Source of the DNA: an uncultured Alphaproteobacteria bacterium
GTDB lineage: Bacteria > Pseudomonadota > Alphaproteobacteria > Acetobacterales > Acetobacteraceae
DNA length: 64,000 nt
Direction: 5' to 3'
NCBI GenBank assembly: GCA_963759425.1
Contig: CAVWZM010000036.1
Location: 2,060 to 66,059, forward strand
In this document: positions 1 through 64,000 of the stretch, in pieces
How positions within the stretch are numbered: the first letter of the stretch is position 1
Layout of the letters: every line of letters starts with the position of its first letter
Made by a program: the position numbers and the translations under genes
Notes under the pieces: generated by a model
What the model was told of the DNA's origin: nothing
Databases searched by the model: none
Seen by the model: the letters and a program-made list of their open reading frames with translations, nothing else

Positions 1-1
1 G

Positions 2-1468
2 TACAGCCACGACCACGGTGTGGTGCATCGCGACGTCAAACCAGCGAACATCATGTTCACCAAGGAGAATCAGGTCAAAATAACCGATTTCGGCATTGCG
101 CGTCTGGAAGACAGCGAGATGACACAGGCCGGAATGGTGATCGGCACTCCGGCATACATGTCGCCCGAGCAATTTCTCGGCGAAAAGATCGATTTGCGTA
201 CGGACATCTATTCGACCGGTGTTGTGCTCTATCACCTGTTGACCGGCGAACGCCCGTATGAGGGCAACCTGACGACCATCATGCACAAGGTGCTCTACGG
301 TTCGCCACTTTCGCCGTCCCGGGTGTCAACGCTCGTCACCCCAGCGCTCGACGCGGTCGTGACCCGAGCCATGGCGAGAAACCGTGAGGATCGTTTCAAG
401 AGCGCCGCTGAATTCAACGACGCGTTGCAGGCGGCACGCAGACCTGGTTATGCATCACGACCGGCGCAAGCGGCGACCGCCAAGCCAGCGTCGGATGAGC
501 CTGCCTGGGGAACAGCCAGAAGCACCTCCCGATCGCCGTCTTCGCCGCGGATGCTCGGAATTGGCGCCCTGATCGCCGGCGTGGTAGTCGTCGGAGGTAT
601 TCTCGGCTGGCACTTTCTGAGCGGGCCCGCATCACAGCCGGTGGCACCCGCGACCAATACCGAGGCGACACGTCAAGCCGAAGCGACACGCCAGGCGGAG
701 GCTGCACGCCAGGAAGAGGCGGCTCGACAACAGCAGCAGGATGCACGTCAGGCGGAAGCCGCACGCCAGGAAGAGGCGGCTCGACAACAGCAGCAGGACG
801 CACGTCAGGCGGAAGCCGCACGCCAGGAAGAGGCGGCACGACAACAGCAGCAGGCCGCACGCCAGACGGAACTGGCACGCCAGGAGGAGGCCGCACGACA
901 GCAGCAGCAGGCCGCGCGGCAGGCGGACGCGGCCGCGTTGCGCCAGCAAGAAATGGTGCGGCAACAGCAGCAGGCGGCGGCACGCCAGGCCCAGGCTGAG
1001 GCGACTGCACGCCAGCAAGACGCGGCCCGACAGCAACAGGCAGCGCGCCAGGCGGAGGCGACCGCACGCCAGCAAGAGGCGACGCGACAACAGCCGCCGC
1101 CAGCCCCGCACCAGGACGAGCCGGCACGCCCGGCGGACGCACCACAAACCCGCTATGCGGTGACATCGATCAGCGCGGGCGTCGGCCTGGTATGCCAATC
1201 GGTGACGGGGGAAACCGCGGGCAGGTACGGCCTGGACAGCGCTCAGGGCATGGTCGTCAAGGGTGTTACAATAGGCAGCGCCGCCTCCAAGGCCGGCATC
1301 CGTCAAGGGGATGTCATTCTCAAGATCAAAGGCGCCGAGGCCAATAATCTATCCGTGCTGTCCAAGATCGCCGCCGACACCCCGGCGGGGCAGACTGTTC
1401 CGATCGATATTTTTCGCGACGGCGGGCACCAGCTGCTACAGCTTCAGGTCGATGATCTGCGTCGCTGA
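2..1468 (+). CDS. Membrane Ser/Thr protein kinase (PpkA-like), 5'-truncated by the window: kinase, TM helix, Gln/Ala/Arg repeat stalk, C-terminal PDZ domain
   Basis: HRDVKPAN, DFG and GTPAYMSPE motifs; TM segment LGIGALIAGVVVVGGILGW; C-terminal GMVVKGVTIGSAASKAGIRQGDVILKIKG is PDZ-like; frame is open to the window start. Confidence 0.9.
   Translation, partial: YSHDHGVVHRDVKPANIMFTKENQVKITDFGIARLEDSEMTQAGMVIGTPAYMSPEQFLGEKIDLRTDIYSTGVVLYHLLTGERPYEGNLTTIMHKVLYGSPLSPSRVSTLVTPALDAVVTRAMARNREDRFKSAAEFNDALQAARRPGYASRPAQAATAKPASDEPAWGTARSTSRSPSSPRMLGIGALIAGVVVVGGILGWHFLSGPASQPVAPATNTEATRQAEATRQAEAARQEEAARQQQQDARQAEAARQEEAARQQQQDARQAEAARQEEAARQQQQAARQTELARQEEAARQQQQAARQADAAALRQQEMVRQQQQAAARQAQAEATARQQDAARQQQAARQAEATARQQEATRQQPPPAPHQDEPARPADAPQTRYAVTSISAGVGLVCQSVTGETAGRYGLDSAQGMVVKGVTIGSAASKAGIRQGDVILKIKGAEANNLSVLSKIAADTPAGQTVPIDIFRDGGHQLLQLQVDDLRR
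670..1090 (+). repeat. Intragenic 57-bp tandem repeat encoding QAEAARQEEAARQQQQ(D/A)AR, about 4 good copies plus degenerate ones
   Basis: Unit caggcggaagccgcacgccaggaagaggcggctcgacaacagcagcaggacgcacgt recurs from about 692 with no spacers. Confidence 0.9.
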
Positions 1469-1754
1469 CTAGAGCAATATCAGCCTGACAGAAATTGCGA
1501 AGCCGAATCAGGCTGATGGAATGCTCGCGAACGCAAAGTTGGAGCGTTTCCACTAAAGTGAAAGCGCTCTAATGTTGCCGCGCCGCCAGCTCATTGTTTG
1601 GTCGTACGATTTGCACACCTCCCACGTTCCGCTCAGCGCGAGATCATGCTCAAGACGTGACGATCGCCAAACCATCACCGTGGCCGGCACAACCGGCGAG
1701 ACCCGGGTGCCGATGGTCGACGGCACGCGATTCCCCGGCGGAACGCCGTGTAGG

Positions 1755-2543
1755 TCATGGCTGCCGGTCGTATCGCCGAAAACCATAATTCGTCATCACC
1801 CATTTCAATCTAAAGCCGTATTGGGGGTCGGTCGCGTAAACGCCCGTGAGCGCGTCGGCGAAGGCTTCCGGATCCTGGCCCAGTTGCATCGCCTTCGCAT
1901 AAGGAGTGGCCGTTGCCAGCAACCTGCCATGCTGATCGAAAGCCTCGGCAAGCGTGCCGAACTTGCGAAACCGCGCGCTGACCTGGACGCTCTCACCGTT
2001 CACCACCTCCCGCGTCATGCTTTCCACCGCGTCCTGTCCGGGGGTCGCCTTCATCCCGAATGGATTGTTGCTCCCGGGCGGCATCGCCGCACCCCACGCG
2101 CTCTCGACAACCCATTGTGCGATCGTCACGGAGGCTGGAACGCTCCAGCGCAGGAACGAGGCAATCGCGCCATCAATCACGTCCCGCGGCACGATTCCGA
2201 CGTGACCAAACTGCGGCACCGGCAGCGCTCCATTGGTCACCAGCGGCCGCGCTGCCAGGGAATAGTAGGTGGCGCTCCCCGGATCGACATGTCCGGTAGG
2301 CGGGATCATCGACATCACCACGGCCTGGTATGCCTCGATCGCCAGGATCGTGCCGGGATCGGCAACGCCGGTGACCGGAACCGGGGTGTGCGGCTTGGGC
2401 AGCCGGTCGTTCAGCAGCGACTGAATGACGAAAACATCGCCCGGTGAATTGACCGCGTCCTGGCCGACCGAGGTAAAAATCGGCGCGGCGACACGGCCCA
2501 TCTCATCGGTGCTCAGTATTGTCGGAGACGGAACCAGGCCCAA
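1755..2543 (-). CDS. Peptidoglycan-binding domain plus GH73 (FlgJ-type glucosaminidase/muramidase) hydrolase; true start may be the internal Met (MGRVAAP)
   Basis: N-terminal SVG..N..DV..IQ.LLN..T..AI..YQ..G.VDP PG-binding pattern; AQWVVESAWG, NNPFGMKA, FRKF and YATDPQY GH73 motifs. Confidence 0.85.
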   Translation of the reverse strand: MGLVPSPTILSTDEMGRVAAPIFTSVGQDAVNSPGDVFVIQSLLNDRLPKPHTPVPVTGVADPGTILAIEAYQAVVMSMIPPTGHVDPGSATYYSLAARPLVTNGALPVPQFGHVGIVPRDVIDGAIASFLRWSVPASVTIAQWVVESAWGAAMPPGSNNPFGMKATPGQDAVESMTREVVNGESVQVSARFRKFGTLAEAFDQHGRLLATATPYAKAMQLGQDPEAFADALTGVYATDPQYGFRLKWVMTNYGFRRYDRQP

Positions 2544-2674
2544 GCGAACCTCTCAATCCGAATGCGGCGGGGTGGATGTATTCCAGGATATGCACTTCCC
2601 GTGAAGCCATCGCGAGGCTATAGCCGACAGACAAATCCTGCCGCTATAACACTGCCGGTAGGGAGACAGGTGCG

Positions 2675-4138
2675 TTGAAACGGCCATTTGCACTTGACAA
2701 ATCTCGCAATGAACGGTGGGACCAGGCTGCCGTGCGGCTGACGCTCACGACATTGCGCTGCCCCGATGTCGTCTCACCGGAGCGACGCGTGGTCACCGGC
2801 GGGGAGTATAGAATTGGCCGCGGGTCGGATAACGACTGGGTTCTGACCGATCCACTGCGCCTGCTCTCGAAGAGTTATTGCCTGGTCGCGTTCCGCTCCG
2901 GCCGATGGCAGATCGAGGATACCAGCACCAACGGGACGTTCCTCAATCACGAGATCGCGCCGATCGGAGAGCAGCCTCGGGCCTTGCGCAGCGGCGATCG
3001 GGTGCGTCTCGGCGCATACGAGATCGAGGTGGAGACAGGCGAGAGTGACGCGGAGCCCGTGCCACGCTGGCAGGACGACGACGATATTCGGCCCTCGTCC
3101 AGTGGCTTCACCGGCGCCGCGTCATCGATGCTCAACCCATTCGCGGTCGAACCCGGCGACGTGGGATTGCGGCCAGGTGCGGGAGGGCGTGACGCCGGGG
3201 TGCCAGCCGATTTCATGCCGTTCGGTACCCCGCCGGACCGAGTTTTTGGCGGTCATGTGCAGTCAGATCATTCGCCGGCAACTGGGGACGCGTTTCGGCC
3301 ACCAACCGCCGTCATTCCGATCCCGCAGGATTGGGCACTCGACGTGCCGGCCACCTCACCGGCCATGCCAAACTCGCCGGTCGTGCCACCCCAGCCAGTC
3401 ATGCCGGCCGCCTCCGTCGTCCCGGCGCCGGCCGCGGCCCCACCAGGCATCCCTTTCACCCCTGTCGTTCAAGCTCCGCCTGTGGTCCCGGTCGCACCAC
3501 CGACGCAGCCGTCGCCGCCGCACGCCGCAATGCCTGCCGCCAGCCCTGGGGGCGACCTGATGGCTGCGTTTCTGCGTGGCGCGGGCGCCGAAGATGCCCG
3601 GCCGGCCGATCCGGTTCGAACCATGGAGGCGTTGGGCGAGGTATTGCGCGCAACCGTCGTCGGGCTTCGACAGGCCCTGATCGCTCGCCACAGCATAAAG
3701 GGTGAGTTCCGCATCGAGCAGACGATGGTGCGTGCGAGCGGCAACAACCCGCTGAAATTCTCCGCCGGCGACGATGATGCCCTGGCGGCGCTGTTGGGGG
3801 TGGGCCGGCGCAACGCCATGCCGCCCGCCGCGGCCGTCACTGAAGCGTTGCGCGACATCCGGCTGCATGAGCTTGCAACCGTGGCCGCGATGCAGGAGGC
3901 GGTGCGTGCCCTGCTGGCGCGATTTAATCCCGCCTCGCTGGAACGTCAGGCGTCGCAAGGCAGCCTCGGCAAGCTTCTCGGTCAGGGGAAGGTGCGTGCG
4001 TGGGACGCCTTCGTTGCCCTTCATGCCGAGGTCTCGCAGGCGTTGTCGGATGATTTCGACAGCGTGTACGCCAAGGCATTCGCCCGCGCCTACGAACAGG
4101 CGTTGGTCGAGATGACCGATAGGGAGGACAGGTTCTGA
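2675..4138 (+). CDS. tagH: T6SS-associated FHA domain protein Fha/TagH (start may be the GTG near 2732)
   Basis: FHA motifs IGRGSDNDW, LSKSYC, DTSTNGT; C-terminal EFRIEQTMVRASGNNPLKFS and FARAYEQ; first gene of the T6SS block. Confidence 0.92.
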   Translation: MKRPFALDKSRNERWDQAAVRLTLTTLRCPDVVSPERRVVTGGEYRIGRGSDNDWVLTDPLRLLSKSYCLVAFRSGRWQIEDTSTNGTFLNHEIAPIGEQPRALRSGDRVRLGAYEIEVETGESDAEPVPRWQDDDDIRPSSSGFTGAASSMLNPFAVEPGDVGLRPGAGGRDAGVPADFMPFGTPPDRVFGGHVQSDHSPATGDAFRPPTAVIPIPQDWALDVPATSPAMPNSPVVPPQPVMPAASVVPAPAAAPPGIPFTPVVQAPPVVPVAPPTQPSPPHAAMPAASPGGDLMAAFLRGAGAEDARPADPVRTMEALGEVLRATVVGLRQALIARHSIKGEFRIEQTMVRASGNNPLKFSAGDDDALAALLGVGRRNAMPPAAAVTEALRDIRLHELATVAAMQEAVRALLARFNPASLERQASQGSLGKLLGQGKVRAWDAFVALHAEVSQALSDDFDSVYAKAFARAYEQALVEMTDREDRF

Positions 4139-4599
4139 CCTCGCGCCGCGCCCTCCTGCTGCTGCCGCTGGTCGCCGCGCGATGCGGGTCGTCGGAGCCG
4201 CCGCCACCTCCCCCCCCGCCCTCACTGGAGCTTGCGATCGTCTGTGGTCCCGGCACCAATCCGAACGACGCGGGAGCCCCGGCGCCGGTCGCGGTTCGGC
4301 TGTTTTTCCTGGCTGCCGATGCCCGGTTTCAGCGCGCCGACGTCTTCGCCCTGACCGAGCGGGAAAAAGCAACACTGTCGGAAGATCTGCTATCGTTCCA
4401 GGAGATCATCGTCCGTCCCGACCAGCACCTGACCCTTAATCCCGAACCGCCGAAGGGCGCTCATTTACTGGGTATCGCCGTACTGTTCCGCGATATCGAC
4501 CGGGCGAAGTGGCGGGCAACCGCGCCGCTTGCCGCCAGCGGTCCAACCAAGCTGACATTGAAGATAGATGGCATCGAGGCCTCGCTTGCGCCCACCTGA
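4135..4599 (+). CDS. tssJ: T6SS outer-membrane lipoprotein TssJ (probable CTG start; absent from the ORF track)
   Basis: Manual translation: (M)TSRRALLLLPLVAARCGSSEPPPP...TNPNDAGAPAPVAVRLFFL...FQRADVFAL...LGIAVLFRDIDRAKWRA...APT*; lies between tagH and tssK; GGAGG 7 nt upstream of the CTG. Confidence 0.88.
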   Translation: MTSRRALLLLPLVAARCGSSEPPPPPPPPSLELAIVCGPGTNPNDAGAPAPVAVRLFFLAADARFQRADVFALTEREKATLSEDLLSFQEIIVRPDQHLTLNPEPPKGAHLLGIAVLFRDIDRAKWRATAPLAASGPTKLTLKIDGIEASLAPT

Positions 4600-4689
4600 G
4601 CCGACCCGCATGCTCGCCGGCAGCCGATCCGCCCGACGCGAGTCGAAGCGGCGCGGACCGAACGGCCGGTGCAACGGGATGGAGCGTTC

Positions 4690-6017
4690 ATGACCTGGTC
4701 CAACCGCGTGGCCTGGCAGGAGGGCATGTTCCTGCGGGCGCAGCACTTCCAGCAGCAGGATCGTGCACTTGAAGCCCTTGTCCTCGGACGCACTGCAATG
4801 CTGCGGCCGCATCGGCTGGGGCATGGTGAACTGGGTGATCAACCGCGACCTGCTCGGCGACCGGGAAATTCGCGGCCACCATCGCATCTGGCGTGTTCGA
4901 GGACGGTACGCCGTTCTCCTTGCCTGGCGATGCCGACCACCCGGTTCCGCTCGATGTGCCGGAGGGCACGCGCAACACCGTCGTCCATCTGGCCTTGCCG
5001 GTCCGGCAGCCTGGCGCCGTCGAGATCGCTTCGGCCGATGCACCCGAAGGCCGTTATGGCCTGCAGGAGTTCGAGGCCTACGACACCCAGTCGGCTTCAC
5101 CCCAGCCGGCGGCGTTGCAGGTTGGCAGATTGCGGCTTCGCTACCTGCTCGAAAATCAGCGTCAGCCCGGCTTTGTCTGTATCGGGCTCGCCCGCATCGT
5201 GGAGGTGGCGGCTGATCGGCGCGTCACCTTGGACGACCGCTGGATACCCCCGGCGCTGATTTGCTCGGCCGCGCCTCCGCTGGCGGGCTTGTTGGCCGAA
5301 TTGTCCGGCATGCTGAACCAGCGCGGCGAGGCGCTGGCCGCCCGGATGACCGCGCCAGGACGCGGCGTCGCCGACGTCTCGGATTTCCTGCTGCTGCAAT
5401 CGGTGAATCGTTGGCAGAAATTGCTGAGCCACTGGGCGGACGCCGGCGCGGTGCATCCGGTCGATCTCTACGCCGTGCTGGTGCAAATGTCCGGCGATCT
5501 CGCGACCTTTACCGAAGCGACCCGCCGCCCCGCCGCATATCCCGCCTATCGGCATGAGGATCTACAGCGGAGCTTTGCTCCGGTGATCGCGGATGTGCGC
5601 CGGTCGCTCTCGGCTGTTATCGACCAGACCGCGACGCCGATCCCGTTGCAAGACCCTCGTCATGGCATACGCGTGGGCCAGATCACCGATCGCAACATCC
5701 TGCGCTCCGGCAGTTTCGTGCTTTGCGTGCAGGCCGACATGCCGACCGACACGCTGCAGCGATTGTTCCCGGCCCAGGTCAAGATCGGCGCTGTCGAACA
5801 GATCCGGGAACTGGTGAATGTCGCGTTGCCGGGCATTTCCGTCAGGCCGTTACCCGTCGCACCCAGGCAATTGCCATTCTATGCCGGGGCCAGCTACTTT
5901 GAACTGGACCGAAACAGCCCTCACTGGCAGCAGATGCAGTCATCCGGCGCTTTCGCCTTGCATGTGTCTGGAGATTTTCCGAACCTCAACCTCGAACTTT
6001 GGGCAATCCGAAGCTGA
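4690..6017 (+). CDS. tssK: T6SS baseplate protein TssK (frameshifts near 4820-4880)
   Basis: MTWSNRVAWQEGMFLRAQHFQQQDR N-terminus; LPVAPRQLPF and LELWAIRS C-terminus. Confidence 0.93.
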
Positions 6018-6232
6018 CAACCGTCTGGAACCGGCAGCCCAAGGGGCAGACCGGTGCGCGGAGTTGGTGACGGGTGGCACAAAACCAATTGGATACCGAC
6101 AGGCCGACCGTCGCGGGATAGGTCAAGATTTCGGCCCGTGGGTCGTTAGTAGGCTTTTCGTTCGTTCTTGCTTGGACAAGGCAATCGCACTGGAATGGCC
6201 GGTCCCTGACTGCGGTCCCGAGGAGGCGGCTC

Positions 6233-7582
6233 ATGAGTGACAATCCGTTCTCACAACCAGAAGACAACGAACGAACCGTCATTCGCCCAGCCGCCGGCCG
6301 CCGACCGGCGCCGCCTCTCGCCGCTACATCCGAGCGCCGCTCACCGCCGCCGGAAATGGCGGAGCCGGACAGCGCCGAACCGCAGTTCGTCGGCACCGAC
6401 CCGCTGCTTGCCGCGGCGGCTCCTCTCCTGCAACTGCTGGCCCGATTGTTCAATGCCAACCACCCGCCCGACGCCGGCGACCTGCGCGAACGCACAGTGC
6501 GGGAGGTGCGCGTCTTCGAACAACGGGCGCGCGCCAATGGCGTGCCGATGGAGCAACTCCGCCCCGCCCATTACGCCCTGTGCGCGAGCCTCGACGATGT
6601 TGTGCTCAACACGCCCTGGGGCAGCGGCGGCGGGTGGAATGCGCGCTCGCTGGTTTCGACCTTTCATCAGGAGGTCAGCGGCGGAGAGCGATTTTTCGTG
6701 CTGCTGCGGCAAATGAAACAGGAGCCCGGCAAATTCCTCCCGGTCATCGAACTGATGTATCTGTGCCTTTCGCTGGGTTTCGTTGGCCAATACCGGGTCT
6801 CGGCCCGCGGCACCGCCGAATTCGACAGCGTGCGCGAAGACACCTACGCGGTCATCGCCCGTCTCCGTCCACCTGGCGAAACCGAACTCTCGCCGCACTG
6901 GCAAGGCGTCTCCGCCCCCTACCGCCCGTCGCGTGCCCGGCTGCCTCTTTGGGTGGCCGGGACCGTCGGCGCGGCGGCGATCGCCGCCTTGTTCACCTGG
7001 TCCTCGACCGGGCTCAACACTGCCTCTGACGGTCTGTATGAACGTATGATCGGCAAGCCTTGGGATCATATGCCGCGGATCGCGCGGATCGCGGTGGCGC
7101 AGCCGCCCGCTCTATCGCCCGTGCCTCCCGAGCCCAGCGTGCTGGACCGGCTACGCGGCTTTCTACGGCCGGAGATCCAACAGGGTCTGGTCTCCGTCAT
7201 TGGCCCGCCCTCGACCCCGATCATCCGTATCAACAATCGTGGTCTGTTTGCCTCCGGCAATGCCGCGGTTCAGCCGGCATTCGTGCAGTTGCTCGAGCGG
7301 ATCGGCGCCGCCCTCAAGACGGAACCGGGCCGCGTCCAGGTGGTGGGGTATACTGACAATGCACCGATCCGCACGGTGCAGTTCCCTTCCAACTTCCAGC
7401 TTTCGTTGGCACGGGCCCAGGCCGCGCGCGCGATCATCGGCCGCGCGATAGACGATCCGGCCCGCCTATCCGCCGAAGGACGCGGCGAGGCGGAACCGAT
7501 CGGCCCGAACACGACGCCCGAGGGACGCGAGCAGAACCGTCGCATAGAGGTTGTGCTTTACCGGGCAGGAAGCCGGTCGTGA
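6233..7582 (+). CDS. tssL: T6SS TssL/DotU with C-terminal OmpA/MotB peptidoglycan-binding domain
   Basis: YALCASLDDVVLNTPWG, GGERFF, YLCLSLGFVGQYR; GYTDN...SLARA...NRRIEV. Confidence 0.93.
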   Translation: MSDNPFSQPEDNERTVIRPAAGRRPAPPLAATSERRSPPPEMAEPDSAEPQFVGTDPLLAAAAPLLQLLARLFNANHPPDAGDLRERTVREVRVFEQRARANGVPMEQLRPAHYALCASLDDVVLNTPWGSGGGWNARSLVSTFHQEVSGGERFFVLLRQMKQEPGKFLPVIELMYLCLSLGFVGQYRVSARGTAEFDSVREDTYAVIARLRPPGETELSPHWQGVSAPYRPSRARLPLWVAGTVGAAAIAALFTWSSTGLNTASDGLYERMIGKPWDHMPRIARIAVAQPPALSPVPPEPSVLDRLRGFLRPEIQQGLVSVIGPPSTPIIRINNRGLFASGNAAVQPAFVQLLERIGAALKTEPGRVQVVGYTDNAPIRTVQFPSNFQLSLARAQAARAIIGRAIDDPARLSAEGRGEAEPIGPNTTPEGREQNRRIEVVLYRAGSRS

Positions 7583-7604
7583 TGCTCGCCAGCGGAGGCC
7601 TGCC

Positions 7605-10600
7605 ATGAGCGCGTTGCTCCGTATCCTGCTGTCCCGGTGGTCGCTCAGCCTGATCGGCACAGTGCTACTGGCAATTTTGATCTGGCTGTTCGGCCCGCTG
7701 CTGCCACCGCTGGAGGGCTGGATCTACGCGGCTGGTGATTGTCGTGCTCCTGCTGGTGCTGTGGGCCGGGACCAATCTGGTGCTGGACTGGCTTGCGCGC
7801 AGGCGCGACTTGGCCCTGGCCGCAGGCCTGACCGAGGGCCTGTCCAAGACCGACGCGGCCACGTCCGAGGAAGCCATGGCGCTGAGCGAGAAGTTCACCG
7901 CCGCGCTGGCCTTGTTCAAGCGGGCGCGTGGCACCCGGGGTTACCTGTACCAGCAACCCTGGTACGTCATTATCGGGCCACCCGGCGCCGGCAAGACAAC
8001 AGCACTGCTCAATGCCGGCCTGAAATTTCCGCTCGCCGCCGAAATGGGCCAAGGGGCTGTGGCCGGTATCGGCGGGACCAGGCTGTGCGACTGGTGGTTC
8101 ACCGACAATGCCGTTCTGATCGACACCGCAGGCCGGTACACGACGCAGGATTCCGACGTAACCGTGGATCGTGCCGGTTGGGAATCCTTCCTTGGCCTGC
8201 TCAAGCGCACCCGGCCGCGCCAGCCGCTCAACGGGGTGCTCGTGGCAATCGCTGTGAGCGACGTCGCCCAGGCGACGCCAGACGAGCGGCTGTCGCATGC
8301 CCGAGCCATTCGGCGCCGGGTCAAGGAACTGGAAACCCGACTGGGCGTGCGGATGCCGATCTACACGCTGTTCACGAAGGCCGACCTGCTTGCCGGCTTC
8401 ACCGAATTCTTCGACGATCTGGACCGGACGAAACGGGCACAAGTCTGGGGCGTCACGTTCCCGCTGGGAGCGGCCAGGTCCGAGGCGGGCGGTGGCGAGG
8501 CAGGCACCAGCTTCGTGGCGGAGCTGCGTCTGCTGGTGAAACGCCTGAACTCCCGCCTGATCGAGCGGCTGCAGACGGAACGCAGCCCGGAGCGCCGGGC
8601 TCTGATTGCGGGTTTTCCCAGCCAGGTGGCGACGCTCGAGCAGCCACTTTCAGCTTTTCTGCAGGATGCCTTCGGCGGCTCGCGGCTCGATCCGGCACCG
8701 CTGCTGCGCGGCGCCTATTTCACTTCGGGCACGCAGGAGGGCACGCCTATCGACCGGCTGACAGCCGTCCTCGCCCGCTCCTTTGGCCTGGATCAACGCC
8801 GAGCGCCAAGCCTGCGGCCCGAGCGTGGGCGCAGCTACTTCCTCGGGCGGCTGTTGGGGGAGGTGGTCCTAGGCGAGGCGATGCTGGTGAGCGAGCCGCC
8901 GGGCACAGCACGCCGTCGGATGGCACTGCGTGCTGCCATGTTTGGCGCGGTGGGGCTGGCAATCGCCGGGGTCGCGCTGCTGCTCTACCTGGCACGGGGT
9001 GATGGTCAGCGGCAAATAGACGCATCGGCGGCAGCGCTGTCCGCCTTCGAGCAGACGGCGCGGGGCGTTCCGCTGGATCCGATCGGCGACAGCGATCTGG
9101 CGCAGCTCGCCCCAGCGTTGGACGCAGCGCGCGCCTTGCCATTTGGATATGAACCAAAGCCAACCACGACGAGTTTCTGGCCGAGTCTCGGGCTGGCACA
9201 GCAAGGCAAGCTAAACGCCGGGGCACTCGCAACGTACCGGCACGGGCTGCAGTACGGGTTGTTACCTCGGCTGGTATGGCGGCTGGAAGCGCAGATGCGC
9301 GGCAACATGAGCCGGCCGGACTTTCTTTACGAAGCGACACGGGTCTATTTGATGCTCGGGGGCCAAGGGCCGCTCGATCTCGACCTGGTGCGCGAGTGGA
9401 TGGCGTTGGATTGGCGCGTTGCCTATTCGGGCGCGACGCAGGTTCCACTAGTGGCGTCGCTACGTCGGCATCTGGACGCGTTGCTGGCGGAACCGTTGCC
9501 GGCCATCGGATTGGACGGAGAGCTGGTGGCGCAAACTCGTGCCACATTCAGCCGCGTGCCGGTGGCGCAGCGCGTCTACTCTCGCATCCGTCCATCCGCC
9601 GCCGCGATGCGCTTGCCGGCCTGGACGCCGGCCGAGGCTCTGGGTCCGGCAGGCGCACGGGTATTCGTCCGCGTTTCCAACAAACCGTTGACCGAGGGGA
9701 TACCCGGCTTTCTGACCGCTGACGGTTTCCACGATGTGCTACTGCGGTCGCTGCCCGATGCCGTGAAGGAGGTCGCCGCGGAAACCTGGGTCCTGGGCAA
9801 GCGTGTCGAGTTCAATCCGACCGGTCCGGAGACGCTGGATATCGGGCAGGCGGTCATTGGCTTGTACGAGGCTGACTTCATCCAAAGTTGGGACGCGATG
9901 CTGGCCGACCTCAATGTCGTGCCGCTGCGCAGCCTGACCCAGGCGGCGCAGGATCTCTACATCCTGGCATCGCCGCAGTCGCCGATGCGCGACCTTTTGG
10001 CCTCGGTCGTCAATCAGGTGAACCTTGCCAAACCTCCGCCACCTCCCGCGGCTGGGGGTGCGCCGGCCGATCCCGCCACCGCCCGTCTGCGGTCGATCTT
10101 CGAGGCGCTGCCCGGCCAGCCGGCGCAACTTCCGCTAGGGCATGAAGTGGATCAGCATTTCAAGCCGCTCCGCGACCTGGTGACGGGAGGACAGCTCGAT
10201 CAGGTATTGAAGGTGCTGAGTGATTTGCAGCAGCAGCTTGCCAAGCTGGCTGCCGCCCCGATCGGTGCGGCGGCGCCGACGTTACCCACCGGCAATGATC
10301 CTACTCTGGCGTTGCGGACCGAGGCCGAGCGGCAGCCGCAGCCTCTGTCACGCTGGCTGGGCGGCATCGCGAGCGCGGGTATCGTGTTGCGAGGCGGAGG
10401 GGCGCGGCAGCAGGTGGCAGCAGCGTTCAATGGCGCCGGCGGTCCCGGGACGCTTTGCCCGATCGCCGTGAATGGCCGCTTCCCGTTCACACCGGGTGCG
10501 GCGATCGAGACACCGCTTGGTGATTTCGGCAAGCTCTTCGCTCCGGGCGGCTTGCTGGACGGCTTCTTCAACACGCAGCTTCGTCCCTACGTCGATACGT

Positions 10601-11118
10601 CGGCCAAGAACTGGACGCCGCAACCCGCTGATGGCGTCTCCGCTCCGGTCTCGCCGGCCGATGTTGCTCAGTTTCAACTTGCAGCGGTCATCCGCGACCT
10701 GTTTTTCGCTGGTGGCGGCACCACCCCGTCGGTTCGCTTCGACATCACGCCGACGGCATTGGACAGCGGCGCGACCCAGGTGCTGCTTGATCTGGACGGG
10801 ACGTCGGTCACCTACTCGCACGGCCCGACACGTTCGACGCAGATCACCTGGCCGGATCCGAACCATATGCAGAGCGCGCGTCTGGTATTCGACCCACCGC
10901 CGACCGGCAAAAGCGGGGTATTGGCCGAATCCGGTCCCTGGGCGATGTTCCGGTTATTTGCTCGCGGCGGTCTGGAGCAGGCCGCTTCGCCAGAAAACTA
11001 TCGCCTGACATTCCAGATCGGGGAACGGCAAGCGGTGTTTGATCTGCGTGCCGGCTCGGTGCTCAACCCATTCGCTCCTGGTCTGCTGCAACGGTTTCGC
11101 TGTCCGAGCGTGCAATGA
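7605..11118 (+). CDS. tssM: T6SS membrane subunit TssM/IcmF (frameshift near 7720)
   Basis: LYQQPWYVIIGPPGAGKTTAL, CDWWFTDNAVLIDTAGRY, RGAYFTSGTQEGTPIDRL, C-terminal FRCP. Confidence 0.95.
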
Positions 11119-11705
11119 GCACAAGCATCTTCCCTGAGGCCGGATTTTACGGCAAGCTACCGAGCCGCGGCGACTTTGTGCGCGCCGGCCTGCCCACGGA
11201 CTTCGTTGCGGCATGGGACGTTTGGTGCCAACGCATGATGGCGGAAAGTCGAACCGCACTGGGTGAGGCGTGGGAGGCGGCGTGGCTACAAGCGCCGGTC
11301 TGGCGATTCGCGTTGCCGCCCGGAGGCTGCGGTGACGGCGCCGCCCTGGGTGTCTGGCTGCCGAGTGTGGACGGCGTCGGCCGTTATTTCCCGCTGACGA
11401 TCGCCCTGGTCGCGCGCTGTTCGCTGACGGAACTCGCGGCGCAGGGCGGCCGCTTCCTTGACCACGCGGAGCAAGCTGGGCGGGACGCGCTGGAACTTAA
11501 TCTCGGCCCCGACGAACTTGCGCGCCGTGCCGTTGACTCGCTGCGGATCGAGTCCGCCCCTGACGAGGGCTGCGTGGCTGGGTGGTGGACCGAGGGCGCC
11601 CCGGATGTTGCCCCTGCCTGTTACAGTTTCAGCGGTCTGCCGGATGCAGCATTCTCTGTCCGCATGCTTGCCGATACCGAGCCCGAGCCCGAGCCCGAGC
11701 CATGA
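11115..11705 (+). CDS. tagF: T6SS negative regulator TagF
   Basis: GFYGKLPSRGDFV, APVWRF, PSVDGVGRYFPL. Confidence 0.93.
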   Translation: MSTSIFPEAGFYGKLPSRGDFVRAGLPTDFVAAWDVWCQRMMAESRTALGEAWEAAWLQAPVWRFALPPGGCGDGAALGVWLPSVDGVGRYFPLTIALVARCSLTELAAQGGRFLDHAEQAGRDALELNLGPDELARRAVDSLRIESAPDEGCVAGWWTEGAPDVAPACYSFSGLPDAAFSVRMLADTEPEPEPEP

Positions 11706-12494
11706 ACGGTGACGGCATCCAGCGTGATACGGCGTGCTCGGGGCGGTTCCGCTCCACCGCCGCGACCCATGCCGGGACGGTCCGCCCGTCCAATCAGGAT
11801 GGCTTCGTCAACCGGCCAGATCTCGGCCTGTGGGCCGTCGCCGACGGCGCGGGTGGGCACGAGGCCGGCGAGGTCGCGTCCTGGCTGGTGGTCGCGGCCT
11901 TGGATGCCATTCCGCCCGAACTGCCACCGGCCGAGCTGCTGGCCGAGGTCAAGTTGCGCCTGGAGACAGCGCACAAGAATTTGCGGGAGGAGGCGGCCCG
12001 GCGCGGACCTGGCGCGCTGATCGCCACCACCGTTGTCGTTTTGCTCGCGCACGAAGATTATTTCGCCTGCCTTTGGGCGGGAGATTCCCGCGCCTACCTG
12101 CTGCGGGACGGTGTGCTGCTGCAGGTTACCCACGACCACAGCCTGGTGCAGGATCTGGTTGACTCCGGTGCCATTACCGAAGCGGCGGCCGAGAACCACC
12201 CGCACGCGAATGTCGTCACTCGCGCCCTGGGCGCCGATCTGGAGGAATTCAGTCTGGACAAGCAACTGGGCGGACTTATGCCCGGGGACCGGTTGTTGGT
12301 TTGCAGCGACGGCGTCACCAAGGGTACTCGGGGAGGCGGAGATCGCCGCTCTTCTTGGCGCGGGCGAGGAGGCCGGTGCGGACCGCCTGATCGTGGCGGC
12401 GCTGGATCAGCAGGCGCGTGACAACGTGACCGCGGTGACGGTGCAGGTGGATCTACCGGCGGCAAGTATTGGGGTGTCACCCGGCACGGAGTGA
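11702..12494 (+). CDS. pppA: PP2C-family Ser/Thr phosphatase PppA (frameshift near 12322)
   Basis: NQD, VADGAGGH, WAGDSRAY, HDHS, CSDG and RDNVT motifs; ATGA overlap with tagF. Confidence 0.9.
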
Positions 12495-12611
12495 TCGACG
12501 AGTGCTGGACTATACCAGCAGCCAGAAGGCTGACTGGTGTAGGCTCGGGGTTTGTGGGGCGAGCGCTGCAACGCAGAGCGGGTCAGGGCCCCGAGCGCGG
12601 CTTCGGGTGGC

Positions 12612-12735
12612 TGGTACTAGTACCACAGCTCACTCATTTATTTAGCAGATAGCAAGGATTCTGCCGGGCGCGCGGCTTGACGGCCATGAGCCGTTTCTAC
12701 CTTGTGTTGACAGACATGCGCCGGACATTTACTCA
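12612..12735 (+). promoter_or_regulatory. Putative promoter/operator region of the TpsB operon
   Basis: Perfect 14-bp palindrome TGGTACTAGTACCA (12612-12625); TTGACA-17 nt-TACTCA (12707-12735). Confidence 0.4.
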
Positions 12736-12916
12736 AGTAACGTCCGCGACTACCTCGGCAGCCTCGACAGCAGGCGTGGGGCTTCTGCGGGCGACCAATC
12801 TTTTCGACCATTCAGGCAACGAATTGAAGCATCTCGGCAGCATCGGACCAGCCTGGAAGGGTGCCTGTCCGGTTCGAGACAAGTGCGACAAAGTATAGCT
12901 CGGGAGACGAGCAGAC

Positions 12917-14697
12917 GTGGGAGCGTTTCGACCAGGGTCAAGGGTGCGACTTCGGCAGCACGACCCGTGCTGGCACCTTGCCGCGCTGTTTGCGCTGCTG
13001 GCATTCCCCGCGGCGGCACAGGTGGTACCTGGGTTGCCGCAGCCGCCCTCAATTCTGCAGCAGGTCCCGCAAGGGTCTCCAATACCTCGCATTCTGCCTT
13101 CCGAGCCGCCGTCGACCATCCCCGGTCCGGCCGTTCCGAGGCTGCCGCCGAGTGCTGAGGCGCCGAACCAGACCGTGCGCGTGACGAATGTTTCCATCGA
13201 CGGTGTCACCGCTTTCCCGCTCCAGGAGTTGCAGCGCAACATCGAGGGTTTGACAGGACCGGACGTGCCGCTGGCGCGGATCGAGGCAGCGCGCCAGTCT
13301 GTTCTGAGTCAGTACAGGACCGAGGGGTTTGTGCTGGTCACGGTTTCCGCCAAAGTGGACGCTGCGGGGCGGCTGCTTTTCGTGGTGACGGAAGGCCGTA
13401 TCGCCAGCGTGAAGCTCGACGGCGACATCGGGCCGGCGGGAACCCAGGTACTGCGCTTCTTGAACCGGCTGACCGAGCAGCAACCGATCAAATCCGCCAC
13501 GCTGGAGCGCTTCCTGCTGCTGGCACAGGACGTCCCCGGCATCACCCTGCGCGCAGTGCTTGAACCGTCGTCGGACGAACCAGGGGCGCTCAACCTGATC
13601 GCCAAGGTCAGTCGCAAGGCGGTGTCCGGCCTTGTCACCTTCGACAACCGGGCGTTCTATCAGACCGGTCCGGTCGAAGGCCTGGGCGTGCTAGACCTCA
13701 ACAGCTTCACCGAATTCGGCGAAAAGACAGAATTTTCGTGACCATCAGACCTTCCCAAACACCCAGAACTTCGGCCAGGTCTCATCGGAGTTCTTCACCG
13801 GCGCCTCAGGACTGAAGATGCGGCTCTATGCCGGCGCGCGGCCTCGCGGTGCCGCAGGGAAACGGCACCAACGGGCTGCAACTGATCGACTATAACGGCA
13901 CCACAACGGTGTTCGGCGGCTCGGCGTCCTATCCGGTCATCCGGTCACGGCAACAAACGCTGAATGTCACGCTGAATTCGACATGCTGAGTTTGAGATCG
14001 ACGTCAACGCCGGCACCCCTACGCGGGCAACCACTCCCTGCGCGTCGTCAGACTTGGCGAAGACTACGCACTGTCCGACCTGTGGGCCGGAACCACGCGA
14101 CCCGCCACCAACGCGATACTGTTCCGGGTAAGCAAGGGTCTATCGGCGCTGGGCGCCAGCTCGAACGGCAATCAGGATGCTCCCCGCCGGTCGGAACAGA
14201 TCGATTTCAGCAAGCTCAGCGGCGAGGTCAGCCGGACGCAAACGCTGTTTCTCCGTGGCCGGGCGCCAGCGTGGCGCTGATGGCGTTGCTGACCGGTCAA
14301 TGGAGCGACGATGTTCTGCCGCCAGCCGAACAATTCTATCTTGGCGGCTCGCGTTTCACCCGCGGTTACTATTCGGGCAGGTCCCCGGCGACAAGGCGCT
14401 GGCCGCCACGGCGGAACTGCAATTGAACACCACCATCGACCTGTCCTGATTGGCAGCCGCGGCGATGTCGCAGCCAGTTCTATCTGTTCTACGACTGGGG
14501 TGAGGTCCTGGCAGAACCAGTCGATCGGATTTCCGGCGCGCATGGCCTCGGCGGGCGGCGGCGTTCGTATGCGGGTCACAAGCTACGTCGAAGTCGACTT
14601 CGAGGCCCGGCCCGTTTCAACCAAACGCCCGCCGCCGGCGAGGCAGTCGGACATGAACGGTATCGGACTCTTCTGGCGTGTCGTGGGCCGTTTCTGA
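12917..14697 (+). CDS. Two-partner secretion transporter TpsB (ShlB/FhaC/HecB family), several frameshifts
   Basis: Signal peptide; POTRA segments VRVTNVSIDGVTAF, YRTEGF, VTEGRI, LERFLLLAQDVPG; EQFYLGGSRFTRGY motif; terminal Phe (WRVVGRF*). Confidence 0.88.
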
Positions 14698-14775
14698 TAA
14701 GACCACCGCATCGAGCCATCGTCGTTCGGCCTTGCCAGGCTTGATTGGACAACGCGGATGGGGGACAGCGAGCTG

Positions 14776-17700
14776 ATGGCCAGAGCGCGCAAGCAAGGCA
14801 GGGTTCGCCTGATCGGCGTCGCGCGCCGCACCCGTCGGCGCTGCATGGTCAGCACCGCGCTGCAGGCGGCCGTCGCCCTGGTGCTGGCGTTCCCGCCGGC
14901 GCGCAGCCGGCACCGAACGCGCGGCCGACAGGCGGCGTCGTGGTCGGCGGCGTCGCCGCGATCAGCCGGTCGCCCAACAACACCGCGATCGATCAGGCCT
15001 CGCAGCGCGCGGCGATCGACTGGCGCGGTTTCGACATCGGATCGAAACAATCGGTTACGTTTCGACAACCCAACGCCCAGGCGATCGCGCTGAACACGGT
15101 GACCGGCGGCAACCCGTCGCGGATCGCCGGAAGCATCAACGCGAACGGCCAGGTCGTGCTGGTCAACCAATCGGGCGTGACGTTTTATAAAGGCTCGCAG
15201 GTCAACACCGCCGGGCTGATGGTCTCGGCGGCCGCACCAACACCGCGCAATTCATGGCCGGCGGCAAGATCGCCTTCGACCGCCCCGGCAATCCAAACGC
15301 ACGCATCGTCAATAACGGTAACATAACGATCAGCGGCGCCGGGCTCGCCGCGCTGGTGGCGCCGGGCGTCGCCAACGCGGGTGTCATCGACGCCCAACTC
15401 GGTCACGTCGTGCTGGCGGGCGCGAAGACGGCGACGCTCGATCTTTACGGCGACAAACTGTGTGAGACGTGACGTCACCGGTGCGCGGCGACCGCGGCAC
15501 CGGGGGGCGGCGAGGCGCTGGTGACCAACACCGGCGTCGTGCGCGCCGATGGCGGAACGGTTCGGCTGACCGCGCGCGCGGTCGATGGGGTGGTGCAACC
15601 TGGTTCGGCGGGCGGCACGATCCAGCGCGGCGACGGTGGGGAGCAAGGCCGGGACGATCGCGCTGAACGGGGTCGGCGGCTCAATCGTGGTCGAGGGCCA
15701 GCTTCCGCGCCAGGGCTGGCGCCGGGCACGCGCGGAGGAAACATCGAGGTCGCCGGGCGGGATTTTGTCCTGATCGCGTCGGGGGCGAAGCTGAACGCGT
15801 CGGGGAAGGCCGGGGGTGGAACGATCGCCGTGGGGACCTCATTGGCGAGGGCGCGGACCCAGACCGGCAAGGCGGGCTTCCCCGCCGGCACCTCGCAGCA
15901 GGTGGTGGTCGCGAATGGCGCGACGATCAGTGCCGATGGGCTTGGCACAGGCAGCGGTGGTCAGGTGGCGGTGCTGTCGGCACAGAGCACACAGGCCGGA
16001 GGTTTGATAACGGCACTGGGCGGGCCGCAGGGAGGTGACGGCGGGCAGATCGAGATTTCCGGCGGCAACGGGCTTTCGATCACCGCCGGCGTGGATACCA
16101 CCGCGCCGAAGGGACTGATGGGGACGCTGCTGATCGATCCAACCGATTTGCTGATTGGCTTCTCGGACACGAACAGTCCAATTTCTCAGCCAAGCGAGGG
16201 AGGCGGCGGTGCGCCGGCTACCGGCACGCAGAACATCAGTGCCCAGACGTTCAACAGCTTTCGAGATAACATTACACTGAGCGCTGACAATGCGATCGAA
16301 CTCGGAGGAGGCACCGCGCTCATCCCGGTTGCAGATGTACATCTTACGGCTAATGCAATTGTCGTCGGGGTGGACCTGCGGCCGCTTGGTGTGGTGACGC
16401 TTACCGGCGGGTCGGCCGCTGGCAACGTCACACTGGTCACCCCCAATCCGCTGCCAGTCGTGCCAACCGGAGTTACCGTGAACCGGAATGTCACCGTGGC
16501 AGGTATCTCGATCGCGTTGTCAGGCAACTCGCTTAACATAAACGGCGCGCTCGCTGCCAACCAGGGTGACGGTCTCGGTCCGGTGACCCTCACGGCGACG
16601 GGCGGCATCGCGAGCACCGGCGGGATCATCGCCAGCAACTTGACCGGCAGCGCCGGCGGTGATGCCCGTTCTACTGGTGCAACGCGATCTCTTTCCTGGG
16701 TCCATTCGCTGCAACCGGCGCATTGACGCTGACTAACGGCGCTCCGCTGACCGTGGACGGCGCAGTCCAGGCGGCTTCGATAACGTTGCAATCACCGCCG
16801 GGCATCGCGCTTGGGACGACGTCAGGCGGGACGGATTTGACCGACGGCACTTTGACGACCGTGCCGAACGGTGGCCGAATTTCGCTCGTGACCGACACAC
16901 TCGAGGTGCTTACGGCAGCGAGCAAAATGATACGCGCCCGGCGGCACCGTGGAACTTGCGCCGGTAACCCCAGGGACGCCTGTGAGCGTATCGCAGACCT
17001 TTGCAGCCAGTCCGCCGATCCCGGCCAGTGTCCTCGCCTCGGCAACTGATCTGTCGATTTCATCCAGTGTTCTCGCCGCCATTGTCCCAGCCGGGCAACA
17101 GCCGGTGGCCAACACACTGCGCATTGGCCTGCTCACCCCTCATTTCACGCCTCGCGCTGGCAGCATCGCCTTCGCCGGTCCGACCAATTTCACCGGTCTG
17201 GCGACCATTGTCAAGTGGACACCACTGGTCCGATCACCCAAACCGGTGGCTCTACGGTGACCGCACCGACGCTCACCGGGCGGGCCGGGTCAGTCCTTCT
17301 CACCGAACCGACGAATGCGATCGCGACTCTCGGCAACTTCAGCGTGGCCTCAGCAGGGGCATTCGGCCTAGTCGACACGGGCACCTTGACGGTCAGCGGC
17401 ATACTCAGCGCGCCCGGGATCAGTCTGCGCTCCGACAGCATCGCCATCCCTGGCACGGTGACAGACGGCGGCGCCGGCACGGTGAGCCTGACCGCGTCAA
17501 CTGGCGGCATTACCGAAACCGGGACGTTAATCGCCGGCACCTTGTCGGGCGGCGCGGCGACCAACGTGAGCCTGACCGGCGCAACCGCAACGACCAATCA
17601 GATCGCCAGGCTCGGCAATTTCGACGCGACCTCCACTTTCTCCCTGAACGATGGAGCGAGCTTGTTGGTCACCGGCCCTGCGGTCGGCGGCAGAACCAAT

Positions 17701-20199
17701 CTTACCATCGCCGATAACGGGTCACTGACAATCGACGGCAGCGCGAACCAGGGATCAATTCTCAGCCTGCCCGCCCAGACCAACCTGCTGCAGGCGACCG
17801 GCGGTATCTCGATCAATCCGTCGACCATCCTGACCCTGGCGCTCGACCCAACTCTGACGATGACGACGCAGACGGGGGACATCACCCTGCGCCTTGGTTC
17901 GCCGATCAACGTGGGCGTCGCCGGTGTCGGCGCCATCACCATGCGCGCCGGTGTCGGCGGCACCTCCAGCGCACAGATCAATCTGAACAGCGGCGTCAGC
18001 GCCGGCAGAGATGAGTTCACCTCCCAGCCGCTCGGCTCGATAACGCTGCAGGCGGCGGCGGGATAAATCTGAACGCGGCGCCCCTGGTGGCGGCAACCGT
18101 CGATCTGAGCAATCTGTCCGCAGGCGGCATAACCCAGACCGGCGCCGGCATCACAACAAACACCTTACAAAGCGCGCTCGGGGTCGCCGGCCCGGTCAGC
18201 CTTTCGGGCAGCAACACAATCGCCAACATCGGCAATTTCCAGGTCGCCGGCGGTTCGTTCGCCTTGAATGACACGGGACCGCTGTCGGTCAACGGCATAC
18301 TCAGTGCGCCGGCGATCAGCCTGGCCTCCGACAGCATCGCCGTCCCCGGCATGGTAACAGACGGGGGCAACGGCTCGGTAAATCTGAGAGCGATAAGCGG
18401 CGGCATTTCGGAGACCGGGACATTGATCCCGGCGCGCTGTCAGGCAGTGCTGCGACTGGCGCAGCGTTCACGGGTGCGACGCCGACAAGCAATCAGATCG
18501 CCATCTTGGCGGGCTTCAGCGCCACCACGGGCTTCACCCTGAATGATGCGTCCGGGCTGTCGGTCACCGGGCCGATCAACGGCGGCAGCAGCGCCACCAT
18601 CGTCGCCGGAGGGCCACTGACCATCGGCGGCAGCATCAGCGCGACGCAGATCGCCCTCGCCGGAAGCGACGTCGCGATTCCCGGTGTGGTAACAGACGGC
18701 GGCGGCGGCGCGACGAGCCTGATCGCCACCACCGGCGGGATCGCCGAGACCGGCACGCTGGTTGCCGGCAACCTGTCGGTCAGCGCTCCCGGGGCCGTCA
18801 GCCTGACTGGCACGTTCCAAGACACCAACCAGATCGAGTTCCTCGGACCGGTGTCCACGGCCGGCGACCTCAGTGTGAATGACGGCGCGGTTCTGACCGT
18901 CGTCGGCACCGTCAATGCCGCCTCGATAACGTTGCAGTCAGGCCCGGGCATATCACTCGGGTTCGGCGTCGTCGGCGACGCGGTGCAGGCGATCTGGCGG
19001 TGCCGAACGGCGACGGATATCGCTGGTGACCGACACATTAAATGTGCTCACCCCCGGCAGCATCAGCGCACCCGGGGCACGGTGGAACTGGTGCCGTTCA
19101 CAATCGGCGCGCCGGTGACCGTCGGACAGGCGACAGCGTCCGACCTGACGATCACGCCCGATGCGCTCGCCGGCATCAGTCCGGCCACCGGCACGTGCGT
19201 ATCGGCCTCCTCACAGGCGAGACGACCCGCGGGCAGGCAGCATCAATTTCGCCGCGGCGACCGACCTCACCGGGGTCGCGAGGACCGTCGAGCTGGATAC
19301 CACCGGCACCATCACCCAGGCCGCCGGCGCGACCGTGACCGCGACGACGCTCACCGGTCAGGCGGGGCAGTCGGTCACGCTGACAGAGCCGAACCAGATC
19401 GCCAGCCTGGGCGGCTTCACCGTGGGCTCCGGCGCCTTCGCGCTACCGACAATCAGCCCTTGGACGTCGATGGGCTGCTTCCGGCACCCGATCTGCAGGT
19501 CTCGGCGATCGGCCAGATCATGCTCAATGGGAACATCCAGACGACCGGGGCGCCGCCCATCGCCCGAAGCGGCCCGCGCCAGCTGCCGTCACGTAGCTTT
19601 CTGACGGCGCAGCCAAACGGGTCCGGCGCGGCGAGCCTGGTGCAAAACGGCATCACCAGCGTCGAGGGTCTGGGTGGCGATACGGCCGATCCTGGTGCTG
19701 CAAGTTCCCCCCACGGGCGGGAGCATAAGCTTCAACGACCTGAGGGCCGCCCACCGCAAATCTGGTGCTCGGGCTCGGTGACGGCAGCGCGACCGGTGTT
19801 ATTCGGGTTGGTGGCCTGCTGGTCCTTGGGACGGGAGGTTCCGCCACCTTGGTGGGTAGCGTGGCGGGCAATAATGGGCCGGGCGCGGCGCAGCTCGCGG
19901 CGATCCAGCCGGCGCCCAGTCTGACCCACACGTTCAACAACTGCGAAATCGGGACGACGGTCTGCACCGGCCCGATCATCATCGTGCCGCCCACCACCCC
20001 GCCGATCACCCTGACCGATAACGTACAGACCTCGGTGCTCGGCGGCCTGGAGTATTTCGGGTTCGTGCCGACCGGACTTCCGCCCGTGGCCGCCCTGCCA
20101 CATCTGGAGTTCCTCGCATTGCCGAGCCTGGCGGCGCCGCGACGGCAGTTGACCGATCCGGATGTGGTGCCGCCCAACGTTTCTGTCCGGGATTACTGA
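14776..20199 (+). CDS. Filamentous-haemagglutinin-like TpsA exoprotein of roughly 1800 codons, split by many indels
   Basis: TPS domain PTGGVVVGG...IDWRGFDIG...VTFRQP...NTVTGGNPSRIAGSINANGQVVLVNQSG; GTLLIDP motif; Gly/Thr/Ala beta-helix repeats in consecutive ORF fragments; directly after TpsB. Confidence 0.85.
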
Positions 20200-20201
20200 C
20201 C

Positions 20202-23200
20202 ATGGACCGATTGACCGGCGCCTTGCCGATCCTGTGCGCTCTGGTGGTGGGCATGCTTGCCGGCTGCGCCAAGCCGCCAGCGGGCGCCTATGTCAGCGCG
20301 CCGGGCGCCGCCTCTTCGGGTGAGGCTGTAAGTCTGGGCCAGAACGCCAGCGGCGAAGCGTGCAGCCAGTTGCAGGGTAGCGCGCCCGGCCTGGTGAACA
20401 TCTACTGCGGCGACTGGAAACAGCCCGCCGCCAGAGTCCGCGCCGGTGGTCCGGGTTCGCCCGGCGCTCTGTCCGGGATCGCGACGTCCGGCGACTGGCG
20501 CTCCGGCCTGGATCTTCGTTACGCCTGCGCTGGGCCCACCCCGACATCGATACTCGGCAACGAGCCGGCGGTTCTGCTCCACTGCACCCGCCGGGTCGGT
20601 GGGTGGCGGCAAATCGCCCTGGTCGCCGATGTCGGCGGGCAGATCTGGCTGGCGGACGGCATCCTGCCGGCACTCCCCGTGATGGAGCGCTCGATCGGCC
20701 TTCTATCGGGCCGCGTCAAACCGGATGCTGCAACGCTGCCCCGGTCGGCGGCGGACACGCTGATGGCCAATGAACTGGCGGCGCACGCCTTCAGTGCCGG
20801 CGATGTCGGACAGTACGAACAGGCCATGGCGCTGGGGGCGCGGGCGAACCTGGCGGAGAATTTCGCCGCTGCCGAGGTCGCCTATCGCGCCGCCCTTGTG
20901 TTGCAGCAAAAGGCGCTGGGACGAGACAATCCGGACACGGTCAACGCGCTGATGCATCTGGCGCTGCAGGCCTCCAACCAGGGCCATTTCGCCACCGCCG
21001 ACATTCTGTTTCGCCAGGCCGGCACTCTGGCACCACGTGCCAACGACCGCGCGGCCTCGGCCAGGCTGCTGCACTATCGCGCGCTCGACGCGGCCAACCG
21101 AGGCCACGATGACGCGGCGCTTGCGCTGCTTGCCCAGGCGGAGCAGGCGTACGAGGCGCTGCTGCCGCCGGACATTCTTATCAGCGGCCAGCCCGGCGCA
21201 CGGCTTGCGTCCACCGCGGGCGGCGGGTTTCCCGACCGGCGCCTGATGGTTGATCCCGGTCTGCAATCGGCGATGATGGGCGTGATCGAAGTGCGACGCT
21301 ACCGCGCGATCGTGCTGCGGTCCGAGGGGCTGACGGCGGAAAGCGAGGCGTCGATCGCATCCGCCCGGGCGCTGGCGCAGGCGAACGGCATGGTCATGCC
21401 GCTGGTGTCCGCGCGTCTGTCGCGAACCTCGGGCACCACCGCCGTCGCGGCCGGCGACCTGACCGGCGGCGATGCCGACCTGACGCATTCGGAAACGAAT
21501 TTCGGCGAGGTCCTGCCGCATACCAGGCCGCTGGCGCAGACCGCCCTGCTCCGGGCCGGGGATGCGGTGCGCCAGGGGAAGACCCGCAGCGCACTGGCGT
21601 TGTGCGAGACCGGCACGACCTTGCTGCGCGACCTGCCGGCGGGTTCCGACCCGGCACTATTGTCGCCATGCCTGTCGGCGTACGCGGCCGAGGCGAAGCG
21701 CCACCCTGGCGAGGGACAGTCGCTGTTCGCGAAGATGTTCGAGACCGCCGAACTGATGCAGGACAGTGTCACCAGCCGCCAGATCACCGAGGCGGCGGCT
21801 CGGCTTGCGGCAGCTTCGCGTGATCCAAAGGTTTCCGAGGCGATCCGGCGCCGGCAGGATGCGACCGAGAACCTGGCGGAACTTTACCGTGCTCGAGATG
21901 CGTTGTCGCAGCCGCCTCCGCCGGGTTCTCCCGCGGTCGGGGTGACGGAGCGCAATCCGGCGGCGTTGGACAAGCTGATTGCCGCGGCCCAGACCGATCT
22001 GGCGGACGCCGACGCGGCGCTGCAGGAGGCGGCACCGAATTACGGGCAACTGGTGCAGGAGGTGGTGCCGGCGGCAGCGGTGCTTGCCGCGCTGGCTCCA
22101 GGTGAGGCGTTCCTGTCGGTAACCCTGAGCGACGACGGCGCGTGGGTGTTCCTGTTGCGGAACGGAACGATTACCGCATCCGCGATCGATACCGACGTGA
22201 AACGGATGGCCGCGCTGGTGCAGCGGGTCCGTGCCAGCGTTCAGCCCGGTGCGGCTGGAGTGCCGGCGTTCGATACGGAGGCGGCGCAGGCGATCTATCG
22301 GACTATACTGGAGCCGGTGTCGGCGCCGCTGGCGGGCACGACGTCACTGGTGGTGGCACCGTTCGGGCCGCTGCTGTCCATGCCGTTCGGGTTGCTGTTG
22401 ACCGGTCCGGCTGATCCCACGCATCTGTCAGACGCGCCATGGCTGATCCGCCGGATGACCGTGGCCCACGTGCCGGCCGCCACGAACTTCGTTTCGTTAC
22501 GTCGGACCGCGGGCAATTCCCGCGCGAGCAATCCGTGGTTTGGCTTCGGCGGCTTCAAACCCGTTACGCTGGCGCAGGCGGAGCAGACGTTTCCACCCTC
22601 GGCCTGTGGCGACAGCGCCCGATTGTTCGCCGGCCTGCCGAGGCTGCCTTACGCGGATCGGGAGTTGGAGGCGGCGCGGCAAATCCTCGGCGCGCCACGC
22701 TCCGATACGATGCTGGGACCGGCCTTCACCGCGCCCAACGTGCTGCGGGCCCGCCTGAAGGACTATCGCATCCTGCACTTCACCGCCCATGCGCTGTTGC
22801 CGACAGATCTGCGCTGTCAGAGCGAACCCGCGATCGTTACGTCTGATCCGGCGGGAGCCCGCGATGCCGCGGGGGCGTTGCTGACGGCCAGCGCGGTCGT
22901 CGGGCTGGACCTCGATGCGAACGCGATCATCCTATCCGCCTGCAATTCCGGCGGCCCGAATGAGCGCACCGCGGGTGACAGCCTTTCGGGACTGGCGCGG
23001 GCTTTCTTCTACGCCGGCGCCAGGGCCATGCTGGTGACGCATTGGTCGATCAGCGACGAATCGTCGGCCTATCTCGTGGTGGATACCTTGCGCCGTTACG
23101 CCGAGGGCAAATCCGGCGGGCTTGCCCTGGCTCTGGCGGGCACGCAACGAAATATCCTCGATGAAGCTGGCAAGAGCCTTCCGGCTAAACTTGCGCATCC

Positions 23201-23315
23201 GTATTACTGGGCGGCGTTCGCATTGATCGGCGACGGCAGCGCCAGCTATGGTGGCGAGAGGCATGTTGCATCCGCGTCGCCTCGCCCAGTGTCATCACCG
23301 GACTTGGTCCGGTGA
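20202..23315 (+). CDS. Lipoprotein with TPR-like helical region and C-terminal CHAT (caspase-like) protease domain
   Basis: Lipobox LAG-C; TPR-like ALVLQQKALGRDNPDT; CHAT motifs LVVAPFGPL, ILHFTAHA, ILSACNS, LARAFFYAGARAMLVTHW, HPYYWAAF. Confidence 0.92.
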   Translation: MDRLTGALPILCALVVGMLAGCAKPPAGAYVSAPGAASSGEAVSLGQNASGEACSQLQGSAPGLVNIYCGDWKQPAARVRAGGPGSPGALSGIATSGDWRSGLDLRYACAGPTPTSILGNEPAVLLHCTRRVGGWRQIALVADVGGQIWLADGILPALPVMERSIGLLSGRVKPDAATLPRSAADTLMANELAAHAFSAGDVGQYEQAMALGARANLAENFAAAEVAYRAALVLQQKALGRDNPDTVNALMHLALQASNQGHFATADILFRQAGTLAPRANDRAASARLLHYRALDAANRGHDDAALALLAQAEQAYEALLPPDILISGQPGARLASTAGGGFPDRRLMVDPGLQSAMMGVIEVRRYRAIVLRSEGLTAESEASIASARALAQANGMVMPLVSARLSRTSGTTAVAAGDLTGGDADLTHSETNFGEVLPHTRPLAQTALLRAGDAVRQGKTRSALALCETGTTLLRDLPAGSDPALLSPCLSAYAAEAKRHPGEGQSLFAKMFETAELMQDSVTSRQITEAAARLAAASRDPKVSEAIRRRQDATENLAELYRARDALSQPPPPGSPAVGVTERNPAALDKLIAAAQTDLADADAALQEAAPNYGQLVQEVVPAAAVLAALAPGEAFLSVTLSDDGAWVFLLRNGTITASAIDTDVKRMAALVQRVRASVQPGAAGVPAFDTEAAQAIYRTILEPVSAPLAGTTSLVVAPFGPLLSMPFGLLLTGPADPTHLSDAPWLIRRMTVAHVPAATNFVSLRRTAGNSRASNPWFGFGGFKPVTLAQAEQTFPPSACGDSARLFAGLPRLPYADRELEAARQILGAPRSDTMLGPAFTAPNVLRARLKDYRILHFTAHALLPTDLRCQSEPAIVTSDPAGARDAAGALLTASAVVGLDLDANAIILSACNSGGPNERTAGDSLSGLARAFFYAGARAMLVTHWSISDESSAYLVVDTLRRYAEGKSGGLALALAGTQRNILDEAGKSLPAKLAHPYYWAAFALIGDGSASYGGERHVASASPRPVSSPDLVR

Positions 23316-23375
23316 CCTACGACTTTGCTTATGAGCGGGGCCGGCTACTTAACGCGTCGCGTTCGGCGTCCATCG

Positions 23376-24009
23376 CTACGCGCCGAGATTGATCACCTGC
23401 ACACGGCGATTGCGTGCTTCCGGCGTGTTCGGCGGGGTTCGCACGAGCAGTCCGGTTTCGCCCATGCCGATCGCCTCCAACCGGGACGGGTCGAGCTTGA
23501 ACGTCGCTGTCAGAAATGCGACCACAGCCTGCGCGCGGCGCTCCGACAATGCCTGGTTCAGGCCAGCGGGACCGACCGTGTCGGTGTGGCCTTCGATCCG
23601 AAACCGGTACGACATCAGTTCGTTGCTTGTCAGCGCCTGACCTAGTTCCGTGAGCGTTTTGATCGCGGCGGGCGTCAGCTCAGCGGAATTGGTAGGCGAA
23701 CTGCACCGAGAGGTTCACCGACGGCGCCGCCGCCGTCTCCTGGCCGGCCGTTGCCCGATTGTGCGGCAGAGATCGGGCGGGGAGAGCCGTCGAAGACGAG
23801 CCAGCCGCACTGTTGGCGGCGTTGGCCGGGGTCTCGGTGGCGGGTCCGATCGGACGGATGCCGCGCGTGGCGCCCGACATTCCGGCGCCGGGCTTCAGCG
23901 AATTGATGATCTGGTCCGCGGACGGGTTGTTCTGGGCGTATGCCACCCCGAGGTGGGCCGAGGCGATGACCGTCAGGCACCCATATAAAAAGCGGCGATG
24001 ATTGTTCAT
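23376..24009 (-). CDS. Secreted OmpA-family peptidoglycan-binding protein (frameshift near 23690)
   Basis: Signal peptide ending AYA-Q; SADQIINSL...TRGI; FRIEGHTDTVG, NQALSERRA, NRRVQVINLG. Confidence 0.88.
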
Positions 24010-24393
24010 GGCGTCCGTTTTCGTCCCTGTCGTTTGCAGTATAAATCCTCGGGGCTCAAATGTCTTCCGGTTTCGCTTCTCTTTCCGCCGCCTCACCCGT
24101 CTGCCGTGCGCGGCTCGGCCGAACATAGTCCCATCGCCGACTGGCGAGGGCGTCACCAGGGGTCGCCCGCCCTTTCGCGCAAGCATCGCCGGGTGTCACG
24201 CGCGGCGCTCGCAAGGTGCTCCAGGTCCCGGAACTCGGACAATCTAAATAAGGGGTTACTGGTTTCTGTCCTAACGGGCTAGATTGGTGGGGTTCTCGTC
24301 ACCAGACCGAGAGTTCGAAACTATGGGGACTTCGCCGTGCTTCGCCCGCGCGTGGCCTGACCCTCAAGCTTCAGTCGCGAGGTTCTGATCGGC

Positions 24394-26382
24394 ATGGATC
24401 GGCTGGGCAAATACGAGATCCGCGGCGAGATCGGCAGCGGCACGACGGGCAAGGTCTATGAAGGCTGGGACCCGCAGATCCGGCGCCGTGTCGCGATCAA
24501 GGCGATACGCCTTCTCGACGCCGCCGACAGCGAAGCGCGCGAGCAACTTGACCGCTTCAAGCAGGAGGCGCGGTCAGCCGGGCGGTTGCAGCATCCGAAC
24601 ATTGTCGGCGCGTTCGACTACGCGGAAACCCCGGAACTGGCCTACATCGTGATGGAGTTCGTCGACGGCCGCACGTTGAAGTCGATCCTGGAGGATGGCC
24701 CGCGTCCGGACGTGGCGGAAGTGGTGCGCCTGATGGACGGTCTGCTGAGCGGTCTCGACTACAGCCACCGCAACCAGGTCATCCACCGTGACATCAAGCC
24801 CGCGAACGTCATGGTCACCGCGGCAGGCGTGGTGAAGATCGCCGATTTCGGGATCGCTCGGATCGGCGGCGGTACGATGACCCGTGTTGGGACCATCATG
24901 GGGACGCCGGCCTACATGTCCCCCGAGCAAATCCAGGGGATGGAGACCGACGCGCGCACCGACGTCTATTCCGCCGGCGTCGTGCTGTTCCAGTTACTGT
25001 CCGGCAAGCGGCCATTCGATGGCACCATGGCGACGATCATGAACGCGGTGGTGAACGGTCCGACGCCGAGGGCCTCGGCGAAGTGTGCCAGGGTGACACC
25101 GGCGCTGGATGCGGTCGTTGCGCGCGCCATGGCCCGCTCGCCCGATGACCGTTACGCCACCGCCGCCGCCTTCAATCAGGCGCTGCGGGCCGCCGTCGGG
25201 GCCAAGAATCAGCCTGGCCCGATGATGCCACGAACGATGACGCAACGATCGTTGGACAGGCGAGCGTGGTGGGCGGTCCGGCGCGGCCTCCATCGTCGGG
25301 TCAGACCCGGCGCCGGGACGAGTTGGAACCTGTCGCCGCGCCGACGTCGGGTCGCGGTGCCGCCACGCCATCTCTTGCTCCAAAGCTACTGATCGGCGCA
25401 GCGGTTTTGCTCGTGGTCGCCGGCGGCGTGTTGTGGGCGGTGACCGGACGGGCGCCGGAGCCGCGGCCTGATACCCTCGCCACGGGCGTGCCTGCCCAGT
25501 CACCGTCCGCGCCGCTTCCGCCGGCTCCCGAACCCCGGTCACCACCGGGTTTGGCTAGCGGACAACCCGCGACCGAACTGCCGTCAGCCTCGCTGCTGCC
25601 GCCGATGACCACGCCAACCTCTCCCGGCCTGCCCGATGAGCCCGAGGGGCCGCGGTCCGAAACTCAGGTCGCGGCGGTCAAGCCAGCCACCACGGTGCCA
25701 CCCAATTCAGTTCGCCGAGCGATCGCCTCGGTGGTGAGTGCGGCGGGTTGCAGCGTGGTGACCGGCGACGACCAGCCGGAGGCCACGCCGGTCCTTCGCG
25801 GTGTTGTTGGGCGTGGCCAGAGCGAGACGGCTTTGCGTGCCGCTGTGAGGGATGCCGCGCCGGAACTGGCACCCGATTGGCAAGTCGCCATTGCTGACGG
25901 TCCCTACTGCGCCGTGCTCGACACCGTGCGCCCTTACGCTCGGCCGTTCGGCGGCGGGCCTGGTCTGGGCGTTACCTTGGCCGGACGCCGCACCAGCCTG
26001 GTGGCGGACGAGCTGATCATGCCGCGGGTCACCATGCCCGATTTCGCCGGCTCGTTGCAGTTGGACTACGTCGCGAGCGACGGCAGCGTCGTGCACCTGC
26101 ATGAGGCGCTGAACGGCGTTCCCTATGCCGCCCTGTCCACCTCCGAGTTCGGCAAACCCAGGCCTCCGGGGTTCGGTGGGTGGGCGGTCGACAGACCATT
26201 CGGCACCGATCTGATTGTCGGGATTGCCAGTTCCAGGCCGCTGTTTCGTTCACCACGACCAGCGAGCGAAAATCTCGAGAACTACCTGCGTGACCTGCGG
26301 GTCGCGCTCGACCAGGCGGACCGTGAGGGCGCACGGATCGCCGCCGGCGGTATTGCTGGTGACCACCAGCGCCAAGCCGTAA
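24394..26382 (+). CDS. Membrane Ser/Thr kinase (PpkA-like) with periplasmic DUF4384-like domain (frameshifts near 25250 and 26345)
   Basis: GSGTTGKVY, VAIK, HRDIKPAN, DFG, YMSPEQ; TM LLIGAAVLLVVAGGVLW; LDYVASDGSVVHL...PFGTDLIVGIASSRPLF. Confidence 0.85.
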
Positions 26383-26772
26383 TGCCGCCATACGGTTTTG
26401 CGCCGGGCTGCCGAAGCGCGCGGCTGCCCGCCCCCGGCCTGGCGTTGACCCGGCGTGCGACCAGGTTGTCCGACGATATCGGACCGATTGACGGAACAGT
26501 TGGAATGAGCGACGGAGTGACGTTTGTAATGCTGCCTGTAGTTCGATCGTCACCAGGAGCCGGCATAGCATGACGGTCGGCGCGACGGCCTGAGCGGAAC
26601 GGCCTGAGCGGATACTGGGCAGGTCCTGCAACCAAGGTGGCCAAGGTGATCGTGATCTGCCCAGGGTCTCGCCACTGTCACGCCGCTATCGTCGATCGCG
26701 GCCGGACGCGCCTGACATGGACATCCCGGCGGCGGACCACCCACCGCCAGGCGGACGGGCGGGCGCGGCCTC

Positions 26773-26788
26773 TGGCACAGGACTTGCT
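26773..26788 (+). promoter_or_regulatory. Sigma-54 (-24/-12) promoter of the ABC transporter operon
   Basis: TGGCACAGGACTTGCT matches TGGCAC-N5-TTGCW exactly, about 90 bp upstream of the start codon. Confidence 0.75.
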
Positions 26789-26878
26789 CCATTTGGAACG
26801 AAGCCAGTAATCCCGGCACCGCGATAATCCGGTGCCGGTGTCGAGACACGCGCCGGTGCAACCGACGGGGGAACGAAA

Positions 26879-28541
26879 ATGCCGAAGGATTGGATCGTCG
26901 GGCCGGACGTCAATCGTCGCGACGTGCTGAAAACAGGGGCCGTCGCGGCGGCGGGCGCCATGGTGCCGACAGCCTTGCGCTGGCATGAGGCGAACGCCGC
27001 GCCCAGCAACACCCTGGTGATAGCAGCACCGGCCACGCCGCAAAGTCTGGACAGCAACTTCGACGTCAGCCTCGGCACGTTCGAAGCGGTGGCGGCGTTG
27101 TACGACAACCTGCTGGAGTTCGCGAAGATCCCCGACCCGAAGGTGCCAGGGTGCGTTTCGTGAGGACATCGCCGACCATCCCGACAAACCCGCCGGCCTA
27201 GCGGTTCAGGGCAAGCTCGCGGAATCGTTCGAGCTCGATCCCAACGGCAAATTCATCCGCTTCCAGCTTCGCCAGGGGGTGAAGAGCAACTGGGGCAACG
27301 AACTGACCGCTGACGATGTGAAATGGACCTGGGACCGCAAGTTCGGATTGCAGGCGATCGGTGCATTCTATCTGTCCACGCTCGGACTGGAAAAACCCGA
27401 CGGCGTGAAGGTCGAGGGCAAATACACCGTGTCCATCAACCTGGACAATCCGAATCCGCTGTTGGCCAAGCTGCAGCCAAACCTCTATGCGCCGATCTAC
27501 GACAGCAAGAAATGCGCCGAGGTGGCGACCGGCGACGACAAGTGGGCGCGCAAATTCATCGACAACAACTCTGCCGGCTTTGGTCCTTACCGGCTGGATC
27601 AACTGCAGCGGGGCCAGCAAGCGGTATTCAAGGCGCGGCCTGACTACTATCTGGGCAAGCCGGCAATCGACACCGTCATCTTTCGCGAGGTGCCGACCTC
27701 CGCCACCCGAGCGTCGCTGTTGCAGGGCGGCGCTGTCGATATCGCGCAGTATCTGCAGCCGCTGGAGATCATCAAACTGCGGGGCCAGTCGGGCGTGACG
27801 GTCGACAGTGTCGCGGCGTCGTTCATGATCTGGCTGGAACTCAACGCCAAAATTCCGCCGTTCGACAACGTCAAGGTGCGTCAGGCGATGAACTTCGCCT
27901 TTCCGCAGGAGCAGGTGCTGAAAACCGTGTTTCAAGGCCTTGGCGAGCCGTTGACTGGCTGCATGCCCAACATCTATGCGGGCTTCACCGACAAATTCTG
28001 GAAATACAAATACGATCCGGAGATGGCCAAGGCGCTGCTGAAAGAGGCCGGCATGGGGTCCGGCTTCAAGACGAGCCTCGCCTATAACGCCGGCGATCCG
28101 GTGCAGGAGCCGATCGCGATTCTGTACCAGACCGCATTGCGCGACATTGGTGTCGAGCTCGAATTGAGAAAGGTACCGGCGGCAACGTTTTACAATGCAG
28201 TGTCCGAGCGCAAGCAGCCGATGATATTCTATGTGGACAGCCCATGGTGCCCGGATGTCGGCTACTCCATGACGCTGTACTTCAACTCCGCATCATTCGT
28301 GAATTACTCCAACTACAAGAACGAAGAGGTCGACAAGCTGCTGAAAGACGCCGCCCGCACCAACGACCAGGCGGCGCGCCTGGAGATGATGACCAAGGCG
28401 CAGGAGATCGTGATGTCCGAGGCGCCGTGGGTGTTCATCGGCTTTCCCGGTTACCACTTCGCTCACCGGTCCAACCTGAATGGATTCACCTATTACACTT
28501 CGAACAATATCCGCTTCCAGGACTTCTCACGCAGCGCGTGA
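26879..28541 (+). CDS. ABC transporter substrate-binding protein, family 5 (Dpp/Opp-like), Tat signal (frameshift near 27155)
   Basis: NRRDVLK Tat motif; LRQGVK..GNELTADDVKWT; GFGPY; PFDNVKVRQAMNFA. Confidence 0.9.
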
Positions 28542-28620
28542 TTGGAGTGGTAGTGCCGAGCGGTCTGTTTGACGTCGTCGGTCATTCCGGCTGCGCCGCC
28601 AATCTGAGGACGGTTTAGCC

Positions 28621-29595
28621 GTGGCCACAGCCAGCAGCGATACCGGGACCCGCCATCGCACCGGCCGGCCGGCGGCGAGGTAGTCTGCGATTTTTCTTTG
28701 CGGTGCTGCGCGCCCGCCCGCTTTTTGCCCTCGGCTATGCGATCGTAGCGTTGGTCGTGGTCACCGGCGCGCTTGCACCATTCATCGCGCCGTATGGCCC
28801 GATGGTGGCCGACCCGAACGTCTACTTGCTGCCCCCCGGAGCGGGCCATCCGTTCGGCACTGACGGCACCGGCATGGATATATTCAGCCGAGTGATCTTC
28901 GCACCGCGTATCGATCTGACCATCGCCGTGCTCGGCACCCTGCTGTCGGCCTTGGTCGGCACCGCCATCGGTGCCTTGGCGGGATACTACGAGGGCCAGC
29001 GAACCTGGCGCACCGCCCTGAGCACATTCGTCATGCGCGCGGCGGACGTGCTGCAGGCCTTTCCGGTTTTCGTCTTCGCCATCGCGCTGGTCGCGGTTTT
29101 CGGCCAGAGCGTCCGCAGCATCGTGCTGGCAATCGCTTTCGTGAACGCACCGATCTATCTGCGGCTGATGCGCGGGCAGGTGCTGTCCATCCGCCGGTTC
29201 GCTATGTCGAGGCGGCTTATATCGCCGGGGCGTCGGACCTCGGAATCTTGGCCCGGCACGTGATCCCCAACGCAATCGCGCCGGTGCTGGCACAGTTGTC
29301 GGTCAACGTCGGCTGGTCGGTGCTGCTGACAGCCGGCCTGAGTTTCGTGGGTGCCGGCGTGGTGGCGCCGACGCCGGAATGGGGCAGCATGATTGCGATG
29401 GGTTTTCAGAATGTCGTGACCGGCCAGTGGTGGCCATCGGTTTTTCCCGGCATCGCGCTCGGCATCACGGTATTCGGCTTCGCCCTGGTGGGCGCTAGTG
29501 TCGAGGTGCTGGCGGACCCGGCACGGCGCCGCGTGCTGTCCGGCACGCTGGAGCAAAATCAGTCTGGCTCCACTCCCAAAGCGATCTCGGGCTGA
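28621..29595 (+). CDS. ABC permease, DppC-like (frameshifts)
   Basis: HPFGTDGTGMDIFSRV; RHVIPN; PTPEWGSMI. Confidence 0.88.
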
Positions 29596-29664
29596 TGAAG
29601 TTTCACTGTGAAACCAAGCGAGACAGTTTCCGCTGCCCGTGTAAACGGTCGGGGCTGACCCGGC

Positions 29665-30675
29665 ATGGCGCTTCTGCGTTACATCGGCCGTCGCTTTCTG
29701 TTCGTCATCCCGCAACTGCTCGGCATCATCCTGGTCAGCTTCTTTCTGGTGAAACTGATCCCCGGCGACCCGGCGGTGATGATGCTGGGCCCCACCGCCT
29801 CACAGCAAAGCCTTGACGATCTGCGCGAGAAGATGGGCTTCACGAAGCCGTTGCTGTCGCAGTTGTGGCACTATCTGCACGACGTGGTGCGCGGCGATCT
29901 TGGCACATCGTGGCAGACCACGCAGCCGGTGACCCAGGATCTGTTTCAGCGGTTTCCGGCGACACTGGAACTGGTCAGCTTCGGCTTGCTGCTGGCGATC
30001 GCCATCGGCTTTCCTCTGGGCGTTGCCGCGGCGCGGCTGAGGCAGGGACCGGTTCGCAGGTTCGCCGACTACTACGGACTGCTCGCCGGCGCGATGCCCG
30101 ATTTCTGGCTGGCGCTGGTGCTGATCTTCATATTCTACACCAAGCTCAACTGGAGCCCGCCGCCGCTCGGCCGGATCGACATGGCCGTGCTGCCGCCGCC
30201 GGTGTTCACGGGCAGTATGGTGGTCGACAGCCTGCTCGCGCGTGACTGGGACGCGCTGGCCTCGTCTTTCGGCCATCTGGTGCTGCCGGTTCTGACCCTC
30301 GGGCTGATCAACGCCGGACCGATCCTCAAGATGACACAGTCCACCATGGAGCGCACGCTGGCGTCCGACTTCGTGCGCTATGCCGACATGTGCGGACTGC
30401 CGCGCCGGGTCGTGCTGCGTCAGGCGATCCGTGCCGCGCTGCCATCGGTCGTGACCATCGTGAGCGTGCTCTATGGTTTCCTGATCGGCGGCGCGGTGCT
30501 GGTGGAAATCGTGTTCTCGTGGGGCGGTGCGGGCCAATATGCCGTCCAGGGCGTGCTGAACGCCGACATCAACCCGGTGCTTGGCTTCGTGGTGTTCTCG
30601 GCGGTCGTTTCACTCGTTATCTATTTGTTGGTCGACCTGCTTTATTTCGCTCTCGATCCGCGGACGCGCGCATGA
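29665..30675 (+). CDS. ABC permease, DppB-like
   Basis: LIPGDPA, GDLGTS, RFPATLEL, VEIVFSWGG, LDPR. Confidence 0.92.
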   Translation: MALLRYIGRRFLFVIPQLLGIILVSFFLVKLIPGDPAVMMLGPTASQQSLDDLREKMGFTKPLLSQLWHYLHDVVRGDLGTSWQTTQPVTQDLFQRFPATLELVSFGLLLAIAIGFPLGVAAARLRQGPVRRFADYYGLLAGAMPDFWLALVLIFIFYTKLNWSPPPLGRIDMAVLPPPVFTGSMVVDSLLARDWDALASSFGHLVLPVLTLGLINAGPILKMTQSTMERTLASDFVRYADMCGLPRRVVLRQAIRAALPSVVTIVSVLYGFLIGGAVLVEIVFSWGGAGQYAVQGVLNADINPVLGFVVFSAVVSLVIYLLVDLLYFALDPRTRA

Positions 30676-31654
30676 GCGGCACAACGCCGATCCTGGATAT
30701 CGCCGATCTGTGGGTGGGCTTTCCCAGCTACGGGTCGGCCACGGTGCACGCGTTGCGCGGCATCAACCTGCGGGTTGCCCCCGGCGAAATCCTGGGGCTT
30801 GTCGGCGAGTTCGGGGTCGGGAAAGACCACGCTGGCACGCGCCGTTATGGGGCTGGTGCCCGAACCAGGTGTGATCGAGCGCGGTCAAGTGCTGTTCGCT
30901 GATCGCAATCTGGCCTCGCTTGATGATACCGCCCGGCGAGCAGTGCTTGGACGCGAACTGGTGATGGTGATCCCGAATCCCCGCGCCGAACTCAACCCCG
31001 TGCTGACGGTCGGCCGCCAGATCAGCAACGTCGTGCTGTATCACCTTGGCGTCGGGCGCCGTGAGGCCGATCGTGTCGCGCTGGCCATGTTGCGGGCAGT
31101 ACGCATTCCAGATCCGGAACGGCGGTTCACCGCCTATCCGCACGAACTCTCGGGCGGGATGGCACAGCGCGTGGTAATTGCCATTGCGCTGGTCTGCTCG
31201 CCCCGGCTGGTGATTTCCGACGACGCCACCAGCGGACTTGACGTGACCGTCCAGTCGCAGGTGCTCGAGCTGTTGCAGACCATGGTGCGGGAAAAGGGCG
31301 CGGCGGCTCTTTTCATTACGCGTGATCTTGCCATTACGGCGCATTTCTGCACCCGCATCGCCATCATCTATGCCGGCGAGATCGTTGAAATAGCAACGAC
31401 GCAGGGCTTCTTCAGGCGCCCGCGGCACCCGTACAGCATCATGCTGCTCGCCGCGTTCTCGCACAATCCGGCATTGCGCGCACGCTGGACACGACCGCCG
31501 GAGTTGGAGGGCGATGCGGTAGCCACCGGGTGCAGCTTCGCCGCCCGCTGCGTGCGTCGCCAGCCCCGCTGCCTGACGGAAGCGCCATCGTTGCGCGCCG
31601 TGGCGACAGGATCATGATGTCCGCTGCCACTTTCCGGTGAGACCGGCGGCATGA
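30672..31654 (+). CDS. ABC ATPase, DppD-like (frameshifts)
   Basis: [29 protein letters not shown]. Confidence 0.88.
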
Positions 31655-32725
31655 CCGCCATGCTGGACGTGCAGGACCTGGTCAAGCGCTTCCCTCTCGC
31701 GGGTACTGGCAAAGTTGTGCAGGCGGTCAACGACGTGAGTTTCACCATCGATCGCGGTGAAACGCTCGCGCTCGTCGGGGAATCCGGTTCTGGCAAAGAC
31801 AACGGTCGGGCGCTGCATTCTTGGCCTGATCGACGCCACGAGCGGACAGGTGTGGTTCGACGGTGAGCGCATGGGGCGCGGACACAACATCCGGTCGAAG
31901 GCGTTGCGTGGGCGTATCCAGTTGGTGTTCCAGGAGCCTGCCGAATCACTCGACCCGCGCATCCGCGTGGGCGAGACGCTGGCTGAACCGCTGCGTCATC
32001 TCGGAATGGCGAGGGCCGACCGGGAGCGACGCGCCCGCGAGATCGCGGAGCATCTGGGCCTGAAGCCGCGTGTGCTGGATCAGTTCCCCGCCGAACTGAG
32101 TGCCGGTCTGCAGCAGCGGATCGGCATCGGCCGCGCGATCGTTACGCGTCCCGAGCTTGTCATCCTCGATGAGCCGACCTCGGCGCTCGATCCGACCGCA
32201 CGCGCCGAGATCGTCGATCTGCTGATACGGCTGCAGCAGGAATTCGGCACTGCCTACCTGCTGATCACGCATGATCTGAGCACCGTGCGCTATGTAAGTC
32301 ATCGTGTCGCGGTGATGTATCTTGGAACCATCGTCGAGGAAGCGCCCGCCGAGGTGCTGTTCGCCCGGCCGCTGCATCCTTATTCGCTGGGACTTTTGGC
32401 CTCGGTGTTGCTGCCCGATCCTGACCTCAGGCGCACCAACGCGATCCGGCTGGAGGGTGAGATACCGAGCCCGATCGATCTGCCGCCGGGATGCCCGCTG
32501 GCCGGCCGCTGCCCGTTCGCCGAACCAGACTGTCGGAGCGAGCAGCCGCCGCCGCTGACGGTCGCGTCGCATCACCTCGTCAGTTGCTTTCACCACGACA
32601 AGGTGGCGGCGCTCGATCATACGACTGACAATTTCGCCCGCTTCCAGGAGGAATCGACAAAACTTCTGAGTGTGGGCGCCGTGTTTGAATCAGCAGCGGA
32701 AACAGAGGAATCGCATCATGGGTAA
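31651..32725 (+). CDS. ABC ATPase, DppF-like (frameshift near 31795)
   Basis: [34 protein letters not shown]. Confidence 0.9.
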
Positions 32726-33465
32726 GCTGAGCGGCAAGGTGGCACTGGTGACCGGCGGTGCGAGCGGCATCGGTCGAGCGATCGGCGCTGGCGCTGGCGG
32801 CGGAAGGGGCGGCGATCGGGATCGTGGATCGCAACCTCGCGGGGGCCGAGGACACGGCGGCCGAAGCGCGGAGACTTGGCGTGAAGTCGGTCGCGGCAGC
32901 GGCGGATGTCGCGGACGAGGCGCAGGTGGCGGCGGCGTTCGGCGTCGTGACGGCGGCGCTTGGCGACATCGACATCCTGTTCAATAACGCCGGCATCGAT
33001 ACGACGAGCCTGCTGGTCGATATGCCAACCGAGATGTGGGACGAGATGGTCCGGGTTAATCTGCGCAGCATGTTCGTCTGTACCAAGCAGGTGTTGCCGG
33101 CGATGCAGCGCAAGAAATGGGGCCGCATCATCAACACCGCCTCGCAGCTTGGCCACAAGGGCGCCGCGACCATGGTGCACTACTGTGCCGCCAAGGCCGG
33201 CGTCATCGGCTTCACCCGCAGTCTCGCCTATGAGGTCACCTCCTATGGAATCACGGTGAATGCGATCTGCCCCGGCCCGATCAATACACCGCTGGTGGAG
33301 AGCATTCCGCAGGACTGGCGCGACGCGAAGCGGAAGGAATTGGTGATCGGCCGGTTTGGCGAGGTGGACGAGGTGGCGCCGACAGTCGTGTTTCTGGCGT
33401 CCGACGCAGGTTCGTACTATGTCGGTGCCACGATGAACATGAACGGCGGCGACTACATGATCTGA
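32718..33465 (+). CDS. Short-chain dehydrogenase/reductase (FabG-like), frameshift near 32780
   Basis: TGGASGIG, NNAG, YCAAK, VNAICPG. Confidence 0.9.
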
Positions 33466-34066
33466 ATTGGGTGCGCCGGCGGAGGAAACGTCGGCAGAGC
33501 CGCCGACGCCAACACGCGACATTTGAAACGGCTCTCGTCGTCGGATTCAAGCGATCAACCCTCGGCGCCCACCCGGCCCGCCGCAGTTCAGGCGGCATTT
33601 ACGTCAAGGCGTTTACCGCTGCCTCGATCGTCAAGCGGATCGTCCTCGCACCGGCCAGCCCCTGGTGTAATATCAACGGGCCGGAACGTTTGACCTGTCC
33701 TGCTACGGTCAGCCTCTAGGTATCGTATTGATTTCGCGCGCGGCTCCCTCACTCGCGTGGTGCCTCGCCCCGTCAACCCTGCCCATACCAGTCAGCTCCG
33801 TGGGGGCTCCATGGGCTGCTGCTATCAGTCTCGGTAAGATACTACTGACCGCGATGTCGCAGCGTTGAACCGGCTGTGTCGAGAGATGGGGCCAATCGTG
33901 CCAGCGCAGGGCGCTCGCGCGAGCAAGCGGTTGTTCATGGTATGAAACACTTCAGAGGTATCACCGGCGTTGGGGGCCATTCTCCATTGGTCAGCACCGT
34001 CGGGTTGAAAATCCCAGTGGTGACCGACAAAGCCGCCTTCCGGCCCTGGCCAACTGGAGAAGTTCC

Positions 34067-34276
34067 ATGCTCCGCCCTGCTCTTTCCGCGATTGCTCTGG
34101 CCGGAATTCTCCTGACCGCGCATCCGGTCCTCGCTGATCGTCCTCCGGCGGCACCTTCCGAGCCGGTTGGGCCCGCGGCTGCGGCCGTCACTGAGCAGCA
34201 GGTTGTTCCGCTGGCGCTGGTGCGGTCGCCGGAATCAAATGCGACGGCCGCTCCCGTTGGGCTTGGCTGGGGCTAG
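34067..34276 (+). CDS. Small secreted hypothetical protein
   Basis: GGAG ribosome-binding site; signal peptide MLRPALSAIALAGILLTAHPVLA. Confidence 0.5.
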   Translation: MLRPALSAIALAGILLTAHPVLADRPPAAPSEPVGPAAAAVTEQQVVPLALVRSPESNATAAPVGLGWG

Positions 34277-35053
34277 AGACACCGGCGGTTCCAGCGTGGA
34301 GATCGGGCATGAGCATGGTTGTTACGGACTGCGTCCTGCTGTTGCTTTTGCTCGCCCTATCGTCCTCGACGATATCGGCGTCGGAAGGCGGAAGATGGCG
34401 CGAGGCGACCTCTCGCCATGGGGTATGTCACGAACACTGGCAAAGCACCCGGCTTCCAGTGCGCCAGATGCCGGCGCTTCCCAGGCCGGGCAACGAGCCA
34501 CCCGCGGGCCCAGCGTCGAATTCCATGACGCTCCACTCGACGTGAACCTGATGACCAGCCGCGTGGGAAAACTGCGAGAAGGTCGCGGCAGGGGAAATTC
34601 ACCCGTCCGCGGCGCAACGGGGAGCACGACGCCGGTCGGGCCGAGCGCAGTCAGCGGCTCGCCGAGTTGTGCGATGTGTTCGCGGGCCTTGCTGGCTTTT
34701 GCTCTTTATATGATGGCTATACGAACGAATGTCGAAACCGCCGACAATATAATTTCGCCGCTGCATGGCTGGGCCTGAAATGGCACCGCGTCCAGGTTGC
34801 CCATGCATAGTCGCCGAAATCTTTTTGAGGCAACCCGGTCGCGTTAACCATTTCTCAACTTCCAGATGCCCTTACTTCGCTGGGAACAAACATGCCTTTG
34901 GGCGTAACTGCCCACCGACTCGTTACTGTCTAGCGATGGGTTAGCATGGCTCGACACCACTAAAGTCCGAACGCGTCAAGGCCTACGTTACTGGACGTAA
35001 TTCACGAAGTCTGTTGAGGGAGGGGGATTCAAACAAATCCCACCAAAAATCAG

Positions 35054-35498
35054 ATGAGAATTTTGCAAAGTCTATTCATCCCGCGGCGATACCACTATTT
35101 CTGGAAGCTGTTTCGCGCCGGCTCTTCTGCTCGTCGCCTTGGCGGGGTGCGCGTACAAACATCAGCCCATCTACAATGTCGCCGATCCAATCCCGCCGGT
35201 CGCGCAAACGTTGTCGCTCGAGCGCATCGAGGCCCTGATCGTCGAGGGTGGGACACGCGACGGCTGGACGTTTCGACATGTCGGACCCGGCCACCTCATT
35301 GCCACGCAACAGCAGCAGAAATATTCCGCGGTGGTCGATATATACTTCGACCATCTGGCGTGGCGAACCACCTACCAAAGCAGCACCGGCCTGCGGGCAG
35401 GGAATGGCACCATCCACGCACACTACAATCAGTGGATCCGCAATCTGGAACGCGACATCAACGCACGTCTGAGCGTGGCTCCTCCGGTCGCGAAATGA
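35054..35498 (+). CDS. Lipoprotein at the head of the aryl-polyene cluster (ApeA-like position), N-terminal frameshift
   Basis: LLLVALAG-C lipobox; PIYNV...GW...GPG...AVVDI...IHAHYNQWIRNLERDI. Confidence 0.7.
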
Positions 35499-35697
35499 GA
35501 ACTTCGCAGCGCCGCAACGGACAGAGGAACGACAGGATGGTCACGCGGCTGCCCATTAAGGCGCGGGCGGCTCGCCGTTCTTCCGCATGTTGAAATTTGC
35601 GCAGCGGCCAGCCGGACCCGAGTTCGCGGTCCTCGGGTCCGGGTCGGAGATGCAGTACAGGGAGCCTGCGTCGGCCGCGGACAGGCCGATAACCGAA

Positions 35698-36427
35698 ATG
35701 TATCTAGGCGTGAGGGCCTGGGCAGCCTGGGCCCCTGGCCGCGAGACCGAGGACTGGCACGCCTCGGATGAGGATGGCCAACTAGCTCATCGGTCAAATG
35801 CCGAGTTTGCTGGGATCACCCTGCCCGCGCTGCTGCGTCGCCGGGTCAGCATCCTCGGCCAGAACGCCTTACGCGCTGCCTGGAATTGGGAAGAGGCGGC
35901 GGTTGCCAGATTTGTGTTCGCCAGCCGGCACGGTGAATTTCAGCGCACACTCGCAATCCTCGACGGCTTGGCGCGAGGTGACGCCATGTCGCCAGCGGAA
36001 TTCACATTCTCGGTGTATCACACTCTGGCCGGCCTGTTGTCGATCGCGCGGAAAAATAGATGCGGCCACAGCACGATATCGGCGGGCCGAGAAAGTCTCC
36101 TCTGCGGCCTGCTGGAAGCTGCCGCCTGCCTTTCGGAGGAACCTGGCAAGCCGGTTGTGCTGATTTATTTCGATGAACCACTGCCCGGACCGTGACGGCC
36201 ATTTTGGGCAGCCTGGCGAGGAAACGACAGCGCTGGCGTTGATCCTGGAGCGAAACGGCGACGAACCGCTGATCCGGCTCTCGTTCGTCGACACGCCCGA
36301 CGGCGCGACCGTGGAGCCTCGGCCTACCCAGACATTCCTGACGTTTCTGCGCGGCTACGAGGATGAAGCGATCATTACCGGCGAGCGGCTAACGTGGCGG
36401 CTGGAGCGTGTCGATGCGCCGCTTTGA
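35698..36427 (+). CDS. Beta-ketoacyl synthase chain-length factor (ApeC-like), frameshift near 36190
   Basis: WAAWAPG, LRRRVS, VFASRHGE, SPAEFTFSVYH, YFDEPLP. Confidence 0.85.
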
Positions 36428-37176
36428 ATACTGCTGGCGGCTTGGGGCCACCGGAGTTGCCTTTGCCTTCGTCTTCTTCGGCGGCGGAGCGCTCGCCGTG
36501 ACCTTGCTGCCGGTGCTCGCCCTGCTGCCCGGTGATCGCCATGAGCGAGTCAGATGGATCATTCACACTACGTTCCGATTCTGCCTGAAGGCGCTTCGCC
36601 TGCTGGGGTTGGTTGAACTACAGATCGAAGGGACGAACCACCTGGACATATCAGTCGGCCGATTGATCATTGCCAACCATCCTACACTGCTGGATGTGAT
36701 GGTGCTGATGGCGTTGATCCCGCGCGTGCAATGCATCGTGAAACATCAGCTTTGGAAACATCGCCTGCTCGGGCCGCTGATGCGGCAGGCTGGATATATC
36801 AGTAACGATCTGGCGCCGGAGGAACTTGTGGGCAACTGCCGGGATGCGCTGCGCGCCGGCAACAGCCTGATCATTTTCCCTGAAGGGGACCCGCAGCCAA
36901 CCCGGCCGTCCGCTGCGTCTGCAGCGTGGATTTGCCCATCTCGCGTCAATGACCGGAGCGGAGATCCAGCCGATCTTCATCACCTGTGATCCCCCAACCC
37001 TCGTCAAGGGTGAGCCGTGGTGGCGCATCCCCCGTCGCCGCCCTCTGTTTCGAGTGGTGGTGGACGAATGTCTGGACACGCGCACCTTCGCGCGCTTCGG
37101 GCCCCGCTCGATCGTGGCACGAAAGCTGGAACACTACTTCCGCCAATACTATGACGAAAAGATCGCAGATGCCTGA
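36414..37176 (+). CDS. Lysophospholipid acyltransferase (ApeD-like), frameshift near 36890
   Basis: IANHPTLLD, IFPEG, PPTLVKGEPWW. Confidence 0.88.
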
Positions 37177-37432
37177 CATCGAACTCGAACTCAAGAACCT
37201 CATTATCGATGCCCTGCAACTGGAAAAAATCACAGTCGCGGACATCGACAGCGAGGAGGCCCTATTCGGCGACGGCCTCGGGCTGGATTCGATCGACGCC
37301 CTGGAACTGGGCATTGCGCTCCGTCAACGTTACGGCATCAAAGTCGCATCGGTCAACGATGAGGTGAGGGCGCATTTCGCCAATGTGCGTGCCTTGGCGC
37401 GGTTCGTCCGGGCGCAGCAGGAGGCTCGGTGA
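37169..37432 (+). CDS. Acyl carrier protein 1 (ApeE-like)
   Basis: LFGDGLGLDSIDALELG phosphopantetheine site. Confidence 0.92.
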   Translation: MPDIELELKNLIIDALQLEKITVADIDSEEALFGDGLGLDSIDALELGIALRQRYGIKVASVNDEVRAHFANVRALARFVRAQQEAR

Positions 37433-37568
37433 TGCTGACACGCCAGGATGTCCTCACCACATTGGCAGGCTATTTCGAGGAGTTGTTCGAGACGCCCCGC
37501 GACAAGGTCAACCCAGATGCTCGATTGTCGGAGGATCTCGACCTCGACAGCATCGATGCTGTTGATCT

Positions 37569-39099
37569 GTAATTGCTCACCCCACCCCGGCGAGAACCTC
37601 CACGGGTCGTTTGGCTGACAGCACGAACCGCACGGTTTCGAGTACCGAAGCGCGGTTGGCCTTGGCGGTGCTGACGACCGACCGGAAGGCTGCATAGGTT
37701 TCGGCGCCCCACTCGCAGCGGAATCCATTGGTCACCTTGCGAAATATCACGCTGGGGCGGAGATGGCGCTCGGAGATGTTGTTGGTATACGGAACGTCTC
37801 GGGTTTTCATGAACACGAACAGATGGCCTCGGTTGGCGAGAATGCGCTTACGCAGCTTGCGTCCTGGCTCCCCGATCGGGACGGCGGCCATGATCCGGTC
37901 GAGTCGGCGGTGGAGGTCGTAAAGATATTGCTTCAGGGTGGTGTCCTTCAGTGTCTCTCGCCGTCGTCCGATCGCGATGGCGCGCAACAGCAACCGCCGG
38001 AGCGGCGCGCTGAACGCGGTATCGCCGCATTCGATCGCGTATTTGGCGTCGCGTAACAGATGCGCCAGGCACACCTGCCACAGGCCGCCATGGCCACGCT
38101 GGCTGCCCAGCATGTCGGAGACCCAGACCTCGGGCCGGATCTCGCCGAACAGCGCCGTCACGACCGCCTTGCCGCGGCTGGGTTTGATCACATGCAGCAC
38201 GGCGATTGTGGCGACAAACACCCATTCCCACCAGTTCTTGCCCTTCACCCGTACCGATGTCTCATCGGAACAGATCACCGGACTGGCGAGCACCACCGTC
38301 TCGATCGCCGCCGCCGCGTCCAGCAATGGTTCACGCGCGCGGGCCAGAATATTGCTGATCGCGCCTTCGCTGATGGAAAGCGAGAACAGTTCGTCCAGCA
38401 AGGTCACCAGCCGTTCCATGCTGATGGCGTGGGCGTAATGCAGATATACCACCATGGCCGTGATGGACTGGCCGAACGGCGAGCCTTGCTCCAGCCCAGG
38501 TGGGGCTTCGGCGATCACGCGCTCGCCACAGCAGGCGCAACGGCCACCAAACAAGCGCACCTGGGTCACATCCGGTTTGACCGGCGGCAGTTCGATGCGT
38601 TCATACACCTGTTGTGGGGACTGCGACGCCTCGGGGAACGCGGCCTCGCACCGTGGGCAGGCCGCCAATCGAGCATCGATCACCCGGTCGGGGTTCGGAT
38701 GCAGCGTCCGGCCGACGCCTGGCCGGCTTTTACGCGGCGGGCGGGCATCGCCATCCACGCGATCTTGCTTTTGTCCCTGAGACGGAGGTTTGGATGAATT
38801 GTCTGGGGTTTTCGGCGGTCGGGTCAGTTCGTCGAGCCGCGCCTCCAAGGAAGCGATCCGCGCATCCTGCGCTGCGATCCTCTCATGGGCCGCGGATAGT
38901 TGCGCGAACAGCGTCAGGATCAGCGCGTCCTTCTCTTCGTGGCTGAGACGGGTAAGGTCAGGGGGCGGCGACACCCTCAGGTTAAAATTAACTCGGCCGT
39001 AACCGTGTCAAGAAAAATTCAAAGCCGATAAGCCGATCAGTCGCCGTCGGACCGGTGACAGAGCGAGGAAGCCGCTCCGACCCCGGGGTGAGCAATTAC
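37569..39099 (-). mobile_element. IS66-family element with a single ORF (ISBst12-like organisation), 1531 bp
   Basis: 15-bp perfect TIRs GTAATTGCTCACCCC / GGGGTGAGCAATTAC; 8-bp target duplication GTTGATCT (37561-37568 and 39100-39107). Confidence 0.95.
37577..38974 (-). CDS. IS66-family transposase (TnpC-type)
   Basis: NSSKPPS, CxxC pairs, SDET, QVCLAHLLR, TNNISERHLR. Confidence 0.93.
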   Translation of the reverse strand: MSPPPDLTRLSHEEKDALILTLFAQLSAAHERIAAQDARIASLEARLDELTRPPKTPDNSSKPPSQGQKQDRVDGDARPPRKSRPGVGRTLHPNPDRVIDARLAACPRCEAAFPEASQSPQQVYERIELPPVKPDVTQVRLFGGRCACCGERVIAEAPPGLEQGSPFGQSITAMVVYLHYAHAISMERLVTLLDELFSLSISEGAISNILARAREPLLDAAAAIETVVLASPVICSDETSVRVKGKNWWEWVFVATIAVLHVIKPSRGKAVVTALFGEIRPEVWVSDMLGSQRGHGGLWQVCLAHLLRDAKYAIECGDTAFSAPLRRLLLRAIAIGRRRETLKDTTLKQYLYDLHRRLDRIMAAVPIGEPGRKLRKRILANRGHLFVFMKTRDVPYTNNISERHLRPSVIFRKVTNGFRCEWGAETYAAFRSVVSTAKANRASVLETVRFVLSAKRPVEVLAGVG

Positions 39100-39217
39100 G
39101 TTGATCTTGTAGTGAAGCTGCAGGATCTTACCGGTCGGCGTATCAAGCCCGAAGAATACAAGAACGTCCGCACAGTCGGCGACATCGTCGACTGCATCCA
39201 GAGCGTGCTGGCGGAAG

Positions 39218-39793
39218 ATGCGGCCGCCGGCGGATAGACGCTGGATGGTCATGGCGAGCGCCGGCGGCCTCGCCTATCCATTCCTGGTCTACTTCAGCGC
39301 GAGCACGTTGCCGCCGTGGGCGCTGGTGCTGTGTGGCTTGGGGCTCCTCGGCGCACGTACACCGGCCCTGCGTGGACTGGTCGGAGGATGCGCCGTGATC
39401 GCTGTCCTTCTCGCCTGTGTTGGGCTTGCAATGCTGCTGGTGTGGTCACCACTGCTCGCAGTTCGGGCTTACCCCGTCGCGCTCAGCCTGACCGTCGCGC
39501 TCATATTCGCCCAGTCACTGCGTTTCCCCCCGACCGTGATCGAGCGCCTCGCCCGCCTCACACAGCCCGCGTTGTCGCCGACGGGCGTCAACTATACACG
39601 CAAGGTGACGTGGCTGTGGGTCGGCTTCCTGCTCGCAAACACCGTGATCTCTGGTGCTACGGCGGTGTGGGGTTCGCTCAATGCGTGGACGTTGTGGAAC
39701 GGATTGTTGTTCTACCTGGCCATGGGCGCGCTGGTCATTGGCGAATTGATCGTGCGCAGGATTTACCGCAGTCACGATCTGGTGCTCCCTTGA
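39218..39793 (+). CDS. Membrane protein (ApeG/COG4648-like)
   Basis: YPFLVY, YPV...FAQSL...IERLARL...YTRKVT..W, WTLWNGLLFY. Confidence 0.8.
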   Translation: MRPPADRRWMVMASAGGLAYPFLVYFSASTLPPWALVLCGLGLLGARTPALRGLVGGCAVIAVLLACVGLAMLLVWSPLLAVRAYPVALSLTVALIFAQSLRFPPTVIERLARLTQPALSPTGVNYTRKVTWLWVGFLLANTVISGATAVWGSLNAWTLWNGLLFYLAMGALVIGELIVRRIYRSHDLVLP

Positions 39794-41109
39794 GCTGGCG
39801 CATCCTCTCGCGTTTGTTTCTAGACGGGCGGGCGGACGATCGTCCGGTCTCATTCCGCGACGGTCGTGCGATTGCGTTCGCCCACCTGCGAGACGAGGTT
39901 GGCGTCGCTGCCGCCTCACTCACCGGCTGTCGCCGGGCGGCCCTGCTATGCCGTGACACCCATTCCTTCGCGGTGGGTTTTTTCGCCCTGCTTCATGCCG
40001 GCGCCGAGGTGGTGCTCCCTCCATGGGGTCAGCACTCCGCAATCTCGGACCTGGCAGGGGCGTTCGATCTTGTGGTCGACGATGCCCTGCTGGCGCGGGC
40101 GCACGGTGACCCGTTGACTCTCGGCGCATTTGACCCCGAGACGGCATCGATCGCGTGCTTCACCTCGGGTTCATCAGGCTCTCCAAAGAGAGTGGTGCGA
40201 ACCTTGGGAATGCTGGAGCGAGAGGTGGCCACGCTGGAGTTGGTCCATGGGTCGGCGGCAGGGAGCGGACCCGTGCTGGCCACGGTGTCGCATCAGCACG
40301 TTTATGGGCTGACCTTCAAGCTGTTGTGGCCATTGGCAGCCGGCCGCCCGTTCGATGCCACGGTTCATGAGGTGTGGGAGACGCTGGTTGCCGCCCTGCG
40401 GCCGGGCGGTGCAATCATCTCGAGTCCGGCCCATCTCGGCCGCCTGGCCGGTTTGGCACCGCTTCCCGTCACAGGCCAGCCGGCAGCGGTCTTCAGCGCC
40501 GGGGCGCCGCTTTCGCCTGTCGCCGCGGCTGATTTACGGCGCGTTCTCGGCTGTCTGCCAATCGAAATCTTCGGCAGCACGGAGACCGGCGCGGTCGCCA
40601 CCCGTCGCCAGGAGCAGGGCGACGAGCCTTGGACGCTGCTCCCCGGCAACGCCCAACGGACAGATCCCTCTGGCTGCCTCCTGGTCTCATCGCCCTACGT
40701 CGGCGGATGGACGCGGACGGAGGACATTGTAGAGCCAGAGCCGGGGGGATTTCGCTTTCTCGGACGAGGGGATCGCGTTGTGAAGATCGAAGGCAAGCGG
40801 GTGGGTTGCGCGGAAGTCGAAACCGCACTTGCGGCGCTGCGCTGGGTAGAGGCGGCGACCGCGGTCGTGCTCCGAGGCGATCCCCCAAGGCTGGCAGCCG
40901 CGGCGGTGCTGACCGCTGAAGGTCGAGAGGAGCTGGCGGCGATGGGGCACTTCCGCTTCAGCCGCCTGTTGCTTCGGGCAATGGGCGCTACACACGAGCC
41001 CGCCGCCATTCCCCGACGGTTGCGCTTTATCAACGCGCTGCCTGCTCGGCCGATGGGGAAGTGCCACGACGCCGCGGTGTGCGCGCTGTTCGACCAGCCG
41101 CCGACATGA
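39790..41109 (+). CDS. AMP-binding acyl-ACP/CoA synthetase (ApeH-like), TTG start overlapping the upstream stop
   Basis: FTSGSSGSPK, TVSHQHVYGL, EIFGSTETG, GRGDRVVKIEGKR. Confidence 0.88.
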   Translation: MSWRILSRLFLDGRADDRPVSFRDGRAIAFAHLRDEVGVAAASLTGCRRAALLCRDTHSFAVGFFALLHAGAEVVLPPWGQHSAISDLAGAFDLVVDDALLARAHGDPLTLGAFDPETASIACFTSGSSGSPKRVVRTLGMLEREVATLELVHGSAAGSGPVLATVSHQHVYGLTFKLLWPLAAGRPFDATVHEVWETLVAALRPGGAIISSPAHLGRLAGLAPLPVTGQPAAVFSAGAPLSPVAAADLRRVLGCLPIEIFGSTETGAVATRRQEQGDEPWTLLPGNAQRTDPSGCLLVSSPYVGGWTRTEDIVEPEPGGFRFLGRGDRVVKIEGKRVGCAEVETALAALRWVEAATAVVLRGDPPRLAAAAVLTAEGREELAAMGHFRFSRLLLRAMGATHEPAAIPRRLRFINALPARPMGKCHDAAVCALFDQPPT

Positions 41110-41455
41110 CGCCGCCCGAAATCCTTGAAGTTGAACGTCCCAACAGCGAAACCGTGATGCTGTCACTGGGAGTGCCGATAGGACATCCCGCCTTCGACGG
41201 ACATTTCGTGCTGGAACCGATTTGCCGGGCGTGGTGCAGATCGACTGGGTGACGCGGCTGGCCGCATATCATTTTGAGATAGAAAGGTTTGCCGCCACCG
41301 ATTTCCAGGTGAAATTCCGCAGTATCATCCGGCCCGGCCCGGATCTGCGGCTGACCCTCCGACTTGACCGAATGAGCGGATCATTGTCGTTTGAGTATCA
41401 CAGCATGGGCGTGGCAGCGTCGTCCGGCAGGATCAGGCTGGGTCTGTCGCCATGA
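41106..41455 (+). CDS. Hot-dog dehydratase (ApeI-like), frameshift near 41210
   Basis: HPAFDGHF...LPGVVQIDW...VKF..IIRPG. Confidence 0.85.
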
Positions 41456-43092
41456 GGCCCTGTGCCATCGTTCCTTCATACAATCACTGGGAGGCTATCG
41501 GCACCGTGACCGCGCGCCTGCGGGGGCTGGGCCTCGTCGTGTTCGTCATCGATGACGGCAGCGCCGAGCCAGCGGCTTCGGCAATCGCGGCGCTCAGTGA
41601 GGCGGGGGGCGGCGTGGTCGTGCACCGCCTGCCCGAGAACCAGGGCAAGGGTGCGGCTGTCGTCGCCGGCTTCCGCCTCGCCCTTGACGCGGGCTTCACC
41701 CACGCCGTTCAGGTGGATGCGGACGGCCAGCACGATCTGGATGCCTTGCCCGCTCTGCTGACGCTGGCACGCGCTCATCCCCTGGCTCTGGTCACCGGCC
41801 AGCCGGTCCACGACGCCTCGATCTCGTTCGGCCGCAAGGCGGGCCGGTGGGTCACTCACTTCTGTGTCTGGATCGAGACGCTCAGTCTGCGGATCACCGA
41901 CAGCATGTGCGGCTTCAGGGTCTACCCACTGGCCGCGGTGAGCAATTTGTTGGCGAGCGAGGCCCTGGGCTCACACATGGCATTCGATCCCGAGATCATG
42001 GTGCGTCTGTTCTGGCGCGGCACCGAGGTGATAGGCCTCCCGGTCCGTGTCACCTATCCGCCGGAAAACACCTCCAATTTCGACCTTTGGCATGACAATC
42101 TTCGCATCAGCCGAATGCATGCGAGGTTGCTCGGCGGCATGCTGGCGCGCCTGCCCGGGCGGTTGTTCATGCGCTTATCCCCGGCGAATCGGCCACCGCG
42201 CCATTGGGCGAGCCTCGGTGAGCGTGGCGCCCTTCTGGGGCTGCGGCTCTGCGCCCTATCCTATCGAGTTCTTGGTCGCCGCGGCTGCCTTGCGATGCTG
42301 GCACCCGTGGTCTTGTGGTTTTTCATCACGGGGCGGGAACAACGTGTCGCCTCGCGGGTGTTTCTCGGCCGTGTGTTCCAGCGCCCCGCCACGCTGGCCG
42401 AGGGCTATCGACATTTCTTCACCTTCGCGGCCAGAGCGCTTGACACCGTCATCGCCTGGGACGGTGGAATTCCTCGTGCGGCGGTTACAGCGAGCGACGC
42501 AGGGGCTCTGACGGACGCTGTCGCCGACCAGCGAGGAGCCGTGGTGATCGTCGCACACCTCGGCAATGTGGACCTGGCCCGGGCGCTGCTTGACGAGACC
42601 ACGCGGAACCGGCTCGCCGTGCTGGTGCATACGCGCCATGCCGCCAATTACAACCGCGTTCTGCGGCGGTTCTCCCCTGATGCGGCTTTGAACCTGATCG
42701 AGGTCGGAGAGATCGGCGCGGGCACCGCCATCGATTTGCGGGAACTGGTGGAGCGCGGCGGCTGGGTGGTCATCGCCGGCGATCGAACGCCGGTTGTCAA
42801 TACCGGGCGGGTGATCAGGGTGCCATTCCTGGGCGCTGACGCCGCATTCGCCCCTGGGCCTTGGATCCTGGCTGCCCTGCTCGGGTGCCCGGTGCGGCTT
42901 CTGTTTTGCCTCAAGCACGGCGATGGCTGGTGTCTCACACTGGAGCCCTTCGCAGAGCGGATCGTCCTGCCGCGGCGTGATCGTGGCGCGGCGCTGCAGG
43001 CCTACGCCTCCCGATATGCCGCCAGGCTGGAGGCATATGCGCGCGTGGCGCCGTTTCAGTGGAACAATTTCTTCGATTTCTGGTCATATTGA
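41452..43092 (+). CDS. GT2 glycosyltransferase / lipid acyltransferase fusion (ApeJ-like)
   Basis: IDDGS, NQGKG, QVDADGQH, DSMCGFRVYPL; AHLGN, AGDRTP, PFQWNNFFDFW. Confidence 0.9.
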   Translation: MRPCAIVPSYNHWEAIGTVTARLRGLGLVVFVIDDGSAEPAASAIAALSEAGGGVVVHRLPENQGKGAAVVAGFRLALDAGFTHAVQVDADGQHDLDALPALLTLARAHPLALVTGQPVHDASISFGRKAGRWVTHFCVWIETLSLRITDSMCGFRVYPLAAVSNLLASEALGSHMAFDPEIMVRLFWRGTEVIGLPVRVTYPPENTSNFDLWHDNLRISRMHARLLGGMLARLPGRLFMRLSPANRPPRHWASLGERGALLGLRLCALSYRVLGRRGCLAMLAPVVLWFFITGREQRVASRVFLGRVFQRPATLAEGYRHFFTFAARALDTVIAWDGGIPRAAVTASDAGALTDAVADQRGAVVIVAHLGNVDLARALLDETTRNRLAVLVHTRHAANYNRVLRRFSPDAALNLIEVGEIGAGTAIDLRELVERGGWVVIAGDRTPVVNTGRVIRVPFLGADAAFAPGPWILAALLGCPVRLLFCLKHGDGWCLTLEPFAERIVLPRRDRGAALQAYASRYAARLEAYARVAPFQWNNFFDFWSY

Positions 43093-43093
43093 G

Positions 43094-43508
43094 ATGGTTA
43101 TGATATCGGCGGAGGTCTTGATTTCAGGCGCAGTTTTACGATCTCGACCCAATGCAGATCGTCTGGCACGGCAACTACGCCCGCTACCTGGAACAGGCTC
43201 GCTGTGCCCTGCTTGACCGGATCGGCTACAACTATTCGATGATGGAACGATCGGGTTTCGCCTGGCCTATCGTCGATATGCGTACCAAGTTCGTGCGCCC
43301 GATCCGCCTGCGCCAGGAGGTCGTGGTTACCGCCACGCTGGCCGAGTTCGAGCATCGGCTGAAGATAGACTACCGGATATGCGATCGCGCTTCGGGCGAA
43401 GTGTTGACCAAGGCCACCACCATCCAGATTGCCGTGCGCTTCGACAATGGCGAGACCCAGTTGGTAAGTCCGTCGGCGCTGACCGACAAACTGCGTGACC
43501 TGGTATGA
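43094..43508 (+). CDS. Acyl-CoA thioesterase, 4HBT family (ApeK-like), frameshift near 43125
   Basis: FYDLDPMQIVWHGNYARYLE, WPIVD. Confidence 0.88.
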
Positions 43509-43776
43509 AACGCCGCTGTCCCCCAACTTTGCCGAGCCGGCCGCCGCGGGTGAATGCCGCCCGCTGGTCGATGCGTCGGTATGCGTCGTGGACGGCGTGG
43601 CGCGCTGCGTTTCGCGAACGTCGGTTGATGAATTTCGCCATGCCGCTGTCGGGGGCGACGCAGTGACCCAGGTCTCTTACGGAAGTGACGGCGCGTCGAA
43701 CGGGGGCTTGACCTATTACCGTTTCGGCCGGGCCTACGAGCTCACGGTGGCTCCGGTGTCGACGGCGGCGCGATGA
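43505..43776 (+). pseudogene. Short remnant in the place of apeL/M/N, possibly a DUF3261 C-terminal fragment
   Basis: Only about 270 bp between thioesterase and KS; tail VTQVSY...LTYYRFGRAYELTV ends in an ATGA overlap with the KS. Confidence 0.4.
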
Positions 43777-44049
43777 TGAAGCTCTATCTCAACGATTGCG
43801 GCATCATCTGTCCGCTCGGGCGTGACAAGGCTTCGGTGGCGCGGGGCCTCGCGGCTGGCAAACCACGTTTCGTCGAGCGCACCATGCTGGTCCCGGATTA
43901 CACGGTTAACGTGGGCGCGGTGATCGGTGATCTGCCGCCACCCCCGGCTGAGGCCGCGGACCTGGACTGTCGCAACAACCGGATGATGCTGCTGACGCTT
44001 GCATCCGATTTTGGATTTCGCCGGAGACTCGCGCGTGCGAATCTGGGGG

Positions 44050-45111
44050 ATGCGCAGAGCCATCAAGATTGACCTGACCGAAGCCGACCGTCGGTCCCTG
44101 ACCGCCATCGTGACGAACCGGAACAGTCCGCAAAAACATGTTTGGCGGGCCCACATCGTGCTTCTGACTGCCGATGGCTGCGGCACCATGGAACTGATTC
44201 GCTGCACCGGCACCAGCAAGACCTCTGTTCGGCGCTGGCAGGATCGCTTTCTCGCCGAAGGCCTGCCAAGTCTGCTGCGCGACAAGACCCGCCCGTCACG
44301 TATTCCACCCCTTGGCGCGGCAGTGGAGGCCCGCGTGGTCGCTGCCACGCAAACCGCCACCGCTGGAGAGACGACACACTGGACCTCGGAGGCGATGGCC
44401 AGGCACATCGGCATCAGCGTCAGCTCGGTGCAGCGGATCTGGCGCAAGCACGGCCTGCAACCGCACAAGGTCAGCGTGTTCAAGCTATCCAACGATCCGC
44501 TGTTTGCCGAAAAGCTGGTCGATATCGTTGGGCTTTATGTCAATCCGCCTGAGCATGCCGTTGTCCTGTCGATCGATGAAAAGAGCCAGATCCAGGCACT
44601 GGATCGGACCCAGCCTGGCCTTCCCATGAAGAACGGGCGATGCGGCACGATGACGCACGACTATAAGCGCAATGGCACGACCACGCTGTTCGCGGCTCTC
44701 AATGTGCTGGATGGCTCGGTCATCGGACGCTGCATGCAGCGTCACCGCCATGAAGAGTTTATTCGCTTTCTCCACGTGACCGAGGCTGCTGTCGCGAAGG
44801 GTCAAGCCATTCACGCCATCGTCGACAACTACGCCACCCACAAGCACCCGAAGGTCCGGGAGTGGCTAACCCGCCATCCACGCTGGACCTTCCACTTCAC
44901 GCCGACATCGGCGTCGTGGCTAAACGCCGTCGAAGGGTATTTCGCCAAGCTCACCAAGCGTCGGCTGAAAAGAGGCGCATTCCGTTCCGTCGTCGAACTT
45001 CAGGCGGCCATCAAGCGCTTCCTCGCAGAGACCAACGCCGATCCAAGACCCTTCCGATGGACAAAGGATCCCGCAAAGATCATCGCCGCCGTGAAAAGAG
45101 GGCGATCTTGA
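44050..45111 (+). mobile_element. IS630-family transposase, 3' end fused to the IS1380 copy
   Basis: DDE motifs SIDEKSQIQ, VDNYATHKHP, SWLNAVEGYF; THDYKRNGTTTLFAAL. Confidence 0.92.
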
Positions 45112-46440
45112 TCAGGTGCATGCGCAAGGTGGTGAACTCGGCCGTAGCCAGCGCGTGTGGCTTGGGAATGGCATCGCGGACTGTCAGCATGAGCCAGTAG
45201 GCGGCGGTGTGCAGGACGAGCCGCATCTGATTGGCGAGCGGGGAGCGGCAACTGGTGCGGTCGGAGGCAAGCTGGGTTTTGTGCAATTTGATCAGGTTTT
45301 CGGCTTGGCCGCGAGCGCAGTAGAGAGTCTGATAGAGCCATTGGGCGCGGCCACCGGTGATGTTGGTGACGACGTAGCGGATGTCGAATCCTTGTGTGGT
45401 GGCCTCGATCCGGGCAGGCACGGCGATCGGAGTTCCAGGATTTGGCGCCGTAAGGTGTCTCGGCAGAAGCGGCGCAGACTGGCGTCTGGCCAGAGCACGA
45501 CGGGTGCGAATGTCATCGGCAACCGGTCTCGACCAGCCGGTCGAGCACGAGGTTGCCGGGTAGACCAAAGATGAAGTCGACGACCATTCGCCTCGCACCA
45601 CGGCATGACTTGGGGACGGCCGTAATGGCCGTCGCCGCGGATGGTGATCCGGGTGTTGGGCCAGTGCCGGCGGATGCGACGGACCAGGCGGCGCAGGTGA
45701 CCGCGGATCTCGACGCCTGAGGGCGTCTTGCCGGGGCGCAGCAGCACCGCGACCGGCCGGCTCGTCGCGGTGTCGTAGACGTGGATCGGCAGGAAGCAAC
45801 GCTCGTCGTAATGGGCGTTGAACAGCGAGAGCTGCTGATGACCGTGAACGACATCGAGCTGTGTCATCGATGTCGAGCGTCACCGCGCGCGGCGGCCGCT
45901 TGTAGCTGGCGCAGTAGAGATCGACCATGACGCAGATCAGGCGGATCAGATCGCGCAGAGTGGGTGCATTCTCCCAGCGCGAGACGGTCGGCTGCGAGCA
46001 AAGGTCGTCGCCGCTATCCGGCAAGCGTCCACACGCCAACTTGAAGGCTGGATCGAAGCGTAGGTGATCGAGGTCATCGGCGTCCTCATAGCCGCAGGCA
46101 ATGGCGAAGATGCGGGCGCGCAGAATATCGGCGACGCAGTGGGTGACCAGCAACGGATTACGCGGGTCGGGGATCACGGAGCGAGCCGTTCGGCGATGCC
46201 GAGCGACGCTCGGCCGCGGCGAGCAAGCATGACGCCGCCGTCGGAGGTGATGCGTCCACCATCGAAGGCGGCGGTGACTTCTTGCGGCGACGGCTGGGAA
46301 ATGAACGGCAGCAGGCTATCTTCGAGCATGGCGGGTGTGGCAGTGTCCGATCGTGGAAGATTGGCTTCGACACCCAATCGTTCAAATCAGACGCTTACGC
46401 TACATCCGCCAGCGAATCCCGCATGCGCTGAATAAATGGG
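45101..46440 (-). mobile_element. IS1380-family element (transposase from 46329, frameshifted, 3'-truncated)
   Basis: AAFDGGRITSDGG, GYEDADD, SQPTVSRWEN, LDIDDT, RGDGHY, YCARGQAENLIK; probable left end CCCATTTATTCAGC at 46440. Confidence 0.9.
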
Positions 46441-47402
46441 CTGCTGCCCTGATGCAGATCGCCCCCACGGTTACCGCCGCGGCGAAGCGCTATGGCCGCA
46501 ACCGCGTGGCAGTGGTGCTGGGTACCAGTACCGCTGGGATCGCGGAAGGGGAGGTGGCACTGGCCGCTCGGCGCCTTGCCGGCCATTGGCCCGCCGGATT
46601 CGATTATCGCCAGCAGGAACCCGGCGGTCTGGCCGCCTTCGCGGCGCGCGTATTCGGTCTGACCGGCCCGGCCTACACGGTCACCACCGCTTGTTCCTCA
46701 AGCGCCAAAGGTGTTTGCCAGCGCCCGCAGATTGATCCGCTCCGGCATCGTCGACGCCGCATTGGTGGGCGGCGCCGACACGGTGTGTCGCATGACGGTC
46801 AACGGCTTCGCATCGCTCGAGGCCCTGTCCCACGGGTGCTGCAATCCGTTCAGCATAAATCGCGACGGGATCACCATCGGAGAGGGTGCCGCGGCCTTTC
46901 TGCTGTGCGGTGAAGCCGGACCGGTCGAGTTGCTGGGTTTAGGTGAGACATCGGACGCCTATCACCCTGCCGCGCCGGACCCTACTGGCAGCGGTGTACG
47001 GGATGCCATGGCTCAGGCGCTGAGCGATGCCCGCCTTTCACCGGCAGAGATTGGCTATATCAACCTGCACGGCACCGCGACGCCGCTGAACGACGCGATG
47101 GAGAGCCGCGCGATTGCAACCCTGTTTCCGCCGACGACCGCGTGCAGCTCGACCAAGGGCATGACCGGCCATTTGCTGGGAGGCGCCGGCGGGGTGGAAG
47201 CGGCGTTTCTCTGGTTGGCTCTCGCGGGTTGCCTCGAGGTGTTGCCACCGCACGTATGGGACGGTGTGGCCGATCCGGAGCTACCGCCGCTCGCGCTGGT
47301 TGTGCCCGGCACAGCAGTGGAGCCGCTCAGCCCGCTTGCCATGCTGAGCAATTCGTTCGGCTTTGGCGGCACCAACGTGTCGCTGATCCTGGGGCGCGCT
47401 TG

Positions 47403-47867
47403 ATGGCCCCCTGCCCCTGGTCGCCGGCCGAACTGCTGCCACACGCACCGCCAATGGTGCTGCTGGACACGGTGCTCGAATGGAACGACGACGGCGTGAC
47501 GGTCGGGCTCACGGTGCGCGCCGATGACCGTTTCTTCCAGTCAGGGCGGGGCATTCCGGCGCATCTCGGCATTGAATGGATGGCCCAGGCCTGTGGCGTA
47601 TTCAGCGGCCTGAAGGCTCGGAGCGAAGGCCGGCCCATAAGCCTTGGGCTGCTGCTCGGAACCCGTGACTTTCGCGCAGCTCGGTCCTGGTGGCGTGACC
47701 GCGAGGAGATTCGGGTCACTGCCAGGCTGGTCTATGAGAACGACGGTACGGGTGTGTTCGATTGCCGCGTTTTCTCCACGAATGGCGCCGAACTCGCGGC
47801 TGCCCGGCTGACCACATATCAACCCGGGGACCGCGACACGGTTCTCGCAAAACGCGCACTGGGGTGA
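47403..47867 (+). CDS. Hot-dog dehydratase (ApeP-like)
   Basis: LLPHAPPMVLLD, GIEWMAQ, GLLLGTR, LTTYQP. Confidence 0.88.
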   Translation: MAPCPWSPAELLPHAPPMVLLDTVLEWNDDGVTVGLTVRADDRFFQSGRGIPAHLGIEWMAQACGVFSGLKARSEGRPISLGLLLGTRDFRAARSWWRDREEIRVTARLVYENDGTGVFDCRVFSTNGAELAAARLTTYQPGDRDTVLAKRALG

Positions 47868-48598
47868 TGACCATGGACAGGACTGTTCTAGTCACGGGGG
47901 CGAGCAAGGGCATTGGCCGCGCGGTAGCTGCTCGGTTGGCCCGGGACGGGTTTCGCATCGCGGTGCACTACGGCACGGATGAGGCAGGTGCGAACGCGAC
48001 CTTGGCGGACGTCCGCGCGGCCGGAGCCGATGGGCGCCTGCTGTCGTTTGATATTGCCGACCGCGACGCCTGCCGCACCTCGCTGGAGGCCGATATCACC
48101 GCTCATGGCTCCTACTACGGGATCGTGCTGAGTGCCGGTATCGCCCGCGATGTGGCATTTCCCGCGATGGCGGATGACGACTGGGATGCCGTCCTGGGTA
48201 CCAATCTCGACGGTTTCTACAATGTCCTGCGGCCGGTGGTGATGCCCATGGTCTCGGCCCGACGGGGCGGGCGCATCGTTACACTTTCGTCAATCTCTGG
48301 TCTTGCCGGCAATCGGGGCCAGGTCAACTACAGTGCGGCCAAGGCAGGCATCATCGGTGCGACGAAGGCCCTGGCAGTCGAACTCGCGAAACGCGCCATC
48401 ACAGTCAACTGTGTGGCGCCCGGGATCATCGAGACGCAGATGGCCGAAGATCTGCCAGTGGAGGAGATCACGCGGATGATCCCGTTGCGCCGCCTCGGCA
48501 AGCCGCCGGAGGTAGCCGCCGTGGTAGCCTTTCTTTGCTCCGATGAAGCCAGCTATGTGACGCGGCAGGTGATCTCGGTCAACGGCGGCATGCTGTGA
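47867..48598 (+). CDS. 3-oxoacyl-ACP reductase (ApeQ/FabG-like)
   Basis: TGASKGIG, GNRGQVNYSAAK, YVTRQVISVNGG. Confidence 0.92.
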   Translation: MTMDRTVLVTGASKGIGRAVAARLARDGFRIAVHYGTDEAGANATLADVRAAGADGRLLSFDIADRDACRTSLEADITAHGSYYGIVLSAGIARDVAFPAMADDDWDAVLGTNLDGFYNVLRPVVMPMVSARRGGRIVTLSSISGLAGNRGQVNYSAAKAGIIGATKALAVELAKRAITVNCVAPGIIETQMAEDLPVEEITRMIPLRRLGKPPEVAAVVAFLCSDEASYVTRQVISVNGGML

Positions 48599-49824
48599 GC
48601 GACCGGCGCGTCGTCGTGACCGGCATGAGCGGGGTTACGGCGCTGGGCGACGACTGGGCTACGGTGGGCGCAGCTTTGGCCACTGGGCGCAGTGGGGTGC
48701 GCTTCATGGAGGAATGGGGCCGTTACGCCGGTGTAAACACCCGCCTCGCGGCCCCGGTGGACAGCTTCACGGTCGAGGATCGTTACTCACGCAAGCAACT
48801 GCGCACGATGGGCCGGGTGGCGCAAATGGCGGTGTACGCCAGCGAACGGGCCCTGGCCGACGCCGGGTTGCTGGAAGACCCGGTCCTTCGTGGCGGGCGG
48901 ACGGGGGTGGCCTATGGCTCCTCGTTCGGCAGCCCGGATGCGGTCGTCGGGTTCTACGAGCTTAAGAAGGATGGTGCCTCGCGCAACCTGAACGCGACCA
49001 GCTACATCCAGATGATGAGTCACACCGCGGTCGTGAACATCGGGCTGTTCTTCGGCGTGTGCGGCCGGATCATTCCGGCCTCGAGCGCGTGCACATCGGG
49101 CAGTCAGGCGATCGGCTACGGCTACGAGGCGATCCGGTGGGGCCGGGCGGATGTGATGATCGCGGGCGGCGCGGACGAACTGGACATCACGGACGCTGCG
49201 GTGTTCGACACACTTTACGCGACAAGTACGCGCAACGATCAGCCACGTTGCACGCCCCGTCCCTTCGATCGCGACCGCGACGGTCTGGTCATCGGCGAGG
49301 GGGCCGCCACGTTGATTCTCGAGGAGTACGAGCACGCCCGTGCCCGCGGTGCGCGAGTCCACGCGGAAATCATTGGCTTCGGGTGCAATTCCGACGGCAG
49401 CCATGTCACTCAGGGGCGAGCCGAAACGATGGCGGTGGCGCTGTCTTTGGCCCTGCAGGACGCTGGGCTGCCCGCCGATGCAATCGGATTCATTTCCGGC
49501 CACGGCACCGCAACGGAGTGGGGCGATATCGCGGAGACCGCGGCAACGAATGCAGTGTTCGGGCCAAGGGTGCCGATTCATTCGCTGAAGGGCCACTTCG
49601 GACACACCCTAGGCGCTTGCGGCGCGATCGAAGCCTGGTTGAGCATCGAAATGATGCGGGAAGGATGGTTCTGCCCCACGGCGAACCTTGCTCACGTAGA
49701 CGAGCGGTGTGGCGAACTGGATTACATCATGGCCGAACCACGGCTGGTTCAAGTAGGCTGCATGATGTCCAACAACTTCGCCTTCGGGGGTATCAACACC
49801 TCACTCGTTCTGCAACGAGTATGA
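48595..49824 (+). CDS. Beta-ketoacyl-ACP synthase (ApeR/FabF-like)
   Basis: SSACTSG, HGTAT, KGHFGHTLGACG, SNNFAFGG. Confidence 0.92.
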   Translation: MSDRRVVVTGMSGVTALGDDWATVGAALATGRSGVRFMEEWGRYAGVNTRLAAPVDSFTVEDRYSRKQLRTMGRVAQMAVYASERALADAGLLEDPVLRGGRTGVAYGSSFGSPDAVVGFYELKKDGASRNLNATSYIQMMSHTAVVNIGLFFGVCGRIIPASSACTSGSQAIGYGYEAIRWGRADVMIAGGADELDITDAAVFDTLYATSTRNDQPRCTPRPFDRDRDGLVIGEGAATLILEEYEHARARGARVHAEIIGFGCNSDGSHVTQGRAETMAVALSLALQDAGLPADAIGFISGHGTATEWGDIAETAATNAVFGPRVPIHSLKGHFGHTLGACGAIEAWLSIEMMREGWFCPTANLAHVDERCGELDYIMAEPRLVQVGCMMSNNFAFGGINTSLVLQRV

Positions 49825-50109
49825 ATGCTCCGTGGCTTTGAACGTGGCAACCAACGCGGTGCGACGCCAGGCTGCGTGATTGAGACGTGATCTTTTGTCG
49901 GCGCATCGCAACAAAGTCTTGCGCGGGCCGGGAATGTGCCACCTTTGTCGCGGCGTGGCTCGATGTTTCGCCGGAAACCGCGGGGAAGGACGCCATGTGC
50001 AGTGCGCAGGCAGAACGAAAATCGTTTGATCATCCTTCGGGTGCGACCAGAGTGGCTGGTGAAGGAGCCGGAGGAGGCGCTCGATCCCGGGGAGCCGATC
50101 TCTGCTTCG

Positions 50110-50665
50110 CCTCGCGCAGCCTTTACTATGAACCACAACCCGTGCCGGGGGCTGACCTCGCGATCATGCGCCGGGTCGACGCGCTGCATCTGGACTACCC
50201 GTTCGCTGGCAGCCGGATGCTGCGTGACCTGTTGCGCAGTGAAGGTTTCATCATCGGCCGTGAGAAAGTTCGGACAATGATGCGGCGGATGTGCATCGAG
50301 GCGCTGTATCGTCGGCCGAACACGTCCAAGCCGTGTCCAGGACACAAGATTTATCCATATCTGCTGCGTGGCCTTGCAGTCGAGCGGGCGCACCAGGTCT
50401 GGGCCATGGACATCACCTATATTCCGATGGCGCGCGGTTTTGTCTATCTCGCAGCGGTCGTGGAATCGTTCAGCCGGCGTGTTCTGGCCTGGCGGATTTC
50501 GATCACCATGGAAATCAATTTCTGCCTCGACGCGGTCGAAAAGGCACTGGCCAGGCACGGCAAGCCCGCCATTTTCAACACCGATCAGGGTTCGCAATTC
50601 ACCAGCGACGCCTTCACCGCCATGCTGTGGAAACGGAATCTCAATCAGCATAGATGGGCCATGGC
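50110..50665 (+). mobile_element. IS3-family transposase OrfB fragment (no ends, catalytic region truncated)
   Basis: YPFAGSRML, VWAMDITYIP, FNTDQGSQFTS. Confidence 0.85.
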
Positions 50666-50763
50666 GGGCTTTTCGGCCGACGAGGAGATCGCATTTTTCA
50701 CGCCACTGCGAGACGCTTTATAGATCTCGGCGGTCGGCTGCTTGGCGGCCTGGCCGCGGAGAA

Positions 50764-51867
50764 TCAGGTCGACGGTGCCGGTGCCGCGACCGCCGGTTTA
50801 GGGTCCAGCGCCAGGCGAATCGCCCGGCGAGCCGGAGCTTCGATTGCTGCATGGCAGATCCAGGCGAGCCCTATCACCAGGCAGCCGGTCAACGAGGTGG
50901 CAACCAAGTGGCGCACGACTGCGTCCCGGCTCGGGCGGAAAAGCACAAGATGATTCCAAACCGGCTGGGCACGGGAATGCAAAAGATAGATTCCGTAGGA
51001 TAGCATACCAAGGAAGTGGATCGGACCGCATCCGAGAAGCTTGATGGCGCATCCTTGGCCCACAGCCAACGCGAGCACCAGTGGCGGAAACAACAGGTAA
51101 AGTGCGGCATCGCTGTGCGGAACAAACAGCAGGCCCAACGTCGCCAGTGCCAATCCGGCGCTAACCCGGTTTCCGCGCAGCAAGTCTCTGATCCCGGGAT
51201 GTTTGGACGCACGCCACATCAACAGCCCAAGCGTAAAGCCGGCGAGGCAGCGCAGCAGCGCCGCCGGAGACGTATCGACGTCGAGCGGTCCCCTGAGTTC
51301 ATCGCCAAAGACTCCGCCCCACGACAATGCCAGGATGCCGCCAATCGCAGCGATGCAGAGGAAAGCCACGCCGAATGCTCGCGCCGCAGCGCCGCGGCTG
51401 GTCAGCCCAAGCAGCACCGGGAAGATAAGATACACTGCCCATTCGGTGCTGATCGACCAGGTTGGACCGTTGATGCTGTCATCGCAGGTCATGCTCTGTA
51501 TCATCAGCAGGTTCGTCAGCAGTGTCAGGGGTGTGGGCACCGGCGGATAACTCATGAGGCCGGTCATGAACGCAACCACTATGCCGGCGAGAAGAAAGAC
51601 ATAGAGCGGATAAATCCGGGCTATTCTATGTGCCAGGAAGGCCTGATACTTCTCACGGGTCCATCCATGCGCGGACCAGTGGCCGTAAACGGTCGCCATC
51701 ACGAACCCGCTCAGGACGAAGAACAGATCCACGCACAGGTAGCCGTGATTGAGAAAAGCCGAAAGCGGGCCGCCGGCTGATAGACTCCATTCGAAATGAT
51801 ACACCATTACGAGGATGGCAGCGATTCCGCGAAGACCGGTCAGGGCTCTGATCTCGCCTTGGCTCAA
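50764..51867 (-). CDS. Acyltransferase family 3 (OafA/YrhL-like) membrane O-acyltransferase, TTG start
   Basis: LTGLRGIAA..V..YH, VDLFFVLSGF, RIARIYP, WSISTEW, SYGIYLLH. Confidence 0.9.
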   Translation of the reverse strand: MSQGEIRALTGLRGIAAILVMVYHFEWSLSAGGPLSAFLNHGYLCVDLFFVLSGFVMATVYGHWSAHGWTREKYQAFLAHRIARIYPLYVFLLAGIVVAFMTGLMSYPPVPTPLTLLTNLLMIQSMTCDDSINGPTWSISTEWAVYLIFPVLLGLTSRGAAARAFGVAFLCIAAIGGILALSWGGVFGDELRGPLDVDTSPAALLRCLAGFTLGLLMWRASKHPGIRDLLRGNRVSAGLALATLGLLFVPHSDAALYLLFPPLVLALAVGQGCAIKLLGCGPIHFLGMLSYGIYLLHSRAQPVWNHLVLFRPSRDAVVRHLVATSLTGCLVIGLAWICHAAIEAPARRAIRLALDPKPAVAAPAPST

Positions 51868-51877
51868 ACGCCCGTCC

Positions 51878-52549
51878 TCATTTATAACTGCTAAACACCG
51901 GTTTGAGCCCATCGGCTGGGCCTTTCCGTGCCACGGCGACACCGTCGCTGCCTCGGAAATCACTGCAAGGATGTCCGGCCTGGAGCGGCTGTACGCCATA
52001 CGGCTTGAAATCGAACATGGTCCCGGCTCGCGGCCCCCTGCTGAACTGACAGACGGTGGTCAAATCGCTGACTGCAGCCGGGCCGTTTTTCGCGTCAGTG
52101 CTCGGCGTGGGGGCAACGTCGATACCGGCGATACCGGAGCTTCCCTGGAAGTCACTGCAAGGATGCCCGGCCGGGAGGGGCTGTACGCCGTAGGGTTTGA
52201 AATCGAACACGGTCCCGGCTCTCGGTCCACTGCTGAACCGGCAGATGGTGGTCAGGTTCAGGTCGAGGAGCGCGGCTGAAGCAGCGCTCGCGCCAGCACC
52301 TGGCGTGGCAGCAGCGCGATTACCCGCAGCGCCGGAGCTGCCCTGAAAATCACTGCAAGGATGGCCGATCGGGAGCGGGTGTACGCCGAAGGGCTTGAAA
52401 TCGAAAACGGTCCCGGCTTTCGGCCCGCTGCTGAACTGACAGACTGTGGTCAGTTCCAGGCTGTTATCGGTTTGCGGCCGAGCGGGTGTGACGTGACAAA
52501 GGGCTACGATGAGGAAAAGTCCGATTTTCAGCCGATGAACGACTATCAT
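51878..52549 (-). CDS. Secreted protein with three 41-aa Cys-pair repeats, function unknown
   Basis: GAGG ribosome-binding site; hydrophobic signal; repeats LTT(V/I)C(Q/R)FS(S/R)GP(K/R)AGT.FDFKP(F/Y)GV.PL..GHPCSDF.GS.G. Confidence 0.8.
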   Translation of the reverse strand: MIVVHRLKIGLFLIVALCHVTPARPQTDNSLELTTVCQFSSGPKAGTVFDFKPFGVHPLPIGHPCSDFQGSSGAAGNRAAATPGAGASAASAALLDLNLTTICRFSSGPRAGTVFDFKPYGVQPLPAGHPCSDFQGSSGIAGIDVAPTPSTDAKNGPAAVSDLTTVCQFSRGPRAGTMFDFKPYGVQPLQAGHPCSDFRGSDGVAVARKGPADGLKPVFSSYK

Positions 52550-52834
52550 GATTAGAACCTCGACTACGGTCTTCTCGGCCGCGTTACGAGGATAGCCGCT
52601 TTGAGCGCCGTTAGCATCTGGATACCGTGAAGAACCAGACACTGCTTCCCAATCCGCACCGAATGAACGGGCCAACCGTTGCCTACGCTCCTGTATGCGA
52701 GGCCAGGCCGGCCCAGCGTGCCGCGTACGGTCCGAGTCGATTGGGGCAATAAAGCGCAAGCGGCGTGCTGGCTCGGGTGCCGAGCGCGGCCAACTGGCTC
52801 GACTGGAGGACGGAGATCCGATCTCACCGCGATC

Positions 52835-52849
52835 TTAACCCGGCATTAA
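52835..52849 (+). promoter_or_regulatory. CtrA-type binding box upstream of the chemoreceptor
   Basis: TTAA-CCCGGCA-TTAA, an exact TTAA-N7-TTAA in GC-rich DNA. Confidence 0.7.
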
Positions 52850-52894
52850 TGGCGCCCCGCTAGTTCGTTCCGGACGAACCGGAGGCATTACGTC

Positions 52895-55261
52895 GTGATG
52901 AGCATCCTCAGCCGATTCAAACTGCGCGCCAAGCTGGCACTGCTACTGGTGCTGTCGACCGTGGCGCTGGTGGCGTCGATCGGCGGCGGTGCATCGATGC
53001 TGCACCGGCGCATGATCAACGATCGGTTCGACAAGCTCACCGCCATGGTTCAGTCCGCCAGAGGGCTGGCACAGTCACTTGAAGCCGAAGTGACGGCCCA
53101 TACCCTGACCCGGGATGAGGCCGTGGCGCGAATGCGCAATGATATCCATGGCATGCACTTCGACGGCGGCACTGGCTACATTGGAGCGATGACCGAGGAT
53201 GGCCTGTTCTCGATGCACGGCGTCAATCCGGCGCTGGAGGGGAAGGCGACGCCGACCGATCCGGTCAGTGGCAAGTCCCTCACGGTCCTCGCCAACGAAG
53301 CCTTGAACGGCTCCGATGACGGGGTGATTTCCTACATGTTTCCCAAACCCGGCCAGCAACAGGCGCAGCGAAAAATTTCGGCTGTCTCCCGCTTCGCCCC
53401 ATGGCGAACGACTTTCTTCTCCGGCGCCTATACTGACGATCTGGACGCTGACTTCCATTCGGTGCTGTTCGACCTGGGTACGATGGGCGGTGCCATTCTT
53501 CTCGTGACCCTGGTTTGCGCGTGGCTGATCAATCACGACATCAGCGGCTCGCTCCGCGCCTTGCAGACCGCCATGGCGACACTCTCCAAGGGTGACCTCG
53601 CAGTGGCCATCCCCGGGGCTGCCCGGCGCGACGAGGTCGGCGGGATGGCCGGCTCGGTCCTTGTGTTCAAGGAGCACATGCTGAGAGCGGAGCGGCTGGG
53701 TTCGGAACAGCAGCAGGAGCGTGAACGCGCGGAGGTAGCCAAGCGAGCCGCCCTGATCGCAATGGCTGAGCGGATCGAAACCGAGGCCAAGAGAGCGGTG
53801 CAGGAAGTCAGCCGGCGTGCCAGCCTGATGGCCGAGAATGCCAGCAGCATGTCCCGCTCCGCCAGCAACACAGGCACATCGGCCAGGAGCGCGGCCACGT
53901 CGGCGGCGCTGGTGCTCGGGAACGCACAGACAGTGGCGAGCGCGGCCGAGGAACTCACCGCCTCGATCCGCGAGATCAGCGGCCAGGTCAGCCACTCAAC
54001 CGCGGTCGTCGAGCGGGCGGTCGAAGCCGGTCGCACGACGCGCCAGACGATGGAGACGCTGAACGAGCATGTCGGACGCATTGGCGCGGTGGCGGACATG
54101 ATCAGCGCGATAGCCGGCAAGACCAACCTGTTGGCGCTGAACGCCACCATCGAGGCGGCTCGGGCCGGTGACGCCGGCAAGGGCTTCGCGGTGGTGGCCA
54201 GCGAGGTGAAGCAACTTGCCACCCAGACGGCCAGGTCGACCGAAGAGATCGGCCGCCATATCGCCGACGTGCGGACCGCCGCGGGCGCCTCGGTCACCGC
54301 GGTCGGCCACATCGAACAAACGATCGACGAGGTCAACGCCATCGCCGGGTCGATCGCCGCGGCGGTGGAGGAGCAGGGCGCCGCGACAGCGGAAATCGCG
54401 CGCAACATGACAGAAACGGCTTTGGCGGCCAATGAAATGACAGAGCGCGTCGATGAAGTGTCCGCCGAGGCCGAGGTGACCGGTAGGCAGGCGGCGGAGG
54501 TGCAGGAGAACACCAGCGGCCTGGACAACGCGGTGCAGGACCTGTCGCGCTCGATAATCCAGGCGGTTCGCACATCGACCGCCGAAGTCGACCGGCGGCG
54601 AGACCGCAGGCGCCCTTGCCTGATCAAGGCGACCCTGAGCTGTGACGGGCAGACAAGCGATGCATCTATCCACGATATCTCCGAACGCGGATGTTCTGGC
54701 GACGGTCACGCAGAGATATCGCGCCGGCCAGCGCCTGGCGATCGACGGGGCGAGTTTCGGCAGCCGGCTGCAAGGCACAGTGGTCGAGCAGGTCGAGGAC
54801 GCAGTGCACTTGTGTTCGCCGGCGAGGGAATGCAGGCGGAGGAGGCCGATCGCCTAAGCCTCACGACCATCGCGGAACTGGTGAAGTTGACGAAGAACGA
54901 CCATGTGATTTTCGTCAAACGTGTGGCCGACGCGGTTGCGGCACGCCAAGCGATCCCACCGGACAGCCTGGCGACGCATCATCACTGTCGCCTCGGATGT
55001 TGGTACAACTCGGTCGCTGACCCGGGGACCTTGGCCCTGCCGTCGTTCCACGCGATGATGGAGCCCCACTGCGGTGTGCATGATGCCGCCCGTAGGGCGC
55101 TTGCCGCGAACGCCGAGGGCGACCCGAACATGGCACAGCGCTGCGTGACGGAGATGCGGCAGCACTCGGACCGGGTCTTGCAATGTTTGGATGAGTTCGG
55201 CCGCGAGTACCCGTCGACGTTCACCCAACGTGGGGACCGTCCCGAGGCTGCTGTCGCCTGA
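52895..55261 (+). CDS. Methyl-accepting chemotaxis protein: Cache - HAMP - MCP - PilZ - CZB
   Basis: RRDEVG (HAMP); [34 protein letters not shown]; RRRDRR...DISERG (PilZ); DH..F...CRLGCWY...H..VH (CZB). Confidence 0.9.
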
Positions 55262-55777
55262 GGGAGGTGCACCGGCGCGATCATCCGCCGGTCTGGGGAA
55301 GCGGCTGTGCCAACGCGGCGAGGCAGCAGATAGATCCCGAACGCGCATCGATTGCGTGTCGTGGCGACGCTGCGGCGCAATCGCGGGATGGCCTGGCGAG
55401 CGTCGCGGGTGATCGCGCAGCGCGAACAGTCTTCGACAGCATCAACGAGAACGACATACCGCCGGGCAACGGCGGACGCTCGGCCGATTGCCGCCGGCAG
55501 GACCGCTATATCGAACGGAGTATCGCAAGGGGCGGCCTCGCAACAGGCCAGCGCGCTACCCTGTCACAAAAGGGTCCGCGAAGGGGGCTGGCCAACAATC
55601 AGCTTTCAAAGTATTTTTGTTTCGAGAGCCCCGCCTCTTCGGAACGGATGCAAAGGGAAAGCGGCGGGGAAACTCAAATGCGCGGTGTTGAAAGGCCTGA
55701 CCATCGGATCGATCCCGTTCCGGGGAGGCATTTTCGCGTTATGTTCGATATGTAGACCAGAACAGGAGGAATGCAAG

Positions 55778-56297
55778 ATGAAGTCGATTTTAACGGTGTA
55801 TAACCACCGGCGTGCTTGCCGCGGTTTCCGGGGCGATGCTTTGCGGCGCCGCCGCCATGGCCGTCGAGACCAAGCCGGCGCTCACGCTGGACATGGCGAA
55901 GAAGATGGCGGCGGCATGTGAGGCCAAGGCGACGCAGGAAAAGTGGAAGATGAACATCGCCGTCGTGGATGACGGCGCGAACCTGATCTTCTTCCAGCAA
56001 ATGGACGGCGCGTTCAAAGGCAGCAGCTACATTTCTCAGCACAAGGCGATGACCTCGGCGAATTTTCCCTTCCCCACCCGGATGTTCGGCGAGCTGGCAT
56101 TCGGCAAGGACGGCAAGCCCGGGATGGTGCCCGGAATCGCTGACGTTCCCGGGATTATCACGTTCGCCGGGGGGTTGCCGATCATGACCGCCAGCAAAGT
56201 TCAGATCGGCGGCATCGGCGTCAGCGGCGGCACCGCCGACCAGGACGAGGAGTGCTCGAAGGCGGGACTGGAAGCAGTGGCAAGCGACCTGAAATAA
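55778..56297 (+). CDS. GlcG/HbpS family heme-binding protein with signal peptide (frameshift near 55800)
   Basis: IAVVDDGANL, KAMTS, FAGGLPI, IGGIGVSGG..DQDE. Confidence 0.88.
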
Positions 56298-56883
56298 AAC
56301 GTTTCCACAGGGAAAGCGCAGGGAAATCGGAAACACCATCTCCTGGTGTCCGACCGCAAGGAAGCGCGAGACACCCTGACCTCGTGTCGTCGCGTGAATT
56401 GGCACTTCGAACCAAAGGCGACGTATCGCGCTTCACTGACGCGCGATACCCGCCTGCCATCCCGGTGTTCCCACCGGTCGACGCCAACCGGTCACCGGGA
56501 CTGATCCGCCGGCACACCGTACAGCACGGTTGACGACCCAGCTCAACGCGAAACGAAATCGCGCGCGGGCTGCTTGGCAGCTTCATCAACTCGAACATCG
56601 GGTTCGTGCTGAGCAAGTGGGCCAACGACAGTGGCCGGTGCCGGAAGGTTCGCTCCACGCAAGAAGGCGATCCCGGACGCGCCGCTCCACAAACTGGTCC
56701 GCCGTCTCGATGAAGACTATGCGATGAGCCGGCTCCTCATCGGTCTGCGATTTTTTGTTTTGACACAACAAGGAACACACCATCCGACAGCGTATCGATT
56801 GGCATCGATCGTGCCCGCTGCCACGCCGAGATCACCAGCCGGCAAGACGATTGCGCACCGGTACTGATCGCCTACACTGACGC

Positions 56884-57228
56884 ATGCGGCAACCCTCAAG
56901 CGCCACCTTTTGGTCATTGATCGACCGCTGGCAGGTGTCGACCGATGAGGCGCTGGAGCTGATCAATTATCGTGGGAAACTCCCCGCTACTGACCGACAC
57001 CCTCGCTTCCGCCTGTCCGCCGAGCAGGCGAAAATCGTGACGACCATGCTAGAGATCGACAGCGCGCTTGCCGCAGCGGGCATCGACCGCGCATGGCTGC
57101 GCCGACCAACCGAGAACGCCCCAAACTCTCCGATCGACTTAATGCGCGCCGGAGAGACCGACCACGTGCTGCGGTCCCTGACCCAGGCAACGCTGCAAGC
57201 ATCCCTCGCCAGACAGGGGAGAACCTAA
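56884..57228 (+). CDS. Xre/MbcA/ParS-like antitoxin-family protein
   Basis: FW.LIDRWQV...ALEL N-terminus; AWLRRP......SPIDLM..G C-terminus. Confidence 0.55.
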   Translation: MRQPSSATFWSLIDRWQVSTDEALELINYRGKLPATDRHPRFRLSAEQAKIVTTMLEIDSALAAAGIDRAWLRRPTENAPNSPIDLMRAGETDHVLRSLTQATLQASLARQGRT

Positions 57229-57238
57229 GCCCAACTCC

Positions 57239-57925
57239 TCAGGCGTTGGAAAGATCGATCCACGACAGATGCCCCCCCTTCCCGGCGCCGGTATCAAGAA
57301 ACACCGCAGTGCCTCCCAGCGTGCCGTGGCGGATGTAGGGGCGGCCGTCCGCGCTGCGCCGGTCGTGGCCGCAATAAACCGTCATGCCCGCCGGGATGCG
57401 GTCCACCCAGCGCAGGCTCCGCTCGGGATAGCCGTCGGGCTGCATGCGTCCCGTCGGCTCCCCATACAGCGCGCGGGCCAACGGGCCGTGCGGCCGGTCG
57501 AGCCCATGCGGCGGCGACGGCTGCTCCAGCATCACGGTGTGAAAGCCGCCATGGACGAAAATCGCCTGACCATGCCGCAGCCAGACTGGCGCCTGGGCGA
57601 TCAGGCGGCGCGCCCGCTCCTTCAGGTCGTCGTCGAGCTGGGCCGTGGTCGCCTGCACCACCGGGTCCGCCCGCATGTGGTCGCCGGAAAGCGCGCGCGC
57701 CAGCTTCAGGTCGTGGTTGCCCAGCAGAAAAAGGCCGCGCCCCTGCTCGACCCGATCGAACATCATCCGCAGCGTGCTGGCGCTGTCCCGGCCATGGTCC
57801 ACCAGATCGCCCAACTGCACGATGAAGCGGTCGGTCGCCAGCGCGTAGCCGAAACCGGTCACGTCGCCATGGACGTCGCCGACGACGCGAATTTTAGCAC
57901 CGGCAGGGATCGCGAACGGAGTCAT
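57239..57925 (-). CDS. Calcineurin-like metallophosphoesterase (ApaH/PrpA/Pnkp-phosphatase-like)
   Basis: GDVHG, LGDLVDHG, GNHD, VHGG, GHD, LDTG. Confidence 0.88.
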   Translation of the reverse strand: MTPFAIPAGAKIRVVGDVHGDVTGFGYALATDRFIVQLGDLVDHGRDSASTLRMMFDRVEQGRGLFLLGNHDLKLARALSGDHMRADPVVQATTAQLDDDLKERARRLIAQAPVWLRHGQAIFVHGGFHTVMLEQPSPPHGLDRPHGPLARALYGEPTGRMQPDGYPERSLRWVDRIPAGMTVYCGHDRRSADGRPYIRHGTLGGTAVFLDTGAGKGGHLSWIDLSNA

Positions 57926-57989
57926 TGAATTGTCAAATAGATAGGGAGCCCGCGTCGCCGCGGCTAGGCAATTGCCGATGCATGCCTCG

Positions 57990-59434
57990 TCACGACGGCG
58001 CGCGGATCTCCGCATACGCCTCAAGCGCCCGCGCTCGGCCCGCCGCGATGTCGACGATCGGCCACGGATAGTCTGCGCCCGAGCTCGATCCCGGCAGCCG
58101 CCAGGACTGTCGCCGGCGCTTCCCAGGGCGCATGGATATCGCGACTATCGAGCCGCGCCAGTTCCGGAACGAAGCGACGGACATAGTCGCCCCCGGGGTC
58201 GAATTTGCGGCCTTGCAGAACCGGGTTGAAAATCCGGAAATACGGTGCGGCATCCGCTCCGCAACCGGCCACCCACTGCCAGTTCGCGGCATTGTTGGCC
58301 AGGTCAGCGTCCACCAGCGTGTCCCAGAACCAGGCTTCGCCCCGCTGCCACGGAATGAGCAGGTGCTTGGTCAGGAAGCTCGCAACAACCATGCGCACCC
58401 GGTTGTGCATCCAGCCGGTCTGCCAGAGCTGCCGCATGCCGGCATCGACGATCGGCACGCCGGTTCGGCCACGCTGCCAGGCCGACAGCGCCGGACTGGT
58501 CATCGCGCCAGGGCATGGCTGCGAACTCGGGCCGGACCGGAGCTTCGGGAAGCGTCGGGTGGTGCCAGAGCAGGTGGATGCAGAATTCTCGCCACAGCAG
58601 TTCCCGGACGAATTTGTCCCGCCCTCTCCCTGCCCCGTGATGCCGCGCGCGATGCCAGACCTGCACCGCCGAGATTTCGCCAAAATGCAGATGGGGCGAG
58701 AGCATGGAGGTGCCGTCTCGGCCGGGATAGTTTCGGCCCTTGTCATAAGCCCCCAGGCCACCATCCAGAAATGCCTCGACCCGCTCGGCCGCGCCGGCCT
58801 CGCCCGGGGTCCAGGTCTCGCGCAGGCCCGACGCCCAGTCGGGTTTGCTCGGTAACAACCCCCAGGCGTCGAGGCTGTCCGATGCGGGCGCTCCGGCCCC
58901 CGGAAATGGACGCCGGAGGTGGCAGCGGCTCTCTCGGACCGCCGAGGGCCAGGCAGGCATTGGCGAACGGTGTGTAGACGCCGTACGGGCCCCCGGTTTT
59001 CGTGCGCACCGAGTCCGGGTGGAACAGCATGGTGGTGCGCATCCGGTGCAACTTAGCCCCCTGCCCGTTCAGGGCCTTGCAGGCCGCTTGATCGAGACGC
59101 CGCGCCCAGGGCTCCGCGGATACCGCCGGTAAAGACGTCGCGTGCGCCGGTCTGCCTGGACCAGCTCATGAATGATCGCGACGCTGTCGCCGCGGCGGAG
59201 GACCAAGGAACTGCCCCGCTCCGACAGCGACTGTTGCAGTGCCGCCAGACTGTGGTGCAGCCACCAGCGCGAGGCACCCCCTTCGGCCCACACGCCTGCC
59301 GCCTTCTCGTCGAGGATAAAGACCGGCAGGACAGGGCGACCGGTGTCGATCGCGGCATGCAATGCGGCATGGTCCGCCAGCCGCAGGTCGTTACGAAACC
59401 ATAGGATTGAGGGTGCATCGGATGTTCGGGGCAT
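57990..59434 (-). CDS. phrB: Class I CPD DNA photolyase (several frameshifts)
   Basis: WFRNDLRLADH, TSMLSPHLHFGEIS, GWMHNRVRM, WQWVAG.G.DAAPYFRIFNP. Confidence 0.9.
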
Positions 59435-59603
59435 CGGCGGGACGTAGGGATTGTTCCGGCTGTGTCACCGCAAGTCCTCGCGAGGACAACCGCTTGGCCA
59501 TGGCCGTCGCGCCCGCGTTGTCAGATACGACGGTTGTGAGAAGGCCGTTTGTGAGATGCCGCCGGGCCGCCTAGACTGCCGGCAACGAGACCAGGAGGAA
59601 ACC

Positions 59604-60829
59604 TTGGACCTCAAACTGTCCGAGCCGCACCGCGCCCTGCAGGCGGAAATCCGCGACTTCATCCGGCGACACGGCGACAAGTCACCGAAAGTCGGCGGCG
59701 GACGCAAGCGGCCCGATCAGAAGACGCTCGACTGGCAAAAGCGCCTCGTGGAACACGGTTACGTCGGGCGCACCATCCCGCGACGAATATGGCGGCTTCG
59801 GCGCGCCTCCCGACGTCATGGCGGCGGCGATCATCGCGGCGGAGTTCGCCGGCGCCAATGTCTACGCCGGTCTCACCAACCAGGGTATCTCGATGCTGGT
59901 GCCGACCTTGCTGGAACTCGGCACCGAGGAGCAGAAGCGCCATTACATCGCTCCCACGATCCGCGGTGAAATCATCTGGTGCCAGGGCTATTCCGAGCCC
60001 GGCAACGGCAGCGACCTGGCGAACGCGCAGACCAAGGCCGAACTTCGTGACGGCAACTGGGTGGTGAACGGCCAGAAAATCTGGACCAGTTCCGCTCATT
60101 ACGCCGACATGATGTTTCTGCTGTGCCGCACCGAACCGGACAAGTCGAAGCACGATGGCCTGTCCTATCTGTTGCTGTCGATGCAATCGCCGGGGCTCGA
60201 AGCGCGCCCGCTGAAAACGATGACCGGGCGCAGCGAATTCAACGAGGTCTTCTTCACCGATGTCAAAGTTCCCGAGGCGCAGATCGTCGCTCGGCCGCGG
60301 CAAGGGCTGGTACGTCGCCAACGTAACCCTGAAGCACGAGCGCTCGATGATCGGCGATGCCGGCAAGATGACCGCCCGCTTTGAGCAATTGATCCGCCTG
60401 CTGCAGACGACGGAAATCGACGGGGTGACGCTGCTCGCAATGGCCGAATATCGCGACCGGCTGCTGCGTCTGCAAGGCGAGGTGATCGCCTGGAAAGCGC
60501 ACAATCTCCGACTGCTGACGGAAGCGGCGCAAGGGATCGATTCCGGCGTCAAACGGATGATCGTCAAATATGGCGGCACCATGCTGGGCTTTCGGCTGTC
60601 GTCGCTTGCCGTCGATGCACTGGGCGCGGCTGGCCTGCCGTTCGAGACCATGGGCGAGGATGCCGAAGACGACGACGCAACGACCTGGAACATCGACTAC
60701 ATGTACGACGTCGGATTGCTGATCGGCGGCGGTTCTATCAACATCCAGAAGAACATCATCGGCGAGCGCGGACTCGACCTGCCGCGCGAACCAAAGGTGC
60801 AGACCGCGGCTGCGATCGGAAGGGGCTGA
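59604..60829 (+). CDS. Acyl-CoA dehydrogenase, subunit 1 (frameshifts)
   Basis: WCQGYSEPGNGSDLA, NGQKIWTS, FNEVFF, IGGGSINIQKNIIGERGL. Confidence 0.9.
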
Positions 60830-60831
60830 GC

Positions 60832-61930
60832 ATGGAATTCGGCCTGAGCCTGGAACAGCGGCAGTTCGACGATTCGCTGCGCGCATTCCTGGATGACCAC
60901 CTGCCGATGGAGCGCCTTCGGATGCTGGCCGAATCCGGCACAGGCTACGACGAACGGCTATGGCGAGACCTGGCGGAACTGGGGCTGCACGGGCTTCTGG
61001 TGCCGGAACGATTCGGCGGGCGCCGGGCTAGGCGTGCTGGATGCGGCGGTCGCGGCCGAGGCGCTTGGATTTGCCGCCGCGCCGGTGCCGTTCGTCGGCA
61101 GCGACGTGATGGCGACTCTGGCGTTCATGAACAGCGCCAGGAGGCACTGCAAGATGAATATCTGCCTCGAATCGCCGCGGGCGAAGGTCGTTTCGCCGTC
61201 GCATTGCCAAGCCTTGCGGGACAAACCGGGACCGGATCGGTTGAACTGACCAACGGACGACTGTTCGGGCCGCGTCACCGGCGTCGCGGACGCTGGCGCG
61301 GCCACGCATTTTCTCATCTACCTGCCGGACGGCCACGCCGCGGTGGTCAGCGGCCGATGCGCCGGGAGTCGTCGCTCATATGCAACGAAGTGTCGATCGC
61401 ACCCGCCCTGTTGCCGATGTGACATTCAACGCGACGCCGGCGGAACGCCTGGACGCCGCCAACGACCATCGGCGGCTGCGCGGCGCGTGCTGGACGCCGG
61501 GCGAGTCGTGCTCGCCGCCGACACTCTGGGCGCCGCGCAGCACATGCTCGACGCCGCCGTCGCGTTCGCCAAGGAACGCGTGCAGTTCGGCCGGGTGATC
61601 GGCAGCTTCCAGGGCGTGAAATACATGCTGGCCGAATGCGTCACGGCGCTGGAGCCATGCCGCGGGATGGTCTGGTACGCGGCGTACGCACAGGACGCCT
61701 TGCCGGATGAGGCGCGGCTGACCGCCTGCCATGCGAAGGCTCATCTCGGCGATGTCGCGCGTGACGTGGCTCGCATGACCACCGAAACGCATGGCGGCAT
61801 GGGGTTCACCGATTTGCTGGGCCTGCACTACTGGTTCAAGCGCATCAGCTTCAATCGTCAGATGCTCGGCGGACCGGAGCGGTGCCGTGAGGAAGCCGCC
61901 GAACTGCAAGGATGGAGATTGCATGCCTGA
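60832..61930 (+). CDS. Acyl-CoA dehydrogenase, subunit 2 (frameshifts)
   Basis: RVQFGRVIGSFQGVK, HGGMGFT. Confidence 0.88.
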
Positions 61931-61967
61931 GCCAAGCACAGGCAAAGACAACGGGAGTAAAGCAACC

Positions 61968-62907
61968 ATGTCGGTTTTCGTTATTGGAGGCACGGGCTTC
62001 ATCGGTCTGCGGGTCATCAGGCTGCTGGCCGCCCGGGGCGAGGATATCGTTTGCATGGATATCAACCCGGGCGCCGCCTCGTTCGACGATCTCGGCGGGC
62101 AGGTCAAGGTTGTCCGTGGTGACGTAACCCAGTTCGACGACGTAATGGCCACGATGACGGCCGCCGAAGCCGTCCAGGGTGATCAACCTGTCGTATTTCC
62201 TCGGCAGCGAACACCCGCCGCATGTGGCGACCAAGCTGAACGTCGTGGGCATGGATAATTGTTTCGAGGCCGCGCGCCTGCTCGGCGTCAACCGCGTGGT
62301 CTACGCCAGTTCGCTCGCCGTGAGCGGGCTGCAGAAACATTTCGGCGACCGGCCGGTGACCGAGGACGATCTCCGCCACGGCACCAACCAATACGCCATG
62401 CACAAGATCTTCAACGAGTTCCAGGCGCAGGACTATAACGAGAAGTACGGGATGGCAATCACCGGCATTCGTCCCGCCAACGTCACCGGCCCCGACAAGG
62501 TCCGAGGCTCGGTTGACCACGTCAACTGCATCACCCAACCGGCGCGCGGCAAACCGGTTTCTTTTCCGTACAAGGACGCCATGCGCTGTCCCGTCCATGT
62601 CGACGACATCGCCGAGGTGTTCACCCGCGTCCTGATGACCGACAAGCCGCGCCACAGTATCTACAACTCCGGCGGCATCCCGATCAGCCTGGGCGAATTG
62701 GCCGACATCGTGCGTGGTTTCCTGCCGGACGCGCGGATCAGCTTTGAACAGGCGACCGGGGGCCGCGAGCAATCAGGCAACTACCTCATCGACAACAGCC
62801 GCCTGCTGGAGGAGTTCGGCGTGCAGTATCGCCCGTTCCGCGAGCGCGTGCTCCAGATCATCAATGAGTTCCGCGCCGAGGCAAACCTATCGCCCATTGC
62901 CGGCTGA
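61968..62907 (+). CDS. NAD-dependent epimerase/dehydratase (frameshift near 62170)
   Basis: GGTGFIG, YASS, YAMHK, VHVDD. Confidence 0.87.
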
Positions 62908-62925
62908 CGGAATCACCTCATGGAA

Positions 62926-62957
62926 GTCGTGGGTGGCCGGCCTTCGCCGGCCATGAC
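62926..62957. repeat. GC-rich hairpin (REP-like element or terminator) between convergent genes
   Basis: TGGCCGGC-CTTC-GCCGGCCA stem-loop (62934-62953). Confidence 0.5.
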
Positions 62958-63010
62958 GCGTCAATTCCGCAGGGACACTTCTGTGCCGACGCTGTCACTT
63001 TCAAGGCCGG

Positions 63011-64000
<990 letters not shown>

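Follow-up and report, generated by a model that had tools for sequence, protein, structure and literature searches.

Threonine-phosphorylation pathways (TPP) of type VI secretion systems (T6SS) have been described as TagQRST-PpkA-PppA-Fha1 with TagF in the H1-T6SS of Pseudomonas aeruginosa, as RtkS-PpkA in Serratia, and as PpkA-TssL-Fha in Agrobacterium (PMC10482370, PMC3953482, PMC5995506). Like these systems, the locus described in this work encodes an FHA protein whose C-terminal domain is specific to the T6SS, together with TagF, a PP2C phosphatase, and a Hanks kinase with a single membrane pass; in some relatives this kinase directly follows tagF-pppA. It differs from them in the ectodomain of its kinase, which is modelled as DUF4384-type (PDZ in a second kinase) and not vWA. 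The window (the whole stretch of 64,000 nucleotides that was analysed, from a metagenome-assembled genome of Acetobacteraceae) also lacks TagQ, TagR, TagS, TagT, and RtkS, and instead encodes TpsB/TpsA, an OmpA-like protein, and a TPR-CHAT protease of the periplasm.

Anchoring through a Cys loop is known from HMW1/HMW1B. The fibre CdrA of the CdrA/CdrB pair of P. aeruginosa is released by the periplasmic cysteine protease LapG (PMC4694147). The TpsA of this locus is similar to both in its C-terminal Cys pair and short predicted periplasmic tail, which a periplasmic cysteine protease would be placed to cut. However, the enzyme here is not of the LapG type but a TPR-CHAT lipoprotein of caspase fold, and its gene shares an operon with that of the fibre. 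Neither LapD nor a c-di-GMP receptor was seen; the locus instead comes with T6SS genes and a Ser/Thr kinase.

Two described proteins share the TPR-CHAT architecture. DdvA of Myxococcus xanthus, an anti-sigma factor that spans the membrane, has a TPR-CHAT domain in the periplasm (PMC11506125; PDB 8rw5/8rot) that serves signalling across the inner membrane. Both proteins carry an extracytoplasmic TPR-CHAT, but DdvA has its own transmembrane helix, an anti-sigma domain, and an incomplete active site, whereas the protein of this locus stands alone as a lipoprotein and its His/Cys dyad is invariant. The proposed output partner is a kinase here and an ECF sigma factor for DdvA. Csx29 of Craspase (PDB 7y84, 8eey and others) is the other, and some of its Csx30 substrates have a C-terminal DUF4384 domain, which is the fold modelled for the ectodomain of kinase 2. 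Unlike the module, Craspase is cytoplasmic, RNA-guided, and devoted to phage defence, with no secretion system or kinase.

Gene content and order of the locus

Of an Acetobacteraceae T6SS, the window contains the half that encodes the membrane complex and the regulators, with an accessory module directly after it (Table 1). Pfam and NCBIfam matches confirmed the order tagH(fha)-tssJ-tssK-tssL-tssM-tagF-pppA, then tpsB-tpsA-TPR-CHAT lipoprotein, as read in the initial annotation, followed by the OmpA-like gene and kinase 2. The gene order and identities proposed there were upheld, with corrections to the strand of ompA and to the reading frames of several genes. The OmpA-like gene lies between the CHAT gene and kinase 2 on the strand opposite to CHAT and is split over two frames. 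Most relatives have a homologue of it in the cassette (Pfam OmpA 3.7e-22).

TagH/Fha carries the FHA domain and is presumably what the threonine-phosphorylation pathway acts on. In the relatives L013, L051, L066, L087, L119, and L121, a homologue of the GH73 gene occupies the corresponding position next to tagH or tssL. The T6SS-related stretch stops at ~26.6 kb, where an ABC peptide transporter comes next, and T6SS core genes were found on another contig (C28) of the same genome. The absence of TagQRST-like genes reported earlier holds for 1-26.6 kb of the window, because all genes there were identified.

Table 1. Features of the T6SS-related part of the window and the evidence for their identity.
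Feature	Position	Strand	Evidence
Ser/Thr kinase 1 (C-lobe onward in window)	2..1468	+	Pkinase and PDZ matches
GH73-type N-acetylglucosaminidase, divergent from tagH	1755..2543	-	Pfam Glucosaminidase 3.8e-22
TagH/Fha	2675..4138	+	FHA and T6SS_FHA_C; TIGR03354, 271 bits
TssJ lipoprotein	4135..4599	+	TIGR03352, 105 bits vs cut-off 31.6; position kept in relatives
TssK	4648..6017	+	PF05936 / TIGR03353 from profile position 50/65 on; tblastn with G213 TssK
TssL, long form, OmpA-like peptidoglycan-binding end	6233..7582	+	DotU and OmpA; TIGR03349, TIGR03350
TssM	7735..11118	+	IcmF-related N, middle, and C domains; TIGR03348, 1079 bits
TagF	11115..11705	+	PF09867; TIGR03373
PppA, PP2C Ser/Thr phosphatase	11582..12421	+	PP2C_2; Stp1-type PP2C, 150 bits
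tpsB, Omp85/ShlB-type exporter	~12917..14744	+	POTRA_2 and ShlB fragments
tpsA, giant predicted secreted fibre	~14773..20199	+	TPS domain 1.4e-25; frame map
Exported TPR-CHAT (caspase-fold) lipoprotein	20202..23315	+	CHAT 2.5e-47; intact ORF
OmpA-like peptidoglycan-binding protein, signal peptide	23376..24195	-	Translation; OmpA-family NCBIfam matches
Ser/Thr kinase 2 (PpkA-like)	24394..~26382	+	Pkinase 1.7e-51

Conservation and linkage to the T6SS

The accessory module is real, widely conserved, and genetically tied to T6SS clusters. Among 200 Acetobacteraceae genomes at least 90% complete, which are phylogenetically non-independent as counts, 68 have both the CHAT orthologue and TssM, 10 have CHAT without TssM (one of them with TssC), 25 have TssM without CHAT, and 97 have neither. 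The T6SS is thus present in 69 of the 78 genomes with a CHAT orthologue, and TssM in 25 of the 122 without it (odds ratio about 26 for the co-occurrence of orthologous cassette and T6SS). TssM is found in 48/53 genera with CHAT. Within genera the picture varies: g22, g24, g35, and g41 are concordant, and g1, g53, g73, and g109 are discordant.

The cassette lies 10-47 kb from tssM, and so within 50 kb, in 22 of the 24 genomes that have both on one contig. Assemblies of one or two contigs gave seven linked cases and one unlinked case, and T6SS genes are at most 10 kb away in 23/79 distinct loci. The cultured strains Acidocella facilis ATCC 35904, Acidocella aquatica NBRC 112502, Humitalea rosea DSM 24525, and Belnapia sp. 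F-4-1 each carry the cassette linked to T6SS genes. The survey of CHAT neighbourhoods that the initial annotation had called for, to see whether such cassettes are usually unlinked from the T6SS, does not refute its reading. The linkage recurs in four further alphaproteobacterial families (f62, with the order of the window, f67, f45, and f101). The coupling put forward in the initial annotation is supported as co-occurrence within Acetobacteraceae and as linkage in five families, but it is not obligatory, since nine genomes have the cassette with neither TssM nor TssC found; several of these retain CHAT-STK-OmpA.

Of 80 Acetobacteraceae loci, nearly all have a giant TpsA-type ORF whose end is ~20 nt or less from the start of CHAT, and 53 have the kinase directly next, mostly with the OmpA-like gene. 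The position of TPS-CHAT-OmpA between pppA and the kinase is correct for the window but is one of several arrangements elsewhere. The locus of G152 reads TpsB-TpsA-CHAT-STK-OmpA-...-TssGFE-TssC2-TssC-TssB-TssA-like-ClpV-Hcp-PppA-TssM-TssL. The kinase of G132 directly follows tagF-pppA, and TPS-CHAT is at the opposite end of the same cluster. Paralogous tpsB-tpsA-CHAT copies also occur without a kinase and away from T6SS genes.

The module is dispensable for a TPP-type T6SS. It is absent from 25 of the 93 TssM-positive genomes, yet a Ser/Thr kinase is kept in each of the six T6SS clusters without CHAT in which genes beyond tssL-tssM were visible.

The TpsA fibre and the TPR-CHAT lipoprotein

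Relatives encode TpsB as a single intact ORF of ~600 aa (592-603 aa) and TpsA as single intact ORFs of 1800-3490 aa. The tpsB of the window is 58-63% identical to intact TpsB of congeners, in alternating frames. The C-terminus of its TpsA reads FNNCEIGTTVC ... TDPDVVPPNVSVRDY up to the stop codon, and the CHAT gene begins 2 nt past this stop. Two features of this end are newly noted details of TpsA. The Cys pair N-x-C-x6-C and the terminal D-x-D-[LV]-x-[LV]-P-N-[VI]-[SA]-x-x-D-[YF], which gives the ...PNVSxxDY-COOH tail, are both conserved in the same 66 distinct TpsA proteins of relatives. Domain searches gave no effector-like or receptor-binding domain in TpsA besides the TPS domain.

The CHAT lipoprotein begins with a lipobox (LAG-C22) that is conserved among relatives. 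Residues 43-170 form an alpha/beta N-domain rich in Cys, residues 183-617 are helical repeats, and residues 635-1015 make up the CHAT domain. The dyad His863 and Cys914 and the N-domain cysteines C54, C69, C109, and C128 are invariant in 52 sequences. Its structure model (pLDDT 88) has DdvA, Csx29, and separase as the best solved matches, with the periplasmic TPR-CHAT of DdvA nearest (Foldseek E 2.3e-11).

The complex predicted for CHAT 190-1037 with the 80-aa TpsA tail had a median ipSAE of 0.39 (runs 0.02, 0.39, and 0.56), where the best control had 0.00. The ipSAE mark was attained by 58/80 solved pairs and 2/110 mismatched pairs in calibration; at scores of 0.60 or below, the pairs attaining it were only seven solved ones and the two mismatches. 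Agreement between runs is at least 0% of contacts, the partner pLDDT is at least 23, and the tail is of low confidence. This prediction lends weak support to a contact between the two.

The two kinases

The gene of kinase 1 begins at G000:C36:1683, which lies 377 nt upstream of the first letter of the window. It consists of a kinase domain, a transmembrane helix, a stalk of 57-bp/19-aa repeats (687-927, 4.2 copies of 57 bp), and a periplasmic PDZ domain. The initial annotation had noted this second, paralogous kinase, and the two kinase domains are indeed 51% identical. Kinase 1 does not belong to the conserved parts of the system. Orthologues are found in about 12/60 congeners, and in G011 and G023, the two compared, they are on contigs other than those of the T6SS genes.

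Kinase 2 consists of a kinase domain, a transmembrane helix, a Pro-rich linker, and a periplasmic domain; its orthologues are intact (716-758 aa). The model of the ectodomain (pLDDT 93; TM 0.79-0.82 to Atlas DUF4384 clusters) assigns it to the DUF4384-type fold. DUF4384 is commonly fused to proteases and is the C-terminal domain of some Csx30, the substrate of the TPR-CHAT protease Csx29 (bioRxiv 10.1101/2022.08.17.504292).

Proposed role of the module

The best explanation, which we hold to be about evenly poised between right and wrong, is that the module feeds an outside signal through a fibre- and protease-gated kinase to Fha and T6SS assembly. The chain of contact sensing, cleavage, and Fha phosphorylation that the initial annotation had proposed is likewise hypothetical. 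The steps of the best explanation are given by falling support. Kinase 2 would be the PpkA equivalent of the cluster, phosphorylating Fha (or TssL) and so licensing T6SS assembly, with PppA and TagF counteracting it; its constant presence in the CHAT-less clusters fits this role. TpsA would be exported by TpsB as a surface fibre whose C-terminal Cys pair keeps it lodged in the pore like a plug, so that the conserved tail stays in the periplasm. The CHAT protease may then act on this tail and/or on the ectodomain of the kinase. What happens to the fibre, mechanically or chemically, would thereby be turned into kinase activation, and the OmpA-like protein may tie the assembly to the wall. If true, the module would provide the pathway with its input in place of TagQRST or RtkS. 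No paper on such wiring of the T6SS was found. A 2026 review of T6SS accessory factors does not mention proteases, two-partner secretion, or caspases, and a 2023 T6SS review does not mention two-partner secretion, hemagglutinin, or caspases.

A less probable but still credible alternative is that the fibre and protease are self-contained. TpsA would be a matrix fibre or adhesin that its Cys hook retains in TpsB, CHAT would cut the tail and so release the fibre in the manner of LapG and CdrA (PMC4694147), the kinase and OmpA-like protein would regulate or anchor this process, and the adjacency to the T6SS would reflect a shared 'cell-contact island' and co-regulation instead of signalling into the T6SS. 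The Cys pair, the conserved tail, and the translationally coupled protease gene agree with this alternative, as do the cassette genomes without a T6SS found and the kinase retained in CHAT-less clusters. The kinase-less paralogues away from T6SS genes fit such a function as well. However, it leaves unexplained why one and the same kinase adjoins the protease and, in other clusters, stands behind tagF-pppA, why the T6SS is so much more frequent in carriers than TssM in non-carriers, and why the linkage persists across five families despite shuffled gene orders.

It is rather unlikely that the relation is cooperative and not regulatory. The T6SS requires cell contact, and the fibre would keep target cells close for it, while the kinase, responding to other cues, would control T6SS assembly and also, via the protease, fibre display. 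Linkage and co-occurrence agree with this as they do with the best explanation, and so does the length of the fibre. However, no domain of the effector or receptor-binding kind was identified in TpsA besides the TPS domain, and the direction of information flow is not readable from genomes.

Frame changes in this assembly

The genes tpsB, tpsA, ompA, and kinase 2 are broken in this assembly, and the function of the module in this strain is putative. There are at least 13 frame changes in 26.6 kb, which are densest in tpsBA (about 1.2 per kb). At least three are in tpsB, at least six in tpsA, two in tssK (pieces 4648-4830, 4814-4855, and 4860-6014 in three frames), and at least one in kinase 2 (near 25.2-25.4 kb), besides the OmpA-like gene over two frames.

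These breaks are most likely assembly errors, because T6SS core genes on C28 and unrelated genes on six other contigs (7/23, with eight frame changes in 21.5 kb, about 0.37 per kb) are likewise split, and because short contigs of near-identical strains from other metagenomes have 1-base indels exactly at the four tpsA frame-change sites 16931, 18056, 18428, and 19444. The number of changes, their concentration in tpsBA, and the split C28 genes would also suit real mutations (tssK, tpsB, tpsA, ompA, kinase 2, and the C28 core) and strain-specific decay of the module, perhaps of the whole T6SS, but we consider this improbable, as the rate in the unrelated genes is beyond the tolerance of any living genome, the indels are in independent contigs, and CHAT, TssM, TssL, and TagH are intact in the window.

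Gene content of the locus

The gene row that had been proposed in the initial annotation from the sequence alone was recovered with Pfam and NCBIfam, and the coordinates are shown in the table below. The genome that bears the window (G000, an Acetobacteraceae MAG) is a 4.4 Mb assembly of 46 contigs with 64% GC, and the nearest relatives of the window CHAT protein are all from Acetobacteraceae or Acetobacterales genomes or MAGs. An ABC peptide transporter starts past ~26.6 kb of the window. The remainder of the T6SS core of G000 is located on contig C28 at 20-34 kb, where TssG, TssF, TssE, two TssC paralogues, TssB, a TssA-like gene, ClpV, and Hcp are encoded. The scan for promoters and terminators gave nothing informative in the gap between pppA and tpsB. 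Two neighbouring TssC (VipB) paralogues are present both in G152, a Pfam-annotated relative (locus L116:5417-8461), and in G000 (C28:25.4-28.8 kb).

Positions of the features in the window, on other contigs of G000, and in loci of relatives
Feature	Position	Strand	Basis or remark
Kinase with PDZ end (kinase 1)	2-1468		Pfam/NCBIfam
GH73 hydrolase, divergent	1755-2543	minus	Pfam/NCBIfam
TagH/Fha, TssJ, TssK, TssL (long form), TssM, TagF, PP2C phosphatase			Pfam/NCBIfam
TpsB pieces, then TpsA with TPS domain			Pfam/NCBIfam
CHAT protein, intact, 1037 aa	20202-23315		Pfam/NCBIfam
OmpA-like gene		minus	Split over two frames
Second Hanks kinase (kinase 2)	24394 onward		Pkinase 1.7e-51, TM helix
Examples of split genes elsewhere in G000	C5:4628-6017; C10:46277-47672; C22:206188-207211; C32:18453-21510
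Two small conserved genes, relatives	L116:1-921; L039:17320-18399
Two small conserved genes, G000	C28:20236-20709

Conservation of the cassette and its linkage to T6SS genes

The tpsB-tpsA pair, the TPR-CHAT lipoprotein gene, the OmpA-like gene, and the membrane kinase gene form a conserved module that is tied to T6SS clusters and their kinase. With the CHAT protein as the query, 594 CHAT loci were found, and 80 Acetobacteraceae loci were retrieved. A giant TpsA-type ORF stops within ~20 nt of the CHAT start in nearly all 80 loci, a homologous kinase lies directly after CHAT in 53 of them, and the OmpA-like gene is usually found behind the kinase. T6SS genes lie inside the 10-kb flanks of 23 of the 79 distinct loci when the full T6SS query set from G152 is used; the window's own T6SS proteins with 10-kb flanks gave 5 loci and badly under-counted.

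The commonest gene order is TpsB-TpsA-CHAT-STK (Ser/Thr kinase)-OmpA (minus strand)-two small unknown genes-TssG/F/E/C2/C/B (minus strand)-TssA-like-ClpV-Hcp-PppA/TagF/TssM/L/K/J/Fha. Alternatively, the cassette is divergent from tagH across the GH73 gene (G213 and G208) or is located behind Hcp (G011, G132, and G096). The order of the window, with the cassette behind pppA, is also exhibited by one relative's locus (L099) and, outside the family, by G283.

The co-occurrence was counted in 200 genomes of the family, drawn evenly and each at least 90% complete. Both CHAT and TssM were detected in 68 genomes, CHAT without TssM in 10 (one of them with TssC), TssM without CHAT in 25, and neither in 97, counts in which relatives are non-independent and the within-genus patterns are mixed. 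By genus, TssM is present in 48 of the 53 CHAT-positive genera. CHAT and TssM share one contig in 24 genomes and are 10-47 kb apart in 22 of these, and the assemblies of one or two contigs gave seven linked cases and one unlinked case. Among other alphaproteobacterial families, where the identity is 28-40%, four of the ten loci examined are T6SS-linked (G283, G432b, G613, and G452).

The coupling is not obligatory in either direction. The cassette is absent from 25 T6SS-positive genomes, and nine carriers have no T6SS detectable by TssM or TssC, several of which retain CHAT-STK-OmpA. Paralogous tpsB-tpsA-CHAT copies that are kinase-less lie away from T6SS genes. Seven CHAT-less T6SS clusters were inspected, and all six that display more than tssL-tssM carry an STK. 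The initial annotation had named a usual lack of linkage between TPS-CHAT cassettes and T6SS genes as grounds for rejecting the coupling; by the conservation, linkage, co-occurrence, distance, and other-family data, this is not what is seen. The module is very probably a genuine T6SS-associated accessory set.

Two small conserved genes separate the OmpA-like gene from tssG in many Acetobacteraceae T6SS clusters, and Pfam gave no match for these two genes in the relatives.

The upstream PDZ kinase (kinase 1) was considered as a conserved second input and rejected, as its orthologues are found in only ~12 of 60 congeners. For G011 and G023, whose contigs were compared, the orthologue is located on a contig that differs from that of the T6SS genes. 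The stalk of this kinase is encoded by a 57-bp repeat at 687-927 (4.2 copies, 90% matches), which gives a Q/A/R/E-rich stretch that links the TM helix to the PDZ domain.

Frame breaks and assembly quality

The tpsB and tpsA genes of the window do not read through in this assembly. Their intact congener orthologues encode TpsB of 592-603 aa and TpsA of 1802-3490 aa, and the window copies align with these in alternating frames, with at least three frame changes in tpsB, at least six in tpsA, and thus at least nine in both together. Such breaks could denote pseudogenes. However, frame changes were also identified in tssK (2), the ompA-like gene (1), and kinase 2 (at least 1), the T6SS core genes on C28 are likewise split, and 7 of 23 unrelated genes on other contigs (~30%) are split relative to congeners, with 8 frame changes in 21.5 kb (0.37 per kb). 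In addition, two other metagenomes supplied short contigs of near-identical strains, and these exhibit single-base indels relative to the window at 16931, 18056, 18428, and 19444, each of which falls where two successive tpsA frames overlap. The pseudogene reading was therefore rejected as the main reading, and real decay of these genes is considered unlikely. The breaks are most likely assembly errors because the frame changes are genome-wide and four of the tpsA sites show indels in independent contigs.

The assembly is indel-noisy, so that a pseudogene call anywhere in G000 requires read-level support, and the errors make the window a poor exemplar of the module. The marker completeness of G000 is 53%. 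The rpoB and rpoC genes, which were used as an assembly-quality check, are absent from its contigs, and thus the genome is truly incomplete. No source run was located for the MAG, and only two rhizosphere runs contained stretches of the window, with 9% and 5% of words.

Two probable assembly faults were also observed in relatives. In G152, another long-read MAG, TpsA (L115:6132-13239) likewise spans two frames that overlap (6132-9929 and 7360-13239), probably through an indel. The CHAT-T6SS region is duplicated as a mirror image at both contig ends in G097:C4 and JBGPND010000004.1 (L041/L042), and these duplicates are probably hairpin assembly artefacts.

Characteristics of the cassette proteins

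TpsB is represented in the window by fragments of the POTRA and ShlB/Omp85 barrel domains, and the full architecture is present in the intact orthologue. TpsA is encoded adjacent to tpsB and has the N-terminal TPS domain PF05860 (1.4e-25 in the window, 9e-31 in the relative G004). Going by what is known of these families, TpsB would export TpsA. The C-terminal module of the TpsA family consists of a Cys pair (N-x-C-x6-C), a Pro-rich stretch, and a conserved extreme C-terminus, D-x-D-[LV]-x-[LV]-P-N-[VI]-[SA]-x-x-D-[YF]. It was identified in the window copy (FNNCEIGTTVC ... TDPDVVPPNVSVRDY) as well as in 66 distinct sequences, and the tpsA stop is followed after 2 nt by the start of the CHAT protease gene.

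The CHAT protein carries the CHAT domain PF12770 (2.5e-47), in which the dyad of His863 and Cys914 is invariant in 52 sequences. At least 90% of sequences retain the lipobox Cys, which identifies the protein as a lipoprotein. The N-domain has four invariant cysteines, so a periplasmic location fits, and Pfam gave no match for this domain (residues 23-210). The middle of the protein consists of ~430 residues of helical repeats. The structure model (pLDDT 88) exhibits a TPR-CHAT architecture, with Foldseek matches at E 1e-9 to 2e-11 against DdvA, separase, and Csx29. The best solved match is the periplasmic TPR-CHAT of DdvA, an anti-sigma factor, followed by separase and Csx29 (PMC11506125).

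The complex of CHAT residues 190-1037 with the 80-aa TpsA tail was predicted with a median score of 0.39 (runs 0.02, 0.39, and 0.56; best control 0.00), a level at which most passes are false, except for guesses that were probable beforehand. No contacts are for certain common to all runs, and the tail has pLDDT 23-34. The prediction thus gives weak support to a putative complex of CHAT with the TpsA tail.

Kinase 2 consists of the kinase domain, a TM helix, a Pro-rich linker, and a periplasmic domain of ~230 aa. The model of this ectodomain (pLDDT 93) matched Atlas clusters annotated as DUF4384 with TM 0.79-0.82, and the members of those clusters include kinases, DotU/TssL proteins, papain-like peptidases, and caspase-domain proteins. 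Pfam DUF4384 (PF14326) scored 24.0 and 20.9 bits in kinase orthologues, below the cut-off of 27, and the ectodomain of the window kinase has no Pfam match, DUF4384 included. Foldseek gave nothing against the PDB at E <= 0.001, and VIA-align gave only a generic beta-sandwich likeness, including macroglobulin domains at Z 8.4.

A survey of bacterial kinases describes one proteobacterial family with DUF4384 and FGE-sulfatase ectodomains. DUF4384 is described as a frequent fusion partner of proteases, and some Csx30 proteins, which are substrates of the TPR-CHAT protease Csx29, have it as their C-terminal domain (bioRxiv 10.1101/2022.08.17.504292). In the ESM Atlas, DUF4384-type domains are also found on DotU/TssL proteins, which make up 39-51% of the members in two clusters; this occurrence is a second, independent tie of the domain to T6SS membrane complexes.

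Threonine-phosphorylation pathway and proposed mechanism

The cluster of the window encodes an FHA protein with the T6SS-specific C-terminal domain (PF00498 and PF20232, 8.9e-52; TIGR03354), a PP2C phosphatase (PP2C_2), and TagF (TagF_N/TIGR03373), and an STK lies directly behind tagF-pppA in G132 and G077. To our knowledge, T6SS firing decisions are mechanistically detailed for few systems, TagQRST-PpkA in Pseudomonas and RtkS in Serratia among them. The reported lack of TagQRST-like genes held up, as there is no additional gene in 1-26.6 kb for TagQRST, and RtkS was not found in that part of the window either. PpkA has a periplasmic vWA domain, whereas the kinases here have no vWA match and carry a DUF4384-type (kinase 2) or PDZ (kinase 1) ectodomain. 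By family knowledge, the kinase, PppA, TagF, and TagH would constitute a threonine-phosphorylation switch of the kind present in Pseudomonas, Serratia, and Agrobacterium (PMC10482370, PMC3953482, PMC5995506). In such a switch the kinase would license secretion by phosphorylating Fha or TssL.

Whether the module feeds this switch we regard as an even call. By analogy, the Cys pair would plug the TpsA fibre in its pore and leave the tail periplasmic, within reach of the CHAT lipoprotein. HMW1 is one of the two bases of this fibre-plug analogy. The other is CdrA/LapG (PMC4694147). A more specific proposal, which we hold to be rather improbable, is that the TpsA fibre and the periplasmic TPR-CHAT protein form a surface-to-periplasm sensor that switches the T6SS on by proteolysis. 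A pull or contact on the fibre would expose the conserved C-terminal tail, and the exposed tail would engage or release the protease, with the result that the DUF4384 ectodomain of the PpkA-like kinase is cut or unmasked. The candidate CHAT protease could speculatively act on the TpsA tail, the DUF4384 ectodomain, or both, and gate the kinase in this way. The kinase so activated would phosphorylate Fha and turn T6SS firing on. Adhesin release of the LapG/LapD type serves as a working analogy; it differs in that the protease here is of the CHAT type with no LapG-type match and that no LapD-like gene is present in the module.

The finding is a candidate new input module for the T6SS threonine-phosphorylation pathway. 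A full-text search retrieved no paper on the CHAT domain together with two-partner secretion, and the few papers in which CHAT or two-partner secretion appears alongside T6SS, PpkA, or hemagglutinin do not, going by title and abstract, describe this wiring. The terms CHAT, two-partner, hemagglutinin, and caspase do not occur in a 2023 review of T6SS regulation. In a 2026 review devoted to accessory factors of the T6SS, two-partner, hemagglutinin, caspase, TpsA, and protease are likewise not mentioned, and the sole match to 'CHAT' is an author name.

The candidate input, which is tied to a T6SS kinase, brings together a secreted fibre with its pore, a caspase-like extracytoplasmic protease, and an anchor to the wall. 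It is conserved in dozens of genera of Acetobacteraceae and in at least four further families of Alphaproteobacteria. Should the link prove functional, it would provide a testable contact-sensing model for a T6SS and a role for periplasmic CHAT proteases and for the widespread DUF4384 domain. If the protease-gated reading is true, this would be the first protease-gated, fibre-coupled T6SS trigger, with a bacterial caspase-like enzyme acting in envelope signalling. The model is directly testable because several carriers are in culture and non-fastidious; the cultured carriers, which include Acidocella facilis ATCC 35904, A. aquatica NBRC 112502, Humitalea rosea DSM 24525, and Belnapia sp. F-4-1, are better material than this window.

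The signal-less GH73 glucosaminidase of the window occupies the same position beside tagH or tssL in six loci of relatives (L013, L051, L066, L087, L119, and L121), and it may be a dedicated wall-remodelling enzyme for this T6SS type.
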